Assembly (NCBI GenBank): GCA_021734905.1
Contig: JAIPIB010000001.1
Location: 71,476-135,475, forward strand
DNA from: Minisyncoccota bacterium
GTDB taxonomy: Bacteria > Patescibacteriota > Minisyncoccia > Phycocordibacterales > UBA918
Length of the DNA stretch: 64,000 nt
Direction: 5' to 3'
Below the pieces are notes generated by a model, which was not told the DNA's origin, ran no database searches, and saw nothing but the letters and a program-made list of their open reading frames with translations. Position 1 is the first letter of the stretch, and the number at the start of each line of letters is the position of its first letter. This document shows positions 1-64,000 of the stretch, one piece after another. The translations under genes and the position numbers were made by a program.

Positions 1-104
1 TATATATACTCTACAGAAGATTTTGTTCTTTTTCAAGATCCTGCGCCATAAGCTGTTTTAGCTTTAAAACCGAGTATTTCATTTAACGAATACGCGCTGA
101 AAGC

Positions 105-132
105 TTGACCTTTTTTCACCTACCTGTATAAT
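105..132 (+). promoter_or_regulatory. Candidate sigma70-type promoter (TTGACC-N16-TATAAT) about 460 nt upstream of the 16S 5' end
   Basis: ttgacc at 105-110, 16-nt spacer, tataat at 127-132. It is the only near-consensus -35/-10 pair in the AT-rich 16S leader. Confidence 0.3.
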
Positions 133-597
133 AGCGCCACTGTCCAGTTTGAGGGTATATAGCGCTTATAAGAAGGCGTTTTATTTACTTTCATTGTTTG
201 GAGGATGGTTGTTTTTTGAGAGACTTGGAAGTGTATTTATTAGATATTTCTAATACGTATATTACAAGGTCTGTCTGGCAAAGGTCAGCAGATTACATAT
301 TTCAAATAGTAATCAGCAAGTTACTGTTTGAATGTACGTATAGTTACATAGTTGTAACGACTTTTTAAGTTGTTAAAAATATGGAACGGTACGCATCAGC
401 AAAATTGAATATTGGTAAATATTCCACCAAATGAAGAAGGCAAAAGCAATCATGATCTCAAACATTGTTTGGAATCGTGCATTCTCTTTTGTCTTATCCT
501 TAGAAAATTGTTTGTTGAGGGAGAATAGTAAGTACAGTTCTCCATTACTCACAGACGCAAGATCGCACCAATCACTTCGGTGATTGCGATCCTGTTT

Positions 598-2054
<1,457 letters not shown>

Positions 2055-2207
2055 AATTGGACACGTCGTCGAAAATGGTAACATTTTCACAAACGGCTAA
2101 TTGGTCGATATTTTGTGCCTCAATTGAGCACAAAATAGGCTATAATACCTAACCCTAAAGATGGTATTCGACTCACAGGAAAGACTGAGCTAGGATAAGA
2201 CAAAAGA

Positions 2208-2302
2208 GAGTGAACGCTGTTGATGCACAAAAAGGCACCCGTAAGGGTGCCTTTTTGTGCATCAAAGAACCGTGCCTGCGCACGGTTCGTCAGCGTTCAC
2301 TG
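2208..2302. repeat. Nested palindromic structure in the 16S 3' trailer: an 11-bp outer stem enclosing a perfect 21-bp hairpin and a 9/10-bp hairpin
   Basis: Outer arms agtgaacgctg (2209-2219) and cagcgttcact (2291-2301). Inner hairpin ttgatgcacaaaaaggcaccc-gtaa-gggtgcctttttgtgcatcaa (2220-2265). Second hairpin gaaccgtgc-ctg-cgcacggttc (2267-2288). Confidence 0.6.
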
Positions 2303-2451
2303 ACCGGAGCGATATTTTGTCGACCACAAGGAGATAAAATCGCGAGGTGAGGCCGACAGGCACTTAACGAGTGCAACGAGTTTAGTGACCTGGGCTGAAG
2401 ACTCGAACCGTGCCTGCGCACGGTTCGTCAGCGTTCACTGACCGGAGCGAT
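2267..2451. repeat. Exact 47-nt direct repeat, two copies (2267..2313 and 2405..2451) with a 91-nt spacer
   Basis: gaaccgtgcctgcgcacggttcgtcagcgttcactgaccggagcgat occurs twice identically. Each copy carries the gaaccgtgc/cgcacggttc hairpin. Confidence 0.8.
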
Positions 2452-2504
2452 GTTGATAGAAGATCCTATTCAAAATGAATTGTTTAGACAAGAGGTATTA
2501 CTAA

Positions 2505-2550
2505 TACAAAAAAATAAGCCACCTAGTTATGGGTGGCTCTTGTTTTGTGC
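2505..2550. terminator. Bidirectional rho-independent terminator between the 16S trailer and the convergent minus-strand ORF
   Basis: Stem agccacc (2518-2524) / ggtggct (2532-2538), flanked by an A-tract upstream and a T-run downstream (cttgttttgtg). Confidence 0.6.
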
Positions 2551-2562
2551 ACGGAATCGTCT

Positions 2563-3060
2563 TCAGGTTGTTCTTGTTTGTGTACGCGCGACGATGAGCT
2601 TGCCAAACATTGTGAGGATATAGGGGGTTATAGGGTATGCCTTGATTACCGCAACAGGCCTTATCGGTTGGCGAGAATATGACATCCGTAAACTACCAAC
2701 GAAGCCTTTGTTCGGAAGTACATGTATGTATCCTCCATGAGGACAGAGTTGCTCTCCTTCTTTTATGAATACGACAACCCCTTTCTCTCTTACGTTCTGC
2801 CAAGGAAGATTGTCCAGAGTTGCGTAGACAATTGCAATTATTGGATTTCCAGTCGCGTAAACCGCTTTTTGGTTTTGAAATGGTGTCCGTATCCGAGCTG
2901 GTTTTGATCTCTTTGGTAGCAAGAGGCGAGATCTCTTTCTTGATCCATGAAGAATGTACTTACCTATCGAGAGTCTCTTCAGGCGTTCCATGGTGATTTT
3001 GAATTTACGTGCCTCGGTAGGGCTTATCCTTCGTAGTGCTCCAGCAGTTGTTTTTTCCAT
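2563..3060 (-). CDS. Hypothetical basic protein (165 aa), no family recognised
   Basis: Long ORF with a strong intrinsic terminator right after its stop. Arg/Lys-rich N-terminus. No motif I can name. Confidence 0.4.
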   Translation of the reverse strand: MEKTTAGALRRISPTEARKFKITMERLKRLSIGKYILHGSRKRSRLLLPKRSKPARIRTPFQNQKAVYATGNPIIAIVYATLDNLPWQNVREKGVVVFIKEGEQLCPHGGYIHVLPNKGFVGSLRMSYSRQPIRPVAVIKAYPITPYILTMFGKLIVARTQTRTT

Positions 3061-3186
3061 TACTATCTCCCATCAGAATATTTTATCTAATAGTGATATT
3101 ACAACATGAAAAGCTCTATGTCAACCTCAAGTCTTGAGGGACTTAGAATTTATCGATTATTGCCAAAAAAGTTGGACAGGAAGTAA

Positions 3187-3597
3187 TCACTGAGTCCTAA
3201 ACTGACTTGGAAGCGTGTACCCAGCATCATTATCAGCGGGGTAGGTATTTTTTTGTTTCATGTAGTCTGGTGTAATTGCTTCATTGCCAAACCCGAGCCC
3301 ACTGACGAGTAGGTTAACAATACCCCAAAGACTTATAATGATAACGAAAGCCGAAATGCTCCATATGGTCATTGAACGCGCTTTTTCATGACCTTCTTCA
3401 CTACCACCTGCAAAGATAAAGAAACGTGCTGCATTCCAAACAAATATCAGAAATGCTATCGAGAGCAAGAAGGGTATGAGTGCGCCATCAAGGAATTTAA
3501 GTATATTTGCAAGGAAAGTTTGAATATTCATTACAGTAATCATACCGCAAAAGTACCCAAAATAAGCCGAATTTGCACATATTGACAATAATTTCAT
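3187..3597 (-). CDS. Small integral membrane protein (about 136 aa from the Met at 3597). It loosely resembles VirB2/TrbC-like pilins and similar small proteins common in CPR genomes.
   Basis: Two to three predicted TM helices (LIPFLLSIAFLIFVWNAARFFIF, IWSISAFVIIISLWGIVNLLVSGLGFG). On the minus strand a tattat -10 lies about 7 nt before this ATG, which suggests a leaderless start. The ORF-track start at 3651 would overlap the divergent gene. Confidence 0.45.
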   Translation of the reverse strand: MKLLSICANSAYFGYFCGMITVMNIQTFLANILKFLDGALIPFLLSIAFLIFVWNAARFFIFAGGSEEGHEKARSMTIWSISAFVIIISLWGIVNLLVSGLGFGNEAITPDYMKQKNTYPADNDAGYTLPSQFRTQ

Positions 3598-3650
3598 ATG
3601 TGCTATAATATATATAGAAGGTGGGTCATCGCTCACTAGAGGAGAATACA

Positions 3651-3830
3651 ATGCACGTTGTGAAAAAAGAAAGTAAGGCCGAAATACTCATGGGCTCCAT
3701 TTCTTTTGTTCTTTTCCTTTACCTCTTGATTGGGACGCCAGTATGGATGTCCCTCGCAGAAGGAAAGCCAATCTTCCCCGGTCTGCTCTATGAGCCAGCG
3801 GTGAGATTGATTCAAGCGGTTCTCGGGTAA
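3651..3830 (+). CDS. Small membrane protein (59 aa)
   Basis: gctataat -10 at 3603-3608 and GAGGAGA 7 nt upstream of ATG 3651. One TM helix (ILMGSISFVLFLYLLIGTPVWM). Followed by a hairpin plus T-run at 3854-3885. Confidence 0.35.
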   Translation: MHVVKKESKAEILMGSISFVLFLYLLIGTPVWMSLAEGKPIFPGLLYEPAVRLIQAVLG

Positions 3831-3853
3831 AACCCGCGGAACAGAAACAAAGT

Positions 3854-3936
3854 CGGGAGCGATTCATTTCGCACCCGGCTTTTTTAGTGTCGATAATACA
3901 AAACGCCGACATGCGCGCATGCCGGCGTTTTGTATT
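3854..3936. terminator. Two adjacent hairpins: terminator for the plus small ORF (3854-3885) and a bidirectional hairpin aaaacgccg..cggcgtttt (3901-3931) that serves the minus-strand tRNA
   Basis: gggagcga/tcgcaccc stem followed by ggctttttt. Perfect 9-bp stem aaaacgccg / cggcgtttt flanked by T/A runs. Confidence 0.55.
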
Positions 3937-3962
3937 TAATTTTGGATATTTTACGTACTTTG

Positions 3963-4036
3963 TCCGCGCTCTAGGATTCGAACCTAGGACCCTCCGAGTA
4001 TCAGTCGAATGCTCTAGCCAACTGAGCTAAGCGCGG
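3963..4036 (-). tRNA. tRNA-Ile (anticodon GAU)
   Basis: The reverse complement folds as a cloverleaf: acceptor CCGCGCT/AGCGCGG, D-stem GCTC/GAGC, anticodon stem TTCGA/TCGGA with loop CTGATAC (anticodon GAT), T-arm CTAGG-TTCGAAT-CCTAG, discriminator A. No encoded CCA. Confidence 0.85.
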
Positions 4037-4212
4037 ACAAATGGCACAAAATATCAAAATGGTTTACTGCTCTCGTGAGAAGTCATTTGGATACTCACCA
4101 ATCAGTCACACGATACTACCAAAAACTAAGCAATTGAGCAATGAATTGACACAATAGTATTTTGAGACACATATTGATATAGTACTGAAGGACTAAACAT
4201 GGAGGGTTTGAA

Positions 4213-4410
4213 ATGGCACGAGGAAAGACCTATTCTGCAGCAAAAGTTAAAGGTGGGACTCAACCACAAGAGAAAAAGTTTATTCCTGGAGGTACAGCAG
4301 TGAGACGTCTCGACAACGCGCGATTCGTTGTTCGACATAGTGGTGCTGATGGCTTACGGTTTGAGGGATATATCGGCCTCTTCAATCCACAGTACTTCTA
4401 CCCACTGTGA
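4213..4410 (+). CDS. Small basic protein (65 aa), unknown function
   Basis: GGAGGG 5 nt upstream of the ATG. Canonical terminator aaagcctgc..gcaggcttttt at 4428-4460 immediately downstream. Confidence 0.4.
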   Translation: MARGKTYSAAKVKGGTQPQEKKFIPGGTAVRRLDNARFVVRHSGADGLRFEGYIGLFNPQYFYPL

Positions 4411-4426
4411 GTTCTTTCAACAAACG

Positions 4427-4461
4427 AAAAGCCTGCGGTATTTCCCAGCAGGCTTTTTCTT
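4427..4461 (+). terminator. Rho-independent terminator
   Basis: aaagcctgcgg-tatttccc-agcaggcttttt followed by ct. Confidence 0.7.
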
Positions 4462-4760
4462 ATGAATTTTTAATACAGCTAGTTAACTGGTTGAGACGTT
4501 CCCATATCGTTAAGTCGCTGTTCAAGTCTGTCGACACCATCGCCGATTTGTGCAAGATCACTTTGGAACTGGACAGTAAGATTGTAAGTAAAAAATGCAA
4601 ACCCCACAATGAGAGTCCAGGCTATATATGGAAAGATTTTGTGTGATTCAAGCGTGTGTTTCATATGTGAGTAGTATAGCAAAGCATGTTTGTATATGTC
4701 GTATTGAGATGTTAGTATCCTTCATGGAATCGATACTTTGATTAAGAGAGGAGGCAGTAT

Positions 4761-5132
4761 ATGAATTGGTTCAATCCAGTCCCCTTAGGGGCACCACAGA
4801 GAGCGCGTAGGGTGGGTTTTTTAACTGGTGTGTGCGAATTAGCTCAGCCTAAGGAGCCAATTCTTACTGATCAAAAAAAATTTGAACTAAAACCAAAACT
4901 TGAGAAAGGAAAAGCAGCGAGCAAAAAACCTCCAAAACGCAAAAAATCTACAGTACTGCAGAGCAAATCCCTTTATTTCAAAAAAGGGCAGAGACTCCAG
5001 TATAAAAAGGGAAAAGGACCAAAAAAGGATCGAGAGAGGATTTTTGTAGTCGTTTTTCACGGACACAAAGGAATCCTCTTTGGAGGGAGAGATGTTCTCT
5101 TTTCCGAAGATTTTTTCGAACCAGTGGACTAA
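4761..5132 (+). CDS. Lysine-rich basic protein (123 aa), unknown function
   Basis: AGAGGAGG SD 8 nt upstream of the ATG. Central region is about 40% Lys/Arg (KPKLEKGKAASKKPPKRKKS...KKGKGPKKDRER). Confidence 0.5.
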   Translation: MNWFNPVPLGAPQRARRVGFLTGVCELAQPKEPILTDQKKFELKPKLEKGKAASKKPPKRKKSTVLQSKSLYFKKGQRLQYKKGKGPKKDRERIFVVVFHGHKGILFGGRDVLFSEDFFEPVD

Positions 5133-5185
5133 AAAGGAAGGAGGAAGGGAGGGTCGCAAGTAGTTTCTGCGGCCTTTTTTGTGCT

Positions 5186-6571
5186 ATGATGCGTCATATG
5201 CAGGGCGCTTCAGAATATTTTAAAGATAAGAAAATAACCGTAATGGGGCTTGGTTTGCTTGGTCGCGGTGTAGGGGATGCTGCCTTTCTGGCGGAATGTA
5301 GCGCGGAGCTTATCGTGACTGACATGAAGTCAGAAGAAGTACTCAAAGAATCACTTGAGAAGCTTTCCGCGTATAAAAACATTACCTATCGGCTGGGGGA
5401 ACACCACGAAGAAGATTTTCGAGGGCGCGACATGATTCTCGTGGCCGCAGGGGTGCCATTTGACTCGGTGTTTGTGGAAGTTGCTAGACAGGATGGAGCT
5501 GAGATCTCAATGAGTGGAGCGCTCTTTGCATCACTTTCAAAAGTTCCGATTATTGGTATCACCGGGACAAGAGGAAAGTCGACAGTGACTCACATGATTC
5601 ATCATGTTCTCAGAACTATGACTGAAGGAGGGAAGGTGCTTCTTGGAGGAAATGTGCGAGGAGTTTCAAACCTGCAGTTGCTGAAAGATGTTGAAGAAGA
5701 TTCTGTTGCAGTCATGGAACTCGACTCGTGGCAATTGCAGGGGTTTGGAGAGAAAAAGATGAGTCCACATATTTCAGTGTTCACCAACTTCATGGAAGAT
5801 CACATGAATTATTACAAAGGCAACATGGGAATGTATTTTGCTGACAAAGCAAATATTTTCATGTATCAAGATGAGCCAGATACTTTCGTAACAACTCGGG
5901 AGGTTCTTGAAAGTGCAGAAGTTTTTGCACGAGAAAAAGGATTTGAGATGGTCCAAAATATCCGACTCGCCGACACATCTATTCTTCCCGATGATTGCCT
6001 TCTTACAATGCCAGGCGAACACAACCGTCTCAATGCAGCACTTGCCATAGAGGCGCTTCGCGCCACTGGACTCACTGATGATGAAATCTTTGAAGGACTC
6101 GCGACATTTCCTGGAGTTCCTGGAAGACTCGAATATCTTGGAGAAATTAAGGGAATGAAAGTATACAACGACAATAACGCAACAACGCCTATGGCGACCG
6201 TTCGAGGGATTGAGGCGGTTGCCGGCAATAAGAACGTAGTTCTTATTGCCGGCGGAACATACAAAGAGATTGACTCGAGCGTGCTTATCGAACCAATCAA
6301 GAAATATTGCAAAAAGTTGGTTCTTCTTCCTGGGACAGGTACAGACAAACTCAAAGGAACCCTCCACACTATTCCAGTTAACTGGAATAGTGTGGAGGGA
6401 GTGACGGGTGGGGAGGTTCTTAAGAATGCGGTGGAGGCCGGGCTCGCCCATGGCGAGCCCGGCGACGTTCTCCTTTTTTCTCCTGGTTTTGCGTCTTTCG
6501 GTATGTTTTTGAATGAGTATGATAGAAATGATCAGTTTGTTGATATCATAAAATCACATGAAACTCTCTGA
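5186..6571 (+). CDS. murD: UDP-N-acetylmuramoyl-L-alanine--D-glutamate ligase
   Basis: N-terminal Rossmann VMGLGLLGRGVGDAAFLAECSAELIVTDMK. P-loop GITGTRGKSTVT. Mur ligase middle and C-terminal domains. Overlaps the murC start. Confidence 0.85.
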   Translation: MMRHMQGASEYFKDKKITVMGLGLLGRGVGDAAFLAECSAELIVTDMKSEEVLKESLEKLSAYKNITYRLGEHHEEDFRGRDMILVAAGVPFDSVFVEVARQDGAEISMSGALFASLSKVPIIGITGTRGKSTVTHMIHHVLRTMTEGGKVLLGGNVRGVSNLQLLKDVEEDSVAVMELDSWQLQGFGEKKMSPHISVFTNFMEDHMNYYKGNMGMYFADKANIFMYQDEPDTFVTTREVLESAEVFAREKGFEMVQNIRLADTSILPDDCLLTMPGEHNRLNAALAIEALRATGLTDDEIFEGLATFPGVPGRLEYLGEIKGMKVYNDNNATTPMATVRGIEAVAGNKNVVLIAGGTYKEIDSSVLIEPIKKYCKKLVLLPGTGTDKLKGTLHTIPVNWNSVEGVTGGEVLKNAVEAGLAHGEPGDVLLFSPGFASFGMFLNEYDRNDQFVDIIKSHETL

Positions 6572-7853
6572 TTACAAAAAGGCACATTTTATTGGGATTG
6601 GAGGCATTGGGATGTCCGGCCTCGCGCGTTTATTTCTTCATGGAGGCAAAGTAGTTTCTGGCTCTGATCGCTCGCCGTCAGACATTACACGGTCGCTTAT
6701 GTTAGAAGGTGCTAGCTTTTTTGAATCTCACGCAATAGAAAACATTACAGACGATATTGATCTTGTAATATACACGGAAGCCGTCAGTGAAAAAACAGAA
6801 GGGTATGTCGAACTACAAGAAGCGAAAAAAAAAGGAATTACGACGATAAATTATTTTGATGCACTAGGGATGGTTGCCAATGAATATTATCTCATTGCAG
6901 TTTCGGGAAGTCATGGAAAAACAACGACAACTGCAATGCTCATTGATATTTTTGAAGAAGCGGGGCTTGACCCCTCGGCTATTGTTGGTTCGCTACGATC
7001 GAAGACGAAGAGTAACTATCGCGCAGGGAAGAGTAAGTATTTTATTGTCGAGGCGTGTGAGTACAAACGTGATTTTCTTAGCCTTACACCAGATGTTCTT
7101 GTGATTACAAATATCGAACATGAACATGTTGACTACTATAAGAATCTTCGTGAAGTCCAACAGGCATTTAGTGAGTTTGCAGGACAGGTGCGGGATGGAG
7201 GTTCTATCGTTTTGAATTTTGGTGGACAAAATGTTGCTGCAATACTTGAGGGGATACACGCATCTATAGTTGATTATGGGAAGTATTTTGATCCGACTCT
7301 TACGTTAAAGATGCCTGGTGTCCACAATCAATTGAACGCGGCAGTAGCCAAAGCCGTGGCTGAGCTGGTTGGGATTGATTCCAAAATCACAAAGGATGCT
7401 CTTCAAAATTTTACCGGAACGTGGCGACGGTTTGAATATAAAGGGGAAGTTAACGGAGCAAAGGTATATGACGACTATGGACATCATCCGACAGAGATTG
7501 AGGCGACGATTAATGGCGCGAAGGAACTTTATCCAGATAAAAAAATAACGCTCGTTTTTCAATCACACACATACTCTCGTACGCATGCCCTTTTTAATGA
7601 TTTTGTACGGGCGCTCTCACTAGCTGATCGTGTGATAGTTCTTCCTGTCTACGCAGCGAGGGAGGAAAATATCTCCGGCGTTTCGCACACAAAACTCGTT
7701 GAAGCAATGATAAAAAGTGGAGAGGAGGCGCACACGACAGAGACATTTGTCGAGGTCGTTGAGGAACTCAAAAATTCAGCAACAAAAGACGACCTCATTC
7801 TTATCATGGGCGCAGGAGATGTTACACAAGTCGCAGGCATGTTGACGAAGTAA
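6558..7853 (+). CDS. murC: UDP-N-acetylmuramate--L-alanine ligase
   Basis: MurC signature HFIGIGGIGMSGLARLF and P-loop GSHGKTTTTAM. Confidence 0.9.
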   Translation: MKLSDYKKAHFIGIGGIGMSGLARLFLHGGKVVSGSDRSPSDITRSLMLEGASFFESHAIENITDDIDLVIYTEAVSEKTEGYVELQEAKKKGITTINYFDALGMVANEYYLIAVSGSHGKTTTTAMLIDIFEEAGLDPSAIVGSLRSKTKSNYRAGKSKYFIVEACEYKRDFLSLTPDVLVITNIEHEHVDYYKNLREVQQAFSEFAGQVRDGGSIVLNFGGQNVAAILEGIHASIVDYGKYFDPTLTLKMPGVHNQLNAAVAKAVAELVGIDSKITKDALQNFTGTWRRFEYKGEVNGAKVYDDYGHHPTEIEATINGAKELYPDKKITLVFQSHTYSRTHALFNDFVRALSLADRVIVLPVYAAREENISGVSHTKLVEAMIKSGEEAHTTETFVEVVEELKNSATKDDLILIMGAGDVTQVAGMLTK

Positions 7854-8125
7854 TATTTTGTAGTAGATTGGTTTAATAATTACCCACCAGAGGAGAGGGA
7901 GATGAAAAGGGTATTAAAGAAAGTTCTTCCGAAGGCCATGATATCCATGATTCGTCGTCTAAAAGCATATCTTGTGCTCATTATGCGCGAATATGGAAAA
8001 TACAGAACCGAACAACCTGAAGAATGCGAAAGGATTCGTGCAGAGCAGGTTTCGATGCATGACTGACTCCAATCTGTATTCAACAACAACGCGTGGGCTT
8101 GCTCGCGCGTTATTTACTTATATAA

Positions 8126-8809
8126 ATGACAGGATTACTTTCAATAGTTGCGACTCCGATAGGGAACATGGAAGATATCACTCTTCGGGCAATTCGTGTG
8201 CTTAAAGAAGCCGATTACGTCCTTTGTGAGGACACAAGGGTGACAGGAAATCTTTTGAAGCACTATGGTATAGAGACGAAGACACGGCGGTATGATGCCC
8301 ATGCATCAGAAAAAGTCCATGAGGGCATATTGAAAGACCTTGAGGATGGAAAACATATAGCACTTGTTTCAGATGCTGGGACTCCGGGGATAAGCGACCC
8401 AGGGGTAATGTTGGTGTCTCGTGCTCGTGAAGCACAAATCAGAATCGATGCTATCCCAGGTGTGTCTGCAGTGACGGCTGCATTTTCTATTGCAGGTATC
8501 TATGGAAACAGTTTTATCTTTTTAGGTTTTGCGCCACCAAAGAAGGGAAGGCAAACTTTTTTCAAAAGTTTGCCTGAATATGATATTCCCGTTATCTTTT
8601 ATGAGGCACCACATCGGATTATGAAAACTCTCGAATCATTAAAAGAAACCCTTCGTCCCAATCAACGAGTAATTATTGCACGAGAACTGACAAAGTTTTT
8701 TGAAGAAATTGTATCAGGTTCTCCAGAAGAAGTTCTTCAGTATTTTATTAGCAATTCCGACCATGTTCGTGGGGAGTTTGTCGTTTTGGTTGATCAGGCT
8801 AAAAAATAG
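8126..8809 (+). CDS. rsmI: 16S rRNA (cytidine1402-2'-O)-methyltransferase (tetrapyrrole methylase fold)
   Basis: LSIVATPIGNMEDITLRAIRVLKEADYVLCEDTR and VSDAGTPGISDPG, typical of RsmI. Confidence 0.85.
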   Translation: MTGLLSIVATPIGNMEDITLRAIRVLKEADYVLCEDTRVTGNLLKHYGIETKTRRYDAHASEKVHEGILKDLEDGKHIALVSDAGTPGISDPGVMLVSRAREAQIRIDAIPGVSAVTAAFSIAGIYGNSFIFLGFAPPKKGRQTFFKSLPEYDIPVIFYEAPHRIMKTLESLKETLRPNQRVIIARELTKFFEEIVSGSPEEVLQYFISNSDHVRGEFVVLVDQAKK

Positions 8810-8942
8810 CATCAACGGTGCCTGTAATAGATTTGTGCAGTGAATTTTATGTTTAGAGAGAGTTTTTAAGTTAGGATATCTCGAAATATGCTTTCCCGAC
8901 TCACTATTTTAAATACAGGGAGATTCAGGCTATACTATAAAT

Positions 8943-9206
8943 ATGTCGAAAGAATCATTTGTTTTTGTCCTTGGTGGAATTGTTTTTGTGACGCCGTTTT
9001 TGGGTGTTCCGAGTGATTACAAGGAGTGGATATTCATTGTAAGTGGAGTCCTCCTGATGATTGCCGGATATCGGTTGAGGAGAATGGCGTTTTTAAAATC
9101 TCTCGAGCATGAGAGCGGTGAACGTCGTGGAGAGGTCTTTGTCGAAAATAATCATTTTGAATTAGAAAAGAAAGAAGTTGTCCAACACGAGGAAATACAT
9201 GTATGA
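8943..9206 (+). CDS. Small membrane protein (87 aa)
   Basis: Two TM helices followed by an acidic tail. The ATGA stop/start overlap with the next gene suggests co-translation. Confidence 0.45.
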   Translation: MSKESFVFVLGGIVFVTPFLGVPSDYKEWIFIVSGVLLMIAGYRLRRMAFLKSLEHESGERRGEVFVENNHFELEKKEVVQHEEIHV

Positions 9207-10498
9207 AATGGATGTCTGTTGCAGGAATTGTTGGCGGAGGATTTTACATCCTTTCGTACGTCACTTTGCCACAACTTACAGCTCTTGAGTATTCTAGTCC
9301 CCAAAATTTTGAACCGACCGAAATTGTACAAGAGGAGATAAAACAAGTGGAGCAAAAGGACGAACGAGAGATTATCTTGCATGAGCCACTCCCTGAAGCT
9401 GTTCGGGCAATTTACATGACTTCCTGTGTTGCTGGTACGACTGACTTTAGGAATAGACTCGTGTCATTAATTGATGACACTGAGATCAATGCTGTTGTCA
9501 TAGATATTAAAGATTATTCTGGTACGATCTCTTTTCCTCCTCTGAGTGAAGCCTGGAAGTCTGCGTGGACTGATGCAAAATGCGGCACACGAGATATGAA
9601 GGAGTTTATTCATACCCTTCACGAAAAAGGTATTTTTGTGATTGGCCGTATTACAGTATTTCAAGATCCATTTTATACAAAAATAAGGCCTGAGTTAGCT
9701 GTTACAAAAGCATCTGATGGATCAGTTTGGCATGATCGAAAAGGTCTTTCATTTATTGATGTTGGTTCGCATGAATATTGGGACCATATAGTGGAGCTTT
9801 CTTCAGACGCATATAATATTGGTTTTGATGAACTCAATTTTGATTACGTCAGATATCCCTCAGATGGGAATATGCAGGATATCGCATTTCCAAATAGTCT
9901 GAAAAGTGAATACGGGGCTGACAAACAAGCAAACCTTGAAGCATTCTTTAAATATCTCAACGAACAGTTAGATGTTGAATCTAAGTTCAGTGAATACAAA
10001 CATGAAAATACTGGGCGTGCTTCAACGACCCCGTGGACTTCTGTAGATTTGTTTGGGATGACAACGACCAATTTTGATGATCTCTCAATTGGGCAAGTGC
10101 AGGATCGTGCTGCTCCGTATTTTGATTTTGTGGCACCAATGGTGTATCCGTCTCACTACCCAAATAGTTTCTTAGGGTTAGGTAATCCCAATGATTATCC
10201 GTATAAGGTGGTCAACTATGTGATGCAAGCAGGCGTAAACCGTATGATCTCTTCAACGACGCCGATGCAAGGATTTCTTCATGAACGAATTGGAACATCA
10301 ACGCCAGCACTCTACAAAAAACCTGTCTATACCGCTGAAAAATTCCGCACCTGGATACAGGATTTTGATTATGGAGGAGATTATGATGCGACTGATGTAC
10401 GCAATCAGATCCAAGCAAGCTACGATGCTGGTGTTAAAAGTTTTATGATTTGGGCACCATCGAATATATATACCCGCGGAGCACTTAATGTTGAGTAG
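9203..10498 (+). CDS. Membrane-anchored putative glycoside hydrolase-like TIM-barrel protein (DUF4015-like)
   Basis: N-terminal TM. AIYMTS...AVVIDIKDYSG and GFDELNFDYVRYP resemble the putative glycosyl hydrolase domain PF13200. Assigned from memory only. Confidence 0.5.
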   Translation: MKWMSVAGIVGGGFYILSYVTLPQLTALEYSSPQNFEPTEIVQEEIKQVEQKDEREIILHEPLPEAVRAIYMTSCVAGTTDFRNRLVSLIDDTEINAVVIDIKDYSGTISFPPLSEAWKSAWTDAKCGTRDMKEFIHTLHEKGIFVIGRITVFQDPFYTKIRPELAVTKASDGSVWHDRKGLSFIDVGSHEYWDHIVELSSDAYNIGFDELNFDYVRYPSDGNMQDIAFPNSLKSEYGADKQANLEAFFKYLNEQLDVESKFSEYKHENTGRASTTPWTSVDLFGMTTTNFDDLSIGQVQDRAAPYFDFVAPMVYPSHYPNSFLGLGNPNDYPYKVVNYVMQAGVNRMISSTTPMQGFLHERIGTSTPALYKKPVYTAEKFRTWIQDFDYGGDYDATDVRNQIQASYDAGVKSFMIWAPSNIYTRGALNVE

Positions 10499-10615
10499 TG
10501 TCAATTTCGAAATTCTGGCATATTTTCCAATGTGTGGATAAATATCTAGTTGATTTAGTATGATGTTATACTTTGGTTAAGCTTCATTTTATGATCTTGA
10601 TTAGGGAGGTTGATT

Positions 10616-10777
10616 ATGCCAGTTAGTATCTTGCGAGCGATGTACGAAAGAGCAATTAATGGTCTTAGTCAGGGAGAGATCGAAGCGGTTGAAGAAGGTC
10701 GTTTATGCGAAAGTGGCAGAATGGCTGAAGCGCGGAGGTGTTTTCTCTTTCTTTTTGTTGCTCAATTGGGCTTATGA
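10616..10777 (+). CDS. Possible small protein (53 aa) with the strongest SD in the window
   Basis: GGGAGG 5 nt upstream of ATG 10616. Hydrophobic C-terminus (FLFLFVAQLGL). A 13-bp perfect hairpin at 10848-10877 lies downstream. Below the ORF-track size cutoff. Confidence 0.25.
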   Translation: MPVSILRAMYERAINGLSQGEIEAVEEGRLCESGRMAEARRCFLFLFVAQLGL

Positions 10778-10881
10778 TGTTTGTCTGACCCAACGCTAAT
10801 TATACTGTGGTTAGTAGACATCCCATTCTCGTTTTCGAGTTAATTTCAAAGCCTCGTAACTACGGTTACGAGGCTTTCGTC

Positions 10882-10903
10882 TTGTTTGCATTAATGCAAA
10901 CAA
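10882..10903. promoter_or_regulatory. Perfect 22-bp palindrome TTGTTTGCATTAATGCAAACAA, candidate operator about 25-50 nt upstream of the ATPase gene
   Basis: Exact dyad symmetry (11+11). It sits just before a tacaat-like -10 element. Confidence 0.45.
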
Positions 10904-10928
10904 ATTACCTACAATGTAGACAATTTGT

Positions 10929-12938
10929 TTGGTCCACTTCTGTTATACTTTTCGTATGTCATTTGATCCAAACAGAATTAACTTTTTTGCACAAACTGAT
11001 GCCCGTGGCAAAAATGTCCAGTTTGGTATTAAGGCAAAGGATCGGCAACGTCACGTTTATGTGATCGGGAAAACCGGAATGGGTAAGTCAACGCTTCTCG
11101 AAAATATGGCCGTGCAAGATATCCAGAATGGGGAAGGGATTGCCTTTATTGACCCACACGGCTCTGCAGTTGAAAACCTCCTCAATTATATTCCCGAACA
11201 CCGTGTGAAGGACGTTCTCTATTTTTCACCATCTGATACTGAGTGTCCAGTTTCTTTTAATATTATGGAGGATGTTGGCCCAGACAAGAGACATCTCGTA
11301 GTCTCAGGACTCATGTCTGTATTCAAGAAGATATTTGTTGATCAGTGGTCAGCACGTATGGAATATATTCTTTCAAACACACTTCTCGCACTTCTTGAAT
11401 ATCCGGACTCGACGCTTCTTGGTGTAAATAGAATGCTCTCTGATAAAGATTACCGAAAGCTTGTTGTTGATAATGTGAGAGACCCTGGTGTAAAAGCCTT
11501 TTGGGTAGATGAGTTTGCGAAATATAATGAGCGTTACATGCAGGAGGCGGGGGATGCTATTAAAAATAAAATCGGACAGTTTACTGCGAATCCTATCATT
11601 CGGAATATCATTGGCCAGCCAAGGTCGAGTTTTGACCTTCGAATGATTATGGATGAGAAGAAGATCCTTATTATGAACCTTTCAAAAGGACTCATTGGGG
11701 AAACAAATGCAACACTTTTAGGCTCCATGCTCACAACGCGCATCTATCTTGCTGCCATGAGTCGTGCTGATCTTCCTCCTGAAAAAATGCGTGACATGCC
11801 AAACTTCTACTTTTTTGTGGATGAGTTTCAATCCTTTGCTAATGCTTCCTTTGCAAATATTCTCTCTGAGGCACGTAAATATCACCTCAATCTTACGATT
11901 GCTAACCAATATATTGATCAAATGGAAGAAGAGATTCGAAATGCAGTGTTTGGAAACGTTGGGACGACCATTACATTTCGCGTAGGACCATTTGATGCTG
12001 AAGTACTTGAGACAGTATTTACACCACAATTTTTAGCTCCTGATATTATCAACCTGAGTTTTGCACAAATTTATCTCACGCTCATGATTGATGGTATTGG
12101 ATCACAACCATTCTCTGCGACCACTCTTCCACCAATTGCTCCGCCTCAAACCTCTTGCAAAAATATGGCTCTTGCATCAAGTAGGGCGCAGTTTACGAAG
12201 CCACGTGCTGAAGTTGAGGAATTAATTCATAAATTCCACGAGCCTATTGTCAAGCCAAAAAAAGTTGAGAGAGTAGAGACGATTATTCCACGAGCAGTCT
12301 ATTCATCAGAAAAAAAGAAAGATGTGCCAAGGGAAGCGGTATCAATTCAAAAACCAATAATTCAAACAACTCCTGCAGCACTTACAGAGCAAGGAGCACG
12401 ATCAGTCCCTGAAAAAGCACAAGGTTTTCGAACGGAACAACGGCGAACACAGACTGACAGTGGAGCGCCCGCACGAAGAGAGATGAGCGCTCGGCCAAGG
12501 CAGCAGGTTCAAACATCTGTGCCGAGCAGGGGTCCAGAAAAGCCCAAGTCTCCAATAAAGGCTGATGTTCAGTCTGAGGATCTTAGGACTGTCCTCAAGC
12601 GACTTGCAGCGACTGAGAAGTCAAATAATCCTGGGGATTATAATCACGAAAAAGGTTTTGGGAAAGAGAAGCGAGATCAGCCAGAAAAACCAGAACTTAA
12701 GCGTGCACTGGAGTCACTTGTAAAAAAAGAAGATGGTACAGTACAGAACAATTCTAAGTCAGAAACAGGAAATGAGACTCAGACAAATCAAGAAACAGAG
12801 GCGTTTGTGAACAGAAATACAAATGAGTTAGCAAAAAGTAATTCTACACCTGAGGAGGGTGTTGAGAAAAAACACATTACACCGAAAGAGCTTGAACGAA
12901 TGATGCGTATCACCACAAGTGATAAACCTCCGATATAG
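10929..12938 (+). CDS. P-loop ATPase of the TraD/TraG/VirD4 (type IV coupling protein)-like / DUF87 family with a roughly 300-aa low-complexity C-terminal tail
   Basis: Walker A GKTGMGKST and FIDPHG. TraG-D_C-like block FYFFVDEFQSFANASFANILSEARKYHLNLTIANQYIDQ...FGNVGTTITFRVGPFDAEVLE. Residues about 370-669 are Pro/Ser/Glu/Lys/Gln-rich with no predicted fold. The true start may be the Met at about 10956. Confidence 0.6.
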   Translation: MVHFCYTFRMSFDPNRINFFAQTDARGKNVQFGIKAKDRQRHVYVIGKTGMGKSTLLENMAVQDIQNGEGIAFIDPHGSAVENLLNYIPEHRVKDVLYFSPSDTECPVSFNIMEDVGPDKRHLVVSGLMSVFKKIFVDQWSARMEYILSNTLLALLEYPDSTLLGVNRMLSDKDYRKLVVDNVRDPGVKAFWVDEFAKYNERYMQEAGDAIKNKIGQFTANPIIRNIIGQPRSSFDLRMIMDEKKILIMNLSKGLIGETNATLLGSMLTTRIYLAAMSRADLPPEKMRDMPNFYFFVDEFQSFANASFANILSEARKYHLNLTIANQYIDQMEEEIRNAVFGNVGTTITFRVGPFDAEVLETVFTPQFLAPDIINLSFAQIYLTLMIDGIGSQPFSATTLPPIAPPQTSCKNMALASSRAQFTKPRAEVEELIHKFHEPIVKPKKVERVETIIPRAVYSSEKKKDVPREAVSIQKPIIQTTPAALTEQGARSVPEKAQGFRTEQRRTQTDSGAPARREMSARPRQQVQTSVPSRGPEKPKSPIKADVQSEDLRTVLKRLAATEKSNNPGDYNHEKGFGKEKRDQPEKPELKRALESLVKKEDGTVQNNSKSETGNETQTNQETEAFVNRNTNELAKSNSTPEEGVEKKHITPKELERMMRITTSDKPPI

Positions 12939-14358
12939 GATATGTCCAGATCGTTCTATCTTGTTCTTGTTGTACTCTTTTGGATACCATGGACATCTCA
13001 TGCAGCTGATCGTGATCAATGAGGTGGCATGGATGGGAACTGGTGCGAGTGCGAATGATGAATGGATTGAATTATATAATAGCGGATCTTCAGCCATTGA
13101 TCTCGAAGGATGGGTGCTAACCGACAATGTATCACTAAATATTGCGCTTACCGGTATCCTTAGTACTGACGAATATGCAGTTCTCGAACGAACTGATGAT
13201 ACAACTGTTGAAGGTGTTGCATTCTTAATCTATTCAGGAGCGCTTTCAAATGATGGGAGAACACTGACTTTGCAGCGTTCAGATAATTCTATTGAGGACC
13301 AAGTCGCTGGAGGAGAAAATTGGGAAAACATCGGTGGCAATAATGAGACGAAAGAAACACCCCAAAGAACATCGTCTGGCTGGATAACAGGAGCTCCAAC
13401 CCCAGGAAAGAGTAATATTTTTGGAACAACTGAAAGTGAAGATATGTCGGAGAATTTTTTGTCGTCTGGATCAAATACGAGTGGGGGAGGTTCGTCTTCA
13501 AAAAATGCAGCAGTATCGAGTGTTCAAAAAGTTAAAGCACTAACCCCTGAACCCTTTCTTGTTCTAAAAATTAAAGGACCAAGTCTTGCATATGTTAATC
13601 AAGAAATTTCACTGGAGGCGATACCAAGCGGTATAGGAAAGACACTCATGAATTCACTTGTTTATATATGGAATTTTGGAGATACCTATACAGCGTCATC
13701 AAAGAAAATTTCGCATATTTTTGAATACCCAGGAGAGTATATTGTTGTTACAGAGGCAGTGTATGCAAAGCAGAAGGCTTTAGTGCGACACGAAATTACG
13801 GTACTTCCTGTTTCATTTTCGCTCTTAAAATCAGAGGCTGGTGATGTACTTTTACATAACAATTCAAAATATGAAGTTAATATCAGTGGCTTCATATTAA
13901 AGAGCGATTCTCAGCTTACACTTCCAATGCATACAGTACTGAAGGCGAACGGGACACTTACTATTTCATCGAAACGGTTGCAGTTGCGACCAGGTGGAAT
14001 AATATCTCTCTATGATGCAACAGGGACATTCGTCACATCAAATACAATAAAAGAGCAAAATGGACCTACGACAGAAAAGTCTTTTTCAAATCCTTCACCA
14101 CAAAACGTGCTATATGACACTGAAGAAGTTGTCACTGAACCAGCTTCTGCTAAAAATAGTTCAATTGAAGATCAAGGTGTGGCTATTGAAAAGGATGTTC
14201 TTTTGGAGACAATGATCCCTATTGGGGCAAGAACAGTTGATGGAGTAGAAAATGAAACTGGATTTTTAGGAAACAAAAATATGTTTTATTGGATAGTGTC
14301 AGGGATTATAATTTTGGGTATTTTCAGTCTTTATACGTGGCGGTCGATAAAGGTATAG
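12919..14358 (+). CDS. Lamin-tail-domain (LTD) plus PKD-domain surface protein with a C-terminal TM anchor
   Basis: LTD signature INEVAWMGTGASANDEWIELYNSGSSAIDLEGWVLTD. PKD-like IWNFGDTYTASSKKISHIFEYPGEYIVVTEAVYA. C-terminal hydrophobic helix WIVSGIIILGIFSLYTW. Confidence 0.7.
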   Translation: MINLRYRICPDRSILFLLYSFGYHGHLMQLIVINEVAWMGTGASANDEWIELYNSGSSAIDLEGWVLTDNVSLNIALTGILSTDEYAVLERTDDTTVEGVAFLIYSGALSNDGRTLTLQRSDNSIEDQVAGGENWENIGGNNETKETPQRTSSGWITGAPTPGKSNIFGTTESEDMSENFLSSGSNTSGGGSSSKNAAVSSVQKVKALTPEPFLVLKIKGPSLAYVNQEISLEAIPSGIGKTLMNSLVYIWNFGDTYTASSKKISHIFEYPGEYIVVTEAVYAKQKALVRHEITVLPVSFSLLKSEAGDVLLHNNSKYEVNISGFILKSDSQLTLPMHTVLKANGTLTISSKRLQLRPGGIISLYDATGTFVTSNTIKEQNGPTTEKSFSNPSPQNVLYDTEEVVTEPASAKNSSIEDQGVAIEKDVLLETMIPIGARTVDGVENETGFLGNKNMFYWIVSGIIILGIFSLYTWRSIKV

Positions 14359-14403
14359 TTCCGGCTTTGGAACAAATTATCGTGTAAGGTAGTTTTATAA
14401 AAA

Positions 14404-15435
14404 ATGAATACAAAAAAGAAAAAATTGGTTGTTATCGGAGGAGGAACGGGAACATATACGATATTGAGCGGGCTTAAGCACTATAAGGATATTTTTGATC
14501 TTACTGCTATCGTTGCCATGACGGATTCAGGTGGATCAACAGGACGGTTACGAGATGAATTCGGCTATCTTCCTGTTGGTGATGTGAGGCTCGCACTCAC
14601 TGCATTGGCAAATGAAGAGGATGAACAGCAAGAGCTGATACGAAAATTATTTCTCCATAGATTTGACACAGAAGGGGATGTGTCTGGACATAATTTTGGT
14701 AATCTGTTTCTCGTTGCATTGACCGATATTCTTGGTTCAGAAGAGTTGGCAATTGAGGCTGCTGCACGAGTATTAAATATCTGCGGAAAAGTAATTCCAG
14801 TAACTCACGAAAAAGTGCATCTTGTTGCAGAATATGAGGATGGCAGGGTGGTGGTTGGCGAACATGATATTGACGAACCAAGAGAACATATAAATTCACC
14901 TATCATAAAACTTTCTCTGACGAGTCCAGCTCAGATAACTAAAAGCGCAGCACAAGCAATACGATCTGCTGACGTTGTTGTTTTTGGGCCAGGTGACTTG
15001 TATACGAGCATTCTTGCAAATTGTGTTGTTCGTGGCATGCAGGAAGCTCTAAGAGACACACAAAGCGAACTAATTTACATCCCAAACCTTATGACAAAAA
15101 AAGGTCAGACAACTGGGAAGGGAGTAAAAGAGCATATTAATGAAATATCCCGATATTCTGGAAGAACTCCTGACTATGTCCTTATTAACGATGTGTCGTT
15201 CTCTCATGAACTGCAAAATCGGTATGCAAAATATGGGGAATATCCTGTCAAACAAAATTATGATGGTGAAAATCCAAAAATAATCACAGGTGATTTCCTG
15301 GCATCTGAAGAAATAATCCCAAAGAAAGGAGATGTCCTCAGGAGGAGCTTTATTCGGCATGACCCACACAAACTTGCAGCTGTTTTGGTATCAGTTTTTG
15401 GCGATAAGAAAACATCGTCTTTTACTTCTTTTTAA
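14404..15435 (+). CDS. YvcK/CofD-like (UPF0052, gluconeogenesis-factor family) protein
   Basis: VVIGGGTGTYTILSGLK...AIVAMTDSGGSTGRLRDEFGYLPVGDVR, characteristic of the UPF0052/2-phospho-L-lactate-transferase-like family. Confidence 0.8.
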   Translation: MNTKKKKLVVIGGGTGTYTILSGLKHYKDIFDLTAIVAMTDSGGSTGRLRDEFGYLPVGDVRLALTALANEEDEQQELIRKLFLHRFDTEGDVSGHNFGNLFLVALTDILGSEELAIEAAARVLNICGKVIPVTHEKVHLVAEYEDGRVVVGEHDIDEPREHINSPIIKLSLTSPAQITKSAAQAIRSADVVVFGPGDLYTSILANCVVRGMQEALRDTQSELIYIPNLMTKKGQTTGKGVKEHINEISRYSGRTPDYVLINDVSFSHELQNRYAKYGEYPVKQNYDGENPKIITGDFLASEEIIPKKGDVLRRSFIRHDPHKLAAVLVSVFGDKKTSSFTSF

Positions 15436-15461
15436 GGTAGTATTTTGAAATAATCCTTGGT

Positions 15462-16343
15462 ATGTCTATGGATCAAAAAATTGCTGTTGTGACGGGGGGA
15501 GCTGGGTTTATTGGTTCGCATCTTTGTGAGCGTCTTGTTTGTGAGGGGTATCGTGTTATTTCTCTTGATAACTATTTTGCAGGTTCATCTGTAAATCATG
15601 TTGCAGGTGTTGAATATCGCACGGGACATACAAAAGATATTGCATCATTTATTCCAGAAACTCCGGATATTATCTACCATCTCGGGGAATACTCTAGGGT
15701 TGCAAAAAGTCTTGAGGAACCAGAATTAGTCTTTGATTTAAATGTTGTAGGAACCTTCGCCGTTCTGGAATTTTGGCGAGAGAAGAAATGTAAACTTGTC
15801 TATGCAGGGTCGTCAACAAAAAATGTAGGAGCGCGAGAAGATGGAGTTGTTGGCCGTGACCTTGCGCCATATACGTGGATGAAGGCTATGAACACCGAGC
15901 TAGTCGTAAACTACGGCAGATGGTATGAACTTCCGTATGCAATTGTGTATTTTTATAATGTGTATGGACCTCGCGAACGTACGATTCATGAGTATGGAAC
16001 AGTCATCGAAACATGGCGACAAGCAACGGAAAAAGGAGAGCCTCTGTACGTACGAAATCCAGGTACACAAGCGCGTGCATTTACACATGTACTTGATACT
16101 GTGGAGGGGATTGTTCTTGTCGGTGAAAAGGGGGAGGGAGATAATTTTGGTATCGGTACAGATGAGATTTTTACACTTCTACAAGTTACAGAAATGTTTG
16201 GTGGAGAGATAGAGATGCTTCCAGTAACAGCATCAACACGACAAAGTGCTGAAGTAGACTCATCTAAGGTCCGCTCACTTGGATGGTTGCCAAAATATCA
16301 TTTACCTGATTACATACACAATTCAAAAGTGTCTATGCAATAA
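15462..16343 (+). CDS. NAD-dependent sugar epimerase/dehydratase (extended SDR)
   Basis: VVTGGAGFIGSHL Rossmann motif and a YxxxK catalytic pair (PYTWMK). Confidence 0.75.
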   Translation: MSMDQKIAVVTGGAGFIGSHLCERLVCEGYRVISLDNYFAGSSVNHVAGVEYRTGHTKDIASFIPETPDIIYHLGEYSRVAKSLEEPELVFDLNVVGTFAVLEFWREKKCKLVYAGSSTKNVGAREDGVVGRDLAPYTWMKAMNTELVVNYGRWYELPYAIVYFYNVYGPRERTIHEYGTVIETWRQATEKGEPLYVRNPGTQARAFTHVLDTVEGIVLVGEKGEGDNFGIGTDEIFTLLQVTEMFGGEIEMLPVTASTRQSAEVDSSKVRSLGWLPKYHLPDYIHNSKVSMQ

Positions 16344-16432
16344 GCAGAATCCATGCTCTAATAACATATAGAAAGGAAGTTTGTCTTTAAACTATATTAG
16401 TAGGTACACGCTCGTTACAATAGGAGGTGGCC

Positions 16433-16912
16433 ATGAGTAACTTTTTTCCAAAAGATACACCTTCGACCAAGAGGGAATTTTTGATTGAAGAGGTCAAATG
16501 TTCGGACGGAGTGTGTAAAACAAGGGTGACAAAAAATGGAACTTGTCTGAGTATGCAACCGTGGACGTTTGAAGAAAGTGTGCCATGGCAAGGAGGCTTC
16601 GCTACGGAATATTCAATTTGTTATGGTTGGGTACTTATAGTGAGTTTCGACAAAAAACGGCATCAGTTTTCCCACGAGGTCCTGGTTGCAAGTGTTCTTT
16701 GCAAGAGTAGGACACAAATAGATCCTAGCGTACCGCATGTTCTACTCTTGGGTCCGCGAGCGCGTATATCAATGTCTGGTGGTACTGAAATACCGAATAA
16801 CGCAGTATATTCAGAAGTTGTTGAATATGTTCATTCTCACGACAGTAATTATTGGAGGGAAAGAGTATGTGGTTTAACAACAGTAATTGATATCGCCATG
16901 AAGGATATTTAA
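16433..16912 (+). CDS. Hypothetical Cys-containing protein (159 aa)
   Basis: TAGGAGGTG SD placed before the second ATG (16433). No recognisable family. Confidence 0.5.
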   Translation: MSNFFPKDTPSTKREFLIEEVKCSDGVCKTRVTKNGTCLSMQPWTFEESVPWQGGFATEYSICYGWVLIVSFDKKRHQFSHEVLVASVLCKSRTQIDPSVPHVLLLGPRARISMSGGTEIPNNAVYSEVVEYVHSHDSNYWRERVCGLTTVIDIAMKDI

Positions 16913-16967
16913 CCCCACCAAGTACAAAATATTTGGTGGGAGTTTTTATGATACAATCAAAAATTAT

Positions 16968-18173
16968 ATGAAAAAAATACTTATTTTCTCTCTTGATTAT
17001 TTACCAGGGACGATTAGTGGGGCCGAGGCAGCAATTCAAGAAATTACCGGACGTATTGACCCACGTGAGATTGAATTTCATATGGTGACCCTCTATTACG
17101 ACAGTACAGTACCGCGCGTAGGGAAAATTGGGAATGTGCTCATTCACCGTGTTGGTATTTTTGGAAAACGAAATGCATCATTAGAAGAACGACGAAAATT
17201 TCCACTCCACTACAATAAGCACTATTTCCAAATTATTGCGGGGGTTAAGGCGTTTTTTCTCCATAGGAAATATCACTATGATGGAGCATGGGCAATGATG
17301 GCGCACGGCACTGCTGTACCTGTTTCGATCTTCAATATACTTACTAGGGTACCCTATGCGCTTACGCTTCAAGAAGGAGATCCTCCTGAATATATTGAGC
17401 GAACCATGAAACCACTTTGGCCATTCTTTAAGCGTGGGTTTATGAACGCGACTGTTGTACAGGCAATCTCAGAATTTCTTGCTTCCTGGGCAAGAAAAAT
17501 GGGACATGCAAAGCCTATTGAAATTATTCGGAATGGTGCAAATCCTGAATCAATTGAACCTACATTCAAACAGGATAGTGTTGAAAAACTTAAGCATGAA
17601 CTTGGAAAAAGAGACGGAGAAATTTATCTTGTGAATACAGCGCGACTCGTAGATCAAAAGGGATTTGATACAACAATACGTGCGCTCTTGCTGCTTCCAG
17701 AACATATAAAATTACTCGTTGTTGGCGGCGGTCCTGCTGAAGGGAGCTTAAAAAAACTTACACACGAACTCGATCTTGGTGGCAGGGTTGTTTTTACAGG
17801 GCAAGTTGAACGAAGTGTTGTGACTCAGTACCGCATGGTATCAGATATCTTTGTGGGACCGTCGCGCTCAGAAGGTTTAGGGAATGCATTTCTTTCTGCC
17901 ATGGCGTGTAGACTCCCTGTAATCGCAACGCAGGTAGGTGGAATTGCAGACTTTCTGTTTGATGCAAAACGAAATCCAGATAAAGAGACCACTGGGTGGG
18001 CAGTCGATCCGGATGAACCTGAACAAATTGCGCGAGCTGTTGAAGACATTATTTCTCACCCAGAGATAGTATCGCACGTTACAGAGACTGCCCGAAAAAT
18101 GGTTGAGCAAGAATATAATTGGGACATCGTCTCAAAAAAGATGAGGGAACGTATCTTCGATAAACTAGTGTAG
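16968..18173 (+). CDS. Glycosyltransferase family 4 (GT-B)
   Basis: C-terminal GT4 motifs SRSEGLGNAFLSAMACRLPVIATQVGG (EX7E-like). Confidence 0.8.
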   Translation: MKKILIFSLDYLPGTISGAEAAIQEITGRIDPREIEFHMVTLYYDSTVPRVGKIGNVLIHRVGIFGKRNASLEERRKFPLHYNKHYFQIIAGVKAFFLHRKYHYDGAWAMMAHGTAVPVSIFNILTRVPYALTLQEGDPPEYIERTMKPLWPFFKRGFMNATVVQAISEFLASWARKMGHAKPIEIIRNGANPESIEPTFKQDSVEKLKHELGKRDGEIYLVNTARLVDQKGFDTTIRALLLLPEHIKLLVVGGGPAEGSLKKLTHELDLGGRVVFTGQVERSVVTQYRMVSDIFVGPSRSEGLGNAFLSAMACRLPVIATQVGGIADFLFDAKRNPDKETTGWAVDPDEPEQIARAVEDIISHPEIVSHVTETARKMVEQEYNWDIVSKKMRERIFDKLV

Positions 18174-19271
18174 ACCTTTTTGTCTGGAGATTTCCTCGTT
18201 ACTTCTTAACGAATCACGTTTTTTAGTATAGGCACTGATGATCGACTGTGGGACATCTTTTTCTTCAAGAACGCATGAAAGAACCGTCCCCCAGAATTGA
18301 ATACGTGTAGTGTTTAATTCAAAGAGAGGACCGTTACTCTTTTTCAGACTCCGAGTGTAATACCAGATAATTTCCCCGAGGCGATATATACGCATTAAGC
18401 GAAGTGATTTGAACTCCTCAGGTGCTCGGTTGTCACGAACGTATGTCTCAAGTGCACGCTGAAGTGGGGGGTTGTAAAGCGTCATGAAGTTGATAAAACG
18501 TGCCCATCCTTCATATTTGTTACCGAAGGTGAGTGATGAATGATCAAGGAGGTATATGGTGTCGTCATTGATTCGAATATTGTGGGGAACAAAATCAGTA
18601 TGGGTCAAAAAATTACAATATTGGTCAATAGTTACGATATTTTCTTTAAGGATTGTTTGGCTCTGTGTTAATGCAACACAGATGTCGTTACTGTCTCCTA
18701 GGCTGCTTGATATATTTTTATTAAAGTTAGTAAATGTCTGTATATATGAGTCCGCTGTGCGGATCCCGTAGATACGGGTAACTGATTTTTGATGTCTTGA
18801 TGTTGTTGCATGAGCACTTTCTTGTCCTTTAAATGCTCGTAGTGCAAGAGAGAACTGCTCTTCAATAGATCGATCAAGGAAACTGCATGGTTGATCAATG
18901 AATCGTTGAATTGTGATAGTAAAACCACGTTCATTGATGAATGCAACTTCTTGTGGGGAGTGGAACACTTCTCCCGCAAAATCAATTCTCTGGAGGAAAT
19001 CTCGACACAGACGTTCGTGTTTAATTTCATGTTTTCCTCCTGATTCACGCGTTGCTTTAATTATAACTTTTGACATATCAGGCGCTACTCCTGTAAGGAT
19101 AAGTTTCCTTCCACTTGATGTCGTCACGGCTTGCATGAGGTAGCGCTCACCTTGTAGATGTTTTTGCTCTGCATCAAGGATGTATCCATGTGCAGCAAGA
19201 AGAGGGTTGAGGACTTCAAGTTCTTGAGCGCAGTAGTTTTCCCATTCAGTTTTGTGATTCGTGCTGTTCAT
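18165..19271 (-). CDS. Protein-kinase-like / aminoglycoside-phosphotransferase-fold (APH/CotS-like) protein
   Basis: Brenner-type HTDFVPHNIRI catalytic loop and DHSS (DFG-like) motif. Glycine-rich N-lobe. Confidence 0.55.
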   Translation of the reverse strand: MNSTNHKTEWENYCAQELEVLNPLLAAHGYILDAEQKHLQGERYLMQAVTTSSGRKLILTGVAPDMSKVIIKATRESGGKHEIKHERLCRDFLQRIDFAGEVFHSPQEVAFINERGFTITIQRFIDQPCSFLDRSIEEQFSLALRAFKGQESAHATTSRHQKSVTRIYGIRTADSYIQTFTNFNKNISSSLGDSNDICVALTQSQTILKENIVTIDQYCNFLTHTDFVPHNIRINDDTIYLLDHSSLTFGNKYEGWARFINFMTLYNPPLQRALETYVRDNRAPEEFKSLRLMRIYRLGEIIWYYTRSLKKSNGPLFELNTTRIQFWGTVLSCVLEEKDVPQSIISAYTKKRDSLRSNEEISRQKGLH

Positions 19272-19846
19272 AATTTAAAAATTGAAATCAGTTTTGAAAT
19301 GTGATCTTCCCATGATTTCTCAAAATGCAAAAAGGCAGCGGTGGGGAAATCACTAAAGGGAAGAATTTCTGGACGTGGGAGTGGACGCTCAACACAATAC
19401 TGCTGTGATCCAACATTGAATTTTGAATGCGTAATGATTGCACTCATGCGCCGTATTGTGTTGTTGAGGATGCTCCGAAGGAGGGGGAGTTTCAATGAAT
19501 TCTGCAATGATGTTTCGTCACCAAGTCGCATAAAAATTGGTTTTGATGAAAAAAAAGATAGAACAAAAATAGGCACCTCAACTGAAGGACCATTCTGTGA
19601 GTAGATACAGTCAAATTTTTTAGACATCTGTAGAAGTGTCAAAGTGAAACGCACAACTCTAATAGGTAATGATGAAGATTTTTCTAGGGCAGTAATTTCG
19701 ACATTGGAGATTGTTTCAGGAATGTGTCCATAGGTAAGTATTTCTACAGTATTTTGTGAAGAGAGACGAGTCGCAAGCTCTTTAACATAGGCTGCAGGCC
19801 CTGCAATATCAGGTGGGTAGAGGGGTGAAATGAGTAGGATACGCAT
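19268..19846 (-). CDS. Stand-alone GT4 N-terminal (acceptor-side) Rossmann domain, 192 aa. Possibly a split or truncated glycosyltransferase.
   Basis: MRILLISPLYPPDIAGPAAYVKELATRL closely parallels the N-termini of the full-length GT4s at 24027 and 16968. There is no C-terminal donor-binding half. Four-nt overlap with the downstream kinase-like gene. Confidence 0.5.
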   Translation of the reverse strand: MRILLISPLYPPDIAGPAAYVKELATRLSSQNTVEILTYGHIPETISNVEITALEKSSSLPIRVVRFTLTLLQMSKKFDCIYSQNGPSVEVPIFVLSFFSSKPIFMRLGDETSLQNSLKLPLLRSILNNTIRRMSAIITHSKFNVGSQQYCVERPLPRPEILPFSDFPTAAFLHFEKSWEDHISKLISIFKL

Positions 19847-19955
19847 GATGGTACTATAACAATCTTTTGGAAAATAGGTACTCCTTAGAACTGAATGAGT
19901 GTAAGAATGGTTTTTGAATTAGACAGGAACTGGGGCACGTATTAGTATTGGATTA

Positions 19956-21164
19956 ATGAACTTTGCACTGGTACTCGATGGGCAACTCAAAAGTGCACTT
20001 TCAGCGGTACGCTCATTGGGGCGAGCGGGTGTGTCTACGTGTGTAGGAGCAGAACGAGAAACAGGAATGGCTCTTCACTCACGATATACAAAAGAACGAT
20101 TTGTATATCCTTCACCCTATACTCATCAAAAAGAATTTATCGCATCAATAAAAGACGAGGCAGCGCGGTTGGGCGGGAAGCCTCTCGTGTATGCATTTAG
20201 TGATGCGACATATCTTTCCCTGCATATGCATCGGGAAGTTCTCTCGGAATATGTAACTTGCGTTTTCCCAGACCTGAAGTCAGTTGAAATTGCTTTTGAT
20301 AAGGCCGCTACGTATTCACTTGCTCATGTATCAGCAATCCCGACTATCGCAACGTATATGCCAGAGGCCGTAGAGGAAGTACGACGACTCGCCGAAACAC
20401 TTGTGTATCCAGCAGTAATAAAGGCCCGCCGAAGCGTCACGTGGAAAGATGGGGTTGGGATATTTGGTAGCACGACATTTGTTCACAGTAAGGAAGAGTG
20501 TGAAAAAGTATTTCAATTCCATAAGGAAAGTTTTGGAGAAGCACCACTCGTGCAAGATTTTATCCTTGGTGAAGAATATGGAGTTGAGATGCTTGTTCAG
20601 AAAGGGTTGGTGTATGCGAGTGTGGCTCACCACCGAATTCGGTCGCTTTCTCCAACAGGAGGTGCTTCGGTGGTGAAGGAGATCCTTGGTGAGTGCGAGC
20701 TTAAAACTGTGCTTGAGGAATACTCGTCAGTCCTTGTCTCGAGGCTCGTGTGGACAGGACCAATTATGGTTGAATTTAAAGTTGATAGTGATACAAGAGA
20801 ACCGAAGCTTATGGAAATAAACGGGCGTTTTTGGGGATCGTTACCCCTTGCCGTCGCTTCTGGAGTTGATATGCCGTACTTATACTACGAGCGAGAATAT
20901 GAAAAGAAAGAGATATTGAAGACAGTATCGCTGAGAGAAGACGTTGTAACAAGGCACTTTTTGGGGGACGTGAGACATCTTTTGCGTGTATTTTTTTCAC
21001 GAGACAAGATGCGCCCATACCTGTATCCCAAAAGACTAACTGCACTACGAAATTTTTTTACTGTACCAAATTGCACAGTGAGTGATGTGTGGTCGTGGAA
21101 TGATCTGAAGCCAGTGCTCATGGAATTTATTGATATATTTAATAAACATATTTTAGGAAAATAA
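19956..21164 (+). CDS. ATP-grasp domain protein
   Basis: PAVIKARRSVTWKDGVGIF...EAPLVQDFILGEEYGVEMLV...RIRSLSPTGGASVVKE...MVEFKVDSDTREPKLMEINGR, ATP-grasp fold motifs. Confidence 0.7.
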   Translation: MNFALVLDGQLKSALSAVRSLGRAGVSTCVGAERETGMALHSRYTKERFVYPSPYTHQKEFIASIKDEAARLGGKPLVYAFSDATYLSLHMHREVLSEYVTCVFPDLKSVEIAFDKAATYSLAHVSAIPTIATYMPEAVEEVRRLAETLVYPAVIKARRSVTWKDGVGIFGSTTFVHSKEECEKVFQFHKESFGEAPLVQDFILGEEYGVEMLVQKGLVYASVAHHRIRSLSPTGGASVVKEILGECELKTVLEEYSSVLVSRLVWTGPIMVEFKVDSDTREPKLMEINGRFWGSLPLAVASGVDMPYLYYEREYEKKEILKTVSLREDVVTRHFLGDVRHLLRVFFSRDKMRPYLYPKRLTALRNFFTVPNCTVSDVWSWNDLKPVLMEFIDIFNKHILGK

Positions 21165-21239
21165 ACGACTCTCATACCACTTTGCACATTACTTTTATTA
21201 TGTACGGTCGTATATAATAAAAGTAATACTAAGATACTT

Positions 21240-21812
21240 ATGAAACCGTTTGATGAGCAAAAATTTCATACAAAGAGTCGAGTAAATATAGAAGGAGTAA
21301 TACTGAAGTCACTTGCGCTTGCAGGGCTAGTAACAATTGCTGTTATTGCACCAAATGCACTCCAGCTCCTCAAGTATCTCGACAAGGATAGGCGACGTAA
21401 AAAGAATCCAAAACATCTTATCGACGAAGCACTCGCAAGACTTGTCACAAAGAAATTTATTAGTATTTCAAAAAATGGTCAGTTATTCCTGACGAAGGAA
21501 GGGGAGAGAAAACTGCACATGATTGAACATGGTGTCTACCCACTCCCAAAGATAAAATGGGATAAGAAATGGAGGATCGTATCATTTGATGTGAGTGAAA
21601 AGAGGAGAAAAAGTCGAGATAAGCTCAGATTACTTCTTCGACAGGTCGGATTTGTTCGATTACAAGATAGCGTGTGGGTGTACCCATATGATGTTGAAGA
21701 TGTGGTTAATCTTATCAAAACAGGAAGTTTTCTTGGAAAGGAGATACTCTACATGACAGTACATACCACAGGTAAAGATGTTGAATTAAAATCACACTTC
21801 AAACTTTCTTGA
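21240..21812 (+). CDS. Hypothetical protein with an N-terminal TM helix and a possible winged-helix segment
   Basis: ORF flanked by a roughly 40-nt repeated element on both sides. No family recognised. Confidence 0.5.
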   Translation: MKPFDEQKFHTKSRVNIEGVILKSLALAGLVTIAVIAPNALQLLKYLDKDRRRKKNPKHLIDEALARLVTKKFISISKNGQLFLTKEGERKLHMIEHGVYPLPKIKWDKKWRIVSFDVSEKRRKSRDKLRLLLRQVGFVRLQDSVWVYPYDVEDVVNLIKTGSFLGKEILYMTVHTTGKDVELKSHFKLS

Positions 21813-21858
21813 TATTACTTTTATTCTCAACGGTCGGATACTGTAAAAGTAACTGTGA

Positions 21859-22716
21859 TTGTTTGGTAGGTGGGCAGGTTGTAGGTATTTGTGTATACTT
21901 TTTGGTATGGAAATGAAAGAATATAAAGGAATATTGCATTGTCATTCAACCTATTCGTATGATGCAAAGCTCTCACTCCTTGAGCTTAAGAAGTTATTTC
22001 AGGAGAAAGGTTTGAGTTTTGTGTGCATGACCGAACATGTAGATGAACTGACACCAGAGCGATCCGAAGAATTCGTCCGTGAGTGTGAAGTACTCTCGGA
22101 TGACTCATTCCGATTCATCCCAGGCTTTGAAGTGCCTTATAAGCACGCGCATATTCTTATGATAGGTATGCGCGAATTCTTAGGGAAGTACGCGTCGACT
22201 CTTGAGGTTTTAAAAACATGGACAAGCAAGGCAGAGTTTGTTGTTCTTGCACACCCTGTCCGAAATCACTTCGAAGTTGAGGATGGACTCCTAGAACAAA
22301 TTGATGCCCTTGAAGTATGGAACCAGCAATATGAGGGAAAGCGTGTGCCACGAACTCGCTCCGTCACACTTCTTGATGGGTTGCGAAAACAAAAACCATT
22401 GCTTCTTGCAGTAGGTGGTGTTGATTTTCATCGAACAGAACATTTTGGATCACCAGTAACAACTCTCAGTGTTGAGAAACTTACAGAGGCGACAATATTA
22501 GAAAAATTGCAGACAGGAGCGTACAGTGTTTCTTCAGATAAAGCATTTTTCTACGGAACGTTACCAAATAGTGTTGGGCTACTTAGAGCTCACAGACTTG
22601 AAAGTTTAGTATCAGTCACCGTAATCGTAATGGGGAAGTTTGTTAATAAAATACTTGCGTCGCTCGGGCTCTCTCTTCCAAAATCCTTCAGAAACATCAT
22701 CCGAAAGCGACTTTGA
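21859..22716 (+). CDS. PHP-domain metal-dependent phosphoesterase (CpsB/YwqE-like fold)
   Basis: ILHCHSTYSYDAKLSLLELKKLFQEKGLSFVCMTEHVD matches the PHP HxH...D...TEH pattern. The likely start is the Met at about 21904. Confidence 0.65.
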   Translation: MFGRWAGCRYLCILFGMEMKEYKGILHCHSTYSYDAKLSLLELKKLFQEKGLSFVCMTEHVDELTPERSEEFVRECEVLSDDSFRFIPGFEVPYKHAHILMIGMREFLGKYASTLEVLKTWTSKAEFVVLAHPVRNHFEVEDGLLEQIDALEVWNQQYEGKRVPRTRSVTLLDGLRKQKPLLLAVGGVDFHRTEHFGSPVTTLSVEKLTEATILEKLQTGAYSVSSDKAFFYGTLPNSVGLLRAHRLESLVSVTVIVMGKFVNKILASLGLSLPKSFRNIIRKRL

Positions 22717-22835
22717 CAGGTAAACATTTTAATTGTACTGCCACTGGCTCGTCAACGAGGTGGCCCTAACTACACGTCTGCCATTTTGGCAAGTTAGGCC
22801 TTCGAATAGGCCCACTGAGACCAAGTAAGATTCAA

Positions 22836-22927
22836 TTAGCCTCGACGCGCAAGCGCGTCGAGGCTAATCTATTTAAGCTCGATATTATTTCCCCATCATA
22901 AAATAGTACGATCGATCGTACTATTTT
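22836..22927. terminator. Two perfect palindromes between convergent genes: ttagcctcgacgcgc-aa-gcgcgtcgaggctaa (22836-22867) and aaaatagtacgatc|gatcgtactatttt (22900-22927)
   Basis: 15-bp and 14-bp perfect inverted repeats flanked by A/T runs, suited to bidirectional termination. The second overlaps the stop codon of the minus-strand gene. Confidence 0.55.
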
Positions 22928-23907
22928 GGAGTGAGATCGCTTATCGATGTGCTTTGCATTTTGTACTTAGTTTGGAGCATTTTAAAGTGCGTGAGGATGT
23001 CTTCGAGGTTTTTGAAATTTTCTTCTTGGTCGATGCCAAAATTATGTGGGTGCCACCAGAGATGGAAGACCTGGTCGTTTTTTGCGGCATGTGACATGGC
23101 ATTTTTAATACGTCGCATACGGAGTGGCTCAAAGAGTCGAAGAGTACTATTCCATGGACGGAAAAAACGACTGGAAGGAATGTTTACTGGAAAATTCTTA
23201 ACTCTTTCAGGAAGTGAGTAGGTGTGATATCCGCTGATGTTAACGTAGTGATCGAGAAGACGAAGTGCGCGTATGAAGAGTGATTGTGAGGAATCCTTTC
23301 TAGGTTTGTAGAGAAAATGATTTTCATTGCCTCTGTATGTTTTTAGACCTTTTTCAGAACAAACTCGCAAAGCTTCTTTGTCAGTTTGATTTCTAGGGAA
23401 GACTATTGAGGTGGCATGTATGTCATACGTTTGAGCAATACGATTGAAGGCGTCGATGTCTGCCTCAAATATTTCACCGCTATTTTTATGGCCATCGATG
23501 CAGTAGTAGTGCGAGAAGGTATGATTCCCAATTTCTTGATGTGGTGTGCTTAGAATTTTCTTAACAAGACTTTCTCCAAAGTGGTACTTGTCGGCAGACT
23601 CATCAGTACCGATTGAGGATGTCTCGATGTATTGATAAGATGAAACATTCATATCTTCATACGTTGGTCGTAGTTCCTTTGGCGGAAGAAGAGAAAGGAG
23701 TTCTTCTCTGTCGCGCGCCATAAGCATTCCGACAGTTGCCCATGTTGCATGAATCCCGTATCTTTCAAAAATTTCGAGTATTCGAGGAATAGCAGTTTGC
23801 TCCCCCAAGATTCTTTCTCCGTACTCAGCCAAAGTGACTTTATCAAACATGCCCCAAAAGAGCTCAAAATCAAGTGAAACAACGAAATAGCTTTTGTGCC
23901 TTTCCAT
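22921..23907 (-). CDS. Polysaccharide deacetylase family (CE4-like) protein
   Basis: VVSLDFELFWG resembles the aspartate-containing motif 1 and GNHTFSHYY the H-S/T-x-x-H motif 2. Confidence 0.55.
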   Translation of the reverse strand: MERHKSYFVVSLDFELFWGMFDKVTLAEYGERILGEQTAIPRILEIFERYGIHATWATVGMLMARDREELLSLLPPKELRPTYEDMNVSSYQYIETSSIGTDESADKYHFGESLVKKILSTPHQEIGNHTFSHYYCIDGHKNSGEIFEADIDAFNRIAQTYDIHATSIVFPRNQTDKEALRVCSEKGLKTYRGNENHFLYKPRKDSSQSLFIRALRLLDHYVNISGYHTYSLPERVKNFPVNIPSSRFFRPWNSTLRLFEPLRMRRIKNAMSHAAKNDQVFHLWWHPHNFGIDQEENFKNLEDILTHFKMLQTKYKMQSTSISDLTPK

Positions 23908-24026
23908 GGTGTAACTATACGCTGCTAATCAGGGTTTTAAAAGTGAATGAGAAAACTGCTAGATCAAAGGAGAAAAACTTTAAGACTTGATAATTCTAAT
24001 TAATCCTAGATTCTATTACTGTCTTC

Positions 24027-25145
24027 GTGCATACTATGGCTATGAAGATTCTTATTGCAACAGGCTTATATCCACCAGAAATAGGCGGACCTGCCACCTA
24101 TGCTGTCTTTCTTGAAAAGTTTCTAGGACTACATGGTGTCTCATGTAGTGTTCTTCCATATAGCGAGGTTCGTAAGTACCCAAAGGCTATTCGACATCTT
24201 GCGTATATCATTAAACTTTTGTTACGCTCGCAAGGAGTTACTCTGTTCTATGCGCTTGATACAGTAAGCGTCGGTCTTCCGGTACGTGTTGTGAGTTTTA
24301 TTACACGCAAACCTTACTTCCTTCGTGTTCCGGGTGATTATGCCTGGGAGCAAGGACAACAAAGATTTGGCATTACTGAAACATTGGACGAATTTTTACT
24401 TTCTAAAAAGAAAACATGGAAAGTCACGATGCTTTCGCGGATTCAGTATTATGTAGCATTGCATGCGACAAAAGTTGTTGTCCCGAGTGAATATATGAAA
24501 TCAGTCGTTTCACGATGGGGAATTGAACTGAAAAAAATCACAAGGGTTTATAGTGCACTCACCCTTGATCTTTCTACTGAAACAAAGACAGAGCTTCGCT
24601 CGCGTTTTGAATATGATGGATTTGTCGTTTCTACTGCTGGTCGCCTTGTACCATGGAAGGGGATGGAGGTGCTTATTGATGTTGTAGCGCAACTCTATAA
24701 ACAAGGTAAAAAAATACGTCTTGAAATAATGGGAGACGGTGAATTACGATCAGAACTCGAGAGACATGTTGAGAAAATTGGTGCCCAGGAGTATGTGCAT
24801 TTTTATGGCGTTGTCGATAAACGAGAGCTTAAAGATAGAATCAAAGCATCCGATGTCTTTGTGCTCAACACATCTTATGAGGGCCTTTCCCATCAGTTAC
24901 TTGAAGTTATGGATTGCGGTACACCAGTCATAACAACACCAGTAGGCGGAAATGCTGAGCTCATTGAAGATGGTAAAGAAGGACTTCTTGTATCATTTAA
25001 TGATAAGGAAGGAATAATTGAGGCTCTTACACGAGTAGCTACTGATGAAAGACTTCAGGAACACATTGTTGGGAATGCTCACGAAAAAGTTTCACTTTTT
25101 CGTGAGGAAGTTATTATTCCAGAGGTCGTCAAACTATTTACGTAA
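24027..25145 (+). CDS. Glycosyltransferase family 4
   Basis: MKILIATGLYPPEIGGPATYA N-terminus. C-terminal GLSHQLLEVMDCGTPVITTPVGG. Confidence 0.85.
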   Translation: MHTMAMKILIATGLYPPEIGGPATYAVFLEKFLGLHGVSCSVLPYSEVRKYPKAIRHLAYIIKLLLRSQGVTLFYALDTVSVGLPVRVVSFITRKPYFLRVPGDYAWEQGQQRFGITETLDEFLLSKKKTWKVTMLSRIQYYVALHATKVVVPSEYMKSVVSRWGIELKKITRVYSALTLDLSTETKTELRSRFEYDGFVVSTAGRLVPWKGMEVLIDVVAQLYKQGKKIRLEIMGDGELRSELERHVEKIGAQEYVHFYGVVDKRELKDRIKASDVFVLNTSYEGLSHQLLEVMDCGTPVITTPVGGNAELIEDGKEGLLVSFNDKEGIIEALTRVATDERLQEHIVGNAHEKVSLFREEVIIPEVVKLFT

Positions 25146-25148
25146 CAT

Positions 25149-26279
25149 ATGGAAATTCTTACCGTTGGGATCGCCCGGAAAATCTTAGATGTAAAAAGTC
25201 GTGAATATCGACGTATGAGGACGTATGCCAAACACTTTGAGGCATTTCACGCAATTGTTTTAACACGGAAAGAACATGGATATGGTGACGTACTTCACGA
25301 TGAGACATTGAATATTTATCCGACGAATTCATCTTCACGGATGATGATGCTTTGGGATGCGTACAGAATCGGAAAAGAAATTGCACGACAAAAGAGAAAA
25401 TCTACACTCATCATTTCGGCACAAGATCCATTGGAAATCGGATGGCTTTGTTTTTTACTCTCAAGTATCAAAAATACATGTCTTCATGTTCAGATACATG
25501 GTGATTATTTTAGCTCAAATGCATGGGCAGGAAAGTCACTATTGAGATACGCTCGTCGCTTTTTTGCGCTCGTACTCTTGAAACGCGCTGTAGCAATTCG
25601 CGTTGTGTCAGAGAGAATTAAAAAATCTTTATGTAGTAGAGGTATCAGTTCTGGTCGTATCGCGGTATTGCCCATTCGACCGGAGTTAGAATCTTTTTGT
25701 CGGGTGGTATATACAGTTAAAAAAAATCCACCTTATACATTTTTGTATATCGGTAGGCTCGTATCAGAAAAAAATATCACGCGTATTGTAAAAGCTTTTT
25801 CTAATATACATACCAAATATCCAGATACACGGCTTACTATTGTGGGCGACGGGGAGGAAAAAAAGAAAATTGAATCTTTAATTCAAAAGCTCAAGATTGG
25901 TAGTTCTGTTGATATAAGAGCTTGGACAGAAAACGTGCCAAATGAGATGGCGGATGCCGACGTTCTCCTTTTGGCTTCAAAACATGAAGCATATGCGCTA
26001 ACACTTGTTGAGGCAATGGCGACCGGACTTCCACTGGTTACGACTGATGTTGGGTGTGTTGGTGAATTGGTGAAAGACGATGAACACGGCATTGTCGTTA
26101 CAGAAGAAGGTGTCGATGCGTATTCAAAAGCGATGGAGCGCATGGTAAGTGATTATGAATTTAGAAAAGCATGTAGTGAAAATGGAAAGAAAACTATGTG
26201 TTGTAAAGCGACGAACAGCAATGACGAATATATAAGAGAGTGGGTAAGTTCGGTATCAATGGCACTTCAGCACGTATAA
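25149..26279 (+). CDS. Glycosyltransferase family 4
   Basis: KHEAYALTLVEAMATGLPLVTTDVGCVGELV motif. Confidence 0.8.
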   Translation: MEILTVGIARKILDVKSREYRRMRTYAKHFEAFHAIVLTRKEHGYGDVLHDETLNIYPTNSSSRMMMLWDAYRIGKEIARQKRKSTLIISAQDPLEIGWLCFLLSSIKNTCLHVQIHGDYFSSNAWAGKSLLRYARRFFALVLLKRAVAIRVVSERIKKSLCSRGISSGRIAVLPIRPELESFCRVVYTVKKNPPYTFLYIGRLVSEKNITRIVKAFSNIHTKYPDTRLTIVGDGEEKKKIESLIQKLKIGSSVDIRAWTENVPNEMADADVLLLASKHEAYALTLVEAMATGLPLVTTDVGCVGELVKDDEHGIVVTEEGVDAYSKAMERMVSDYEFRKACSENGKKTMCCKATNSNDEYIREWVSSVSMALQHV

Positions 26280-26287
26280 TATAAAGT

Positions 26288-27685
26288 ATGGCAAAGAAGA
26301 TCTATGATTGGCTTGATCCATCAAAACAAGCCGCTGATTATTTAAACACAGTACTTGAACGGGATGATGTATTAAAAGGTGATCAGACACTTGATGATCT
26401 TCTTGAAAATGATGATGACGACAATCAGTCTTATTCCTCAGAAATTGATGTGGAAGTAGATACAAAGACCACACCAAGAAATGCACGTAATGAGCCAAAA
26501 ATCCTTTCAGATATACCAGAACGAGAACAGGCTCGTCTTCTTTTCCTGACTAAGGACACTACAATAATGCAGGAGGGAAGTCTTTCAAATCGACGGATTG
26601 CTGATCTTCGTAGTTTTTTCCTTGAAGTCCATGTCGTCGTACTTACCTTGCGAGAAGAGGAGGATGTTGCTCCCGTACGATTATTTGATAACGTGTGGTT
26701 ATATGCAACGAATTCACGTTCACCGTGGCGCATGGCATATGATGCTTATGTTGTTGTTAAAACCCAACTTATATTCGGAGGTGGATTTCGTGCCGATGTG
26801 ATTATTGCAGAGGATACGTTTGAGACAGGTCTCGTTGGATGTTTCTTTTCAAAAAAACACAAAAGACCTCTTCAGGTGCATATCAGTGAAGACTTTTTTG
26901 TTACGTCTTTTATTGAAGCACAGGAGTATCCACTTTTGTATGAATGGGCAACTAGATATGTTCTTAAGCACGCAACAAGTGTGCGCACAAAGACAGAATT
27001 TCAGCGACAAGCAGCTATTTTGGAATACCCAGATCTCACATCAGTAACTGAGATCCTCCCTAATTATTATAATTTGGAAGGATGGAAAAATTTTGTGCCA
27101 ACCGTAAATTTACGTGAGCGGTATCCTCAATTTAAATTTACATTGCTTAATATTTCATCAATGCGAAAGAGTTCTCGCGCACTTGAAGCGCTTATAGGTG
27201 CGGCAAAGATTTTGCACAGATATCCCGTCGTCGGGCTCATTATGGTAGGGAATGGTCCTATGCGCGCAGTCCTTGAGAGGTATGCAATTTCTCTTGGTGT
27301 TCAGAAACAGGTGGAGTTTGAACCACTGCCGACTGAAGTACTCTCATTCATGAGGTCTACTAATGTACTACTTCATCTTTCTGAGGACGGGGAAGACGAT
27401 GATTTTATTTTAGAGGCTGCTGTCGCAAGACTCCCTATGGTGGCAAATAAAGACGGGATCGCAGGGCAACTTTTTGTTGATGAAGAATCTGCATGTCTGT
27501 GCGCAGCTACTGATATCGAATGCATTGCCAATAGCATCAATAGATATTTAAATGAAAATCAAGATCGTGCACTGTTTACAAACAGAGCATATGACATAGT
27601 TTTCGAACGTGTTGAGCAAGACTATGGAGAATATATCAAGCAGTATGCAGAGAGCATACAACGTTGTGTCGTTAAAGAAGGTTAG
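26288..27685 (+). CDS. GT4-like glycosyltransferase with an acidic roughly 90-aa N-terminal extension
   Basis: GT-B halves are recognisable (DVIIAEDTFETGLVG... and EDGEDDDFILEAAVARLPMVAN). The N-terminus is Asp/Glu-rich. Confidence 0.65.
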   Translation: MAKKIYDWLDPSKQAADYLNTVLERDDVLKGDQTLDDLLENDDDDNQSYSSEIDVEVDTKTTPRNARNEPKILSDIPEREQARLLFLTKDTTIMQEGSLSNRRIADLRSFFLEVHVVVLTLREEEDVAPVRLFDNVWLYATNSRSPWRMAYDAYVVVKTQLIFGGGFRADVIIAEDTFETGLVGCFFSKKHKRPLQVHISEDFFVTSFIEAQEYPLLYEWATRYVLKHATSVRTKTEFQRQAAILEYPDLTSVTEILPNYYNLEGWKNFVPTVNLRERYPQFKFTLLNISSMRKSSRALEALIGAAKILHRYPVVGLIMVGNGPMRAVLERYAISLGVQKQVEFEPLPTEVLSFMRSTNVLLHLSEDGEDDDFILEAAVARLPMVANKDGIAGQLFVDEESACLCAATDIECIANSINRYLNENQDRALFTNRAYDIVFERVEQDYGEYIKQYAESIQRCVVKEG

Positions 27686-27699
27686 ATCTACTAAGCAAT

Positions 27700-28764
27700 G
27701 TGGAGTACAATGCCACGTATTGCTTCCCTATGAACCTACTTATTTGTACACAGACTATAGACAAAAATGACTCAATTCTGGGATTTTTTCATGGGTGGGT
27801 TCTTGAATTTGCAAAGCATTTTGATGAAGTTCATGTCATATGTCTTGGAAAAGGGGAATACAATTTTCCGCCGCATGTTCATGTGTATTCTCTTGGGAAG
27901 GAGTGTGGTGAAAATAGATTGAAATACTTTTTTCGTTTCTACTCCTACTTTTCCAAAATATTTCTTGGAGGGCATGTAGATTATGTTTTCTTTCATATGG
28001 GAGCGATTTACAATATTCTCGCAGCACCATTCTTCGTAATTCGAAAAATATTTAAGACTAAATTTTATTGGTGGAAAGCACACGGACACATTAACTGGGG
28101 AGGTAAGCTCGCTCTTCTTTTTGTTGACATTGTTTATACAGCTTCTCAGGAAAGTTTCCCTATTGATTCTAGAAAAAAGAAAGTGATTGGTCATGCGATC
28201 AACATAAATATGTTTAATGTGGTGGAACGCACTATATCTGATCCTATCGTTTTGTTTGTGAGTAGGATTACACCAATCAAACAAGCTGAATCTTTTATTG
28301 ATACGGTGCAAATACTTAAAACTCGAGGATATAAGTTTCAAGCACGCATTGTCGGGGTAGTGGGTGATCCTAAGTATATGCAATTGATGGAGGAAAAAAT
28401 TCTCAGAGCAAAACTTTCAGATACAATTCAATTTATTGGCCCAATCAAGCATGATCTACTTCTTGAAGAGTACCGCCATGCTTGCGTACTGGTCCATCCG
28501 TCCGAAACGGGTAGTATTGATAAGGTTGTCCTTGAGGCAATGGCTTCTGGAGTCCCTGTGGTGGCCCTGCAGAAAGCATATGCCGATTTACTTAAAGAGT
28601 TTGACCTTACTGTTAATTCACAAGATCCAGTGCTGTACGCAAACTTGGTAGAGAAAGTATTTTTAAATAGAGAATATTTTCAACAAATGTCGGAAAAATT
28701 GAGAAAAAAGATTATAAGCACTAATTCCCTTGAAACCCTATCTGGAAGGATTTTTGGTTTTTAA
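27700..28764 (+). CDS. GT4-like glycosyltransferase
   Basis: C-terminal SETGSIDKVVLEAMASGVPVVAL. Probable start at the internal Met at about 27727. Confidence 0.65.
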   Translation: MEYNATYCFPMNLLICTQTIDKNDSILGFFHGWVLEFAKHFDEVHVICLGKGEYNFPPHVHVYSLGKECGENRLKYFFRFYSYFSKIFLGGHVDYVFFHMGAIYNILAAPFFVIRKIFKTKFYWWKAHGHINWGGKLALLFVDIVYTASQESFPIDSRKKKVIGHAININMFNVVERTISDPIVLFVSRITPIKQAESFIDTVQILKTRGYKFQARIVGVVGDPKYMQLMEEKILRAKLSDTIQFIGPIKHDLLLEEYRHACVLVHPSETGSIDKVVLEAMASGVPVVALQKAYADLLKEFDLTVNSQDPVLYANLVEKVFLNREYFQQMSEKLRKKIISTNSLETLSGRIFGF

Positions 28765-28833
28765 ATACTGACGAAGGAAAGTATTTAAAAAATTAGAAAT
28801 GACAGAATAGAAATGGTGTTCTAATATAGATTT

Positions 28834-29682
28834 ATGGTCAATTTTATAGGTATTGGAGCGCAACGAACGGGGACGTCGTGGGTATATGCATGTCTTTATG
28901 AACACCCAGATATTTGTATCCCTGTTAAAGAAATTCACTTTTTTAGTCGACCACGGTATGAAAATGGAAAAGAATGGTATGAAGACCATTTTAGGAAGTG
29001 TAAAAAAGAAAGTAGGTGCGGAGAATTTTCAACTTCGTATTTGTACTCAGATGTTGCTGCTGAGCGTATTTCTAAAGATTACCCAGAAGCAAGAATAATT
29101 GTCATTGTACGAAATCCTATTACGCGTGCGCTTTCACAGTATGGAAATGCAATAAAGGGAGGCGAGATACCCGAGACTATGTCTTTTGAGGAATATTACA
29201 AATCAGAGGCAAGTGTTCTTGAACAAGGACGTTATGTAGAACAACTTGAACGGTACCTTGAGAGATTTGACCGTTCACAAATACTTGTCCTCGTGTATGA
29301 AGATAATAAGAAAGATCCACGTGCATTTATTCACAGTATATATGAATTTCTTGGTGTGCGTTCTGACTTCGTGCCAAGTATGCTTCATGACACAATCAAT
29401 GCTACTCGTATACCAAAAAATGTTGTAATAGAAAAAATGATGCATCGTTTTTCAGAATATCTGAGACGGTACGGATTTGATCGACTCGTGCATCGTATTC
29501 GGCAATTAGGAATTCCTGAATTAATACGAGCCATGAATACAAAACCAAAAAAAGATGAGAGGCCAGTATTTAATCAAGAGTATCTCATGAATTATTTTAA
29601 GAACGACGTAACAAAACTCTCTTCGTTACTTGGGCGTGACCTTAATTCTGAGTGGGGAATAAGTGACACACATACACAATAA
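28834..29682 (+). CDS. Sulfotransferase (PAPS-dependent, Sulfotransfer_1/3-like)
   Basis: 5'-PSB loop IGAQRTGTSW and 3'-PB motif IVIVRNPITRALSQY. Confidence 0.75.
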   Translation: MVNFIGIGAQRTGTSWVYACLYEHPDICIPVKEIHFFSRPRYENGKEWYEDHFRKCKKESRCGEFSTSYLYSDVAAERISKDYPEARIIVIVRNPITRALSQYGNAIKGGEIPETMSFEEYYKSEASVLEQGRYVEQLERYLERFDRSQILVLVYEDNKKDPRAFIHSIYEFLGVRSDFVPSMLHDTINATRIPKNVVIEKMMHRFSEYLRRYGFDRLVHRIRQLGIPELIRAMNTKPKKDERPVFNQEYLMNYFKNDVTKLSSLLGRDLNSEWGISDTHTQ

Positions 29683-30491
29683 TGAAAAAATATCTCAGAA
29701 ACAACTTTATATCATTTGTTAGTCATGTGGGACTTTCGTATATATATCGTACCCTCAAAAAAAGGGAAGGTTCTCTTGTGCGGGTGCTTGTCTTTCATGA
29801 TGTGCAGGATGCAAGCTGGTTCGAGAATATGATGACGTCTCTGAATAAGCGATACAATCTGCTTACGCCAGATTCTTTTCTTAAAAAGCAGTATGACTCA
29901 AATCGGATAAATGTACTTATTACATTTGATGATGGGTACTTATCATGGGTAGATGTTTGCCTTCCTATCCTTAAAGAAAAGGGGATCAAAGCACTCTTCT
30001 TTATTAATTCAGGACTCATTGACGTATTTGAACATCAAGATATTCAGGAACAATATATTCGGGGAAACCTCCTTCTTTCGCCACGGAAAACACTTTCATG
30101 GGATGGTGTCAAAAAACTTCATGAAGCTGGACACATGATAGGTGGCCATACGACAACCCATCCTCGACTTTCTGAGTTACATGAAGATAGACAGAGAGAG
30201 ACTGTCGTCCAGGATAAAAAACGGATTGAGGAAATACTTAATACGTCGATACGCACTTTCGCATATCCGTTTGGTCAGAGAAATGACTATACTCCAGAAA
30301 CAGTAGGCATTGTAAAGGAGTCCGGATATACACACTCGTTTACAACTGAAGGAGTATTCGTTAATGCGTATAATCAATTTGAATTTTCAAGACTTTGCGT
30401 TGAGGACGGCCTTTCAATAGGACAATTGAAGCAATGGATTGAAGGTGGGTACGATCTCTATCACAAAATTAAAACACTATGTGTGCGATAA
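29682..30491 (+). CDS. Polysaccharide deacetylase (CE4 / NodB-homology domain)
   Basis: VLITFDDGY motif 1 and GHTTTHPRL motif 2. Confidence 0.75.
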   Translation: MKKYLRNNFISFVSHVGLSYIYRTLKKREGSLVRVLVFHDVQDASWFENMMTSLNKRYNLLTPDSFLKKQYDSNRINVLITFDDGYLSWVDVCLPILKEKGIKALFFINSGLIDVFEHQDIQEQYIRGNLLLSPRKTLSWDGVKKLHEAGHMIGGHTTTHPRLSELHEDRQRETVVQDKKRIEEILNTSIRTFAYPFGQRNDYTPETVGIVKESGYTHSFTTEGVFVNAYNQFEFSRLCVEDGLSIGQLKQWIEGGYDLYHKIKTLCVR

Positions 30492-32335
30492 ATGGCGTTA
30501 CTAAAAATGATGAGGCTCGTGTAGTCCTCATGAATAAAAAGACAAACCATCGAGGTCCTGATGGTTCTTCAGTGTTTGTAGATAGTAAGATAACACTTGG
30601 ACATAACCGTCTCGCTATCATTGATGTGAGTGATGCGTCAGCACAGCCAATGAAAAGTAATGACGGACGCTATGTCATTGTCTATAACGGAGAACTTTAT
30701 AATTTTAAAGAATTGCGTGAAGAGCTTGTGTCACGATATGAATTCAAAACGCAGGGTGATACAGAAGTCCTTCTTGCTGCGTACATAGTATGGGGAGAAG
30801 AAATGTTCACGAAACTTCGAGGTATTTTCGCTCTTGCTATTTGGGATACCAAAACTGAAGAACTTCTTCTTGCTCGAGATCATATGGGAGTGAAACCGCT
30901 CTACTATCATTTTGAAAATGGAATATTGAGTTTTTCCTCAGAAATTAATGGACTCATAGACACACAAACGAAAGAGCTTGATCAAGATGCTCTCGCACTC
31001 TATATGGAGTTTGGATACGTTCCGAGTAGTGCGTCACTCACTAAAAATATTAAGAAACTATCGCCAGGTCATTGTATTCTCTACAAAAATGAAAGGTTCG
31101 ATGAACACGCTTTCTATGACCCAATTTGTAATATTGGTATTCCGGCGCTTTCCGCGAATCCAAATATGGACCCTCAACAAAGCCTAGTATGTATTATTGA
31201 TACTGCGGTTCAAAGACAACTTGTGTCTGATCGCCCTGTCGGAATGTTTCTATCAGGAGGCATTGATTCAAGTGTTGTACTTCATCATGCATCCAAGTAC
31301 ACACCACATATGCGTACATTCTCTGTCGATTTTGAGATGGTCACGGGAGCAGAGTCGGAAGGAGGTAAATTTAACACCGATGCAGCACTTGCGGCAAAGA
31401 CAGCTCAAATATACGGAGCGCAACACAAGACATTTACGCTCACCATTGAGGATGTTCGTAACAATTTAGTACTAGCAATTGAATCGCTTGATGAGCCTGT
31501 TGCAAATCCAACAGCAATCTCACAGTACCTACTTTCAAAATGGGTACGTGATGAGGGTGTTGTCGTTGCACTCGGTGGGGATGGAGGAGATGAGCTCTTT
31601 GGAGGTTACACACGCCATCGTATGTCAATGGCTGCGTACTATTTTCAAAAAATACCCGCATTATTTCGAGCACCTATTTCTCATCTCAATTCTCGTGTTG
31701 GAAAATTGAACACCGAACTTGGTTTCCCAATGCATATGATGCTTATGGCAAATAAAGTTGTTCAAAATAAAGATATTTTTTTACAAGATTTCTCACCTTA
31801 TATAAAAGCAGAAGCATTTTTTACGTCTGCGTACGCGCGTGTACCACAAGACACCTACCATCCTGTTGATACATTCATGCGTATCGATCGTGAGACATGG
31901 CTTCCTGACGAATCACTGGCACGTTCTGATCGTTCAAGTATGGCACATGGCCTGGAACTTCGTGTACCGCTCCTTGATTTAGATGTCGTAACGTATGCCG
32001 ATACAATCTCTGTCTATAAAAAAACAGACCCATTCACAGGAAAGAAAATTCTTCGTAATGCATACAGTACACATTTACCCGAATACCTTTATAATCAACC
32101 GAAACGTGGTTGGATATCTCCAGGCGCAAAATGGTTTCGCGACCCTGTTATCATGTCGCTCGCGAAAGAAATACTTTCGCCCACCTATTACGACGGACTC
32201 AATCTTTTTAATTGGCCAGTCGTGGAGACGATGCTTTTAGACCATATAGAAAAAAGGGGGTATTATTTGTATCCACTTTGGAACATACTCGTTCTTCAGA
32301 TATGGGCGAGAAAGAACCGCATTAGTATGCAGTAG
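30479..32335 (+). CDS. asnB: Asparagine synthetase B-type glutamine amidotransferase (WbpS-like amidotransferase is plausible in this glycan context)
   Basis: N-terminal Cys2 (MCAING), GHNRLAIIDVS, PP-loop LSGGIDSS. Confidence 0.85.
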   Translation: MCAINGVTKNDEARVVLMNKKTNHRGPDGSSVFVDSKITLGHNRLAIIDVSDASAQPMKSNDGRYVIVYNGELYNFKELREELVSRYEFKTQGDTEVLLAAYIVWGEEMFTKLRGIFALAIWDTKTEELLLARDHMGVKPLYYHFENGILSFSSEINGLIDTQTKELDQDALALYMEFGYVPSSASLTKNIKKLSPGHCILYKNERFDEHAFYDPICNIGIPALSANPNMDPQQSLVCIIDTAVQRQLVSDRPVGMFLSGGIDSSVVLHHASKYTPHMRTFSVDFEMVTGAESEGGKFNTDAALAAKTAQIYGAQHKTFTLTIEDVRNNLVLAIESLDEPVANPTAISQYLLSKWVRDEGVVVALGGDGGDELFGGYTRHRMSMAAYYFQKIPALFRAPISHLNSRVGKLNTELGFPMHMMLMANKVVQNKDIFLQDFSPYIKAEAFFTSAYARVPQDTYHPVDTFMRIDRETWLPDESLARSDRSSMAHGLELRVPLLDLDVVTYADTISVYKKTDPFTGKKILRNAYSTHLPEYLYNQPKRGWISPGAKWFRDPVIMSLAKEILSPTYYDGLNLFNWPVVETMLLDHIEKRGYYLYPLWNILVLQIWARKNRISMQ

Positions 32336-32342
32336 TGATTGT

Positions 32343-33512
32343 ATGACAGAAAAAACACGCAAAATAAAATTAGTGTACATAGCGAATGTTCGTATGCCTA
32401 ATGAGCGTGCACATGGAATTCAGATTGCAAATACGTGCGAAGGGGTTGGTAAAAGGGGAATTGACTTAACCCTCGTTACATCAAAATTTTATGACAAGCG
32501 CCTACTTCTATCCGAACATTACGATATTACACAGACCTTTAAGCACACCAAAATATTTGTTTTTGATATACCGTGGATTCCATTTCGGTATTTTCTTCGA
32601 AATTTTTCCTTTTTCTTTTTTGTAAATGTTTATTTACTTACTGCATATATAAAGTCATTTGTGGCAAGGGAGAAATTAGTGGTGTATGTGCGAGGAGAAG
32701 TAATACTTTCACTAATTCCATTTACTTGGTTCATTCCTATTTTTTTTGAGACGCATCAAATTAGAAACTATGAAAGCTTGTACCGAATTGCACTTAGTAG
32801 AGTAAGGGGAATAATTGTGGTTACTCAAGGCCTGAAGACAAAGTTTGTTAAAGAATATAAAATTTCACAAAATAAGATTCTTGTGGCCAGGGATTCGGTA
32901 AATCTAGAAAAATTTAAATCTTCCGCACGGAACAGAGAACTGTGGATTCAACATGGAATTCCGAAGGATAAAAAAATTGTCCTCTATTCCGGAAGCTTGG
33001 CAATAGAAAAGGGTGTTCATACACTAGCGGGTACAGCAATGTTTGTGCCAAATGATGTGCAAATCGTATTTCTAGGAGGAACAGAATCTCAAGTTTCCGC
33101 ATTTAAGGATAAATATGGAAACGTAAAAAATATTTCCATACTCGGTAGGGTAAACTATATTGAAGTTCCAAAATATATTGCCGCGGCTGATGTGCTCGTT
33201 CTCCCTGACCTAGCTGAATTTACTTATAGTAACTTGTACACATCTCCGATGAAGCTTTTTGAGTACATGGCAAGCGGACGTCCGATTTTGGCTTCTCGAG
33301 TGCCGTCACTTCTTGAGGTTCTTAATGAAAATTCGGCAGTATTTTTTGAATCGGGAAATTCAGAATCTCTTGCAAAAGGAATTAACTCAATAATAAATGA
33401 CGACATACAATCGAATGAGTTGGGTATGCGGGCACAGGAAATTGTCTCTGAATTTACGTGGGAAAAGAGAGCCGAAGCAATCATAAGTCATATTCAGAAT
33501 CATTTAGCATAG
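32343..33512 (+). CDS. Glycosyltransferase family 4
   Basis: C-terminal SPMKLFEYMASGRPILASRV motif. Confidence 0.75.
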   Translation: MTEKTRKIKLVYIANVRMPNERAHGIQIANTCEGVGKRGIDLTLVTSKFYDKRLLLSEHYDITQTFKHTKIFVFDIPWIPFRYFLRNFSFFFFVNVYLLTAYIKSFVAREKLVVYVRGEVILSLIPFTWFIPIFFETHQIRNYESLYRIALSRVRGIIVVTQGLKTKFVKEYKISQNKILVARDSVNLEKFKSSARNRELWIQHGIPKDKKIVLYSGSLAIEKGVHTLAGTAMFVPNDVQIVFLGGTESQVSAFKDKYGNVKNISILGRVNYIEVPKYIAAADVLVLPDLAEFTYSNLYTSPMKLFEYMASGRPILASRVPSLLEVLNENSAVFFESGNSESLAKGINSIINDDIQSNELGMRAQEIVSEFTWEKRAEAIISHIQNHLA

Positions 33513-33570
33513 AGAGGTAATTTTATTCGAATCACTATATACTAGTACAAATCAAAATTATGCAACGAGT

Positions 33571-34191
33571 ATGATGAATAAAGATAAGGAAGCAACATAC
33601 GCTGAAAAAATATACACCGTTAATGGTGTTACTCAGGAGAATATTTGTACTCATGGTGAAAAAATCCTCCATATAGGTCCGGGCAAGAGGGCTCTCTTAG
33701 GGGCAAAAACAATAGATATTCTTAATCTTTCTGGTGTTGATATTGTTCATGATTTAGATATCGTGCCGTGGCCATTTAAAGACAATGAATTTGATTTAAT
33801 ATTTGCGCACAGTGTTTTTGAGCACTTGGATAAACAAATCGCCGTAATGGAGGAGATGTGGCGGATTCTTAAGCCGAAAGGTCGGATTGTCATTACGGTA
33901 CCGCATTTCAGGTGTACAGATGCTTTCACCGATTCAACGCACAGACATTTTTTTACGACACAATCAATGGACTACTACATAAAGACAAAAGCGCTCTCGA
34001 ATTACCAGTACACGACCAAAAACTTTTTGGAAAAAGGTTTTTGGTTTGGATGGCCACAGCAGTCAAAAAATCCATTCACGAGACTCTTTAAGTGGTTTAT
34101 TAAAAGGTACCCACGTTTCTATGATTCGCACCTGTCGCTCCTTTTTCCAGTCAAGATAATTATTTGGGAACTTGAAGCAGTAAAAGAATAA
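33571..34191 (+). CDS. Class I SAM-dependent methyltransferase
   Basis: ILHIGPGKR motif I and FDLIFAHSVFEHL...MWRILKPKGRIVITVP (Methyltransf_11/23-like). Confidence 0.7.
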   Translation: MMNKDKEATYAEKIYTVNGVTQENICTHGEKILHIGPGKRALLGAKTIDILNLSGVDIVHDLDIVPWPFKDNEFDLIFAHSVFEHLDKQIAVMEEMWRILKPKGRIVITVPHFRCTDAFTDSTHRHFFTTQSMDYYIKTKALSNYQYTTKNFLEKGFWFGWPQQSKNPFTRLFKWFIKRYPRFYDSHLSLLFPVKIIIWELEAVKE

Positions 34192-34192
34192 T

Positions 34193-35284
34193 ATGCATGT
34201 AGGAATCGTATTACATCCATTTGGCAACTCATCGAAGGGCTTGGAACAGTATGTCTTCGAGAGTACCAAGGCGATACTTGAAAAATCTGTAGGCGATATT
34301 ACAGTTACTGTTTTTGTAAAGGGTGATTCTGATACGAGTTCGTTACCTGCAGGAACTCCTGTAATAAAATTACCAGACTCAATATTTTGGAATTTGTTTT
34401 TGATACCGTGGTATAGAAAATGTGACACGTTTATTTTTTTTACTGAGTCCGCACCATTTTTTCTTTGGAAGAAAAGCATTATTGTTTTTCTCGATGCTGC
34501 GTATTACCATTTTGTTGAATCAACCTTTTTTTCAAAAATAAAACGAATTTTTCTTGCTTGGTGGAGGAAACATATGATGCTTGCAGCTCAGCATGTTGTG
34601 ACGATTTCAGAGGCTTCGAAGAAAGATCTTTTAGATATCTTTAAAATCCAAGATCAACACGTCTCTGTGATTTATCCAGGATTTAAGTCATTGAAGTATT
34701 CGAAGAATACAATTACGCTGGTAAATGAAAAAACGTACTTTATGTATGTTGGTCCGATGAAAGAGCGTAAGAATGTTGTGGCTATCGTCGAGGCGTATAT
34801 TCGTTTCCATGAAATGACTGATTTTAATCATCAGCTTATTCTTGTTGGAAGAAAATCGAGTGGAACATATGCCGATAAAGTGAATAAACTTGTCGAAAAA
34901 AGTATATACAGAGATTCAATTATCTTTAAAACATCTGTGAATGATGAAGAGTTACAAGAAATGTACACTCAAGCTGCTGCACTTGTGTACCCGAGTTTGT
35001 TAGAAGGTTTTGGTCTACCAATACTTGAGGCACTAAGCTGTGGGTGCATGGTTATTACCTCAAACACAACGAGCACGAAGGAAGTCGTAGGGAAAGCAGG
35101 ATTTTTGGTTAATCCACACGAAGTCTATGAAATTGCTGATGCTATGGCGCATGTGGCTAATTATGATTATGATGAAGAAGAGTTTAAGGTAGCTGCAAGA
35201 GAACAATGTGATAAATTTAGTTGGGAGAAGTCGGGAGTTGAATGGTGTAAAATACTTCGGGAAAAATGCCCGACGACTAAATAA
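34193..35284 (+). CDS. Glycosyltransferase family 4
   Basis: YPSLLEGFGLPILEALSCGCMVITSNTTSTKEVVG motif. Confidence 0.8.
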   Translation: MHVGIVLHPFGNSSKGLEQYVFESTKAILEKSVGDITVTVFVKGDSDTSSLPAGTPVIKLPDSIFWNLFLIPWYRKCDTFIFFTESAPFFLWKKSIIVFLDAAYYHFVESTFFSKIKRIFLAWWRKHMMLAAQHVVTISEASKKDLLDIFKIQDQHVSVIYPGFKSLKYSKNTITLVNEKTYFMYVGPMKERKNVVAIVEAYIRFHEMTDFNHQLILVGRKSSGTYADKVNKLVEKSIYRDSIIFKTSVNDEELQEMYTQAAALVYPSLLEGFGLPILEALSCGCMVITSNTTSTKEVVGKAGFLVNPHEVYEIADAMAHVANYDYDEEEFKVAAREQCDKFSWEKSGVEWCKILREKCPTTK

Positions 35285-35304
35285 TCCTCAAACATCACTA
35301 TAGT

Positions 35305-36339
35305 ATGAAAAAGAAGAAAGTATTTGTTACAGGAATCACTGGTCAAGACGGATCGTATTTAACGCCGATCTTACTTGATGCTGGATATGAGGTTCATGCA
35401 CTCGTACGTCTTCGTGGTGGAGATCGACCAGTCATTATTGATGACCTTGCGCGAGAAAAAAAAGTCATTTTTCATACAGGTTCACTTACGGACCTTTCTT
35501 CTTTAAGTACGATTTTGGAGGGGGTGAGACCAGATGAAGTTTATAATCTTGCGGCACAATCCCACGTAGTGTCTTCATTCAAAAGTCCCGTTGAAACATG
35601 GGACGTAAATTATTATGGTCTTGGACGCTTGGTCAATGAAGCACTTCGAGTAAATCCTGATGTGCGTATTTACCAAGCGTCGACAAGTGAAATGTTTGGT
35701 AATTCTCCAGCACCACAAAGTGAGAATACCCCGTTTGATCCTCAGAGTCCGTATGCAATGTCAAAAGCGATGGCACACACTGATTTTATTATGCACAAGA
35801 GAGCTTCAATGGGCGCGTTTGCCGTATCAGGCATTCTCTTTAATCATGAGTCACCAAGACGGGGAAGGGATTTTGTCACACGAAAAATTACGTTTTCTCT
35901 AGCTAAGATCGCATTTGGTTTACAAGAGTGTCTTGAGCTTGGGAACCTTAATGCAGTACGTGATTGGGGACATGCTGAAGACTATGTCCGCGCGATGTTT
36001 ATGATGCTCCAGCAAGACACTCCAGAAGATTATGTCATAGCGAGTGGCGAGTCACATTCAGTGCGAGATTTTGTTGAGATTGCCGCACAGTATTTTGGCA
36101 TCAATATTGCATGGGAAGGAGAAGGAAAAGCTGAAATAGGTCGTAACAAAATGACGGGAAAGATAGTTGTAAAAGTGAACCCAGAGTTTTATCGACCACG
36201 GGAAGTCAACTTCATTCAGGGGGATGCGACAAAGGCACACACAAAACTCGGATGGAAACCAAGGTATAGCTTTAGTGATATTGTCACTGAAATGGTGAAG
36301 TCTGATCAGGAATTAGTCCGTAGAGAATATAAATTATAA
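35305..36339 (+). CDS. gmd: GDP-mannose 4,6-dehydratase (paralog 1)
   Basis: KKVFVTGITGQDGSYL, YAMSKAMAH (YxxxK), ILFNHESPRRGRDFVTRKIT. Confidence 0.85.
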   Translation: MKKKKVFVTGITGQDGSYLTPILLDAGYEVHALVRLRGGDRPVIIDDLAREKKVIFHTGSLTDLSSLSTILEGVRPDEVYNLAAQSHVVSSFKSPVETWDVNYYGLGRLVNEALRVNPDVRIYQASTSEMFGNSPAPQSENTPFDPQSPYAMSKAMAHTDFIMHKRASMGAFAVSGILFNHESPRRGRDFVTRKITFSLAKIAFGLQECLELGNLNAVRDWGHAEDYVRAMFMMLQQDTPEDYVIASGESHSVRDFVEIAAQYFGINIAWEGEGKAEIGRNKMTGKIVVKVNPEFYRPREVNFIQGDATKAHTKLGWKPRYSFSDIVTEMVKSDQELVRREYKL

Positions 36340-36343
36340 TCGT

Positions 36344-37498
36344 ATGATTAAAAGTACCTATCTAAGAACCGCTATCCTTTTTTTGTTATCATTATTCTTT
36401 TCACTTTTCAGAGGAAAAGCTACTCGTGTGGCACCGAATATGACGCGTGTCGGAGTAATATATCTTACAGGTAATGTTGGGGATATGATCTTTTGTACAC
36501 CCATATTTCGAGCACTTAAGGAAGCAAAACCAGAAAGTGAAATGTATGTTATTGGTAGGAAGCGAAATGCAGATACACTTCGTTATAGTCCTCATGTGAA
36601 GGAATATATTGAATGCCCAAACTCGCCATACGCACTTTGGAAGATTCTGAGAGGACTCAAATTACAGTATGCCTTTATACTCAATCCTTCAACGCTTGAA
36701 CTTGCTCTTTTTTATCTTGCGAACGTCCAAGCGATTGCGACATTTTCTGCGCCAATTGCGTCTGCAGAAACACGAACGTATAGAATCTTAAAGAAACTTT
36801 GTATACAAATTCCATTTGCAGCTGGTGAGAATTTTGCAACTGAGAATCTTAAGTTAATTGCTCCCCTCGGTATTGTGTCTACTGATACGAGGAAGCATCT
36901 CTACTATTCAGAAGAAGCTCGTATTGGTATCCAGAATTTTCTTAAAGAACAAAATGTTGTTCTGGGGGTCAACATGGTCATTGCCCTCGCTCCTGGGGCA
37001 GGTACAAAAATAAAACAATGGCCGGCAGATAGATTTGCAAAGCTTGCAGACCACTTGTATGAAAAATATCATACCCCTATTTTTATCGTAGGAGGCCCTG
37101 GCGATAAAAAAGAATTTGAAGCGATGTCACAGGCACTAAATACTGAGACAAAGGTAGTATCATGTCTGCATCACACAATTGATGAACTAAAGGCATTTAT
37201 GGCACAAATAGATATTGTTATTGCAAATGATAGCGCACCAATCTATGTTGCTGAAGCTTTCGATAAAGCTACCGTAACGATTGTTGGGCCAACAGATGAA
37301 AATGAACATCCACCAAAAGGTGTGTTCGACAGAGTGGTAAAAAGCAAGGACAGAGGAGTTCCTGCTCTTGCTGCCAGTATTGCCAATGAGCAATCAAACA
37401 ACAGTGAGGACGCACGAAGTCAAATAGAAAAAGTGACTGTTCTAGAAGTGGTTGATACTGCTGATGAACTCATTGCTACCCTTGAAAAAGGCAGATAA
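36344..37498 (+). CDS. Glycosyltransferase family 9 (ADP-heptose:acceptor heptosyltransferase-like)
   Basis: N-terminal VIYLTGNVGDMIFCTPIFRALKEAKPESEMYVIG and C-terminal IFIVGGPGDKKEFEAM...IANDSAPIYVAEAF, typical of GT9. Confidence 0.65.
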   Translation: MIKSTYLRTAILFLLSLFFSLFRGKATRVAPNMTRVGVIYLTGNVGDMIFCTPIFRALKEAKPESEMYVIGRKRNADTLRYSPHVKEYIECPNSPYALWKILRGLKLQYAFILNPSTLELALFYLANVQAIATFSAPIASAETRTYRILKKLCIQIPFAAGENFATENLKLIAPLGIVSTDTRKHLYYSEEARIGIQNFLKEQNVVLGVNMVIALAPGAGTKIKQWPADRFAKLADHLYEKYHTPIFIVGGPGDKKEFEAMSQALNTETKVVSCLHHTIDELKAFMAQIDIVIANDSAPIYVAEAFDKATVTIVGPTDENEHPPKGVFDRVVKSKDRGVPALAASIANEQSNNSEDARSQIEKVTVLEVVDTADELIATLEKGR

Positions 37499-37542
37499 AC
37501 AGTGAATTTTAAATTTAGTAGTCATATGATATATTTACATCG

Positions 37543-38580
37543 ATGAAAAAAGCTCTCATTACAGGGATTACAGGACAAGACGGGTCGTACCTTGCTGAAT
37601 TTTTGCTACAAAAAGGCTATGAAGTTCATGGTTTAATGCGTCGTTCAAGTACGGAGCCACTGATTCGCATTCAGGATATTGTTTTTGATGGAAAGGTTAC
37701 TCTTCATATGGGTGATTTACGTGATCCTGCCTGCATCCAGCGTGTAATAGAACTTGTATCTCCAGATGAGATCTATAATTTTGCAGCACAGTCAGACGTC
37801 GGGATTTCGTTTAAGTGTCCAGAGGAAGCTTATTCCATTAACTTTGAAGGCGTACGAGATTTGGTTGAGGCAGCTTGGAAACACAATAAGGATGTTCGTT
37901 TTTACCAAGCGTCGACAAGTGAGATGTTTGGCTCAACGAATCCTCCTCAGAATGAAAAGGCGCCATTTCAACCAGTAAGTCCATATGCAGAAGCAAAACT
38001 CAAAGCCCATCAAGATGTTGTCCTTGAGTATCGGAAAAAATATGGAATGCACATTTCTTCAGGTATTCTTTTTAATCATGAGTCACCACGTAGAGGTAAA
38101 CATTTTGTGACTCGAAAAATCACTCACTCACTCGCTAAAGTAAAGCTTGGACTTCAGACACATGTGACTCTCGGTAACCTTGAAGCTAAGCGAGACTGGG
38201 GATATGCAGGAGATTATGTAGAGGCTATGTGGCTCATGCTTCAGGCTGAGACAGCTGATGATTATGTTATAGCAACGGGTGAGTCACGGTCTGTCCGTGA
38301 TTTTGTCGAGGCTGCAGCTGATTCATTGGGTATGAAAATTACTTGGGAAGGAGAGGGTGTTGATGAGGTTGGTAAAGATGAACATGGGGATGTTGTGGTT
38401 AAAATCTCTAAGAATTTTTACCGCCCGGCCGAAGTTGATTATCTCCTCGGAGATGCCACAAAAGCAAAAGAGAAACTTGGTTGGACTCCAAAAACCACGT
38501 TCCAAGAACTCGTACACATGATGGTTGCTTCAGACTTGAAGGATGCAAAATATGAGCAAATGAAAAAGAGTATTGAGTAA
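37543..38580 (+). CDS. gmd: GDP-mannose 4,6-dehydratase (paralog 2)
   Basis: KKALITGITGQDGSYLAEFLLQKGYEVHGLMRRSS, YAEAKLKAH, ILFNHESPRRGKHFVTRKIT. Confidence 0.85.
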   Translation: MKKALITGITGQDGSYLAEFLLQKGYEVHGLMRRSSTEPLIRIQDIVFDGKVTLHMGDLRDPACIQRVIELVSPDEIYNFAAQSDVGISFKCPEEAYSINFEGVRDLVEAAWKHNKDVRFYQASTSEMFGSTNPPQNEKAPFQPVSPYAEAKLKAHQDVVLEYRKKYGMHISSGILFNHESPRRGKHFVTRKITHSLAKVKLGLQTHVTLGNLEAKRDWGYAGDYVEAMWLMLQAETADDYVIATGESRSVRDFVEAAADSLGMKITWEGEGVDEVGKDEHGDVVVKISKNFYRPAEVDYLLGDATKAKEKLGWTPKTTFQELVHMMVASDLKDAKYEQMKKSIE

Positions 38581-38608
38581 ATTATTGATAATGCACCTTT
38601 AAGTATCT

Positions 38609-38998
38609 ATGAGTATACACATTCCTGTTTCAGCTGCAGAACTTATTGATAAAATCACAATTCTAGAAATCAAATGTTCGGAATTCACTGACAGTAATAA
38701 GCTTGCTAATGTTAAGGATGAACTTGATGCTCTAACCGAGGTAGTGAAGAGTAGTGTTAATGATTCGCTCGAACTCGAAAAGTTACACACAGAACTTCGG
38801 CTCATTAACAAGAAGATTTGGGATTCTGAGAATGACGTACGACAATTTTGGAATGATGATGAAAAATTTAATGCTGGAGCAAAACAGTCTCATTATTATA
38901 ATGATGAGCGAGCGCGAGTAAAAAAAGAAATAAACCAACTACTTGGTTCAAGTATTATAGAAGAAAAATCGCACCCAGCGTATGAGCACAAGGTCTAA
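38609..38998 (+). CDS. Hypothetical coiled-coil protein (129 aa) embedded between Gmd paralogs
   Basis: Overlaps both neighbours by a few nt, so operonic. No family recognised. Confidence 0.45.
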   Translation: MSIHIPVSAAELIDKITILEIKCSEFTDSNKLANVKDELDALTEVVKSSVNDSLELEKLHTELRLINKKIWDSENDVRQFWNDDEKFNAGAKQSHYYNDERARVKKEINQLLGSSIIEEKSHPAYEHKV

Positions 38999-39989
38999 AC
39001 GAGCCTTCATAACGGGAGTATATGGACAGGATGGATCGTATCTTGCTGAGGTTCTTCTTGATAGTGGATATGAGGTTCTTGGACTTGTGTCTCCTTCAGA
39101 TAAAAAGAATCAAGATGCAAAACTTTTTCAAGAGAAAAAAGAATTCTCTCTTTTTGTTGCTAATTTAGAAGATGCGGGACGTATCGTGGAAAAACTTGAA
39201 GAATTTCGACCACATGAAATATATAATCTTGCTGCAGTCTCTGATTTAAAAACAGCAAAAGAACGACCAGAGTATACCTACGATATAAATTATACTGCAT
39301 TCAAAAACCTTGTTACACATGCGACTGACATTGATTCTTCTGTGAAGATCTTTCAGGCACTCTCATCAAGAATTCTTGTTCCCAATACACAAGGCGTCAT
39401 CGAGGAGACTTCACAATTTTCTGAACCGAGTAATGCGTATGACAAAGCAAAAAGAGATTCGTATACGTTTGTCCGTGACTACAGAGACCGTGGTTTTTTT
39501 GTAGCATCAGGCTTTCTCTGTAATCATGAATCACCACGGAGGGGTCCTCGTTTCGTGACAGGGAAGATCGCACGAGGAGTCATTGATATTGAAAACGGAG
39601 CTATTGAAAAAATATATGTCGGGAATGTTAACGCCCTAAGGGACTGGAGTCACGCAAAAGATGTCGTGAGGGCGATGTATGCCGTCCTTCAAGTTCCTGT
39701 GTCAGACGATTATGTTATTGGGTCAGGTGAACTTCATTCGGTAAGAGATTTTATTAGTGAGGCTTTTAATGCTATAAAAATGCCCCTTACGTGGGCAGGT
39801 GAAGGTATAGATACGTATGCAGTCGATTTGAGCGGTACCGTTCGTGTAGCTGTTGATCCAGAATTCTTTCAAGTCGATGATAACCCAGTAGTCTCAAATA
39901 CAAAAAAGTTAAAGACAGACACAGGATGGTCACCAAAAATCTCTTTTTCAGAACTTATCTCGGAGATGGTAGAGGCTGAGCGCTTGTGA
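38982..39989 (+). CDS. GDP-mannose 4,6-dehydratase family protein (divergent paralog 3, possibly altered specificity)
   Basis: KRAFITGVYGQDGSYL, YDKAKRDSY, FLCNHESPRRGPRFVTGKIA. Confidence 0.75.
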   Translation: MSTRSKRAFITGVYGQDGSYLAEVLLDSGYEVLGLVSPSDKKNQDAKLFQEKKEFSLFVANLEDAGRIVEKLEEFRPHEIYNLAAVSDLKTAKERPEYTYDINYTAFKNLVTHATDIDSSVKIFQALSSRILVPNTQGVIEETSQFSEPSNAYDKAKRDSYTFVRDYRDRGFFVASGFLCNHESPRRGPRFVTGKIARGVIDIENGAIEKIYVGNVNALRDWSHAKDVVRAMYAVLQVPVSDDYVIGSGELHSVRDFISEAFNAIKMPLTWAGEGIDTYAVDLSGTVRVAVDPEFFQVDDNPVVSNTKKLKTDTGWSPKISFSELISEMVEAERL

Positions 39990-39990
39990 T

Positions 39991-41265
39991 TTATTTCTGA
40001 AAAGTAATTATCTCAAACTTTGGGCAGGGGACAATGAAGGCTCCTCCTTTCTCGAGGTACTCCTTTTCACGTGTTGTAAACTCATTTATGAAGTGCCAAG
40101 GTAAAACGAGCATGTAATCAGGTTTCTTATTTCGAGCTTCTTCCTCAGAGAATATTGGTATGTTAGATCCTGCTGTTTTCTTTCCATATTTTATTGATGA
40201 TCGCTCGGCGATTCCATCAATATGGTTGTCATTGAGGCCGTACCACTGAAGAAGAGTGTTTCCTTTTGTTGAAGCACCATAACCCATGATTTTCTTTCCA
40301 TCAAGCTTTGCCTGTTCAATAAAATCCATAGTCTGCTTCTTGAGCTCTTGTATCTGGGAGAAAAAGTCTGTATACGTCCGTGGATCTTTGAGGTTCATTT
40401 TTTCTTCGAGAGCGAGAATCCCATCGATACGCATTTGCGCAACGTCCCTGTATGGAGCTGTGGCGAAAAGCGATGCAGTTGCATCTTTTTTACGAATGTA
40501 GATTCTAAAACTACCACCGTTGATGTCGTTTAACTGACAGTCGACTACTCTAAGATCATGCTGGTCAAGGAGGTATATAAGAGACTCAAGGCTGTAATAC
40601 TCAAGATGTTCATGGCAGATATTATCAAAGGCGAGTTGCTTGAGCATGAGAGGAAGGTAACTCATCTGGATAATCCAGAGTCCTTCATCATCAAGTGAGT
40701 CGTATATATCAGAGACAAAGGCATGTGGTTCCTCGAGATCATAAAACATCGCGATGGACGTAATTATTTTTGCTTTCTGTAACCCTGTCTCTTTATATTT
40801 GTCTGCCGTGAAGTAGTCAACAATAACTTCGTCTGCATGTTTTTTTGATTCTTCCTCAAGGAAGGTATTAAGTGCTGGGTCGAAGCCAACTCTTTTTATT
40901 GAAGGGTCGACATTTGCTAGTAGCGTCCCATCGTTACACCCAATATCAAGCCACACATCATCTGAAGTAGGGTGTATCATTTTTGTTGCGCTCTCGGCTA
41001 TTTCTTTGAGTTCCTGTCGCATTGTCGCATTGGTGCCAGAGCGATACCAATACTCTCGGTACATTGCATCAAAGTCAGCAGTATGGGCGAGCTGGACGAG
41101 TCCAGATTTTGGAGCAAGCATCATTTTAAGTTCAACAGGTTCAAGACGTGGCTCAATATCAGGGTCAATGAAGTCTGAAATGTGGAGTTCTCCCAAGGTG
41201 AAAAGCTCAATGAGTGGCTCTCCAGATATTCGGCATACGGCACGATCCTCCTTGTTTTTTAGCAT
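39991..41265 (-). CDS. Sugar C-methyltransferase-like class I SAM methyltransferase (TylCIII/NovU-like architecture)
   Basis: LDIGCNDGTLL motif I. Two-domain size of 424 aa, consistent with an NDP-hexose C-methyltransferase N-terminal plus C-terminal domain. Assignment by overall resemblance only. Confidence 0.55.
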   Translation of the reverse strand: MLKNKEDRAVCRISGEPLIELFTLGELHISDFIDPDIEPRLEPVELKMMLAPKSGLVQLAHTADFDAMYREYWYRSGTNATMRQELKEIAESATKMIHPTSDDVWLDIGCNDGTLLANVDPSIKRVGFDPALNTFLEEESKKHADEVIVDYFTADKYKETGLQKAKIITSIAMFYDLEEPHAFVSDIYDSLDDEGLWIIQMSYLPLMLKQLAFDNICHEHLEYYSLESLIYLLDQHDLRVVDCQLNDINGGSFRIYIRKKDATASLFATAPYRDVAQMRIDGILALEEKMNLKDPRTYTDFFSQIQELKKQTMDFIEQAKLDGKKIMGYGASTKGNTLLQWYGLNDNHIDGIAERSSIKYGKKTAGSNIPIFSEEEARNKKPDYMLVLPWHFINEFTTREKEYLEKGGAFIVPCPKFEIITFQK

Positions 41266-41317
41266 GGTGAGATTATAACGTGTGACTCATGTACGTACAA
41301 GCACCTGCTGAAGGGGT

Positions 41318-42115
41318 ATGATACACTTCTACCATATATGGTTGTGGTGGGATCTGACTTTAGATATGTTCAAATTCATTAAAGAAAGATTATATTTTTT
41401 GAAACGGTGGTATCGACTCGTTTTTACCTATCCACAAGCAAAAATTTTGGTTGAGGAATCTCTTAATTATGATGAATACTGGAAAGAGAAGCGGGGTAAT
41501 ATCGATGGTACGCAAGCGCGCGCGATTTCAGCGAATGAAAAGATGCGAGCGGATTATGTTGCTCGAATCATTGGAAATACTGACTCTGTAGTGATTGGAG
41601 ACATTGCTTCTGGCCCGGGAGTCATCTACAACTACCTTAAGGGCAAAATACAGTTGCGGGGATACATCGGTTATGAATATTCTGAATATGCACTCAATGT
41701 TGCAAGATCTTTAGGTATGACGGGAGTGCAGTTCGATATAAATTCAGAGCGGGATCTCTCAGAAGTCCAAGAAGCAGATTATTTTCTTATGCTCGAAATT
41801 CTTGAGCATATCCCACATTCGGAGAAAGTTTTAGCATCTATGTATAACAAAGCGAGAAAAGGAGTATTTTTTTCATTCCCGAATTCTGGAAACTTCTTAT
41901 ATCGACTTAGGGTGCTCTTCGGTAGGATGCCAGCACAGTGGATTAAATTTCCTAATGAACATTTGCGTTTCTGGACATATACGGACTTGCAGTGGTGGCT
42001 CAAAGCTCTTGGATATAAAGACTATGAAATTTATGCGTACCGCGGTGCTCCAGTTTTAGAGAAAATCTGGCCAGCACTCTTCGCGGGTAGTTTTGTGGTT
42101 TATCTTAAAAAATGA
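41318..42115 (+). CDS. Class I SAM-dependent methyltransferase
   Basis: VVIGDIASGPGVIYNYL motif I and DYFLMLEILEHIP. Confidence 0.6.
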   Translation: MIHFYHIWLWWDLTLDMFKFIKERLYFLKRWYRLVFTYPQAKILVEESLNYDEYWKEKRGNIDGTQARAISANEKMRADYVARIIGNTDSVVIGDIASGPGVIYNYLKGKIQLRGYIGYEYSEYALNVARSLGMTGVQFDINSERDLSEVQEADYFLMLEILEHIPHSEKVLASMYNKARKGVFFSFPNSGNFLYRLRVLFGRMPAQWIKFPNEHLRFWTYTDLQWWLKALGYKDYEIYAYRGAPVLEKIWPALFAGSFVVYLKK

Positions 42116-42168
42116 CTATAACTTGAAGATAGCAACCTTTTATGTGTAATTTTAGTACTATTGGTTAG

Positions 42169-43167
42169 TTGTATCAGCAAAATAATATGTTAGAACGTGA
42201 TTTAGTTGAAGAAAGAATTAAACAGACTATTGCTGCGGAAGTTGCAGCTGTCTCCAACTTGTCTGAGGGCATTGATGATAATTTTTATCGTGCAGTTGCA
42301 TTAATTGCTGATCGAGGTGGAAAGATACTCATCACCGGGGTTGGGAAATCAGGGTATATTGCTATGAAGATGGTCGCGACTCTTATTAGTCTTGGTCATG
42401 AATCGGTATTTTTAAATCCGCTTGATGCTTTACATGGAGATTCTGGGATGGTCAAGGATGACGATGTGTTGGTCGTCTTTTCTTTTTCTGGTGGATCACC
42501 TGAGTTGGTGAGGATCGTTGAGCACCTTAAGAAACATTTTTCTATTGGTGTCGTGACAATTACTGGGAATTGTAATTCTATGCTTTCAAAATTGTCTGAT
42601 GAAGCGATCACTTTTTCGGTGGAAGAAGAAGGGTGTCCTTTAGGTCTTGCACCTATGGCAAGTACGACAGCATCACTCGTAATTGCTGACAGTATTGCTG
42701 CAGCATTGACGTCACCTGACACTTTTAGGCAAGAACATTTTGCTATGTTCCATCCTGCAGGAAGTCTCGGGCTTTCATTAAAAAAAGTCAAAGAAATCAT
42801 GCGCGGAGGCGACGAATTACCAAAGGTATCGATGTATATTAGTTTTGAGGAAGTGCTTGAAGCAATAACTTCGCAACGGCTCGCGCAGATTGTCGGTGTT
42901 GTAGACGAGGAAGGGTATTTGGTTGGAGCACTCGGTGATGGAGATATAAGAAAAATGCTTATTAAACATGGAGACCTTCGGGGGAAACAGATTAATATCT
43001 TCATGAATCAATCACCTAAAACAATCAATGAAGATGATAGTCTGCAGGTCGCACTTCAAACAATGAAAGAACATAAAATTAACAATCTTTTTGTGACTGA
43101 TAGCAACAATGTCTATATTGGGTTTATTCATCTGCATGACATTGTTGGTGATTATGCAACGTCTTGA
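42169..43167 (+). CDS. kpsF: Arabinose-5-phosphate isomerase (KpsF/GutQ; SIS domain plus tandem CBS)
   Basis: GKILITGVGKSGYIAMKMVATLISLG (SIS) and two CBS repeats at the C-terminus. Confidence 0.85.
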   Translation: MYQQNNMLERDLVEERIKQTIAAEVAAVSNLSEGIDDNFYRAVALIADRGGKILITGVGKSGYIAMKMVATLISLGHESVFLNPLDALHGDSGMVKDDDVLVVFSFSGGSPELVRIVEHLKKHFSIGVVTITGNCNSMLSKLSDEAITFSVEEEGCPLGLAPMASTTASLVIADSIAAALTSPDTFRQEHFAMFHPAGSLGLSLKKVKEIMRGGDELPKVSMYISFEEVLEAITSQRLAQIVGVVDEEGYLVGALGDGDIRKMLIKHGDLRGKQINIFMNQSPKTINEDDSLQVALQTMKEHKINNLFVTDSNNVYIGFIHLHDIVGDYATS

Positions 43168-43200
43168 TTTTTTTACAGAAAAGTTTTTCCATCAAGTTAA

Positions 43201-44706
43201 ATGAATTCTATGGAGCCTAATAAACATTATGCAATTGATCTTCTTACTCGGATTAATGCATTGCAACATAACGGAAAAGATATTTCCTTAGCCTTTATCG
43301 AAGGCAAGTATTCACGATGGGCATTTCAGCAGTTTTTCCTCCTGAGTCAGATTGAGGAATTCAGTAAGACAAAAGATTTTTCAAATTATATTAAGAGACG
43401 AAAGCCACGATATGGGACCATTAGTATTTTTTTTGTCATCCTTTTCGAAGTTGTGACTGTGTTTTTTACGATACTACAAATTATGTACGTTCGTATTCAT
43501 CGTCCAAGAGTAATAACATTTTCATCGGATTTTTTAGATGCTTCGACCCATCTTAATCCACGATTGCGAAATATTTATTCATATTTTCATGCTAAAAATA
43601 TATCTTACGTTGAAATTCTCCATGTTACGACAGTGCGAAATTTTCTTATAAATATATGGAAACGAGGAGGATTAAGTATTTATCTTGAAGCATTTAACAC
43701 AGTATCACGTGCATGGACTTTTGTGAGTCGAAAAACTAATGCTGATGACTTTGTTAAGGAGCTTGATTTACAGAACATTCATGAAGATGAGCGTAAATTT
43801 GTCGAGTACCTTATTGCTGAGGCTGTTGAAAAAATTCAAGTCGCTAAAATAAATTCCGTCATTATTCAAGCCTTTTTACGTTTCAGTGGTGTGCGGGAAT
43901 ATGTATCTGCAGATGATTTCCGATATATACCTGAGTTGCTCCTTGCTTGTGAAAGGGAACATATACCATCGTATGTATTTCAACACTCAAATTTTGGATA
44001 TCTGACTGGAATGTATTTATTACCACCACAGATATATATTTTTCCTTTAATTTTCTTTACGTGGAATGCTTACTGGAAGAGAAGAATTAAAGAAATAAGT
44101 CCATTTTTTTCAGAGTATGGGTCTCGTATTGAAATCGGAGGACGTTCATTTACACCAGCGCAACCCGTACAGGTCATTCGTAAGAAGTTGGACAGCACAA
44201 GAGATAGCATTTCAGTACTAATTCCATATGAAGTTTCTGTGAGCAGGGATCAAATTATTCCATACACTAGCCAACTTCTTGGCGACTCACGAATCAGAAT
44301 ATTTTTTGTTCTAAGAGGAACCATTGATCAGATTGATTATGGAATGCAACTGGATAAATACTTTACTTCTGAACATCAAAAGAGCCCACAACTGGTTGTC
44401 GTGGAACCATCTGGACGGCAAGGAGCCGTCGAAAATTGTAATGTCATTGCAGGCGTGTATTCTGGTTTCCTTGATGAGTCGATTGAGACAGGTGTGCCAA
44501 TTTGTGTATTCATGACTGATTTTCTCACGGTAAATAGGCTCGATGAAGACAATCTTGCGTCCACTATTGACTATGTTCAGGGGAATATCTATGATCAGCT
44601 ACGCAGTGCTTGTATGACACCAGACCATATTTTGTCTGAGAGAAGAGAGAGAGTTCATTCGGGCACTGTAGATATTCGTAAGACACTGCAGAGGATATTG
44701 GAATAA
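43201..44706 (+). CDS. Hypothetical membrane-associated protein (501 aa) sandwiched between kpsF and kdsB. Candidate Kdo-handling transferase, by inference only.
   Basis: One TM helix around residues 70-95. No motif I can name. The function is suggested solely by gene context. Confidence 0.45.
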   Translation: MNSMEPNKHYAIDLLTRINALQHNGKDISLAFIEGKYSRWAFQQFFLLSQIEEFSKTKDFSNYIKRRKPRYGTISIFFVILFEVVTVFFTILQIMYVRIHRPRVITFSSDFLDASTHLNPRLRNIYSYFHAKNISYVEILHVTTVRNFLINIWKRGGLSIYLEAFNTVSRAWTFVSRKTNADDFVKELDLQNIHEDERKFVEYLIAEAVEKIQVAKINSVIIQAFLRFSGVREYVSADDFRYIPELLLACEREHIPSYVFQHSNFGYLTGMYLLPPQIYIFPLIFFTWNAYWKRRIKEISPFFSEYGSRIEIGGRSFTPAQPVQVIRKKLDSTRDSISVLIPYEVSVSRDQIIPYTSQLLGDSRIRIFFVLRGTIDQIDYGMQLDKYFTSEHQKSPQLVVVEPSGRQGAVENCNVIAGVYSGFLDESIETGVPICVFMTDFLTVNRLDEDNLASTIDYVQGNIYDQLRSACMTPDHILSERRERVHSGTVDIRKTLQRILE

Positions 44707-44739
44707 GTCCATATGTTTGAAATAAACTAAGAGATTAGT

Positions 44740-45495
44740 ATGAATATAAATAAAGATATAAAAGTACTCGGAGTAATATCAGCTCGAATTGGATCAACAC
44801 GAGTATCGAGAAAGATGCTTAAGGATGTCTATGGGAAGACGCTCATTTGCAGGGCGTATGAGAGGACTGTTCAGGCAAAAAAATTAGACGCACTTGTAAT
44901 TGCAACAGATTCGGATGAAATTGAAGCTGAAGCAAAATCATTTGGAGCAAAGGTTATTCGGTCCATCAAGGAGCATGCGAATGGTACGGAACGCACAGCT
45001 GAAGCCGTAAAAATATTTGATGAATTTCTTCCTGATACTGTGGTGACTGTTTGGGGTGATGAGCCAACCTACCCTGCCTCAGCAATTGATGATTGTATTG
45101 ATTTGTTTCATACGGGTAAGTTTGATGTCGTTATACCTTCATTCAAGATCCATAATCCAGCATCCATAGATGATCCAAGTGTGGGGAAGGTGGTTACCGA
45201 TATTCATGGACGTATTTTGTATCTCTCTCGTTCTACTATTCCACATAATTATAAAGGTGCGAGTGTCGATTACTATCATGCGAGTGGTGCAATGATTATG
45301 CATCGAGACTTTTTTGATATTTATAGTTCACTTCCAAGAACAGGATTAGAGGCGATAGAAGATATTGAACAACTGAGAATTCTTGAGCAAGGATATTCGA
45401 TTGGAACTATTAAAACCAATTTTTTGAATCAAGGGGTAAATACACCGGAAGATTATGAAGCCGTCGTTCAAATATATAAAGAACGAGAAGGGTAG
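44740..45495 (+). CDS. kdsB: 3-deoxy-manno-octulosonate cytidylyltransferase (CMP-Kdo synthetase)
   Basis: HANGTERTAEAV...VVTVWGDEPTYP, LYLSRSTIP, EDIEQLRILEQGYSIGT...GVNTPEDY align block-for-block with E. coli KdsB. Confidence 0.8.
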   Translation: MNINKDIKVLGVISARIGSTRVSRKMLKDVYGKTLICRAYERTVQAKKLDALVIATDSDEIEAEAKSFGAKVIRSIKEHANGTERTAEAVKIFDEFLPDTVVTVWGDEPTYPASAIDDCIDLFHTGKFDVVIPSFKIHNPASIDDPSVGKVVTDIHGRILYLSRSTIPHNYKGASVDYYHASGAMIMHRDFFDIYSSLPRTGLEAIEDIEQLRILEQGYSIGTIKTNFLNQGVNTPEDYEAVVQIYKEREG

Positions 45496-45512
45496 TGTTT
45501 TTTATATAAAAT

Positions 45513-46793
45513 TTATTTAGAATTATCTTTTTCTGATCTTGAAAAGAGAATCATTTGTAGAATTATAGTCGCTCCTTTTGAAAGTAAAATAGATAGAATG
45601 GCGCCGAGAACTCCATAGTGGGGAATAAGTATGACAAAGAAAAAGATTTTTAACCCAGAGTCAAATATTCTGATTGAATAAAGAGATTTTATTTTTTTTT
45701 GGATTTGAAGAGCGTTACCGTGAAGGATTCCAGCAGCAATAATGGGAAGAATGAGTATGTAGATTGATGCATACCATGAAGCCTCAACATATTGAGGAAA
45801 CAGCAATGAATAGAGTGGTTTCGCTATTATCCAGAAAAGTATAGTGATAACGAGCGTGACGATGACGTATGTTCGTGTGTGAGTTTTGATACTATGAGCA
45901 AGTTGCGCGTCATTTTTTGTACTAAGTCTTGGTATAACCATCGAATTAATTAATTTGTTGATACTTCGAATTTGATCAGGAATTCCAACTGAAAACGCAT
46001 AAATAGCTAGTTGGTATGGTCCAAGGAATTGGAAAATAAGGATTTTGTCGATATATTCAGCTATAACACTAATGATGTTTCCAACACTGAGGTGCCTACT
46101 GAGTGCCTGCTCAGAGACGTCGACACTATTTTTGTCAGGGTTATAAAATCGGAGAGTTCTTTTTTGAGCAAGATATTGATAAAGCGTCATCGAGCCATTG
46201 TAGGCAAGGAGTATCCAAAACACACTTGTGGCATCAAAAAATATAATACATGCTATGGAAGACACTACGGTAATTGAACTGAGTACTTGATTTTTTGCGA
46301 GATTCTTAAAATCTTTTTTTCCGTTTAGAAACGAAGTGTGCAGTATGAAAATATTTTGCAGATATACAAAAGTGCTCATGAGTATGACTCCAAGTCCAAG
46401 AACATAATTATCGTTATAGATGTAGTATCCGCCAAAGAAAAGCGAGATTATTATTGCGGGAGTACCCCATAGAGCAGAGAGTTTTTTTTCGTATTCAAGC
46501 GACCCATCAAATCCCTTTGAAACTGATTGCAGCACTGCGCTGGCAGCACCAGTAAGCGAAAAAGCACTTATTATTCCAGCAACAGCAAGGATGTATTTAT
46601 ATTGTCCATAGGTAGTTGAATCAATATAGTTCGCGAGAAGTACCGAAACAAGAAATCCACAAAGTGTACCAAAGGCATGACTACTACTAATTATAGTACC
46701 GTTTTTAAGTAAATAATGAATATCAATATGAAATTTTTTTTGTATGATGTTGAGAAAAGATTCTAATTTCATGGTGTGTGTTGATTTTACCAC
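45513..46793 (-). CDS. Wzx-type oligosaccharide flippase (polysaccharide biosynthesis protein / MOP superfamily)
   Basis: 426 aa with about 12 predicted TM helices and a typical Wzx hydrophobicity profile. Confidence 0.7.
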   Translation of the reverse strand: MVKSTHTMKLESFLNIIQKKFHIDIHYLLKNGTIISSSHAFGTLCGFLVSVLLANYIDSTTYGQYKYILAVAGIISAFSLTGAASAVLQSVSKGFDGSLEYEKKLSALWGTPAIIISLFFGGYYIYNDNYVLGLGVILMSTFVYLQNIFILHTSFLNGKKDFKNLAKNQVLSSITVVSSIACIIFFDATSVFWILLAYNGSMTLYQYLAQKRTLRFYNPDKNSVDVSEQALSRHLSVGNIISVIAEYIDKILIFQFLGPYQLAIYAFSVGIPDQIRSINKLINSMVIPRLSTKNDAQLAHSIKTHTRTYVIVTLVITILFWIIAKPLYSLLFPQYVEASWYASIYILILPIIAAGILHGNALQIQKKIKSLYSIRIFDSGLKIFFFVILIPHYGVLGAILSILLSKGATIILQMILFSRSEKDNSK

Positions 46794-47320
46794 TACCTAG
46801 TACATGAAGATGGTTGTGTGATATTTGTAACCACTATTGTAGGCTATAAGTTTAGCCTATTCGTGGCCTGTTTTTAGAGTATGAGAGTCAAGGCTCCAAA
46901 TATGATACTATCCTTATGTACAATATGTAGCATTCTTGGAACAACAAAATCAATACAAAATCTTACTCGAGTGAATTACTTCCAATGATTTCGAGGCCTT
47001 GATTTGACCAATCTAATACAATACGGAGATTTTGCACTTGCTCACAATCTCCTTAGCATAACGGGTGACGTAACACCACAGCCATTTGTGTCGAAAGGTA
47101 ACGAAACGAAATATCGAGCCTTTGAGTTCTAGTGATTGGTGAGTCGTTTAACTCACACATAATATTCACTTTGAGGAGACACGCACTGTTGATGGTCTGT
47201 ATTCCTACATGTATGTAGGGGGGCAGTTTGCATTTTAAATGACCTAACTCTAAAATACAAAGTTGGATTACAGAACACTCAATCGCAGTCCTTGTAGGAC
47301 TTGCTGTCGCTATTCTAGTA

Positions 47321-49009
47321 GTGTCTCCACATATTCGATCTTTTCTCATAATTGGTTCTGAAAATTTTGAAGGGGTATACCCAGCTTTTAATGATGATGA
47401 AATCACGTATCAAGCGAGAATCAAAGAAGCGGTGGAAGGAAATTTGAACATTGGGAATCCATACATTAAGGAGCATATGAGTGATCCGTTTATTATGCCA
47501 CCAGTTGGTGAGTGGATAATTGCCATCGGGGCATGGATAACGAATACATCAGTACCGTTTATGACGAGTGCAAGTGATTTTGTTTTTGGTTTTGTTGACT
47601 TTGTGCTTGTCTACGCACTTTTTCTTATGGTCACCAGAAAAAGAAAATGGGTGGCACTCTTTTATACAGTACTGTTTATTTCTTTCTCTCTTTCGACATT
47701 TGGTCGCCCAATAAGCCCGCAACTCAATTCCATTTTTTTATATTTGGGAATTATAGCTACTGCGCGCATTTATTTTCTTGATGGTGTATCAAAGAAGTCG
47801 TGGAACCGCACGGCCGGCCTTATTGCTGGTATTACCTGTTTTATCTCCCCGTATTTTTTCACCGCACTACTCGTATTTTATTTTGCACTTTTTTTACTGA
47901 AAGGAGTATTTGAAAAAAGTATTGAACCACTTAAAAGAAACATTCCATCATTTCTGATAACATTTATACCATTTGCGTTACTCTATGCATTCTTTCAAAT
48001 ACGCGCTGCTGGAGATCCTTCGTATAGTGAAACTGTGCTTCGGTATGGTCTTTTCCAGTCACATCTCCCAGGAAGTTATACAAACGTGGCCTTTGGTGTG
48101 CTTACATTGGGGGTAATTTTTATAGCATACAAATTTCTCACACAAAGAGCATTTATTTTTGGCCTAAGTGTTGTGAGTAGTATATGGATACTTAATTTAC
48201 AAAACATTATTACGGGCAAATCACTTCAATTTTCAAGCCATTATCTATTTACCACGATTCTTTTTGTACTCATGGCGCTGGCAGTTATTCACGGGGCACT
48301 TCTCGAACAGAAAGGAAAAACTAGTAATAGGAAAACTATGGCTATTATAGGAATTATTTTTGTGGTATCGCTTGTTGCATATAATCAGCGAAATGAATTT
48401 ATGCATATTGCCAATATGCCATACACACGAGAGGAGCTCATCGAAGAGCAGAGGAAAATGAAAGTGTTTGAATGGCTGAATGAAAATACTGAGCCAAATT
48501 CTGTCGTGTATTCATTGGGAGATAATTATGATTTTCTTATTCCGATCTACACTGAAAATAAGGTTTATTATAATTTTTATGCGGCGCTCTACCCAGCATC
48601 GAATACTGAAACGGAAGAGCGATGGCTTATACAGAACATGTTTGTACCGGAGATAGATTCGAACACGATACGAGATAGGCAGCGAGAATTTTGGGGTAAT
48701 CGATTTATTGATGTCTACCAATCCGCCGAAAATAGAAAAAAAATTGTTGCCTTTTTGACACGAACAAAGTACGCTCCTTCAGAAATGATTGACGAAAGTT
48801 TCATCGACTATATGCATACAAGATGGGAAGGAATTAAAGAGCAACCACATGAGGAACTATTCGGACGCTATCAAATTGATTATATTCTTCTGAGTAAAGA
48901 ATATTTGTATTTCAATGATACAAAGAAACGTCTTGATGAAACAAAGAATATTACTTTGCAGACCACTATGAATGGAGAATTAATTTATAGTGTTGTGGAC
49001 CCACTGTAG
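47321..49009 (+). CDS. Integral membrane protein (562 aa): about 9-10 TM helices plus a roughly 230-aa soluble C-terminal domain. GT-C-like glycosyltransferase candidate.
   Basis: GTG start in the ORF track. The in-frame upstream codons 47243-47320 encode a hydrophobic stretch with no ATG. The topology resembles PMT/ArnT-type GT-C enzymes. Confidence 0.5.
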   Translation: MSPHIRSFLIIGSENFEGVYPAFNDDEITYQARIKEAVEGNLNIGNPYIKEHMSDPFIMPPVGEWIIAIGAWITNTSVPFMTSASDFVFGFVDFVLVYALFLMVTRKRKWVALFYTVLFISFSLSTFGRPISPQLNSIFLYLGIIATARIYFLDGVSKKSWNRTAGLIAGITCFISPYFFTALLVFYFALFLLKGVFEKSIEPLKRNIPSFLITFIPFALLYAFFQIRAAGDPSYSETVLRYGLFQSHLPGSYTNVAFGVLTLGVIFIAYKFLTQRAFIFGLSVVSSIWILNLQNIITGKSLQFSSHYLFTTILFVLMALAVIHGALLEQKGKTSNRKTMAIIGIIFVVSLVAYNQRNEFMHIANMPYTREELIEEQRKMKVFEWLNENTEPNSVVYSLGDNYDFLIPIYTENKVYYNFYAALYPASNTETEERWLIQNMFVPEIDSNTIRDRQREFWGNRFIDVYQSAENRKKIVAFLTRTKYAPSEMIDESFIDYMHTRWEGIKEQPHEELFGRYQIDYILLSKEYLYFNDTKKRLDETKNITLQTTMNGELIYSVVDPL

Positions 49010-49085
49010 TCCGTTTAATTCTGTATCTTTGAATGAATATGGTAAGTTATAGAAATTGCTGGAGACAACAAGAAATAAATAATTT

Positions 49086-49796
49086 ATGAAACGAATAACA
49101 ATTTCTGGAGGTTTTGATCCGATACATCCTGGACACATTGCGATGATTGAGGATGCAAAGAAGTTTGGTGAGGTACACGTAATTGTAAACAGTGATGATT
49201 GGCTTATACGAAAGAAGGGTTTCTTTTTTCAACCGTGGACAGATCGTAAAAAAATCCTTGAAGCGTATACACCACATGTTTATGATGTCGATGATTCTGA
49301 TGGTACTGTCTGTGAAGCACTTCGTCGTATTAGGCCAGACTATTTTGGAAATGGCGGTGATAGGGGAAAGACAAATACTCCAGAATTAAATGTGTGTGAG
49401 GAGCTCGGTATAGAGCCGGTTTTTGAACTTGGTGGAGGGAAATATTCTTCAAGCTCAGCATTGAATGCAAAACAGCGAGTGAGTACACGATGGGGTTGGT
49501 TTGACGTTATCCTTGATATGCACGCACTGAAAGTAAAAATGCTTCATATTGAAGCAGGGAAATCATTATCGCTCCAAAAGCATGGTGACAGGAGTGAGTT
49601 CTTTTTTATGCCTACCGGAGAAGTGAGGGTAAATCTTCCTGGCGTATGGCATGTGCTTGAAGCACCAAGCGACCAAGACCTGGATGTTCTCGAGGTCCAA
49701 ATGGGAATTTCGGCAGAGGAAGATATTGATAAGATACATGAGACTCATGAGTCGTTTGACGTTGAAAAAGTAAAGAAAATACTTCTGAATAGATAG
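49086..49796 (+). CDS. Fusion of a HIGH-motif (cytidylyltransferase-like, RfaE-domain-II/TagD-type) nucleotidyltransferase with a PMI-type cupin
   Basis: N-terminal ISGGFDPIHPGHIAMIEDAKKFG (HxGH). C-terminal RWGWFDVILDMHALKVKMLHIEAGKSLSLQKHGDRSEFFFMPTGEVRV parallels the ManC PMI cupin (RPWGxY...KVKRI.V.PG..LS.Q.H.HR.E.W). Confidence 0.65.
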   Translation: MKRITISGGFDPIHPGHIAMIEDAKKFGEVHVIVNSDDWLIRKKGFFFQPWTDRKKILEAYTPHVYDVDDSDGTVCEALRRIRPDYFGNGGDRGKTNTPELNVCEELGIEPVFELGGGKYSSSSALNAKQRVSTRWGWFDVILDMHALKVKMLHIEAGKSLSLQKHGDRSEFFFMPTGEVRVNLPGVWHVLEAPSDQDLDVLEVQMGISAEEDIDKIHETHESFDVEKVKKILLNR

Positions 49797-49863
49797 CTAT
49801 GAAAATTATTATACACAAGGGTGTTATTATATGTTTTCAATAATATTTTTTTGACACATCATT

Positions 49864-50571
49864 ATGAGTAACACTACTAACGAAACATTTTCTTATACAG
49901 GAGGGGCAGCACTCGAAAACATGAATGAAGCCGTTCGATACAATCAAGCGCTTCTCAATTTAATTTATCGAACTGACATAACCAAAACGTCTAGGATACT
50001 TGATTTTGGTGCAGGAATGGGCACGTTTTCAAAATTGCTTCGTGAAGAAGGCTATAAGGTTGACTGTCTTGAAGTTGACCCCACAGAGAGTGCTTATTTG
50101 CGCGGTGCAGGTTTTACTGTTTTTGAGAATCTACTCGAGGTTCCTGATGGTGTGTACGATAGCATTTACAGTCTTAACGTGCTTGAACATATAGAAGATC
50201 ATGCTGGGGCTCTCTCTGAATTGCAGAAAAAATTGAAAGTTGGTGGCAGACTATTCTTGTATGTTCCTGCATTTCAATCTCTTTATTCCGAATTTGATGC
50301 CATGTTAGGTCATTTTCGTCGATATAAATTATCTGATCTACAAACACTACTCGAAGCTAGCCACTTCAGTATTCTTGATATTCGTTATTATGATACGCTC
50401 GGCTTTCTTGCTGCATACATGTTTAAGTTACTTCGTTCAAAACCAGAGCAGGTTACGCGAAGAAAGATATGGATATTCGATCGACTCATCTTCCCATGTA
50501 ACCGCATTTTTGATCCGTTATTTCGGAGGTGGTTTGGAAAAAATATCTTTGCATTGTGTATTAAAAAATAG
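49864..50571 (+). CDS. Class I SAM-dependent methyltransferase
   Basis: ILDFGAGMGTFSKLL motif I and LNVLEHIEDH. Confidence 0.7.
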   Translation: MSNTTNETFSYTGGAALENMNEAVRYNQALLNLIYRTDITKTSRILDFGAGMGTFSKLLREEGYKVDCLEVDPTESAYLRGAGFTVFENLLEVPDGVYDSIYSLNVLEHIEDHAGALSELQKKLKVGGRLFLYVPAFQSLYSEFDAMLGHFRRYKLSDLQTLLEASHFSILDIRYYDTLGFLAAYMFKLLRSKPEQVTRRKIWIFDRLIFPCNRIFDPLFRRWFGKNIFALCIKK

Positions 50572-50631
50572 AGATTTCATACCATATGCATATTCATTAA
50601 ATATGCTACAATCCCAGCAAATTTAACTGAT

Positions 50632-51756
50632 ATGATAGATGCCTTGCGTCCATATGTATTCCTCGGTGTTGCAGTAATTGTTGCGACGTTAAGTTTTCTT
50701 GTGATTGGTCCATTTAATATGAATATTGATGGAGATATCTATGTTGCACAGGTTGAACAATTCGAATCTGGACAAGTAACCAATGTGCCATACAATGTTG
50801 CGCAACGTGCGTTTAAGCCAGCGGTTGGTGTATTAGGAAGTTTGCTTGTACCATTTTTTACACCAACTGAAGCAATCCAATTCCTAAACCTCTTAATACT
50901 TTTCGCATTACCGTTTGTTGCATTCAAATTTTTCTGTGAGTGTGGTTTCACAGAGAAAGAAGCGACATGGGGAGCAGTCTGGCTTATGACCGGGTATCCT
51001 GTCTTGAAATATGGACTTGCGATTAGTACAGATATGGGAAGTTGGCTTTTCGCACTCGCAAGTGCATATTTTGTACTTAAAGGCTTACGCACGGATTCAT
51101 ATCGAACGATTCTTCTCGCGTCACTCCTTGGATTTATTGGAGGAACAATAAAAGAGCCTGGAGTTTTTGGGCTTTTCTTCGGAGCTATATACATCGCTTT
51201 TACATATGCACAACGACCAATACAAAAAACTATTACACTACTTTCGGTTCTAGCACTTCCAGCATTTATCTGTGAAACGATACTTTTTTCAGTACTCATA
51301 TACGCCGGATTTCCAACATTTTTGGATTGGTATAGTGTCGTCACCGTTGAAAAGTTTGCAGCAGAGCATTACCAGCTATTACAATTTGCTGGGGTCCTTG
51401 CTTCCACGTTTAGTATTCTGCTTGTGTATGCATTGATAGGATTTATTTCTGTTCTGTACAGACGTGTACGACTTTATGACACGACGCATGCATTTACAGC
51501 AGCAGTTCTTCTAACGTCGTTACCAATATTACTTTGGAAAATATTTATTTCGCGAGTTCTTTTTATTCAGTTTATATTTTTTATACCGATGGCACTACTC
51601 GGAGTACGTACGCTCAACGAGTATGTTGGGAGCAGGAAGAGCGTATTAAAATTACAGACCGTTTTATACGTATTACCAATCATCTGCTCTGTGGGGCTTT
51701 TCTTGCTCGCTGGTCGAGGGTCACTCTTTGACCTATTCACTAGAATATTTGGGTAG
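50632..51756 (+). CDS. Polytopic membrane protein (374 aa, about 10 TM). GtrC/GT-C-like candidate.
   Basis: Converges on and overlaps the 3' end of gtrA by 24 nt. No soluble domain. Confidence 0.5.
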   Translation: MIDALRPYVFLGVAVIVATLSFLVIGPFNMNIDGDIYVAQVEQFESGQVTNVPYNVAQRAFKPAVGVLGSLLVPFFTPTEAIQFLNLLILFALPFVAFKFFCECGFTEKEATWGAVWLMTGYPVLKYGLAISTDMGSWLFALASAYFVLKGLRTDSYRTILLASLLGFIGGTIKEPGVFGLFFGAIYIAFTYAQRPIQKTITLLSVLALPAFICETILFSVLIYAGFPTFLDWYSVVTVEKFAAEHYQLLQFAGVLASTFSILLVYALIGFISVLYRRVRLYDTTHAFTAAVLLTSLPILLWKIFISRVLFIQFIFFIPMALLGVRTLNEYVGSRKSVLKLQTVLYVLPIICSVGLFLLAGRGSLFDLFTRIFG

Positions 51757-52164
51757 GTTATTTTCCTTGTTTTTGAATAGCTTACTGTAGGCAAGATACG
51801 ACCATACTGCGATGATCATTGCTACCACGATTTGCGCAACAACCGGGGCAAGGCCAACGCGCTCGACAAAGAAAATCATGAGTACATAGTTTACAAAAAA
51901 GTTCATTGAGGCAACAAGAAAGAAAAGTAGGGACTGTTTGTGGACTGTTTGCGTATCAGTGTTTCGGAAAGTAAAAAACTTTTGCATTATAAAATTAAAC
52001 GTAACAGCACCAAGAAAACCAAATGTTGTTGCGTACCGGTACCAAACATCAAATACATCAGTCAGTATGAATACGATACCAATATGGATCGATGCACTCG
52101 TTCCTCCTGAAAATAGAAAACGAAATATTCTTATCCCAAATATTTTTTTTGTCAGTTGATACAT
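51733..52164 (-). CDS. GtrA-family polyprenyl-phosphate-sugar flippase-like protein
   Basis: 143 aa with 4 TM helices. FLFSGGTSASIHIGIVFIL...FNFIMQKFFTFRN is characteristic of GtrA. Confidence 0.7.
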   Translation of the reverse strand: MYQLTKKIFGIRIFRFLFSGGTSASIHIGIVFILTDVFDVWYRYATTFGFLGAVTFNFIMQKFFTFRNTDTQTVHKQSLLFFLVASMNFFVNYVLMIFFVERVGLAPVVAQIVVAMIIAVWSYLAYSKLFKNKENNLPKYSSE

Positions 52165-52173
52165 TTTGTTACG

Positions 52174-52884
52174 TTAATCGGTGAAACGGTATTTAATGAG
52201 AGTCCAAACTCCCTCGATGCCATCCCGCCAGTTTATTTTTTTCCCGTCGGCAACTGACCGTGGATAGTATGAGATTGGAACTTCATGAATTGGAATCTTT
52301 CTTTTGGCAATCTTCGCAGTTATTTCAGGGCAGAATTCGAAACCTGTACAGGCGAGAGGGATACTTTTGAGAAGGTTTGCTCTAAATACTTTATAACAGG
52401 TTGGTTCGTCAGTGATTCTGGTGTTGTAGAGAAGATTTGTCTGTATAGTGAGCACCATACCCCCAACATAAAACCAAAAACCTGAATATTGAGCATTCTC
52501 TTTCTTGAGTCTTCTTGAGCCATACACGACGTCCGCAGTGTTGTTTAGTATTGGTGCAATGAGAAGTTTAAAGTCCTCTGGGTCATATTCTAAATCAGCA
52601 TCCTGGATAATAATAATTGTACCAGTGCAGTGGGCAATTGCGGTACGAATTGCAGAACCCTTGCCCTGGTTTTTTTGCGATAATAATGTAATTGGTAGTG
52701 TTGGATTGTGAGCGATGAATGTCTCGACTTGCTCGATGGTTTGGTCAATTGAACCATCATTAACAATGATGATCTCCTTAGATACACCCATTGCCTCAAG
52801 ATCCACAGCGTGGATTTTTTCAAGGATCTTTTGGATCGTTGACTCTTCATTGTAAGCAGGGATTATAATTGATAGTCGATGCAT
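52174..52884 (-). CDS. GT2 polyprenyl-phosphate hexosyltransferase (GtrB/DPM1-like)
   Basis: LSIIIPAYNEE, IIVNDGSID and QDADLEYDP (DXD) motifs. Confidence 0.8.
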   Translation of the reverse strand: MHRLSIIIPAYNEESTIQKILEKIHAVDLEAMGVSKEIIIVNDGSIDQTIEQVETFIAHNPTLPITLLSQKNQGKGSAIRTAIAHCTGTIIIIQDADLEYDPEDFKLLIAPILNNTADVVYGSRRLKKENAQYSGFWFYVGGMVLTIQTNLLYNTRITDEPTCYKVFRANLLKSIPLACTGFEFCPEITAKIAKRKIPIHEVPISYYPRSVADGKKINWRDGIEGVWTLIKYRFTD

Positions 52885-53008
52885 GAGTATTTCGTGAAAA
52901 TAAAGTGAGTGTGGCTAGTATATCACGCCTCTGTTTTTGAACGAGTATTCGCATACCACCTCTTTTGTGAGAGATGCTACTTTTCAACATTCTCAGATGT
53001 TATAGTGT

Positions 53009-54685
53009 TTGTCACTTAGAATAAATAAATTATATATGAATACAGAGCATGCTGATATCCTACATCTTCCGCGACTTAATCTGCGTGGAAGGCAACTCCA
53101 CGATCTTGAGGTGATGCTCGTGGGTGGATTTCTTCCTGTAACGGGATTTATGGATGAGGAGGATTATACTTCTGTAGTAGAGACAATGCGACTCAAAAAC
53201 GGTTCACTTTTTCCTATTCCGATTGTGCTCGATATTCCTGCAAAGAGTCCGTATGTCGTTGGCGACAAAATTTTGCTCTGTGATTCTTTTGGTAACCCCC
53301 TCTCAGTTATGGATGTCACCTCACGGTTTACACCAGATAAAAAAAGGGAAGCGCAGGCTGTGTATGGAACTGAAGATACTATGCATCCAGGGGTACAGTA
53401 TCTTTTCAGTGAAATGCATGACACCTACATTGGAGGAACACTATCGAAGCTTGCGCTTCCAATTCGAAACGACTTCAAACAATTTAGAAAAACACCGGAA
53501 GAACTTAAGGTTATATTTAAGGAGAAAGGATGGGACAGGGTTGTTGGTTTCCAGACGCGCAACCCAATGCATCGTGCACATTTTGAGCTTGTTAAACGCG
53601 CATATGAAAAAGTCGGTGCCCCCGTGCTCGTACACCCTGTTGTTGGGATGACAAAGCCTGGCGATATTGATTACGTGACGAGAGTTCGTACGTATAACAT
53701 TGTCTGTAATAGTTATGGAAAGGATTTTACGTATCTTTCCCTCTTGCCACTTGCTATGCGTATGGCAGGCCCACGAGAGGCCGTATGGCATGCGATTATT
53801 CGAAAGAATTACGGGTGTACGCATTTTATCTCTGGGCGCGATCATGCAGGTCCTGGCAAAGGGAGTGATGGAAAAGATTTTTATGGACCATATGACGCGC
53901 GCGATCTTGCACTTAAATATGCTGATGAGATAGGCATTACTATCATTGCATCTGATGAGCTTGCATATTCTAAGACGCGACAATCGTATGTCGCCGCTGA
54001 CGAAGTGACTCATGAAGATGAAATTGAGAATATTTCAGGTACTGAATTTAGAAGGAAGCTGCGTGAAGGTGAAGATATTCCCGAATGGTTTTCGTTTAAG
54101 GAAAGCATTGATATATTGCGTGAAAGTGTCCGAAAGGATATTCGACCCGGTGTCACTTTCTTTTTTACAGGACTCTCATGTTCTGGTAAGTCGACACTCG
54201 CCCAACTACTTCTTGCTCGTCTTCAAGAAATTCAAGATCGTGAAGTGACATTCCTTGACGGTGACGTCATTCGTGAAAATCTTTCAAAAGGCCTCGGTTT
54301 CTCAAAGGAGGATCGGGATGAAAATGTAAAGAGAGTTGGGTTTGTTGCTAGTGAAGTGGTGAAGCACGGAGGAATAGCCATTTGTTCACTTATTGCACCA
54401 TACCGTGATACGCGTCGATATGTGCGAAATATGATAGAGCACCATGGTGAGTTTATTGAAATATTCGTGAATGCGTCTGTTGATGAGTGTGCGAGGCGCG
54501 ATACAAAGGGTCTCTATGAAAAGGCCCGCAAGGGACTCATTAAGGGATTTACTGGTGTTGATGACCCATATGAAGAGCCTGAAAATCCAGAGCTCATTGC
54601 CTTGACTGAAGAAAATTCTCCGGAAGTAATTGTCGAAGAAATACTGAAATATCTACATGAACGTGAGATATTCAAGCGGAAGTAG
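53009..54685 (+). CDS. Bifunctional sulfate adenylyltransferase (ATP sulfurylase) / adenylylsulfate kinase (PAPS synthase)
   Basis: N-terminal GFQTRNPMHRAHFEL (QTRN/HRAH ATP-sulfurylase motifs). C-terminal VTFFFTGLSCSGKSTLA P-loop and APS-kinase fold. Confidence 0.85.
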   Translation: MSLRINKLYMNTEHADILHLPRLNLRGRQLHDLEVMLVGGFLPVTGFMDEEDYTSVVETMRLKNGSLFPIPIVLDIPAKSPYVVGDKILLCDSFGNPLSVMDVTSRFTPDKKREAQAVYGTEDTMHPGVQYLFSEMHDTYIGGTLSKLALPIRNDFKQFRKTPEELKVIFKEKGWDRVVGFQTRNPMHRAHFELVKRAYEKVGAPVLVHPVVGMTKPGDIDYVTRVRTYNIVCNSYGKDFTYLSLLPLAMRMAGPREAVWHAIIRKNYGCTHFISGRDHAGPGKGSDGKDFYGPYDARDLALKYADEIGITIIASDELAYSKTRQSYVAADEVTHEDEIENISGTEFRRKLREGEDIPEWFSFKESIDILRESVRKDIRPGVTFFFTGLSCSGKSTLAQLLLARLQEIQDREVTFLDGDVIRENLSKGLGFSKEDRDENVKRVGFVASEVVKHGGIAICSLIAPYRDTRRYVRNMIEHHGEFIEIFVNASVDECARRDTKGLYEKARKGLIKGFTGVDDPYEEPENPELIALTEENSPEVIVEEILKYLHEREIFKRK

Positions 54686-54892
54686 GTTTGATTTGGTGTA
54701 TAAAAAAAGCAAATCACCAAGTGCTTTATTGACGAAAGAGTTGACTTATTGCATTCAGAAGATTCTTTGTACAGGGTAGGGGTTGCCATGGTATAGTTTT
54801 TGTCATATGAGTTTTCTGCAGACTACTACATAAGGGGTGATGTTGTGGTAGATACAGAAACAAATGTTATTAATGATTAATTTCAAAATAGG

Positions 54893-57112
54893 ATGAAAGA
54901 TATTGCAAAAGGATTAGTGTACATGGGGATTTTTGCCATCCCTTTCATTCCGCTTATCATCTCTAATTCAATGTTCTTCCCATTTATTACTGGAAAGAAC
55001 TTCACATTCCGTATCCTTGTCGAAATCGTTTTTATTGCATGGATAATTCTCGCTGCGTATGAGCCAGCGTATCGACCGAAACGTTCGGCGATAGCGTTGA
55101 GTTTCCTTTTGTTTCTTGTTGTTATGTTTGTCGCTAATATTAATGGGCAATATCCATTAAAAAGTTTTTGGAGTAACTTTGAACGAATGGAAGGATACGT
55201 AACACTCGTACATACTTTCGCCTATATGCTTGTTCTCGGAAGTGTGTTTACGACCCAAAAAATTTGGGATAGGTATTTTATGACCATCATTGGTTCAGCA
55301 ATGATTCTTTCTCTGTACGCATTTGCACAGCTTTCTGGAAATATTGTCATCAATCAAGGTGGGGGACGACTTGATGGAACACTTGGGAATTCTGCCTATA
55401 TGGCAATCTACACGCTCTTCCTTATTTTTATAACATTTTTTATGCTGCTCCGAACTCAGAGCAAAGGCATGCGATATGGGTATAGTGCACTCATACTTCT
55501 CTTCATGTATTTATTACTGCAGACTGCCACTCGAGGAACAGTACTAGGTCTCGTAGGAGGTATGTTTATTGCTGTCTCTTATATCGCATTATTAATAAAA
55601 AGTCATCCACATGTACGTAAGTACGCAGTTGGTGGATTGGTGGCAATAGTAGCGAGTGTGACACTTTTCATTACATTTAAGGAATCTTCTTTCATTCAAG
55701 GAAATCCCTATCTCGCACGTATTGCAACTATTTCTTTAAAAGAAGGATCAAACCGTTTTGAAATTTGGAGCATGGCATTTGAGGGGGTAAAAGAACGTCC
55801 ACTTCTTGGATGGGGGCAAGGAAACTACAATTATGTCTTTAACAAGTACTATGAGCCTGAACTTCATGGGGGAGAAGCATGGTTCGACCGTGTTCATAAT
55901 ATTGTTATGGATTGGTTGATTGCTGGTGGATTCATTGGTGCCGTTGCCTATTTCTCAATTCTTGGTTCTGCAGTGTACTATCTTTTCTTCCGCCCACTCT
56001 TCAAGAAGGATGATGAAGCGTTTACTGTCGTGGAACGTGGAGTTCTCTTGGGAATTCTTGCAGGGTACACAGTACACAATCTCTTTGTGTTCGATAATAT
56101 TGTGAGTTATGTGTTTTATGGAACGATACTCGCATATATTCATTCACGGACAAGTACTGGTATTCCTGCACTTGAGCGGTGGAAGATCGATGTTCGTGTT
56201 GTTGAACAGGTAGTAGTTCCTGTTATGACAATCCTCCTTGTCATAACAGTCTACTTTGTAAATGTTCCAGCTATACAGGCATCGAAAGATATTATTAACG
56301 CATTCCGAGCAAAAGATCCGAATGAGATGCTTAAAAATTTTGATATTGCTCTTGCACGAAATTCGTTTGGAAATCAAGAGATACGCGAACAACTTACTCA
56401 ACGTGCGCAATCAGTCTTTCAAGATCCGAACGCACCAGAAGCATTAAAACAGAAGACGTTTAAACGTGTTGAAGAGGAGTTGCAAAAGCAGATAGAAGAG
56501 AAGCCCAATGATGCAAGAGTCGAGGTGTTTATCAGCTCATTCTATCGAATGACTAATAATCTTGATCAGGCGGTTACTCACCTTGAGAAAGCTCGATCAC
56601 TTTCCCCACGAAAGCAGCTCATTATCTTTGAGCAAGGTACGGTAGCATTGCAGAAACAGGAATTCGAGAAAGCTACAGAATTCTTTAAGGAGGCTTACGA
56701 ACTTGGACCACAGTTTATAGAGTCGCGTGTGTATTACGCAACCGCATTGGTTTATGGTGGGCAACTTGGGCTTGTTGGCGACCTTATCCAAACAGAAGAA
56801 CAGAAGAATGCCTTTGCAGTAAATGAAAATGCAGTTAGAGCAGTTTACCAGGCAAAAATGTATCCAATGCTTAAAGATATGTTTGCGCGACAAATTGTGC
56901 TAAATCCAAACAATGGACAAGTAAGAACGAATCTTGCGTATGTATTGAGCGAGACGGGAGATACTGCAGGAGCAATCGACGTCCTTACAAAGGCAGGAGA
57001 GGATATTCCAAGTTTCAAGGAACAGGCGGATCAATTTATAGCAACCATTAAAAATGAAGATCCTGCAACACCGACTGTAGAAATTAATGGGCAGAAAGTT
57101 CAGACTGAATAA
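54893..57112 (+). CDS. O-antigen ligase/polymerase-like (Wzy_C) membrane domain fused to C-terminal TPR repeats
   Basis: About 12 TM helices with a periplasmic loop TRGTVLGLVGG...LLGWGQGNY. C-terminal roughly 250 aa show TPR-like repeats. Confidence 0.7.
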   Translation: MKDIAKGLVYMGIFAIPFIPLIISNSMFFPFITGKNFTFRILVEIVFIAWIILAAYEPAYRPKRSAIALSFLLFLVVMFVANINGQYPLKSFWSNFERMEGYVTLVHTFAYMLVLGSVFTTQKIWDRYFMTIIGSAMILSLYAFAQLSGNIVINQGGGRLDGTLGNSAYMAIYTLFLIFITFFMLLRTQSKGMRYGYSALILLFMYLLLQTATRGTVLGLVGGMFIAVSYIALLIKSHPHVRKYAVGGLVAIVASVTLFITFKESSFIQGNPYLARIATISLKEGSNRFEIWSMAFEGVKERPLLGWGQGNYNYVFNKYYEPELHGGEAWFDRVHNIVMDWLIAGGFIGAVAYFSILGSAVYYLFFRPLFKKDDEAFTVVERGVLLGILAGYTVHNLFVFDNIVSYVFYGTILAYIHSRTSTGIPALERWKIDVRVVEQVVVPVMTILLVITVYFVNVPAIQASKDIINAFRAKDPNEMLKNFDIALARNSFGNQEIREQLTQRAQSVFQDPNAPEALKQKTFKRVEEELQKQIEEKPNDARVEVFISSFYRMTNNLDQAVTHLEKARSLSPRKQLIIFEQGTVALQKQEFEKATEFFKEAYELGPQFIESRVYYATALVYGGQLGLVGDLIQTEEQKNAFAVNENAVRAVYQAKMYPMLKDMFARQIVLNPNNGQVRTNLAYVLSETGDTAGAIDVLTKAGEDIPSFKEQADQFIATIKNEDPATPTVEINGQKVQTE

Positions 57113-57161
57113 AGATTTTGAAGTAGCTATCCGCACCAGTGAATTTTAATGGAAAGATAGT

Positions 57162-58259
57162 GTGTACATGAATAATTTTAATATTCAACAAAATATTCCG
57201 CTTGCACAACATACCACGCTTGGTATTGGGGGCATGGCGGAATATTTTGTTGAAGTGAAAACAGAGTCTGAACTCATGGAAGCTCTCACATGGGCAGGTA
57301 ATCAAAATTTGGCCGTTACAGTCCTTGGTGGAGGATCGAATGTTCTTATTGCAGATGAAGGTGTGTCTGGTGTTGTCATTAAGATGAGTTGCGGCGGAAT
57401 TTTTTTTAAGGAAGATGATGATGGAGTAAGTATACTTGCTAGTGTGTCTGCTGGTGAATCATGGGACCGTTTTGTAGAAGCCACAGCTGAAAGAGCTCTA
57501 TGGGGACTTGAAAATCTTTCAGGTATTCCGGGACGCGTTGGCGCCGCACCAGTTCAGAATATTAACGCATACGGCGTTTCTGTAGGTGATGTGATTGAAC
57601 GAGTTCATGCAATCAATATTTCAACAAGAGAAAAAGTAATATTTACTAAAGAAGAATGCAAGTTCGCATATAGGGATAGTTTTTTTAAAACAGAAAAAGG
57701 AAGAGAGTACATCATTACATCTGTACAGTTTCGCTTAACTTCTCAGAACGACATACATACAACATATAAAAGTTCTTCACAAAGCATTGAGCAATATTTT
57801 TTGAAAAATAAAATTACCAGTCCGAATTCTGAAGACGTTCGGAGAGCAGTCCTTTTTGTTCGTAAAAACATCGGCATGCTTGATGGAATCTATAAATCAG
57901 CAGGGTCATTCTTTAAAAACATCGTCCTTGGATTTGAAGAATTCAAAGAACTCCAAAAAATTATTGCGAATGAATATCAAGATAAATCAGAAATATTTGC
58001 ACCATGGCATTGGATACTTGCAGACGGGACAGTGAAAGTTTCAACAGCATTTCTTATGGAGTGTACAGAATACAATAAAGCATATGGCACTAAAAGTAAG
58101 AATGGAGTAGTAGGTATTTCTCCGTTGCACACACTCTCAATCATCAATTATGGAAATGCGCGATCGAGAGATGTAAAAATTTTCTCTGATAATATTTGTG
58201 ATGTAATCCAAAAAAAATTTGGAGTTGAAATTGAAAAAGAAGTTTGCTATCTCGAATAA
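57162..58259 (+). CDS. murB: UDP-N-acetylenolpyruvoylglucosamine reductase
   Basis: FAD-binding GGGSNVL, GLENLSGIPGRVGAAPVQNINAYGV, KEECKFAYRDSFFK and AGSFFKN align with E. coli MurB. Confidence 0.85.
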   Translation: MYMNNFNIQQNIPLAQHTTLGIGGMAEYFVEVKTESELMEALTWAGNQNLAVTVLGGGSNVLIADEGVSGVVIKMSCGGIFFKEDDDGVSILASVSAGESWDRFVEATAERALWGLENLSGIPGRVGAAPVQNINAYGVSVGDVIERVHAINISTREKVIFTKEECKFAYRDSFFKTEKGREYIITSVQFRLTSQNDIHTTYKSSSQSIEQYFLKNKITSPNSEDVRRAVLFVRKNIGMLDGIYKSAGSFFKNIVLGFEEFKELQKIIANEYQDKSEIFAPWHWILADGTVKVSTAFLMECTEYNKAYGTKSKNGVVGISPLHTLSIINYGNARSRDVKIFSDNICDVIQKKFGVEIEKEVCYLE

Positions 58260-58453
58260 AATAATTTTATAAAAATATTTCATTCAAATTTTTTTTACAA
58301 AAATAATTATCCACACATTGTTTGAAATTTTTTCTTGTGTAATTTTTTCTATCACTGATAATGTAGTTAAGCAGATGTTCTCTTTGTACAAGCTCTTTGA
58401 GAAGAGAATAATGCGGTCGAATTGTTAATGGTAAAAATTTTCAATTTCATATC

Positions 58454-58621
58454 ATGCCAGCAAAAAAGAAAGTTGCCAAAAAAGTTGCTAAGAAAGTTGT
58501 AAAAAAGAAAGTTGCAAAAAAAGTTGCAAAAAAGACAACTAAGAAAGTAGCTAAGAAGGCTCCAGCAAAAAAGAAAGTTGCTAAGAAGACCGCAAAACGA
58601 AAGACAGCAAAACGAGCATAG
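58454..58621 (+). CDS. Histone-H1-like lysine/alanine-rich basic mini-protein (55 aa)
   Basis: MPAKKKVAKKVAKKVVKKKVAKKVAKKTTKKVAKKAPAKKKVAKKTAKRKTAKRA, built of (AKKV)n repeats. Followed at 58651-58690 by a canonical hairpin and T8 terminator. The antisense ORF 58367..58666 is an artefact. Confidence 0.55.
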   Translation: MPAKKKVAKKVAKKVVKKKVAKKVAKKTTKKVAKKAPAKKKVAKKTAKRKTAKRA

Positions 58622-58649
58622 TCTCAGGAGTAGCGTGTCTTCCAACACA

Positions 58650-58690
58650 CAAAAACACTTTTCCATCGGAAAAGTGTTTTTGTTTTTTTT
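58650..58690 (+). terminator. Rho-independent terminator
   Basis: aaaaacacttttcc-atcg-gaaaagtgttttt followed by gtttttttt. Confidence 0.8.
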
Positions 58691-58854
58691 GGCAAGGTAT
58701 TTAAATTAAATTTCGCATACGAAACCTTTTAGATTAAGGTTTTTATAAGGATTTTCATTTGATCTGCCCATTTCTTATTAGGTAGGGATTCATGGTATGC
58801 TAGGTTACATTATTGTCGTAATGATTTTGAAAGAGTGTAGCGTAATGCGTATAT

Positions 58855-61398
58855 ATGTCATTTTTAGATAGATTTTTCAGTCCTCCATACGAAAGGGAAC
58901 TCAAGGAAGCGAAAGCACTTGTTCCTCAAATTAATGCTCTTGAAAGCGAAGTGTCAGTAATGAGTGACGAACAACTCCTTGGTCGTTCGGATGAATTACG
59001 TGAGAAAGTTCGAGAAGGAGAATCACTCGATAGCATTCTCCCGATTGCTTTTGCACTTGTGCGGGAGGTAAGTAAACGAACACTTGGTCAGAGACATTAC
59101 GATGAACAACTTATTGGAGGAATTATCTTGCATCGTGGAAAGATTACTGAGATGCGAACAGGTGAAGGAAAAACACTTGTCGGGACACTTCCTGCATATT
59201 TGAATGCACTTACAGGAAAAGGTGTTCATGTGGTGACGGTCAATGATTATCTTGCACGACGTGACTCGGTGTGGATGGGGCAGATATATGCAGCCCTGGG
59301 ACTTACTGTGGGTGTTACCAATCAGAATGGGTCATATCTCTATGATCCGGGACACGTTGATCAAGATGCGGTGCGTGACACGCTCGGATCATTTAAAGTT
59401 GTGTATGAGTTCCTTCGTCCATGTACGCGTAAAGAAGCATACGAGGCAGATATTACATACGGAACGAATAATGAATTTGGTTTTGATTACCTGCGAGATA
59501 ATATTGAGTTCGAAGTTTCAAATCTAAGACAGCGAGGGCATGCGTATGCAATCATTGATGAGGTAGACTCAATTTTGATTGACGAGGCGCGTACACCGCT
59601 TATTATTTCTGCGCCTTCTCAAGATTCTGAAAATTTATATGCTATGTTTGCACAGATTGCTGAGAGGCTTACGCTCGACAAAGATTATACTGTCGATGAA
59701 AAACTTAAAAGTGCAACACTTACTGACGCTGGTGTTGAGGCTGCAGAGAAGATGCTTGGTGTCGATAATATTTACACCGATAAAGGTATTAAGTATGTAC
59801 ATCATCTTGAGACAGCTGTTCGAGCAAAAGCATTATATACACGAGATAAAGAATACGTTGTAAAAGACAATGAAGTCGTTATTGTGGATGAGTTTACAGG
59901 AAGGCTCCAGCCAGGACGTCGGTGGTCAGACGGACTGCATCAGGCAATAGAGGCGAGAGAAGGTGTATCAATCCAAAAAGAATCCCACACATACGCCTCG
60001 ATTACTTTCCAGAATTATTTTAGGATGTACGATAAGATTTCTGGAATGACCGGTACAGCACTCACGTCACAAGAGGAATTTTATTCAGTGTATAAGCTTG
60101 ATGTTATACCTGTTCCGACACACAGAGATATAAAACGTATCGATCACAATGACCTCATTTTTCAAAATGAGCGAGGAAAAATAACTGCTATAATTAAAAA
60201 AGTAAAGGAGGTTACTGAGAAGGGGCAGCCGTTACTTATCGGAACAGCAGCGATCGATAAAAATGAGATGTTGAGCGTTGAGCTTACAAAAGCTGGTGTT
60301 TTGCATGAAATGCTTAACGCAAAGAACCATGAACGAGAAGGGGAAATTATTGCTGAGGCAGGAAAGAAAGGTCGTGTAACACTTGCGACAAACATGGCTG
60401 GTCGTGGCGTAGATATCAAGCTCGGTGGTATCAATGCGACAGAAGCAGAAGCAGAGGAAGTCAAAGCGCTTGGTGGACTTTTTGTCTTAGGAACTGAACG
60501 GCATGAAGCGCGACGAATTGATAACCAGCTTCGAGGACGATCAGGACGACAAGGCGACCCTGGAGAAACACAGTTCTATGTATCGATGGACGATTCACTG
60601 ATGCGTGTATTTGCAAATGATACGGTGAAAAATATGATGGGTAGGTTTGGTATCCCTGAGGATCAGCCAATTGAGAATAGTATGATCACGAGATCACTTG
60701 AATCTGCTCAGAAGAAGATCGAAGGATTCCACTTTGACTCCAGAAAGCATGTTCTTGCGTATGATGATGTCTTGAATCAACAAAGGCATATTATCTATAA
60801 AAAGCGGACAAAACTCCTCCATGGGTCAATTGACGACGTTAGAGAGCTCATAGGTGAGCTTGTGATGTTTATTCCAGAGATTGATACCGTTATTCAAGCT
60901 CGAGAGAAAGAATTTGGCCAGGAGAAATGGTATGAAATTATCCGAAGGCTCATGCTTCAGGTGAACGACATTCTTTGGGTAGAACATCTCGAGGTCATGC
61001 AGCACACACGTTCGAGTGTAAGCTTGCGTGCGTACGGGCAACAGGACCCACTCATTGAATATCGTAAAGAGGGAATGAGATTGTTTCGTGAGATGCAGGA
61101 AGTTTCTTTGCATAGAGTTGCTGAACTGATACCGACGGTTCGTATTGAAGCAGTCGAAAAAGAAGAGGAGGAGCTTAAGAAGGCGCAAGCGCATCTTGCG
61201 TTGGGAGGTGGAGCTCTTGAGACTGAGGTAAAGAACGGTCAGCGATCTTCGGGGATGCCTATTCATAAGGAAATGAAAGTTGGTAGAAATGAATTCGTCA
61301 CCATAACAAATGGTACCGAGACAGAAACAGTTAAATTTAAAAAAGCTGAAGAAAGACTCCGATCGGGTGATTGGAAAGTTGTAGAGAAGGTTGTATAG
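58855..61398 (+). CDS. secA: Preprotein translocase ATPase subunit SecA
   Basis: MSFLDRFFSPPYERELK N-terminus. GKITEMRTGEGKTLV Walker A. DEVDSILIDEARTPLIIS. Helical scaffold and wing domains. Confidence 0.9.
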   Translation: MSFLDRFFSPPYERELKEAKALVPQINALESEVSVMSDEQLLGRSDELREKVREGESLDSILPIAFALVREVSKRTLGQRHYDEQLIGGIILHRGKITEMRTGEGKTLVGTLPAYLNALTGKGVHVVTVNDYLARRDSVWMGQIYAALGLTVGVTNQNGSYLYDPGHVDQDAVRDTLGSFKVVYEFLRPCTRKEAYEADITYGTNNEFGFDYLRDNIEFEVSNLRQRGHAYAIIDEVDSILIDEARTPLIISAPSQDSENLYAMFAQIAERLTLDKDYTVDEKLKSATLTDAGVEAAEKMLGVDNIYTDKGIKYVHHLETAVRAKALYTRDKEYVVKDNEVVIVDEFTGRLQPGRRWSDGLHQAIEAREGVSIQKESHTYASITFQNYFRMYDKISGMTGTALTSQEEFYSVYKLDVIPVPTHRDIKRIDHNDLIFQNERGKITAIIKKVKEVTEKGQPLLIGTAAIDKNEMLSVELTKAGVLHEMLNAKNHEREGEIIAEAGKKGRVTLATNMAGRGVDIKLGGINATEAEAEEVKALGGLFVLGTERHEARRIDNQLRGRSGRQGDPGETQFYVSMDDSLMRVFANDTVKNMMGRFGIPEDQPIENSMITRSLESAQKKIEGFHFDSRKHVLAYDDVLNQQRHIIYKKRTKLLHGSIDDVRELIGELVMFIPEIDTVIQAREKEFGQEKWYEIIRRLMLQVNDILWVEHLEVMQHTRSSVSLRAYGQQDPLIEYRKEGMRLFREMQEVSLHRVAELIPTVRIEAVEKEEEELKKAQAHLALGGGALETEVKNGQRSSGMPIHKEMKVGRNEFVTITNGTETETVKFKKAEERLRSGDWKVVEKVV

Positions 61399-61417
61399 AG
61401 AGGAAACAAAGTAATTT

Positions 61418-61456
61418 AATTCAGGCCACATTTCCGAAGGAAATGTGGCCTGAATT
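61418..61456. terminator. Perfect 18-bp inverted repeat (aattcaggccacatttcc-gaa-ggaaatgtggcctgaatt) immediately after secA
   Basis: Exact 18-bp arms with a 3-nt loop, A/T-flanked. Confidence 0.55.
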
Positions 61457-61551
61457 ATTAACCAAACCAGAGAAATTAAAAGCTATAGACATATTTCCGT
61501 TATGTGGTATAATATAAAGAGATAAGAGATATAACATTGAGGAGGTGTGAT

Positions 61552-61956
61552 ATGACTTTTTGTTCATTACATGTGCCACAGTTTGACCACGTCGAGACGT
61601 TACGATTAAGGCTGCTTGCGCAAAGGCGTTTGAACGGGTGGAGAGGAAAAGCTTCATCACTTGTAAGTCAGGCAGTTCTCGCTGTCATGCGGGGAGTACT
61701 CGATCGTAAGGGGGTTACTCCAAGTGAGGGAGCTATTACCATAAAAGAAAGGAGAGGAAAAATACGACCTGAATTTATGGCCACGTATTTCTCGGGTGGG
61801 GCAACCGTGACGTTTCTCGTTATTCCTGACACTGAGCGTGCTTGTGCAAGTGTTCAGGTTCATTCATACGAGACACACGTTCTTGCCTTTTGGCTCGCAC
61901 TTGAGGTTGGTCAGGGGTGGACTGTAGAAAACCTCTACCATAGCTCAAATGAATAA
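61552..61956 (+). CDS. Hypothetical protein (134 aa)
   Basis: GAGGAGG SD 6 nt before ATG 61552. Canonical terminator acccgtcggaa-ttt-ttccgacgggt plus T7 at 61957-61990. Confidence 0.45.
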   Translation: MTFCSLHVPQFDHVETLRLRLLAQRRLNGWRGKASSLVSQAVLAVMRGVLDRKGVTPSEGAITIKERRGKIRPEFMATYFSGGATVTFLVIPDTERACASVQVHSYETHVLAFWLALEVGQGWTVENLYHSSNE

Positions 61957-61990
61957 ACCCGTCGGAATTTTTCCGACGGGTGTTTTTTAT
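61957..61990 (+). terminator. Rho-independent terminator
   Basis: 11-bp GC-rich stem with a T-run. Confidence 0.8.
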
Positions 61991-62023
61991 GGAAAACAAA
62001 CAGAAAAAGTATATACTAATAAT

Positions 62024-62356
62024 ATGAATTTCTTCGCAAGACTTATTATAAGTGCAGCAACACTTATGCTGGTGACCTACATTGTCCCAGGGATCACGGT
62101 AGATAGCTTCTATACAGCGCTTGTTGCAGCTTTAGCCCTCGGGCTTTTGAATGCTGTAGTTCGCCCCGTGCTCGTTATCTTAACGCTACCAATTACTATT
62201 CTCACACTCGGTATTTTCATTTTTATTATTAATGCGAGTTTGTTTCTCTTTGTTGCATCATTCGTTGACGGGTTTGAAGTCTCCGGTCTTGTGAGTGCAC
62301 TCATTGGTTCAATACTTGTAAGTATCATCAGTGGTATCGCAAACAAGCTTTCGTAA
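62024..62356 (+). CDS. DUF360 / phage-holin-family-4-like small membrane protein
   Basis: LLNAVVRPVLVILTLPITILTLGIFIFIINASLF...GFEVSG pattern with 4 TM helices. Start taken at the internal Met to avoid the terminator. Confidence 0.5.
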   Translation: MNFFARLIISAATLMLVTYIVPGITVDSFYTALVAALALGLLNAVVRPVLVILTLPITILTLGIFIFIINASLFLFVASFVDGFEVSGLVSALIGSILVSIISGIANKLS

Positions 62357-62416
62357 ACCATATCGACAATAGTGTAGATGACGTCATAGTTTCAGGAATA
62401 AGAGCTCCCTGTATAT

Positions 62417-63088
62417 ATGAAAAACATGAAATTGATAGTAGAGGTGGGTGTTGTTGTAATAGTGCTTGCACTATTAGGAGCTACGTCCTTACTGAGTGGG
62501 TATCTCCCCGTTGAAAATCTTATGTTGATTGCAGATGAGAATAGAGTGCTCGGGGCATTTCTTTTTACGCTCATTATGTTTGCAACAACCGTTCTCGCAC
62601 CACTCACCGCAATTCCGCTTGTCCCTATGGTGGCTCCATTCTTAGGCCCGTTTACAACAGGAGTTGCATGTTTTACTGGATGGATACTTGGTGCGGTGGT
62701 TGCTTTTGTGATTGGTAAAAAATATGGACAACCGTTTGTGTCTCGGTTCATTGACATGCAGACAATAAAGAAATACGAAAGCTACATCAAACCAGATATA
62801 AGTTTTCTTATGATTGTAGTATTACGTATGGTCGTTCCTGTTGATGTTCTCAGTTATGCTCTTGGTATCTTTACGACGACCATATCACTTCGAACATACA
62901 CGCTCGCAAGCATGATAGGGATAGTGTGGTTCTCCTTTGCTCTCGCATATGCTGGAGATGCGCTCGTTAGTCGTAACTATGTACTTTTGATGAGTATCAG
63001 TGTAGCATCAGTGGTCATTCTCTATTTTTCATGGCGTTATGTGAGGCGTGTCCTTGGAACCACAGAAAATAAGAGTATCTTTAAATAA
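62417..63088 (+). CDS. DedA/TVP38/TMEM64-family membrane protein
   Basis: 223 aa with multiple TM helices. MIVVLRMVVPVDVLSYALGIFTT... is typical of SNARE-associated/DedA proteins. Confidence 0.65.
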   Translation: MKNMKLIVEVGVVVIVLALLGATSLLSGYLPVENLMLIADENRVLGAFLFTLIMFATTVLAPLTAIPLVPMVAPFLGPFTTGVACFTGWILGAVVAFVIGKKYGQPFVSRFIDMQTIKKYESYIKPDISFLMIVVLRMVVPVDVLSYALGIFTTTISLRTYTLASMIGIVWFSFALAYAGDALVSRNYVLLMSISVASVVILYFSWRYVRRVLGTTENKSIFK

Positions 63089-63089
63089 A

Positions 63090-64000
63090 ATGTTTGTCGA
63101 TGAATTAGAAATAAAAGTTGTTGCAGGACACGGTGGTAACGGGGTTGTTCGTTGGCGCCGAGAGAAACATGTGGCTGAAGGTGGCCCTTCTGGAGGAAAT
63201 GGCGGTAAAGGCGGAGATATTTATATGCGTGCGGTGCGAGACTTATCGCTACTAAGCAAATATACAGGCTCAAAGGAATTTCGTGCAACTGACGGGAATG
63301 CAGGAGAAAAGAGGAGTAAATATGGTAGGGATGGGGAAGACCTCTACATTGATGTCCCTGTTGGGGCGACGGTCACTGAGCATGAACGGGGGCGCGTTCA
63401 TGTGTTTGAACATGAAGGACAGATACACAAGATTCTTCTCGGAGGCAGGGGCGGGCTTGGTAATGAGTATTTTAAATCTTCAACTAATCGTGCTCCAGAG
63501 GAATCTACTGAAGGGAGACCGGGTGAAAGAGGGACGTTTACCATAGAGCTCTCACTCATTGTTGATATTGGATTGGTGGGAATTCCTAACGCTGGAAAGA
63601 CAACAATTCTCAACGCTCTCACACACACAAAGGCACGTGTTGGAGCGTACCCTTTTACGACAGTTGAACCTCATCTCGGAGAACTATATGGATTTATTTT
63701 GGCAGACATCCCTGGACTTATTGAGGGAGCATCAGAGGGGAAGGGTCTTGGGCATAAATTTTTACGACACATCAAACGAACAAAGACGATCCTTCATTGT
63801 GTGTCCTTGGAGGAGGAAAATCCACTTCAGACATACGACCTCATACGTGGTGAACTTGGTAAATTTGACCAAACACTCCTTGAAAAAGAGGAGTGGATAC
63901 TCCTCACAAAGTCAGATATTTGTCTTCCAGACAAGATAAATTCAGTGAGTGCTTCGTTTATTGCTCGTGGCCTCACCAATGTTCACGTTGTCTCAGGGGT
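63090..64000 (+). CDS. obg: GTPase Obg/CgtA, 5' portion (runs off the window end; absent from the ORF track because no stop lies inside the window)
   Basis: Glycine-rich Obg fold VVAGHGGNGVVRWRREKHVAEGGPSGGNGGKGGDIY, then G1 motif IGLVGIPNAGKTTILNALT. ATG 2 nt after the previous stop. Confidence 0.85.
   Translation, partial: MFVDELEIKVVAGHGGNGVVRWRREKHVAEGGPSGGNGGKGGDIYMRAVRDLSLLSKYTGSKEFRATDGNAGEKRSKYGRDGEDLYIDVPVGATVTEHERGRVHVFEHEGQIHKILLGGRGGLGNEYFKSSTNRAPEESTEGRPGERGTFTIELSLIVDIGLVGIPNAGKTTILNALTHTKARVGAYPFTTVEPHLGELYGFILADIPGLIEGASEGKGLGHKFLRHIKRTKTILHCVSLEEENPLQTYDLIRGELGKFDQTLLEKEEWILLTKSDICLPDKINSVSASFIARGLTNVHVVSG

Follow-up and report, generated by a model that had tools for sequence, protein, structure and literature searches.

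A recurrent, native glycan locus beside MurB–SecA in a CPR bacterium and its putative WsfB/PglL-like terminal transferase

Among the closest described relatives of the locus presented here are the slg clusters for S-layer and protein O-glycosylation in monoderm Bacillales, with WsfB of Paenibacillus alvei and WsaB of Geobacillus stearothermophilus, and the PglL system of Neisseria, in which a lipid-linked glycan is exported by Wzx or Wzm/Wzt. ABC-transporter (Wzm/Wzt) pathways need no Wzy polymerase, but a terminal transferase is still needed. Kdo enzymology comprises the series KdsD-KdsA-KdsC-KdsB, WaaA (GT30), WaaC/F (GT9) and the β-Kdo transferases GT99, GT107 and GT140; Kdo is placed onto lipid by WaaA (lipid A) and KpsS (phosphatidylglycerol). 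WsfB and PglL are both reported to combine a Wzy_C domain with C-terminal TPR (PMC2943079). New Kdo-transferase families are still emerging, such as GT140 (PMC12887879), sulfated PAPS-dependent capsules are known in marine Vibrio and Cobetia (PMC11641403, PMC11766843), and for GDP-virenose of Coxiella burnetii a route from Gmd through a C-methyltransferase to a reductase was proposed, in silico only (PMC3539893).

The window (the whole 64-kb stretch of DNA analysed) contains a glycan locus of about 33 kb at 24027-57112, filled by 29 ORFs that follow each other almost without gaps (Table 1). Most genes are co-directional and many encode glycosyltransferases (GTs) or nucleotide-sugar enzymes. 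The host is a CPR bacterium, as the initial annotation had supposed: its NCBI name is ‘Candidatus Pacebacteria bacterium’ (K9M10_00545, 00560, 00575) and the nearest SecA among GTDB representatives, with 69% identity, is from a Kaiserbacteria MAG. Pfam and NCBIfam HMM searches upheld the earlier gene-family calls, including the AsnB-amidotransferase, four methyltransferases, Wzx, Wzy_C-TPR, GtrA, GT2 and the sulfotransferase, and the CPR genome does carry a glycan locus of great size and chemical ambition. Where about nine GTs had been estimated, six GT4, one GT9 and one GT2 were found by HMM; two further GTs were assigned by predicted fold (43201, GT-B; 47321, GT-C). Of the deacetylases, one lies inside the locus (29682) and the second (22921, minus strand) upstream of it, where a supposed kinase-like protein (18165-19271, minus strand) found no supporting match. 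Five genes had gone unnamed before (38609, 43201, 47321, 49086 and 50632). The investment had been called extraordinary for CPR, but the literature already reports many surface-modification genes in Patescibacteria (PMC12911398).

Table 1. Features of the glycan locus and its MurB–SecA flank (bit scores, with cut-offs in brackets).
Position	Strand	Assignment	Support
24027-25145	+	GT4	Glycos_transf_1, 126.9
25149-26279	+	GT4	Glycos_transf_1, 134.6
26288-27685	+	GT4	Glycos_transf_1, 48.2
27700-28764	+	GT4	Glycos_transf_1, 69.7
28834-29682	+	PAPS-type sulfotransferase	PF00685, 75; PF13469, 69.9
29682-30491	+	CE4 polysaccharide N-deacetylase	PF01522, 92.1
30479-32335	+	AsnB-type glutamine amidotransferase	PF00733, 250.7; TIGR01536, 426 (267)
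32343-33512	+	GT4	PF00534, 79.1
33571-34191	+	Class I SAM methyltransferase	PF08241, 43.6
34193-35284	+	GT4	PF00534, 97.7
35305-36339	+	GDP-mannose 4,6-dehydratase paralogue	TIGR01472, 406.9 (415)
36344-37498	+	GT9 (heptosyltransferase family)	PF01075, 63.8 (22)
37543-38580	+	Gmd	TIGR01472, 443.7 (415)
38609-38998	+	DUF6165 protein	PF19662, 32.8
38982-39989	+	Gmd-derived SDR	TIGR01472, 248.8 (415)
39991-41265	-	TylCIII-type NDP-hexose C-methyltransferase	PF08484, 155.7; PF13489; weak PF08421
41318-42115	+	MetW-like methyltransferase	PF13489, PF07021
42169-43167	+	KpsF/KdsD arabinose-5-phosphate isomerase (SIS + 2 CBS)	TIGR00393, 247.1 (203.7)
43201-44706	+	unk500, GT-B-fold protein	predicted fold
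44740-45495	+	KdsB, CMP-Kdo synthetase	NF003952, 200.9 (193); PF02348, 121
45513-46793	-	Wzx/MOP-family flippase	PF01943, 60.1
47321-49009	+	GT-C-fold membrane glycosyltransferase	predicted fold
49086-49796	+	Nucleotidyltransferase (HldE-domain-II-like)-cupin fusion	PF01467, 34; PF01050, 36.7
49864-50571	+	Class I SAM methyltransferase	PF13489, 60.9
50632-51756	+	Polytopic membrane protein	fusion of homologues
51733-52164	-	GtrA	PF04138, 77.2
52174-52884	-	GtrB-like GT2 polyprenyl-phosphate sugar synthase	PF00535, 104.5
53009-54685	+	Bifunctional ATP sulfurylase/APS kinase (Sat/CysC)	NF004040, 779.1 (669)
54893-57112	+	Wzy_C (WaaL/PglL family) membrane domain with C-terminal TPR	PF04932, 58.4; TPR families
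57162-58259	+	MurB	Pfam
58855-61398	+	SecA	Pfam

The first third of the locus has counterparts in related loci (designated by L numbers). Orthologues of GT4 25149 and 27700 are held by L084 and L098 (33-42% identity), that of GT4 34193 by L087 (61%) and that of the sulfotransferase by L084 (58%), where the order is likewise GT4, sulfotransferase, CE4, AsnB. For the CE4 protein every NCBIfam deacetylase equivalog stayed under its cut-off. The AsnB-type enzyme, also present in L084, L087, L091, L092, L102 and L103, probably amidates a sugar carboxylate.

Three Gmd paralogs had been counted. Only 37543 (77-81% identical to the copies in L087 and L089) passes the equivalog; 35305 stays just under it with its catalytic T/E/Y/K intact and the motifs QASTSE and SPYAMSK present; 38982 has QALSSR in place of the QASTSE of the other two, which replaces the catalytic Glu by Arg while Tyr and Lys are kept, and is probably a GDP-4-keto-6-deoxyhexose 4-ketoreductase, judged by its residues. 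The scheme proposed for GDP-virenose fits, given this third paralogue without the dehydratase Glu. The C-methyltransferase is 77-80% identical in L087, L089 and L095, and the DUF6165 gene always lies between the Gmd and Gmd-like genes, as in L081, L087 and L089. ManB/ManC, for GDP-mannose, were not found in the 64-kb window. The GT9 gene recurs in L081, L082, L084, L087, L089, L098 and L100, with all heptosyltransferase equivalogs under cut-off; GmhA and a heptose kinase are absent at the locus and present in L082.

The supposed Kdo module stands for KdsD and KdsB, but KdsA and KdsC were not found by tblastn anywhere in the 64 kb; both adjoin KdsB in L084, L087 and L089. Between KdsD and KdsB lies unk500, which adjoins KdsD in L091, L092 and L103 too, and which represents an enzyme family so far undescribed (521 clusters, no Pfam). 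Foldseek ranked NeuC/WecB-like epimerases on top with TM scores of just 0.44-0.56, at which GT and epimerase are not separable. Its GT-B fold, the presence of a gene of the Kdo pathway no more than about 6 kb away in 14 out of 14 loci and one natural protein in which it is fused to KdsB (cytidylyltransferase) together point to a candidate CMP-Kdo-dependent transferase, which unk500 probably is. The MetW-like methyltransferase gene adjoins it or lies near it in 11 of the 14 loci.

Wzx, with at least seven predicted TM segments, has the identical position and strand in L081, L082, L087, L089, L091, L092, L098 and L103. Downstream, GtrA, GT2 and the GT-C protein form a self-contained decoration module. 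The GT2 matched AglJ, ArnC and PpgS best in NCBIfam, none reaching cut-off, and the GT-C protein would, from its predicted fold, depend on a polyprenyl-phosphate-sugar. HMM family searches gave no match for 50632, whose homologues are fused to GT2 (P0215, P0216; 610 aa) or GtrA (P0217), which suggests a functional partner of these two. The nucleotidyltransferase-cupin fusion (TIGR02199 44 bits, under cut-off) has orthologues in L081 and L103. The sulfation module named earlier was confirmed by HMM in both its parts, sulfotransferase 28834 and bifunctional Sat/CysC 53009, which are 24 kb apart. In four loci Sat/CysC keeps a fixed place next to the Wzy_C-TPR gene, lying directly upstream of it also in L089 (79% identity), L102 and L103. 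A literature search on glycan sulfation in Patescibacteria yielded no paper that connects the two.

Wzy_C-TPR adjoins MurB–SecA in eight related loci (L001, L002, L005, L006, L008, L082, L091, L102), and MurB–SecA serves as the conserved core flank by which the locus is positioned; a strong terminator lies at 58649-58683. Upstream of this block the relatives always carry glycan genes, in the form of the Wzx cassette or of Wzm/Wzt or NeuB variants: Wzm/Wzt, Gmd, a reductase and a methyltransferase in L006 and L008, ManC/PMM/Gmd in L002, and NeuB, GtrA, GT-C and Sat/CysC in L102. Because it is conserved beside ABC-transporter pathways, which need no Wzy, Wzy_C-TPR is better read as a ligase or O-oligosaccharyltransferase. 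The cassette GT9–Gmd–DUF6165–Gmd-like–C-methyltransferase–MT–(KdsD)–unk500–KdsB–Wzx, here at 36344-46793, was found in conserved order in at least 14 independent loci or contigs, whereas other modules are exchanged between relatives. The locus is a mosaic of a conserved cassette and exchangeable modules. Conservation and synteny as a core pathway, previously named as an observation that would speak against an unusual locus, were found in part: the locus recurs at a conserved position, yet as a mosaic and without a characterised product.

On balance we favour a lineage-typical glycan hotspot of Paceibacteria-class CPR, making a Wzx-dependent lipid-linked oligosaccharide that is transferred by the WsfB/PglL-like Wzy_C-TPR. 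The chemistry throughout is read from gene families. Gmd would yield GDP-4-keto-6-deoxymannose, which the TylCIII-type C-methyltransferase and the Gmd-derived reductase may convert to a GDP-6-deoxy-3-C-methylhexose; KdsD and KdsB, with KdsA and KdsC presumably encoded elsewhere, would provide CMP-Kdo, and Sat/CysC would supply PAPS. At the cytoplasmic side of the membrane, the six GT4, GT9 and unk500 as proposed Kdo transferase would build one long oligosaccharide on a polyprenyl carrier, presumably heavily modified by N-deacetylation (CE4), amidation (AsnB-like), O-methylation and sulfation. After flipping by Wzx, the GtrA/GT2/GT-C module (51733-52884, 47321; partner 50632) may add a sugar outside the membrane, for which folds and fusions suggest a polyprenyl-phosphate sugar as donor. 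Wzy_C-TPR would then transfer the finished glycan en bloc to an acceptor, most likely a surface protein, by comparison with the WsfB/PglL O-oligosaccharyltransferases and monoderm S-layer glycosylation.

A foreign genomic island gained recently could be read from the gene content, which differs among relatives, and from a slight GC dip at 42-50 kb (0.36-0.38), but it is extremely improbable. The tetranucleotide check for horizontal origin suggested earlier speaks against it: correlation to the remaining window is 0.93-0.96 along the locus, equally high in the flanks, and r = 0.969 for the whole locus against its flanks. GC is 39.3% in the locus and 41.4% in the flanks, GC3 is uniform, no integrase, transposase or tRNA was found at the borders in the window, and orthologous loci, again at this position, are confined to Patescibacteria. 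The composition of the locus is native. Since it matches the flanks and the same gene order stands in at least 14 contigs, this is a recurrent native type of locus at one chromosomal spot in related genomes and not a one-off island. Two or more independent pathways may be co-located instead, for example a Wzx-dependent glycan, a separate Gtr-type glucosylation of some other polymer or protein and a general PAPS supply that serves elsewhere. Fusions and neighbourhood do connect GtrA, GT2, GT-C and 50632 with one another but not with the cassette, Sat/CysC accompanies Wzy_C-TPR at a distance from the sulfotransferase, and relatives exchange modules. Yet the modules share one hotspot and recur jointly in several genomes, as in L103, where the cassette is joined by Sat/CysC, Wzy_C-TPR and a GT-C-like protein, and Gtr-type systems normally decorate the glycan of a neighbouring cluster. 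We consider this reading unlikely.

A single surface polysaccharide had been assumed at first. In its explicit form, a classical Wzx/Wzy capsule or O-antigen-like heteropolysaccharide, all 33 kb would serve one polymer, its repeats assembled on undecaprenyl-PP and flipped by Wzx, with Wzy_C-TPR as Wzy. The locus does encode Wzx as well as a protein with a Wzy_C domain, its many GT and nucleotide-sugar genes form one mostly co-directional array, and Pfam Wzy_C includes some polymerases too. The only polymerase candidate, however, is a protein kept by MurB–SecA in relatives with Wzm/Wzt pathways; a separate Wzy and a Wzz/PCP chain-length regulator were not found in the window, nor was an initiating phosphoglycosyltransferase (Bac_transf, MraY/WecA type) there or in related loci. 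Eight cytoplasmic GTs are far above the usual need of a repeat unit, and the self-contained GtrA/GT2/GT-C genes form a separate module. We therefore give the single polymer a low probability, although an oligosaccharide instead of a polymer is suggested only weakly, because Wzy polymerases are hard to detect. An LPS-core-like glycolipid would have unk500 adding Kdo to a membrane lipid, GT9 and the GT4s extending it, the flippase exporting it and Wzy_C-TPR, WaaL-like, ligating a second lipid-linked glycan. LPS core assembly is marked by the combination of Kdo genes, a GT9 and a WaaL-family protein, all of them present here; in unk500, residues 73-100 are predicted to form a hydrophobic helix, none of the 14 loci has a phosphoglycosyltransferase, and L082 carries the full ADP-heptose gene set beside GT9. 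We nevertheless consider this distinctly unlikely.

Compared with known systems, the locus shares parts with several. Like the three-component Gtr and CsbB-GtcA-YfhO systems it combines a member of the GtrA family with a GT2 synthase for polyprenyl-phosphate sugar and a transferase of GT-C fold, but the latter is from an unnamed family and a fourth membrane protein, 50632, is present. In contrast to the Coxiella GDP-virenose scheme, the reductase step would here fall to a Gmd paralogue with Arg in place of Glu, which accompanies two intact Gmd copies and the inserted DUF6165 gene. LPS inner-core enzymology is resembled in KdsD and KdsB, both over curated cut-offs, in KdsA and KdsC of sister loci and in the co-conserved GT9. 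As in the sulfated Vibrio and Cobetia capsules, one glycan cluster holds both a sulfotransferase gene and genes for PAPS synthesis, here in a CPR bacterium. Gram-negative O-antigen and capsule clusters with WaaL likewise combine Wzx and a WaaL-family protein with numerous GTs and nucleotide-sugar genes, and the relatives swap Wzx-type for ABC-type export with the terminal enzyme unchanged, as O-antigen pathways converge on WaaL; here no Wzz, separate Wzy or WecA/WbaP was found in the locus, and a lipid A-core acceptor is not expected in a CPR cell. With WsfB and PglL the terminal transferase shares its domain architecture, and with the slg clusters the locus shares the grouping of nucleotide-sugar, GT and methyltransferase genes in a cell without outer membrane. 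It differs from both in having no initiating transferase in the cluster, in Kdo, sulfation and the C-methyl branch, in its much larger size and in the core-gene status of its transferase, which is tied to MurB–SecA.

The glycan locus (24027-57112) was found to be filled almost gap-free by open reading frames (ORFs). Searches against Pfam and NCBIfam confirmed the family calls of the initial annotation for six GT4 proteins, a GT9, a GT2, a sulfotransferase, a CE4, an AsnB-type amidotransferase, Wzx, GtrA, Sat/CysC and a Wzy_C protein with TPR. The four methyltransferases proved to be three class I enzymes and one TylCIII-type C-methyltransferase. About nine glycosyltransferases had been estimated and ten are recognisable (the six GT4 proteins, GT9, GT2, one of GT-B and one of GT-C fold), with the Wzy_C protein as an extra. 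Deacetylases had been listed in the plural, but a single CE4 lies inside the locus.

The host had been described as CPR-like, correctly: among GTDB species representatives the best SecA match was a Kaiserbacteria MAG (69% identity), followed by MAGs of Paceibacterota at about 60%. Entries for ‘Candidatus Pacebacteria bacterium’ (K9M10_00545, 00560 and 00575), from a contig of 204.6 kb, match three locus proteins exactly. Attachment to host cells is the presumed lifestyle of CPR/Patescibacteria, whose surface chemistry is almost entirely uncharacterised. The features of the window are collected in the table. The 16S rRNA gene is solitary: the 64 kb of the window contain no 23S gene, and the single tRNA gene is encoded on the other strand, about 1.9 kb downstream. 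The usual 16S–tRNA-Ile–23S operon has thus been split. Mur ligases are also encoded in the window, and the LTD/PKD surface protein might be a substrate for glycosylation. The PaaX_M/Cas2-like domain protein, small and with a TM helix at its N terminus, lies amid the upstream sugar genes. The upstream ORF 18165, previously called kinase-like, has no family support and gave no meaningful match in PDB and lenient-E-value Pfam searches. Two overlapping family-less ORFs of 368 and 192 aa occupy this stretch; the latter has a faint match to the GT4 N-terminal domain (E 0.21), and the pair could be a split or degenerate GT4. The DedA-like gene after SecA is conserved in the related locus L001 too. 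A strong hairpin of the intrinsic-terminator type (a 16-bp stem and then a run of T) lies between MurB and SecA, where transcription of the glycan/MurB array is predicted to end. Inside the locus, promoter and terminator scans performed no better than shuffles.

Coordinates of features in and around the glycan locus
Feature	Position	Strand	Remark
16S rRNA gene	597-2057		
T4SS-pilin-like protein	3187-3651	-	left of glycan region
tRNA-Ile (GAT)	3962-4036		
TrwB/VirD4-like coupling ATPase	10929-12938		left of glycan region
Lamin-tail (LTD) and PKD surface protein	12919-14358		left of glycan region; C-terminal TM
YvcK, SDR, GT4, ATP-grasp, PHP, CE4	14404-23907		upstream; may belong to the same system
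Overlapping ORF pair	18165-19846	-	
PaaX_M/Cas2-like domain protein	21240-21812		66.9 bits
Recurrent cassette	36344-46793		
Gmd-like SDR	38982-39989		
unk500	43201-44706	+	
Non-coding gap	46794-47320		528 bp
Terminator-like hairpin	58649-58683		
Phage_holin_4_2 family membrane protein	61949-62356		113 bits; downstream of SecA
VTT/DedA protein	62417-63088		downstream of SecA

Composition had been proposed as a check on horizontal origin, and no compositional break was seen. The GC content is 39.3% in the locus against 41.4% in the flanks, with uniform GC3. Tetranucleotide correlations were 0.92-0.96 for 5-kb segments inside the locus against the rest of the window, and 0.969 for the whole locus against its flanks. 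No integrase, transposase or tRNA was present at the locus borders. The idea of a foreign island, extremely improbable on these grounds, was therefore rejected.

In a SecA-anchored comparison, the Wzy_C-TPR–MurB–SecA block at the right end of the locus was conserved in the nearest relatives (L001, L002, L005, L006 and L008). Upstream of Wzy_C-TPR, L006 (2137-7444) and L008 (2304-6339) encode Wzm and Wzt (including the carbohydrate-binding domain Wzt_C) together with Gmd, an SDR and a methyltransferase, a gene set predicted to be of the ABC-pathway, methyl-capped 6-deoxyhexose homopolymer type. L002 has ManC, a PMM-like phosphatase and Gmd at this place, and L005 a GT4 and a lectin/LCAT protein. 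In L102, NeuB (3432-4493), a nonulosonic-acid synthase, takes the place of the Kdo genes, accompanied by Wzx, GT2 and AsnB, and the order GtrA, GT-C (of the type encoded at 47321), Sat/CysC, Wzy_C-TPR, MurB, SecA is kept. The site therefore behaves as a glycan hotspot, at which the upstream genes are exchanged and the terminal enzyme, Wzy_C-TPR, stays the same.

The cassette was followed through unk500, a GT-B-fold protein family, of which 14 independent loci were compared (the window, L081, L082, L084, L087, L089, L091, L092, L093, L095, L098, L100, L101 and L103); a metagenome scan with the unk500 profile had added eight loci, two of them duplicating known ones. The genes recur in the order GT9–Gmd–DUF6165–Gmd-like–C-methyltransferase(-)–MetW-like methyltransferase–[KdsD or another methyltransferase]–unk500–KdsB–[KdsA ± KdsC]–Wzx(-). 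Between L087/L089 and the window, Gmd and the C-methyltransferase share 77-81% identity, but unk500 only 35-44%. L084 repeats the window order GT4–sulfotransferase–CE4–AsnB–…–GT4 at 42-58% identity, and the pair Sat/CysC–Wzy_C-TPR recurs in L089, L102 and L103. In its make-up the locus is thus mosaic: a conserved core is combined with modules that can be swapped, and the whole recurs in the clade without being universal. Conservation and synteny in relatives had been held to speak against an unusual cluster; recurrence and position were indeed found, whereas universality was not, and the locus has no characterised product. That the modules of this mosaic are several independent pathways which merely lie together is improbable; all of them share the slot that ends in Wzy_C-TPR.

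The Kdo module stood in part. KpsF/KdsD (TIGR00393, 247.1 bits, cut-off 203.7) and KdsB (NF003952, 200.9 bits, cut-off 193) exceed their curated cut-offs, but KdsA and KdsC are missing from the whole window: no ORF of the DAHP_synth_1 or Hydrolase_3 families was present, and tblastn with KdsA and KdsC from L084, L087 and L089 gave no match. In these three loci KdsA (DAHP_synth_1 family; mutual identity 51-67%) follows KdsB, and KdsC is also found beside KdsB among sister loci, L084 included. Because of this neighbourhood, the cytidylyltransferase is very likely a true CMP-Kdo synthetase family-wide. For the supply of CMP-Kdo, KdsD and KdsB of the locus would act together with KdsA and KdsC from genes outside the window.

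A Kdo-pathway gene lies within about 6 kb of unk500 in all 14 loci. KdsB is immediately downstream in eight and fused to it in a ninth, giving nine of 14 adjacent or fused. The fusion protein P0063 (700 aa; L092 1485-3587) combines unk500 (residues 8-464) with CTP_transf_3 (470-673), in the context KdsD–fusion–2OG-Fe(II) oxygenase–methyltransferase–AsnB–Wzx. A profile search of 1.84 billion representatives returned 521 clusters at 50% identity, 240 of them at E ≤ 1e-30. The members are nearly all 480-500 aa long, and ten of ten sampled had no Pfam domain, the fusion partner aside. His262, Glu344 and Glu426 of unk500 are invariant. Sequence searches with unk500 against PDB and, at lenient E-values, Pfam gave nothing meaningful. 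The known Kdo transferases fall into GT30, GT99 and GT107, and into GT140, a family founded recently (PMC12887879); no specific likeness to GT30 WaaA, GT99 WbbB, GT107 KpsC/S or GT140 KrkA was found. By fold, a glycosyltransferase and a NeuC/WecB-like epimerase could not be separated, and a NeuC/WecB-like NDP-sugar enzyme is the main alternative. The epimerase is disfavoured by the hydrophobic N-terminal helix and the fusion to a cytidylyltransferase, and also because an epimerase step is not required in the canonical Kdo pathway. That unk500 is the Kdo transferase of these loci is a plausible assignment, falling just short of probable. Fusion and neighbourhood point this 500-residue GT-B family, which lacks database annotation, to CMP-Kdo and make it testable as a new Kdo-transferase family.

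Three Gmd paralogs had been proposed, of which one is bona fide (37543; 443.7 bits against the equivalog cut-off of 415, with the catalytic Thr/Glu/Tyr/Lys). A second (35305) scores just below the cut-off at 406.9 bits with its catalytic motifs intact. The third, 38982, does not hold as a Gmd: it reaches 248.8 bits and has QALSSR in place of QASTSE, so that Glu is replaced by Arg, while the SDR Tyr and Lys are kept. In Gmd, the missing Glu serves as catalytic base of the dehydratase. Solely because of this loss, 38982 (orthologues in L087 and L089 at 51-55% identity) is read as a putative Gmd-derived 4-ketoreductase, a dehydratase scaffold recruited as a reductase. The TylCIII-type C-methyltransferase (PF08484, 155.7 bits) is clearly identified and adjoins this candidate reductase; ManB and ManC are absent from the window. 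Gmd would turn GDP-mannose into the 4-keto-6-deoxy intermediate, whose C-methylation and reduction would yield a 6-deoxy-3-C-methylhexose, a scheme which follows the in silico proposal for Coxiella virenose (PMC3539893).

The GT9 domain scores 63.8 bits, with all heptosyltransferase equivalogs below their cut-offs. By tblastn with sister-locus proteins, GmhA and a heptose kinase are absent from the window; a weak HldE-domain-II-like nucleotidyltransferase (49086) is its sole heptose-supply-like gene. In L082 a full heptose set (GmhA-type SIS, PfkB kinase, nucleotidyltransferase and HAD) with a carbamoyltransferase replaces the Gmd branch.

The polytopic protein 50632 (374 aa) has 17 homologues, of which two are fused to a GT2 domain (P0215 and P0216, 610 aa) and one to GtrA (P0217, 510 aa). 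These fusions disfavour it as a missing Wzy and indicate that Gtr-like systems of these bacteria probably include its family as a fourth component. In NCBIfam the GT2 (52174, -) comes closest to three polyprenyl-phosphate sugar synthases, AglJ, ArnC and PpgS, without reaching any of their cut-offs; with GtrA (51733, -) and the GT-C protein the three components of a Gtr system are assembled. Together, 50632, GtrA and GT2 may form a Gtr-like extracytoplasmic decoration module. Neither the GT-C protein 47321 nor 50632 gave anything meaningful against PDB or, at lenient E-values, Pfam. The GT-C gene is separated by a non-coding gap from the divergent Wzx gene. Its homologues are about 28 residues longer and a tblastn match begins at 47246; the annotated GTG start at 47321 may lie too far downstream. 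The gene set for PAPS-dependent sulfation is complete, with ATP sulfurylase and APS kinase (Sat/CysC; NF004040, 779.1 bits, cut-off 669) and sulfotransferase (PF00685, 75 bits, cut-off 22). A PAP phosphatase was not found among the genes of the window.

For export, Wzx (PF01943, 60.1 bits, cut-off 28.2) has at least seven TM segments. A Wzy_C domain occurs in one protein alone, the conserved Wzy_C-TPR (PF04932, 58.4 bits, residues 200-354; at least nine TM segments; TPR at 518-708), which also accompanies the Wzm/Wzt loci. ABC-transporter pathways finish their polymer in the cytoplasm and do not need Wzy. Its retention in relatives with such pathways makes Wzy_C-TPR better explained as a terminal transferase. 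WaaL, PglL and Wzy functions are not distinguishable from sequence alone, and by analogy the putative acceptor of the glycan would lie at the cell surface and would most likely be a protein. Wzy_C with a C-terminal TPR is the architecture of the O-oligosaccharyltransferases WsfB, of S-layer glycosylation in Paenibacillus alvei, and PglL (PMC2943079).

A classical capsule polymerised by Wzy, which Wzx and the Wzy_C domain would fit, is unlikely. The window and the sister loci hold no second Wzy candidate and no Wzz-family (PCP) chain-length regulator, the remaining polytopic proteins being the GT-C-fold protein and the GT2/GtrA partner. An initiating phosphoglycosyltransferase was missing as well, both among window ORFs of at least 100 aa (PF02397 and PF00953) and in the existing Pfam annotation of 14 related loci, and its gene may lie elsewhere in the genome. 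These absences weakly favour an oligosaccharide over a polymer. A core-like glycolipid primed with Kdo and ligated by a WaaL-like enzyme is quite unlikely. There is a decidedly slim chance that unk500 is a new CMP-Kdo-dependent glycosyltransferase family, near-confined to Patescibacteria, which with GT9 builds an inner-core-like Kdo glycoconjugate in cells without lipid A or an outer membrane. The conjugate could then be a Kdo-primed glycolipid to which variable sulfated glycans are ligated by the conserved, WaaL-like Wzy_C-TPR. An LPS-like surface architecture would then have evolved or been retained in a monoderm CPR lineage.

In the preferred model of a transferred oligosaccharide, eight cytoplasmic glycosyltransferases would build one long lipid-linked chain, which would be deacetylated, amidated and methylated and then flipped by Wzx. 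The Gtr-like module would add a sugar outside the membrane, PAPS from Sat/CysC would supply the sulfotransferase, and Wzy_C-TPR would hand the glycan to the surface acceptor. From the enzyme families, the folds of the 43201 and 47321 proteins, the fusions and the synteny, we infer the chemistry and the transfer steps.

Abundant surface-modification genes in Patescibacteria have been noted before (PMC12911398), and literature searches yielded nothing specific on Kdo or sulfotransferases in this group. A recurrent cassette at a fixed hotspot is new. Kdo, C-methyl deoxyhexose and sulfation, as predicted here for a CPR lineage, also appear to be new, with no literature found. Three unannotated protein families with putative functions assigned from fold or fusion are new as well; besides unk500 they are an unnamed GT-C family and the GT2/GtrA partner protein. 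In this Paceibacteria clade, a fixed site next to MurB–SecA is reserved for a large glycan programme with swappable content, ending in one conserved Wzy_C-TPR transferase and repeatedly including Kdo, C-methyl-branched deoxyhexose and PAPS-dependent sulfation. These three traits are usually tied to Gram-negative LPS, capsules or eukaryotic glycans. The locus follows the logic already familiar from Wzx-dependent glycan and O-glycosylation clusters; it is useful for the catalogue and for the testable enzymes that it offers, not as a new principle.

Follow-up and report, generated by a model that had tools for sequence, protein, structure and literature searches.

Sulfotransferase and PAPS synthase genes in a glycan locus of a CPR bacterium point to a sulfated cell-surface glycan

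Dedicated sulfation systems are found in rhizobia, where NodPQ and NodH serve the Nod factor and LpsS serves LPS. The synechan xss cluster of Synechocystis, a Wzx/Wzy system that includes sulfotransferases, has been validated genetically (PMC8205485), and sulfated capsules are described for Vibrio sp. KMM 8419 and Cobetia marina (PMC11641403, PMC11766843). The initial annotation of the DNA analyzed here had called sulfated surface polysaccharides uncommon in bacteria; they are indeed rarer than unsulfated ones, but these examples document them. Its remark that such glycans are not described for CPR-like lineages agrees with our full-text searches, in which no publication connected CPR bacteria with sulfotransferases or sulfated glycans. 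CPR bacteria (Patescibacteria) are believed to live attached to other cells, which makes surface chemistry central to their biology. To our knowledge, almost nothing is known about this chemistry.

The window, that is the whole stretch of 64,000 nucleotides that was analyzed, carries a sulfotransferase gene (ST) inside a glycan locus and a PAPS synthase gene at the right border of this locus. Our main reading, to which we give a probability of roughly 0.7, is that ST sulfates a glycan repeat unit using PAPS made by the Sat-CysC enzyme of the locus, and that the product is a sulfated cell-surface glycan. The genes are listed below; assignments are from Pfam unless another basis is given.

19956-23907, mixed strands: conserved upstream block
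19956-21164: ATP-grasp protein, upstream block
21240-21812: PaaX_M/Cas2-like protein, upstream block
21859-22716: PHP phosphoesterase, upstream block
22921-23907, minus strand: second CE4 deacetylase, upstream block
24027-25145, 25149-26279 and 26288-27685, plus strand: three further GT4 glycosyltransferases, conserved left block
27700-28764, plus strand: GT4 glycosyltransferase directly 5′ of ST (Glycos_transf_1)
28834-29682, plus strand: ST, putative cytoplasmic PAPS-dependent carbohydrate sulfotransferase, 282 aa, ATG start (Pfam, PDB matches, AF2/Foldseek, alignment)
29682-30491, plus strand: CE4 (NodB-type) polysaccharide N-deacetylase, cytoplasmic (PF01522)
30479-32335, plus strand: AsnB-type glutamine amidotransferase (GATase_6/7 and Asn_synthase)
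32343-45495, mixed strands: variable middle, with transferases (GT4s, GT9, methyltransferases and, on the minus strand, a C-methyltransferase), sugar-nucleotide genes (three GDP-mannose-4,6-dehydratase-like enzymes and a CMP-sugar synthetase, CTP_transf_3), DUF6165, a SIS+CBS isomerase and a 501-aa protein without assigned family
45513-46793, minus strand: Wzx-type flippase (Polysacc_synt), 8 TM-like segments in a hydrophobicity scan
47321-52884, mixed strands: block 5′ of the PAPS synthase (Pfam, NCBIfam, TM counts), with a cytidylyltransferase/MPI-C protein, a methyltransferase, GtrA (minus strand) and, on the minus strand, GT2 like polyprenyl-phosphate sugar synthases
47321-49009 and 50632-51756: two polytopic membrane proteins of this block, no family match
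53009-54685, plus strand: bifunctional PAPS synthase, PUA - ATP sulfurylase - APS kinase (Pfam, NCBIfam NF004040)
54893-57112, plus strand: Wzy_C protein (O-antigen ligase/polymerase family) with C-terminal TPR, 9 TM-like segments

The ORF at 28834-29682 had been annotated as a PAPS-dependent sulfotransferase from its 5′-PSB and 3′-PB motifs. Both motifs are intact, and the Pfam search suggested at that time classes the ORF as a sulfotransferase, with matches well above the cutoffs for PF00685 (Sulfotransfer_1; E 8.4e-21, 75 bits for a cutoff of 22) and PF13469 (Sulfotransfer_3; E 5e-19, 69.9 bits for a cutoff of 27). The 5′-PSB, GAQRTGTSW (residues 8-16), aligned with GVKKGGTRA of 3-OST-3 and GAAKCGTSS of 3rnl, and the 3′-PB, RNPITRALS (residues 93-101), with VRDPVTRAIS of 3-OST-3. 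The catalytic Glu-x-His motif, K-E33-I-H35-FFSR, aligned with A-E-P-H-F-F-D-R in 3-OST-3 and E-E-I-Q-F-F-N-G in NDST1. In an alignment of 25 homologous sequences (A1), with a mean column identity of 70%, the residues G8-A9-Q10, T14-S15-W16, K32-E33, H35-F36-F37-S38-R39, R93, R98 and S101 were invariant, as was the whole stretch GEFSTSYLY (G63-Y71, F65 included). The segment GEFSTSY aligned with MEKTPSY of 3-OST-3 and FEKSANY of NDST1, with Phe65 in place of the Lys of E-K-[TS]. Because this Lys binds the substrate in the 3-OST/NDST enzymes, the acceptor sugar of ST cannot be deduced from the animal enzymes. Heparan sulfate is an unlikely acceptor.

The closest PDB entries were 3rnl, then HS 3-OST-3/5/1 and NDST1, the latter group with E values of 1e-16 to 1e-13 for the single ST sequence and 5e-23 to 3e-19 for the profile. 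An AF2 model of ST (pLDDT 87.9, pTM 0.84) was compared with the PDB by Foldseek, and the top matches were all sulfotransferases. The TM scores were 0.62-0.68 towards 3-OST/NDST and about 0.4 towards TPST and cytosolic SULTs; similarly, E values reached 1e-10 for carbohydrate sulfotransferases versus 1e-4 for TPST, cytosolic SULTs and natural-product sulfotransferases. No TM segment or signal sequence was found in ST by a hydrophobicity scan, and the protein begins directly at strand 1. The sequence and the predicted fold thus support the assignment of ST as a PAPS-dependent sulfotransferase of the carbohydrate type, which would belong to the PF00685 branch of the heparan-sulfate glucosamine sulfotransferases. 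The same sequence has been deposited under MCF7815440.1 / MCF7856937.1 (annotated as "sulfotransferase domain-containing protein" of a Candidatus Pacebacteria/Paceibacterota bacterium, on a 204,587-bp contig). Among the best 120 matches, more than 100 homologue clusters at 56-74% identity were all full length. The source names of the identical proteins and of the homologues of ST and of the PAPS synthase are Pacebacteria, Kaiserbacteria, Paceibacterota, Nomurabacteria and Magasanikbacteria, and they support a CPR origin of the DNA. An HMM of the ST family, searched against every ORF in the window and in 35 loci, detected a single copy per locus.

A fused ATP-sulfurylase/APS-kinase had been placed about 24 kb downstream of ST, and this was borne out: the two genes lie on the plus strand, with 23.3 kb between the stop codon of ST and the start of the PAPS synthase gene. 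The protein has the Pfam domains PUA_2, ATP-sulfurylase and APS_kinase, and it matched the NCBIfam equivalog NF004040 with 779.1 bits (cutoff 669) over residues 11-553. All catalytic motifs were found, QTRNPMHRAH at 182 and GRDHAG at 276 in the ATP-sulfurylase domain, and the P-loop GLSCSGKST at 388, DGD at 417 and LIAP at 461 in the APS-kinase domain. Translation probably starts at ATG 53036 and not at TTG 53009, because the deposited protein and its homologues have 549 aa. Homologues were 70-84% identical (among the best 120 matches). The domain order is that of the Aquifex-type Sat-CysC (NF004040), and in animal PAPS synthases it is reversed. The C-terminal kinase-like domain of fungal ATP sulfurylases has a regulatory role, whereas the P-loop and DGD motifs are kept in the C-terminal domain of the CPR enzyme and suggest an active kinase.

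ST is embedded in a same-strand run that extends from 24027 to 39989, between the GT4 genes and the deacetylase gene. The ST stop codon and the deacetylase ATG overlap (TAATG), and the start of the amidotransferase gene overlaps the deacetylase by 13 nt; ST is translationally coupled to both. The metal-binding and catalytic motifs of the deacetylase are all there (TFDDG, HTTTH, RTFAYPFG), and its top PDB/NCBIfam matches, all below cutoff, are PgaB, PdaA, IcaB and HfsH. The amidotransferase matched TIGR01536 at 426 bits and resembles, below cutoff, the EPS amidotransferase TIGR03108; it probably amidates a sugar carboxylate. In the database gene call, the GT4 5′ of ST begins at about 27730 (344 aa), and in other CPR genomes a homologue of this GT4 forms one protein with ST. 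Glycan genes also flank the PAPS synthase, with GT2 and GtrA upstream and Wzy_C downstream.

The order GT4 - ST - deacetylase is kept in about 20 CPR species-representative genomes. A GT4 gene was found 5′ of ST in 23 loci, and the deacetylase gene immediately 3′ in 20 loci, with a truncated copy in L006; the amidotransferase follows the deacetylase in 8 loci. The three further GT4s of the left block are kept in 16-17 related loci, the ATP-grasp, PHP and second deacetylase genes of the upstream block in 10-11, and the PaaX_M-like gene in 2. The content of the variable middle depends on the genome (NeuB/HAD/FkbM in L031 and L033, Epimerase_2 in L034), while L010, L031, L033 and L034 each have a flippase of 29-30% identity. 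Natural fusions of ST to a glycosyltransferase were also observed, in several independent assemblies. Continuous GT4-ST ORFs exist in L023/P0241 (627 aa, two assemblies) and L021/P0242, P0243 (666 aa) is a further, divergent GT4-ST fusion, and GT2-ST fusions occur among P0348-P0353. A third candidate GT4-ST fusion, in L022, was left out because the junction is masked by Ns. Distant ST homologues in Hydrogenothermaceae and Bacteroidetes have Wzc/Wzz, GT2, Wzy and Wzx as neighbors. In one locus (L012), ST stands in a housekeeping context outside any glycan cluster; its neighbor of the inositol-monophosphatase family, considered as a PAP phosphatase, scored 58 bits with the CysQ model (cutoff 229) and higher with HisN/SuhB, all below cutoff.

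The PAPS synthase recurs together with ST. The best-120 homologue lists of the two proteins gave six apparent shared contigs, and altogether the genes were found on one contig in at least eight cases plus L010. In CAZQIF010000002.1, CAZBMV010000004.1 and JBKJIT010000001.1, both are on the same strand at a distance of 23-29 kb, and these three other genomes also have the order PAPS synthase - Wzy_C/TPR - MurB - SecA. This synteny is only weakly independent, because the three genomes are related and their gene order is in general conserved (SecA 76-78% identical). The Wzy_C/TPR protein adjoins the PAPS synthase in L031, L033 and L034 and is 61-67% identical there. The sole rearranged case is L010, where the order ST - deacetylase - acetyltransferase - two methyltransferases - Wzx - PAPS synthase is contained within 7 kb and the PAPS synthase lies 4 kb from ST. 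These observations support the view that the PAPS synthase is part of the ST glycan locus and not a random neighbor. The earlier proposal that sulfate activation here serves glycan sulfation is likewise supported, by the position of ST in the middle of an operon of glycan genes, by its fusions to glycosyltransferases and by the location of the PAPS synthase.

In the proposed pathway, the adjacent GT4s would assemble the repeat unit of the glycan, linked to a lipid, on the inner side of the membrane. ST, whose partner would most likely be the GT4 encoded just 5′, would add a sulfate ester, most probably an O-sulfate, to a sugar of this unit, with PAPS provided by the Sat-CysC fusion at the right border of the locus. 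The same unit would be modified by the CE4 deacetylase and the AsnB-type amidotransferase, which are co-translated with ST, and, once completed, would be flipped by the Wzx protein. The Wzy_C/TPR protein, a candidate polymerase or ligase for the glycan, would then polymerise or ligate the unit outside the membrane to give the sulfated cell-surface glycan. We infer in this scheme the acceptor sugar, the stage of sulfation, the O- rather than N-linkage, the export route and the final attachment site; the term surface polysaccharide follows from the presence of the Wzx and Wzy_C genes. No match to PF00953 or PF02397, the families of initiating phosphoglycosyl transferases, was obtained for any ORF of the window; such a gene may be located elsewhere. 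The unannotated proteins, both membrane-bound and soluble, at 43201, 47321, 50632, 18165-, 19268- and 16427 matched neither Pfam nor NCBIfam, and no dedicated polymerase was recognised.

Four other explanations were weighed, three of which concern ST itself. The canonical lysine of the 5′-PSB, present in most of the branch including 3-OST, NDST and 3rnl, is an arginine (Arg11, GAQRTGTSW) in ST and its nearest homologues, which could mark an inactive relic. Arginine presumably occupies the equivalent position in active tyrosylprotein sulfotransferases and PF13469-type enzymes. Moreover, Lys and Arg alternate at position 11 within a strongly conserved family, the other catalytic residues are invariant, and the homologue clusters listed stay full length; the K-to-R change was therefore discarded as a sign of inactivity, and a relic is hardly credible. 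It is also very improbable that ST acts on a protein tyrosine, a lipid or a small metabolite and stands among glycosyltransferases by accident. PF00685 and PF13469 do include small-molecule, lipid and peptide enzymes, SULTs, StaL and Teg12 are weak matches, the L012 copy lies outside a glycan cluster, and one fusion partner is a methyltransferase (MT-ST, P0352). Against these points, carbohydrate sulfotransferases are far closer in both fold and sequence, fusions to GT4 and GT2 enzymes recur, and the family is found in polysaccharide loci of CPR, Hydrogenothermaceae and Bacteroidetes. A different chemistry on a glycan would result if ST and the CE4 enzyme formed a split NDST-like pair, in which the deacetylase frees the amine of GlcNAc or GalNAc and ST N-sulfates it, yielding N-sulfo-hexosamine, a heparan-like chemistry, in a bacterial glycan. 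The overlap of the two genes, their adjacency in 20-21 of about 24 CPR loci (GT4-ST fusion loci included), the NDST1 sulfotransferase domain among the closest characterised structures and the GlcNAc N-deacetylases PgaB, IcaB, PdaA and HfsH as top matches of the CE4 protein all speak for such a pair. However, ST has the invariant 3-OST-type His35 (K-E-I-H-FF) and not the Gln of NDST1 (E-E-I-Q-FF), 3-OST-3 gives better sequence and fold scores than NDST1, and a comparison of the CE4 protein with the NDST deacetylase domain showed no specific sequence similarity at E <= 1e-3. L006 has an intact ST but a truncated deacetylase of 183 aa; the order in which the reactions occur is not set by adjacency within a long operon of glycan genes, and the ATP-grasp enzyme could equally re-acylate the freed amine. 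N-sulfation was downgraded on account of the His and of the deacetylase comparison, and we consider it unlikely. Its wider form, a prokaryotic split counterpart of NDST making an N-sulfated hexosamine surface glycan throughout Paceibacteria/Kaiserbacteria, as a heparan-like polyanionic coat for episymbiont-host attachment, is unlikely too.

The remaining alternative concerns the PAPS synthase, which might be a housekeeping enzyme of assimilatory sulfate reduction, or serve other sulfations, and merely lie near the glycan locus, ST drawing on a general PAPS pool. Sat-CysC enzymes do have a role in assimilation in many bacteria. Here, the protein is conserved like SecA (78-81% versus 76-78% identity), and its other neighbors, MurB and SecA, are housekeeping genes. 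A minority of CPR genomes does carry cysH/aprA (4.95% of 399 MAGs; PMC11608272). On the other side, a groundwater survey of CPR bacteria reports PAPS synthase without sulfur-reduction genes (PMC12114108). We searched all non-overlapping ORFs of at least 90 aa in the window against Pfam, and unannotated ones also against NCBIfam, except five (373-714, 2563-3060, 3187-3651, 4761-5132 and 58367-58666), which are short and either overlap or adjoin the 16S rRNA gene or lie antisense to the flanking genes. These searches gave no APS/PAPS reductase, sulfite reductase, cysK/cysE, sulfate permease or cysQ in the 64-kb window, so the earlier statement that reductase genes are not nearby holds for the ORFs scanned, and the absence of reductase, sulfite reductase and cysteine synthase from the window speaks against assimilation. 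The L010 gene, located between the flippase and an O-acyltransferase in a compact glycan cluster, and the contigs shared with ST argue in the same direction. From the genes of the window and the loci compared, a housekeeping role is distinctly improbable, and PAPS would presumably have no reductive fate in the source organism.

If glycan sulfation is the correct reading, the ST, the dedicated PAPS synthase, the deacetylases and the amidotransferase predict that many Paceibacteria and Kaiserbacteria have a surface glycan that is sulfated, amidated and in part de-N-acetylated. In MAG surveys, sat, cysC and PAPSS of CPR bacteria are labelled "partial sulfate assimilation" or "sulfur cycling potential"; in the present case a sulfation module is the better interpretation, and such genes should consequently not be counted as evidence of sulfur-cycle activity. 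The compact soluble enzyme of about 280 aa and the natural GT4-ST fusions are also candidate tools for enzymatic polysaccharide sulfation.

Compared with the animal enzymes HS3ST1/3A1/5 and the NDST1 sulfotransferase domain, ST has in common the fold, the 5′-PSB and 3′-PB loops and the catalytic Glu, and with the 3-OSTs also the His of E-x-H-F-F. The identity is only about 19-23%, however, and the C-terminal 100 or so residues of ST cannot be aligned with them. HS3ST and NDST1 are type II membrane proteins of the Golgi lumen, whereas ST is predicted to be soluble and cytoplasmic; they have Lys where ST has Arg in the 5′-PSB, and Lys where it has Phe in the E-K-T/S motif. The closest solved structure, PDB 3RNL from Alicyclobacillus acidocaldarius (a structural-genomics entry), aligned from end to end, the family-specific C-terminal region included (E 1.2e-26 by sequence and 6.9e-34 by profile, TM 0.68, identity 27%) and has the K-E-x-H-F-F-S motif in common with ST. 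As an uncharacterised bacterial sulfotransferase with no assigned substrate or function, it is uninformative on the acceptor.

At the level of the locus, the clusters of Synechocystis, Vibrio and Cobetia differ in that they belong to Gram-negative hosts that have a full pathway of sulfur assimilation and separate cysDNC genes, whereas a lone Sat-CysC is apparently the only sulfur-activation gene of the CPR locus. Unlike these systems, the CPR locus lacks OPX/PCP export components and belongs to a reduced genome; their sulfated products are chemically proven, while that of the CPR locus is a prediction. The rhizobial systems have the CysDN/CysC-type architecture of NodPQ and other acceptors, and they follow the same logic, in which dedicated sulfate activation and a carbohydrate sulfotransferase decorate a surface or secreted glycoconjugate. 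As in the Synechocystis, Vibrio and Cobetia clusters, where sulfotransferases are found among glycosyltransferases and Wzx/Wzy-type or other export genes, the CPR locus combines a sulfotransferase among glycosyltransferases, a gene for PAPS synthesis, and a flippase and polymerase/ligase of the Wzx/Wzy type. It represents an already known kind of system, since sulfotransferase and PAPS-synthesis genes in a polysaccharide cluster are a published hallmark of sulfated polysaccharides. Because this logic is familiar from cyanobacterial, Vibrio, Cobetia and rhizobial systems, the advance lies in distribution and interpretation, and not in mechanism.

The initial annotation had placed a PAPS-dependent sulfotransferase (ST) inside a glycan locus and a fused ATP-sulfurylase/APS-kinase, the PAPS synthase Sat-CysC, about 24 kb downstream. 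Both genes were recovered, on the same strand and 23.3 kb apart:

27700-28764, GT4 glycosyltransferase just upstream of ST
28834-29682, forward strand, ST
29682-30491, CE4 deacetylase downstream of ST
30479-32335, AsnB-type amidotransferase
53009-54685, forward strand, PAPS synthase

The ST frame starts with ATG and encodes 282 residues. Its Pfam matches are Sulfotransfer_1 (PF00685; E 8.4e-21; 75 bits, where the gathering score is 22) and Sulfotransfer_3 (PF13469; E 5e-19), and the two PAPS-binding motifs predicted earlier are present as GAQRTGTSW at residues 8-16 (5'-PSB) and RNPITRALS at residues 93-101 (3'-PB). An alignment of 25 homologues showed G8-A9-Q10, T14-S15-W16, K32-E33, H35-F-F-S-R39, R93, R98 and S101 to be invariant; position 11 is Lys or Arg throughout, which makes the window protein's Arg an ordinary variant. 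The best PDB sequence match, over the full length, is 3RNL, an uncharacterised Alicyclobacillus sulfotransferase (E 1.2e-26). Human heparan-sulfate 3-O-sulfotransferase-3A1 follows at 1e-16 and the sulfotransferase domain of NDST1 at 2e-13; matches to natural-product sulfotransferases and cytosolic SULTs are much weaker. The AlphaFold2 model (pLDDT 87.9, pTM 0.84) gave the same ranking, with 3RNL, the 3-OSTs and NDST1 at TM 0.62-0.68 (E 1e-13 to 1e-8) and TPST, CurM-ST and cytosolic SULTs at TM around 0.4 (E around 1e-4). In a family profile alignment, K-E-I-H-F-F-S-R of ST pairs with A-E-P-H-F-F-D-R of 3-OST-3 and E-E-I-Q-F-F-N-G of NDST1; thus the catalytic Glu is common to all three and the His of ST is O-sulfotransferase-like. 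Furthermore, the lysine of the E-K-T/S motif of the animal enzymes is replaced by Phe. These sequence, motif and model comparisons indicate that ST is a carbohydrate-type sulfotransferase, most probably an O-sulfotransferase, with an acceptor pocket of its own.

The PAPS synthase contains, besides PUA_2, the ATP-sulfurylase and APS_kinase domains that had been proposed. It scores 779 bits on NF004040, the NCBIfam equivalog of the bifunctional sulfate adenylyltransferase/adenylylsulfate kinase, and so passes the cutoff, which is 669. Because the motifs QTRNPMHRAH, GRDHAG, GLSCSGKST (the kinase P-loop), DGD and LIAP are all there, the sulfurylase and the kinase half both appear competent for catalysis. 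The deposited sequence and every close homologue are about 549 residues long, so translation probably begins at the ATG at 53036. ST and PAPS synthase are deposited at NCBI as MCF7815440.1 and MCF7815417.1 (Candidatus Pacebacteria/Paceibacterota MAG, contig of 204,587 bp), separated by 23 accession numbers. Among the matches listed, PAPS synthase homologues of the clade are 70-84% identical, and ST has more than 100 clusters (90% identity) at 56-74% identity, from Kaiserbacteria or Paceibacterota wherever named. The wider ST family comprises 3,433 representatives (50% identity, E <= 1e-30) and is not an invention of the candidate phyla radiation (CPR).

A non-overlapping ORF map was then scanned against Pfam for every ORF of at least 90 residues, except five short ones that overlap or adjoin the 16S rRNA gene or run opposite to their flanking genes; ORFs without annotation were additionally scanned against NCBIfam. 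One large glycan locus spans about 16.9 kb to 57 kb of the window:

Left part: ATP-grasp enzyme, PHP phosphoesterase, CE4 deacetylase (reverse strand), four GT4, ST, second CE4 deacetylase, AsnB-type amidotransferase
Middle part, enzymes: more GT4 and GT9, methyltransferases, three GDP-mannose-4,6-dehydratase-like proteins, SIS+CBS isomerase, CMP-sugar synthetase
Middle part, membrane and other proteins: Wzx flippase, two polytopic membrane proteins without family match, GtrA, GT2
Right part: PAPS synthase, 739-residue Wzy_C + TPR membrane protein, then MurB, SecA, Obg

The ST stop and the deacetylase start overlap (TAATG), and the deacetylase and amidotransferase frames overlap by 13 nt; the three genes are translationally coupled. 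Hydrophobic segments are absent from all three products. No initiating transferase was recognised in the 64-kb window with Pfam or NCBIfam.

Several other genes of the locus deserve mention. The conserved left block includes a PaaX_M/Cas2-like protein of 190 residues with an N-terminal hydrophobic segment (21240-21812), also found in two other ST loci, L005 and L006 (66-76% identity). At 18165-19846, on the reverse strand, lie two adjoining ORFs of 368 and 192 residues without Pfam or NCBIfam match; as the N-terminus of the shorter one (MRILLISPLYPPDIAGPAAY...) looks like the start of a GT4, the pair may be a split or degenerate glycosyltransferase. Three paralogous GDP-mannose-4,6-dehydratase-like genes at 35305-41265 stand among a GT9, a DUF6165 protein and a sugar C-methyltransferase (PF08484, reverse strand), a set which suggests that the variable part of the locus makes unusual deoxy or branched sugars. 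At 42169-45495, the gene of a SIS+CBS (KpsF-like) isomerase precedes that of a 501-residue protein without Pfam or NCBIfam match, after which comes a CMP-sugar synthetase gene (CTP_transf_3). Another genome (L034, 2294-4767 and 9176-9928) again has the SIS/CBS gene as well as an unannotated protein of about 490 residues (22% identity); the unmatched protein may be an unrecognised enzyme of an ulosonic-acid pathway. Just upstream of the locus, the gene of a TrwB/VirD4-like coupling-protein ATPase (669 residues) is followed, with overlap, by one whose product has Lamin-tail and PKD domains and is anchored by a TM segment at its C-terminus (10929-14358); these genes are surface or DNA-uptake related. 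The window also carries a complete 16S rRNA gene (597-2057, forward strand) with no 23S rRNA gene beside it, so the rRNA operon is unlinked; tRNA-Ile(GAT) is encoded on the other strand, 1.9 kb downstream (3962-4036).

GTDB species-representative genomes scanned for ST yielded 29 loci, with which all window proteins were compared by local tblastn. The GT4 lies upstream of ST in 23 of the 29 and the CE4 deacetylase directly downstream in 20, with a truncated copy also in L006; the AsnB-type gene comes next after the deacetylase in eight. Three other GT4s are kept in 16-17 loci and the ATP-grasp/PHP/deacetylase block in 10-11. In two loci, L023 (Nomurabacteria; 8824-10704, forward strand) and L021 (~3011-4999, forward strand), GT4 and ST form a single continuous ORF, whose junction (...KKMYLQIKGERDPDFVGIGAQRAGTSW...) contains neither a stop nor masked bases. 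The same fusion was found in an independent assembly (P0241, 627 residues, on a 77-kb contig) and in a divergent Tara/ENA protein with unchanged ST motifs (P0243, 666 residues). P0242 (537 residues), which goes with L021, is shortened by masked bases, and P0348-P0353 are GT2-ST proteins of 595-826 residues. Natural GT-ST fusions are thus present both in CPR and in other bacteria known from metagenomes, and could be single-polypeptide enzymes that add a sugar and then sulfate it.

The PAPS synthase belongs to the same locus. Among the best 120 matches of each protein, contigs of 204587, 40632, 66986, 83090, 72791 and 72963 bp were common to both lists. On three species-representative contigs both genes were placed by accession, on the same strand and at distances of ~29 kb (CAZQIF010000002.1), 23.6 kb (CAZBMV010000004.1) and 25.4 kb (JBKJIT010000001.1). 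The order PAPS synthase - Wzy_C/TPR - MurB - SecA - ... - Obg is identical in these three and the window (4/4), which, the three being relatives (SecA 76-78% identical), is not independent evidence. Between the ST block and PAPS synthase the content varies, with NeuB/HAD/FkbM in two genomes, Epimerase_2/CTP_transf_3 in one and GDP-mannose dehydratases in the window, and the flippases are only 29-30% identical. The shared borders and differing genes between them show that the locus has conserved ends, which hold both sulfation genes, and a variable middle, as in O-antigen or capsule loci. ST and PAPS synthase also stay together in a more distant, rearranged locus, L010, with the compact order GT4 - ST - deacetylase - acetyltransferase - two methyltransferases - Wzx - PAPS synthase - AT3/SGNH acyltransferase.

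Directly downstream of PAPS synthase, a Wzy_C + TPR protein of about 735 residues is found in four genomes at 61-67% identity (window 54893-57112; L031 11976-14204; L033 12450-14651; L034 11971-14169). Since Wzy_C is also a domain of O-oligosaccharyltransferases, the sulfated glycan might be linked to protein, for example a pilin or an S-layer protein, instead of being polymerised. Toxin-antitoxin modules (RelB/YafQ, ParE, CopG-like) sit directly beside PAPS synthase in two related genomes (L031 9313-9861; L033 9373-9941 and 11790-12333) and are absent from the window.

We consider it probable, at roughly 0.7, that ST sulfates a glycan with PAPS supplied by the Sat-CysC of the same locus. The sequences show an intact, cytoplasmic, carbohydrate-type PAPS-dependent ST and a competent Sat-CysC; the two genes keep a conserved placement in one glycan locus with Wzx and Wzy_C genes, and ST is coupled with the GT4, up to fusion, the CE4 deacetylase and the amidotransferase. 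The acceptor sugar, linkage type and final location of the glycan are what we infer beyond this. The repeat unit would be assembled by the GT4s in lipid-linked form on the cytoplasmic side of the membrane, where ST would O-sulfate a sugar, probably that added by the upstream GT4; the deacetylase and amidotransferase would modify the unit further, Wzx would flip it, and the Wzy_C/TPR protein would polymerise it or ligate it to a surface acceptor.

The conserved coupling of ST with a deacetylase would also suit NDST-like N-sulfation; the active site of ST is, however, 3-OST-like, and we regard this variant as unlikely. That PAPS synthase is a housekeeping enzyme seems more doubtful still. A study of groundwater CPR with PAPS synthase and without sulfur-reduction genes read the enzyme as 'sulfate assimilation' (PMC12114108), and cysH/aprA occurred in only 4.95% of 399 CPR MAGs (PMC11608272). 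The absence of reductive genes near ST noted earlier held within the 64-kb window, where Pfam and NCBIfam scans found neither APS/PAPS reductase nor sulfite reductase, nor cysteine synthase, sulfate transporter or CysQ. An acceptor other than a glycan is slightly less probable again. Distant homologues (30-33% identity; Hydrogenothermaceae, Bacteroidetes) stand among Wzc/Wzz, GT2, Wzy_C and Wzx genes; the exception is L012, where ST lies among housekeeping genes outside a glycan cluster (7754-8671, 10897-11610), adjoining an inositol-monophosphatase-family gene and a NUDIX hydrolase near uppS. The former is a possible PAP phosphatase; its score with the CysQ model is only 58 bits, and it is not assignable to CysQ. 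Least probable of all is that ST is inactive.

Glycan sulfation by ST and Sat-CysC predicts a concrete chemical trait of the CPR cell surface, gives a simple reading to the 'orphan' sat/cysC genes of CPR MAG surveys, in which sat is named only as a sulfur-cycle marker, and offers natural GT-ST fusion enzymes. In agreement with the initial annotation, full-text literature searches found no paper linking CPR with a sulfotransferase or sulfated glycan. The finding is solid, apparently unreported and tractable by heterologous expression; its mechanism is not surprising. The nearest characterised relatives of ST, a PF00685/PF13469 member, are the heparan-sulfate glucosamine sulfotransferases; since ST has neither their substrate-binding Lys nor their membrane topology, it should not be classed as an orthologue of 3-OST or NDST. 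Sulfated bacterial polysaccharides and their loci are already documented, as in the synechan xss cluster, a Wzx/Wzy-type system with two sulfotransferases proven by genetics and composition analysis (PMC8205485), and for the sulfated capsules of Vibrio sp. KMM 8419 and Cobetia marina (PMC11641403, PMC11766843). The window locus would work in the same way, but differs from such clusters in its single fused PAPS synthase, apparently without a reductive pathway in the window scanned, in its CPR host and in its lineage-wide conservation.

Follow-up and report, generated by a model that had tools for sequence, protein, structure and literature searches.

The region from 35305 to 41265 of the 64,000-nucleotide stretch analyzed here (the window), which comes from a Pacebacteria MAG (CPR/Patescibacteria), contains six ORFs. 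Three encode GMD-family proteins, and the others a GT9 glycosyltransferase, a DUF6165 protein and a sugar C-methyltransferase. On the plus strand, Gmd1 (35305-36339, 344 aa) is followed by GT9 (36344-37498, 384 aa, with an N-terminal hydrophobic segment), Gmd2 (37543-38580, 345 aa), the DUF6165 protein (38609-38998, 129 aa) and Gmd3 (38982-39989, 335 aa), whose start overlaps the DUF6165 gene by 17 nt. The C-methyltransferase gene (39991-41265, 424 aa) lies on the minus strand and is convergent with Gmd3, from which it is separated by 1 nt. A previous sequence-only reading, whose coordinates agree exactly with these ORFs, had not mentioned this orientation. It had described three clearly different GMD-family paralogs, and the motifs quoted for them (NHESPRRG, YxxxK, GVYGQDG, and LCNHESPRRGP) were all found. 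Gmd1 and Gmd2 are 55% identical and Gmd3 is 39% identical to each of them, so these genes are no recent duplicates. Each protein spans positions 1-332 of the PF16363 (GDP_Man_Dehyd) profile from end to end, with scores of 394.8 bits for Gmd1, 427.4 for Gmd2 and 257.9 for Gmd3.

The genes downstream are all on the plus strand. A MetW-like class I methyltransferase (41318-42115; PF13489 39.5, PF07021 33.9), for which O-methylation is a possible function, has orthologs adjoining the module in the related loci L002 (431 bits), L090 (403 bits) and L170. It is followed by a KpsF/KdsD isomerase (42169-43167; TIGR00393 247.1, over the cut-off), a conserved 501-aa protein with no Pfam or PDB match (43201-44706) and a KdsB cytidylyltransferase (44740-45495; NF003952 200.9, over the cut-off). 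Homologs of the genes at 42169-45495 flank the module in L002, L004, L090, and L170, and these Kdo-type genes likely belong to the same glycan locus, outside its sugar-nucleotide core. Sulfation genes are also present within this locus. In the scanned window ORFs with a length of 150 aa or more, neither Fcl nor Rmd was recognized, and no ManC, RmlA/B or other dTDP-glucose pathway gene either; all of these ORFs except 2563-3060, 3187-3651, 16427-16912, and 62417-63088 were compared with a family library. The absence of a canonical Fcl or Rmd nearby agrees with what had been noted before. The best explanation of the region, which we hold with somewhat more confidence than doubt, is that it forms a conserved module for making and transferring a sugar nucleotide within a large surface-polysaccharide locus of Candidatus Pacebacteria.

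The catalytic fingerprint of GMD enzymes is [ST]SE…Yx3K, in which a single Glu provides the extra acid/base needed for dehydration (PMC8987622). A second hallmark is the RR loop, an Arg-Arg pair after strand beta-2 (R35…R43 in P. aeruginosa GMD). Gmd2 is intact at both sites (TSE…YAEAK and RRSS…R), scores 443.7 against the 415-bit cut-off of the NCBIfam GMD equivalog TIGR01472, and matches the solved structure 2z1m with 375 bits. By these sequence features, Gmd2 is a bona fide GDP-mannose 4,6-dehydratase. Gmd1 also has a complete fingerprint (TSE…YAMSK). Its RR loop is altered to RLRGG and only partly fits the pattern, and its TIGR01472 score of 406.9 is slightly under the cut-off. It aligns to solved GMDs with 345-348 bits and clusters with canonical CPR Gmds in a neighbor-joining tree (76% support). 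Apart from the window, one related genome (L002/L003) was found to carry an ortholog and the other related loci were not. Gmd1 is therefore proposed to be an accessory dehydratase present in only some genomes, for example one that increases the supply of keto-sugar or feeds a D-rhamnose-type branch.

Gmd3 departs from this pattern. Its fingerprint site reads Ser-Ser-Arg (ALSSR), with YDKAK retained, and alignments to human GMD place an Arg at the position of the catalytic Glu. The RR loop is replaced by SPSD, which has no Arg, and the TIGR01472 score of 248.8 falls 166 bits short of the cut-off. Gmd3 aligns to GMD structures with 141-217 bits, to the RMD structure 2pk3 with 74.2 bits, and to the RMD structure 6x3b not at all at E<=1e-10. 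These comparisons place it outside the RMD family proper, although it may have an RMD-like function. The earlier proposal was that the locus encodes three functional 4,6-dehydratases making several GDP-6-deoxyhexoses, one of them being a bifunctional dehydratase and reductase. All three proteins are indeed full-length PF16363 members with NHESPRRG and YxxxK, the completeness of Gmd1 and Gmd2 makes two dehydratase activities plausible, and bifunctional GMDs have been reported in work cited by PMC3539893. However, Gmd3 lacks the one Glu on which dehydration depends (PMC8987622), misses the family cut-off by a wide margin, and belongs to a clade whose genomic linkage is with the methyltransferase and not with other Gmd genes. 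Three working dehydratases are thus distinctly improbable, and the sequence does not support Gmd3 as a dehydratase of the Gmd type. Moreover, a bifunctional enzyme is not needed, because a dedicated GMD-derived non-dehydratase adjoins the methyltransferase in every related locus.

The loss of these residues is a property of the whole Gmd3 clade (P0001-P0036, n=36), which has 100% bootstrap support in the neighbor-joining tree. Arg replaces Glu in the [ST]SR motif of all 36 members, YxxxK is kept in 36/36 and the RR pair in 0/36. Y-D..K, a Cys preceding NHES and FVTGKI are each found in 35/36. Clade members score 269-744 bits, and the ordinary Gmds that follow score no more than 256 bits; in the 84 matches ranking after the clade, Glu is present in 84/84 and RR in 80/84. 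The redox-triad residues (Ser, Tyr, and Lys) and the three Gly of GxxGxxG are invariant in the clade, where identity to Gmd3 is 42-63%. This degree of conservation would be unexpected in a dead pseudo-enzyme that only binds a GDP-sugar or serves as a scaffold or regulator for Gmd2 or the methyltransferase. The missing Glu and RR loop and the translational coupling of Gmd3 to the DUF6165 gene through their overlap are compatible with such a role, but we regard it as very improbable. Gmd3 retains the SDR triad and most GDP-sugar-site motifs. GDP recognition is uncertain, since the canonical YRPxEV motif is altered to YxxDD-NP. Gmd3 belongs to a mis-annotated branch of the GMD family in which the dehydratase residue is lost, and it probably supplies the missing reduction step. 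It is proposed to act as a 4-ketoreductase, possibly an epimerase/reductase, on a C-methylated GDP-4-keto-6-deoxyhexose.

The clade-specific Arg130 is accompanied by a clade-specific Asp beside the catalytic Tyr (35/36). The two might form a relocated acid/base pair, which would make some dehydratase- or epimerase-type chemistry possible. In GMER, epimerization uses as its base the counterpart of the GMD Glu, and Gmd3 could be a GMER/Fcl-like epimerase-reductase that inverts C3 and/or C5 and then reduces C4, giving an L- or gulo/talo-configured branched sugar. Arg130, Asp154, and Cys180, three clade-invariant polar or ionizable changes near active-site motifs, would be its acid/base candidates, and sugars of the virenose type require an inverted center (PMC3539893). 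Nevertheless, Gmd3 is related to Fcl by the SDR fold only, and C3 cannot epimerize by enolization once it carries a methyl group, which makes this reading quite unlikely.

The proposed partner of Gmd3 is a sugar C-methyltransferase of the TylC3/MtmC/TcaB9 type, as had been recognized earlier. The HMM check suggested for this gene was borne out in part: Methyltransf_14 (PF08484) matches with 155.7 bits and the class I SAM domain (PF13489) with 48.5 bits, but Methyltransf_13 (PF08421) reaches only 22.5 bits, under its cut-off of 31.3. The closest solved relatives are the D-mycarose 3-C-methyltransferase 4rv9 (2e-48), to which the alignment spans residues 11-420, and TcaB9 (2e-32); because of these relatives, a generic O-methyltransferase was rejected. 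The zinc ribbon is degenerate in the window enzyme, with one of four Cys left, CRISG instead of CRxCG and the second Cys pair missing, and the same is true of every CPR-module ortholog. The catalytic HEH region, with the Glu-His of D-x-I-x-x-E-H, is kept: FDNICHEHLEYY aligns to FDQIYDEHFF of TcaB9 and FDTIYHEHLSY of MtmC. In TcaB9 this Glu-His is E224/H225. The motifs YWYRSG, MFYDLExP, ICHEH, and GASTKGN are common to the window enzyme and other Gmd-associated C-methyltransferases and are absent from MtmC and TcaB9. Likewise, the enzyme scores 288-803 bits to Gmd-associated homologs versus 115-168 bits to dTDP-type enzymes. The genomic context points to a GDP-linked substrate. Against the proposed pathway, the literature searched holds no TylC3-type enzyme proven to take a GDP-sugar, and no GDP-mannose pyrophosphorylase was found in the window.

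The two genes interleaved with the Gmd paralogs had been described as a GT9 and an unknown protein. Both are present, and the latter can now be named: the 129-aa product matches PF19662 (DUF6165) with 32.8 bits (cut-off 27), and a 100%-identical database entry is called 'DUF6165 family protein'. It is predicted to fold as a four-helix bundle, and its family accompanies GT9 genes in other phyla. The GT9 protein matches PF01075 with 63.8 bits (cut-off 22) and is presumed to be the transferase of the module. Its gene lies upstream of Gmd2 in L001, L002, L004, L089, L090, and L170 and adjoins DUF6165 in L092. Orthology to LPS heptosyltransferase I, II, or III was rejected, as the scores are below every NCBIfam heptosyltransferase equivalog cut-off (TIGR02195 75.2/134.6, TIGR02201 69.5/170.2, TIGR02193 51.2/185.3). 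ADP-heptose is the characteristic donor of GT9 enzymes. A GDP-deoxyhexose donor would be unusual for the family, and this too counts against the proposed pathway.

Comparison with related loci separates the conserved unit from its surroundings. The order GT9, Gmd2, DUF6165, Gmd3, and convergent C-methyltransferase is shared by the window, L001, L002/3, L004/5, L089, L090, and L170, and Gmd2 occupies the interval between GT9 and DUF6165 in 7/7 full-length module contexts, which are on independent contigs. Genes of the Gmd3 clade always have DUF6165 on one side and the convergent C-methyltransferase on the other. Gmd1, with two occurrences (the window and a single related genome) versus seven contexts for the core genes, lies outside this order, and the idea of the three Gmd genes as the functional unit is not supported.

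The association recurs independently in a second, larger clade of GMD-like proteins, termed SCL, which lacks the Glu in 90/90 members and is encoded directly beside TylC3-like methyltransferases. In the metagenome loci a C-methyltransferase gene lies within 1 kb of 22/25 Glu-less paralogs versus 7/70 Glu-containing ones (Fisher p 1.3e-12). Four loci (L093, L124, L140, L148) combine a canonical Gmd with a C-methyltransferase and a Glu-less paralog. In L092 and L169, as well as in the pairs of L131 and L153, a Glu-less paralog and a C-methyltransferase occur with no canonical Gmd within 8 kb. The arrangement in L092 and L169 is as compatible with a self-sufficient enzyme that both oxidizes and reduces as with a simple reductase. 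Gmd3, like SCL, could accordingly be a non-dehydrating C4 oxidoreductase with bound cofactor, which would oxidize GDP-mannose, or a different GDP-hexose, at C4 and reduce the 4-keto form back after methylation. This would yield a non-deoxy 3-C-methyl-hexose, with Gmd2 and Gmd1 serving a separate 6-deoxy-sugar branch. The retained redox triad would allow this, and 3-C-methyl-D-mannose is known in nature, from some Helicobacter pylori O-antigens (PMC12961483). On the other hand, canonical Gmd2 sits inside the module in all seven CPR contexts, the RR loop clamps the cofactor in GMDs so that its loss speaks against a tightly held one, and a Gmd absent from the other loci may be encoded elsewhere. 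We consider the oxidoreductase unlikely.

The favored pathway, in which Gmd2, the C-methyltransferase, Gmd3, and GT9 (perhaps with DUF6165) act in turn and Gmd1 is accessory, is built on sequence and gene order and is put forward as slightly better than an even call. The gene identities, motif losses, clade structure and gene order are observed, whereas the GDP-linked substrate, the site of methylation, the reductase function of Gmd3 and the parts played by GT9 and DUF6165 are inferred from them. Gmd2 would produce GDP-4-keto-6-deoxy-D-mannose. The convergent TylC3-like enzyme would then carry out SAM-dependent C-methylation next to the keto carbon, by homology most likely at C3. Gmd3 would use exchangeable NAD(P)H to reduce the methylated intermediate at its 4-keto group, yielding a GDP-6-deoxy-3-C-methyl-hexose of the evalose/virenose type. 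In the last step GT9, anchored in the membrane and perhaps acting together with DUF6165, its usual companion, would move the sugar onto the growing glycan. Gmd1, in the genomes that have it, would be a second complete dehydratase. The earlier idea of a C-branched GDP-6-deoxyhexose is thereby retained.

A broader suggestion, which we make tentatively and place a little short of an even call, is that Gmd3-type (SSR) and SCL proteins, all annotated as GDP-mannose 4,6-dehydratase, are two unrecognized GMD-derived families that partner TylC3-like C-methyltransferases. Together they would form the first GDP-linked branched-chain sugar pathways, with the CPR version hard-wired to the GT9/DUF6165 pair. 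If so, DUF6165 would be a new accessory of GT9 glycosyltransferases, and the link offers an initial way into this widespread family. For annotation, dozens to hundreds of "GDP-mannose 4,6-dehydratase" entries lack the dehydratase residue and probably have another function. For enzymology, no pathway for C-methyl branching of a GDP-sugar is known to have been demonstrated biochemically, the virenose route of the Q-fever O-antigen being a model only, and the trio of dehydratase, C-methyltransferase and Glu-less paralog provides concrete enzymes for expression and assay. Biologically, ultra-small CPR bacteria would be investing in a complex surface glycan that includes a branched deoxy sugar and may matter in host attachment and phage recognition.

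The closest known counterpart is the route predicted for virenose (6-deoxy-3-C-methyl-gulose) in Coxiella burnetii, in which GDP-mannose is processed by Gmd (CBU0689), a TylCIII-like C-methyltransferase (CBU0691) and a GMER/Fcl-like reductase (PMC3539893). In both systems a surface-polysaccharide locus encodes a GMD together with a C-methyltransferase of the TylC3 family, and the logic is one of dehydration, C-methylation and reduction. The Coxiella scheme was proposed in silico and gives the last step to an Fcl-type enzyme (PMC3539893), whereas the window has a Glu-less GMD-derived paralog as partner, adds GT9 and DUF6165, and belongs to a CPR bacterium, which lacks an outer membrane. The dTDP-sugar 3-C-methyltransferases TylC3, EryBIII, MtmC (4rv9), and TcaB9 (3ndi) share the three-domain architecture and the HEH motif with the window enzyme, which aligns over its full length (E = 2e-48 to 2e-32). 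In contrast to the window enzyme, which has lost the zinc ribbon and has GDP-mannose enzymes rather than RmlA/RmlB as genomic partners, characterized TylC3/TcaB9/MtmC members act on dTDP-linked sugars. The window GT9 resembles the LPS heptosyltransferases WaaC, WaaF, and WaaQ in its Pfam domain and its linkage to the Kdo pathway, but its host has no LPS and the neighboring genes are those for a GDP-deoxyhexose, not ADP-heptose. Finally, the GDP-D-rhamnose pathway of Pseudomonas aeruginosa and Aneurinibacillus thermoaerophilus pairs a dehydratase (GMD) with an SDR 4-ketoreductase (RMD) acting on GDP-4-keto-6-deoxyhexose, and the role proposed for Gmd3 is analogous to that of RMD. With 74 bits to 2pk3 versus 217 to GMDs, Gmd3 appears to have arisen by recruiting the GMD scaffold independently, and it is tied to a C-methyltransferase.

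Judging from a database protein of 100% identity, the window belongs to a Candidatus Pacebacteria MAG (Patescibacteria, candidate phyla radiation), on a contig of 204,587 bp. The polysaccharide locus of the window extends from approximately 24 to 57 kb, where many genes are packed close together, predominantly on the plus strand. Within it, six open reading frames (ORFs) were found at the coordinates proposed in a sequence-only reading of this DNA, and their family assignments were upheld by Pfam and NCBIfam. [quoted passage not shown] A GT9 gene (36344-37498) lies between Gmd1 and Gmd2, and a gene for a 129-aa protein (38609-38998) overlaps the Gmd3 gene by 17 nt. This protein, previously recorded as unknown, belongs to DUF6165 according to Pfam. 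These five genes are on the plus strand. The sixth, encoding a 424-aa C-methyltransferase (39991-41265), is on the minus strand and convergent with Gmd3, the one detail missing from the otherwise correct first description. A search for promoters and terminators across 33.5-43.3 kb found numbers in line with chance (24 vs 25.2 expected and 9 vs 6.2 expected), so transcription units are not inferable from it.

GMDs are defined by the fingerprint [ST]SE…Yx3K, in which the dehydratase character comes from a single Glu acting as an additional acid/base (PMC8987622). The fingerprint is complete in Gmd1 (ASTSE…YAMSK) and Gmd2 (ASTSE…YAEAK), and both score 345-375 bits against solved GMDs. With the GMD equivalog model TIGR01472 (cut-off 415 bits), Gmd2 scores above the threshold (443.7) and Gmd1 slightly below (406.9). 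A role as GDP-heptose dehydratase (DmhA/WcbK-type) was rejected for both, as they reach only 86-89 bits against 7us5. In a neighbour-joining tree they cluster with other canonical Gmds from the candidate phyla radiation (CPR) with 76% support. The three paralogs are distinct, as had been judged by eye: Gmd1 and Gmd2 share 55% identity with one another and 39% each with Gmd3. These values rule out recent duplication and indicate that the paralogs are old.

The third paralog had also been taken for a Gmd-type dehydratase, a view that its residues speak against. Its motif reads ALSSR…YDKAK, with Arg130 placed on the catalytic Glu of human GMD in HMMER alignments. The RR loop is absent (SPSD in place of RRSS), and TIGR01472 gives only 248.8 bits. 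Judging from database searches, Gmd3 is not a one-off degenerate copy: it retrieves 36 clusters that stand apart (269-744 bits, 42-63% identity), after which scores fall to no more than 256 bits, the level of ordinary Gmds. When these 36 were compared with the next 84 matches, the Glu position was Arg in 36/36 vs Glu in 84/84, and the RR pair was present in 0/36 vs 80/84. The residue following the catalytic Tyr is Asp in 35 of the 36 (Gly/Ala in all 84), that preceding NHESPRRG is Cys in 35 (Phe in all 84), and FVTRKI has become FVTGKI in 35, with Arg kept in 75 of the 84. The second x of GxxG (GITGQDG) is Tyr/Phe in 32/36 vs Thr/Ser in 83/84. YxxxK is retained throughout the clade (36/36), which has 100% bootstrap support. 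That so divergent a clade has kept the redox triad and the Gly-rich motif argues for an active oxidoreductase rather than a pseudogene product. By the defining fingerprint Gmd3 would not be classed as a GMD, nor by sequence as an RMD (74 bits to the RMD 2pk3). The most fitting description is that of an SDR from a new subfamily, derived from GMD and associated with C-methyltransferases. The possibility that another SDR, at 15462-16343, might be a concealed Rmd/Fcl was rejected, since it is GalE/UXS-like (97 bits to 4zrm vs 38.7 to 2pk3).

Every long contig bearing a Gmd3-clade gene has one arrangement: GT9, a canonical Gmd orthologous to Gmd2, 0-2 small ORFs, DUF6165, Gmd3, and a convergent C-methyltransferase, with the 17-nt overlap between DUF6165 and the start of Gmd3 forming part of the conserved order. 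These module contexts comprise the CPR contigs L001 (168 kb), L002/L003, L004/L005, L089, L090, and L170. Downstream, Kdo-type genes are common, namely KpsF, a protein of about 500 aa, and KdsB, joined in L002 by a KdsA-like gene. A Gmd1 ortholog was found only in L002/L003, likewise between GT4 and GT9; the RR loop is altered both in it and in Gmd1, and all catalytic residues are retained. The "three tandem Gmd paralogs" emphasized at first are thus a local elaboration, and the core of the module is Gmd2, Gmd3, and the methyltransferase, bracketed by GT9 and DUF6165. The finding is real and more structured than was supposed.

The methyltransferase is TylC3-like, as proposed, with full-length alignments to the D-mycarose 3-C-methyltransferase MtmC (4rv9, 2e-48) and to TcaB9 (2e-32). 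Its C-terminal C-methyltransferase domain scores 155.7 bits in Pfam, and the D-x-I-x-H-E-H catalytic motif and SAM-binding LDIGCNDG are retained. Methyltransf_13 stays below threshold because the clade of CPR-module methyltransferases has lost three of the four zinc-ribbon Cys. The Gmd-associated methyltransferases have in common YWYRSG, SIAMFYDLExP, ICHEHLEYYSL, and YGASTKGN, which are absent from the dTDP-acting MtmC and TcaB9, and the window enzyme scores 288-803 bits against them vs 115-168 against MtmC/TcaB9. Since the window ORFs that were scanned yielded no gene of the dTDP-glucose pathway, and Gmds are constant neighbours, a GDP-linked 4-keto-6-deoxyhexose would be the most economical substrate. 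No TylC3-type enzyme acting on a GDP-sugar was found in the literature searched.

A scan of metagenome contigs with a Gmd3-clade alignment and the patterns [YF]GQDGSYL and LCNHESPR extended this association beyond CPR. Besides CPR loci, it returned many in which a TylC3-like methyltransferase immediately adjoins a different GMD-like protein, termed "SCL" (L093, L124, L131, L141, L143, L150, L153, L154, L156, L158-L161, L165, and L167-L169). SCL proteins have the motifs GIFGQDGSY, LAAxHxSS, (V/I)LAGSCLMFD, SxYGLAKI, and AILYNHESPRR, and are labelled "GDPmannose 4,6-dehydratase" in sources that name them. They form a clade with 100% bootstrap support, larger than the Gmd3 clade and not sister to it, in which Leu/Val/Met replaces the Glu in 90/90 clusters and YxxxK is retained in 88/90. 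Across all GMD-like ORFs of the scanned metagenome loci, a C-methyltransferase lies within 1 kb of 22/25 Glu-less ORFs vs 7/70 Glu-containing ones (odds ratio 66, p = 1.3e-12), a within-sample contrast that is unbiased even though selection by sequence patterns biases absolute frequencies. Two of the three Glu-less exceptions are cut by contig ends.

The complete trio of canonical Gmd, C-methyltransferase, and Glu-less paralog was found in L093, L124, L140, and L148. In some other non-CPR loci a canonical Gmd is not nearby, which leaves room for a model in which the Glu-less enzyme would both make and then reduce the keto-sugar, giving non-deoxy 3-C-methyl sugars. Such a sugar is known from H. 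pylori (PMC12961483). Locus L092 (6503-10249), from a genome of 33% GC, combines GT9, DUF6165, a Gmd-like gene (Ser-Ser-Gln, Glu replaced by Gln), and a convergent C-methyltransferase, the CPR gene order minus the inserted canonical Gmd. These four genes are adjoined by Maf/MptE-like, PseB-like, and B12-radical-SAM genes, a Maf/PseB-type glycosylation context. L092 has the look of an island for flagellin or protein glycosylation, using the same four-gene core without the canonical Gmd.

DUF6165 is a widespread family (5745 matches, 45-50% identity across phyla) with about 26 invariant residues, mostly polar, and an invariant C-terminal EEKSY. AF2 models it with confidence as a four-helix bundle (pLDDT 86.2), for which no informative structural neighbour was found. 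The best 80 genome matches (L009-L088) are mostly from Proteobacteria, with Planctomycetota, Bacteroidota, and others; none is a CPR locus, so they cover the non-CPR family only, and DUF6165 shows no linkage there to genes for Gmd or methyltransferases. In 49/80 a GT9-like ORF is located no more than 300 nt from DUF6165, and in 59/80 no more than 3 kb away. L006 and L008 were listed with these loci for the same proximity. GT9-like ORFs number 74 in 963 kb of DUF6165 loci vs 5 in 483 kb of unrelated loci, and of ten such neighbours seven are GT9 above the Pfam gathering score, the other three being TPR fusions with weak or absent GT9 signal. From this enrichment DUF6165 appears to accompany GT9 transferases, possibly as an accessory protein. 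In the CPR module, GT9 and DUF6165 enclose the sugar-nucleotide genes.

In the proposed pathway, Gmd2 would form GDP-4-keto-6-deoxymannose, the C-methyltransferase would methylate it, at C3 by analogy with its homologs, and Gmd3 would reduce the methylated keto-sugar at C4. Loss of the cofactor-clamping RR loop, with acidic residues instead, fits an exchangeable, perhaps NADH-type, cofactor in Gmd3. The clade-specific Arg130/Asp154 pair and Cys180 could instead support other acid/base chemistry, such as epimerisation or even an atypical dehydration. The altered YRPxEV motif of Gmd3 is a weak point of the proposal, leaving nucleotide specificity uncertain. The product would then be transferred by GT9, with or without DUF6165; the normal donor of GT9 enzymes is ADP-heptose, another weak point.

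Several other genes were observed around the module. KpsF/KdsD (42169-43167) and KdsB (44740-45495) genes are present, and the KdsA-like gene of L002 (14472-15422) matches DAHP_synth_1. A CPR bacterium should lack LPS, and these genes imply that a capsule or cell-wall glycan contains a Kdo-type sugar. The 501-aa protein between them (43201-44706, plus strand) is kept in L002, L004, L090, and L170; none of five orthologs matches Pfam, no PDB profile match was found, and a single-sequence AF2 model is uninformative (pLDDT 34.6). Its C-terminal part (…VYSGFLDESIETGVP…) recalls GT-B or capsule-synthesis enzymes. A sulfotransferase (28834-29682) and a fused ATP sulfurylase/APS kinase (53009-54685), both on the plus strand of the polysaccharide locus, and two sulfotransferases in the related CPR locus L170 (1-758 and 15959-16831) suggest a sulfated surface glycan in these bacteria. 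Also on the plus strand is a 739-aa protein with a Wzy_C/O-antigen-ligase domain fused to C-terminal TPR repeats (54893-57112). Plus-strand genes at 10929-14358, which lie upstream of this glycan locus, encode a 669-aa TrwB/VirD4-like coupling ATPase and, after it, a protein of 479 aa that has lamin-tail and PKD domains. No ManC was found in the window. A 236-aa fusion (49086-49796, plus strand) of a cytidylyltransferase-like domain (RfaE domain II-like; TIGR02199 44 bits, far under cut-off) and a PMI-type cupin (PF01050, 36.7 bits) differs in architecture from the usual ManC. It may parallel cbu0678 of Coxiella, an HldE-like protein with reversed domains needed for virenose-containing O-antigen (PMC5843353).

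The nearest described scheme is the predicted virenose pathway, which combines Gmd, a TylCIII-like enzyme, and an Fcl-type reductase, and whose GDP route in Coxiella is explicitly in silico (PMC3539893). The nearest characterised chemistry is that of the GMD/RMD pair together with the dTDP-sugar pathways of TylC3, MtmC, and TcaB9. For CPR bacteria, the locus points to a probable pathway to a GDP-linked branched sugar that includes a GMD paralog, neofunctionalised and widely mis-annotated. As a system it varies the known logic of deoxysugar pathways and is not of a new kind.
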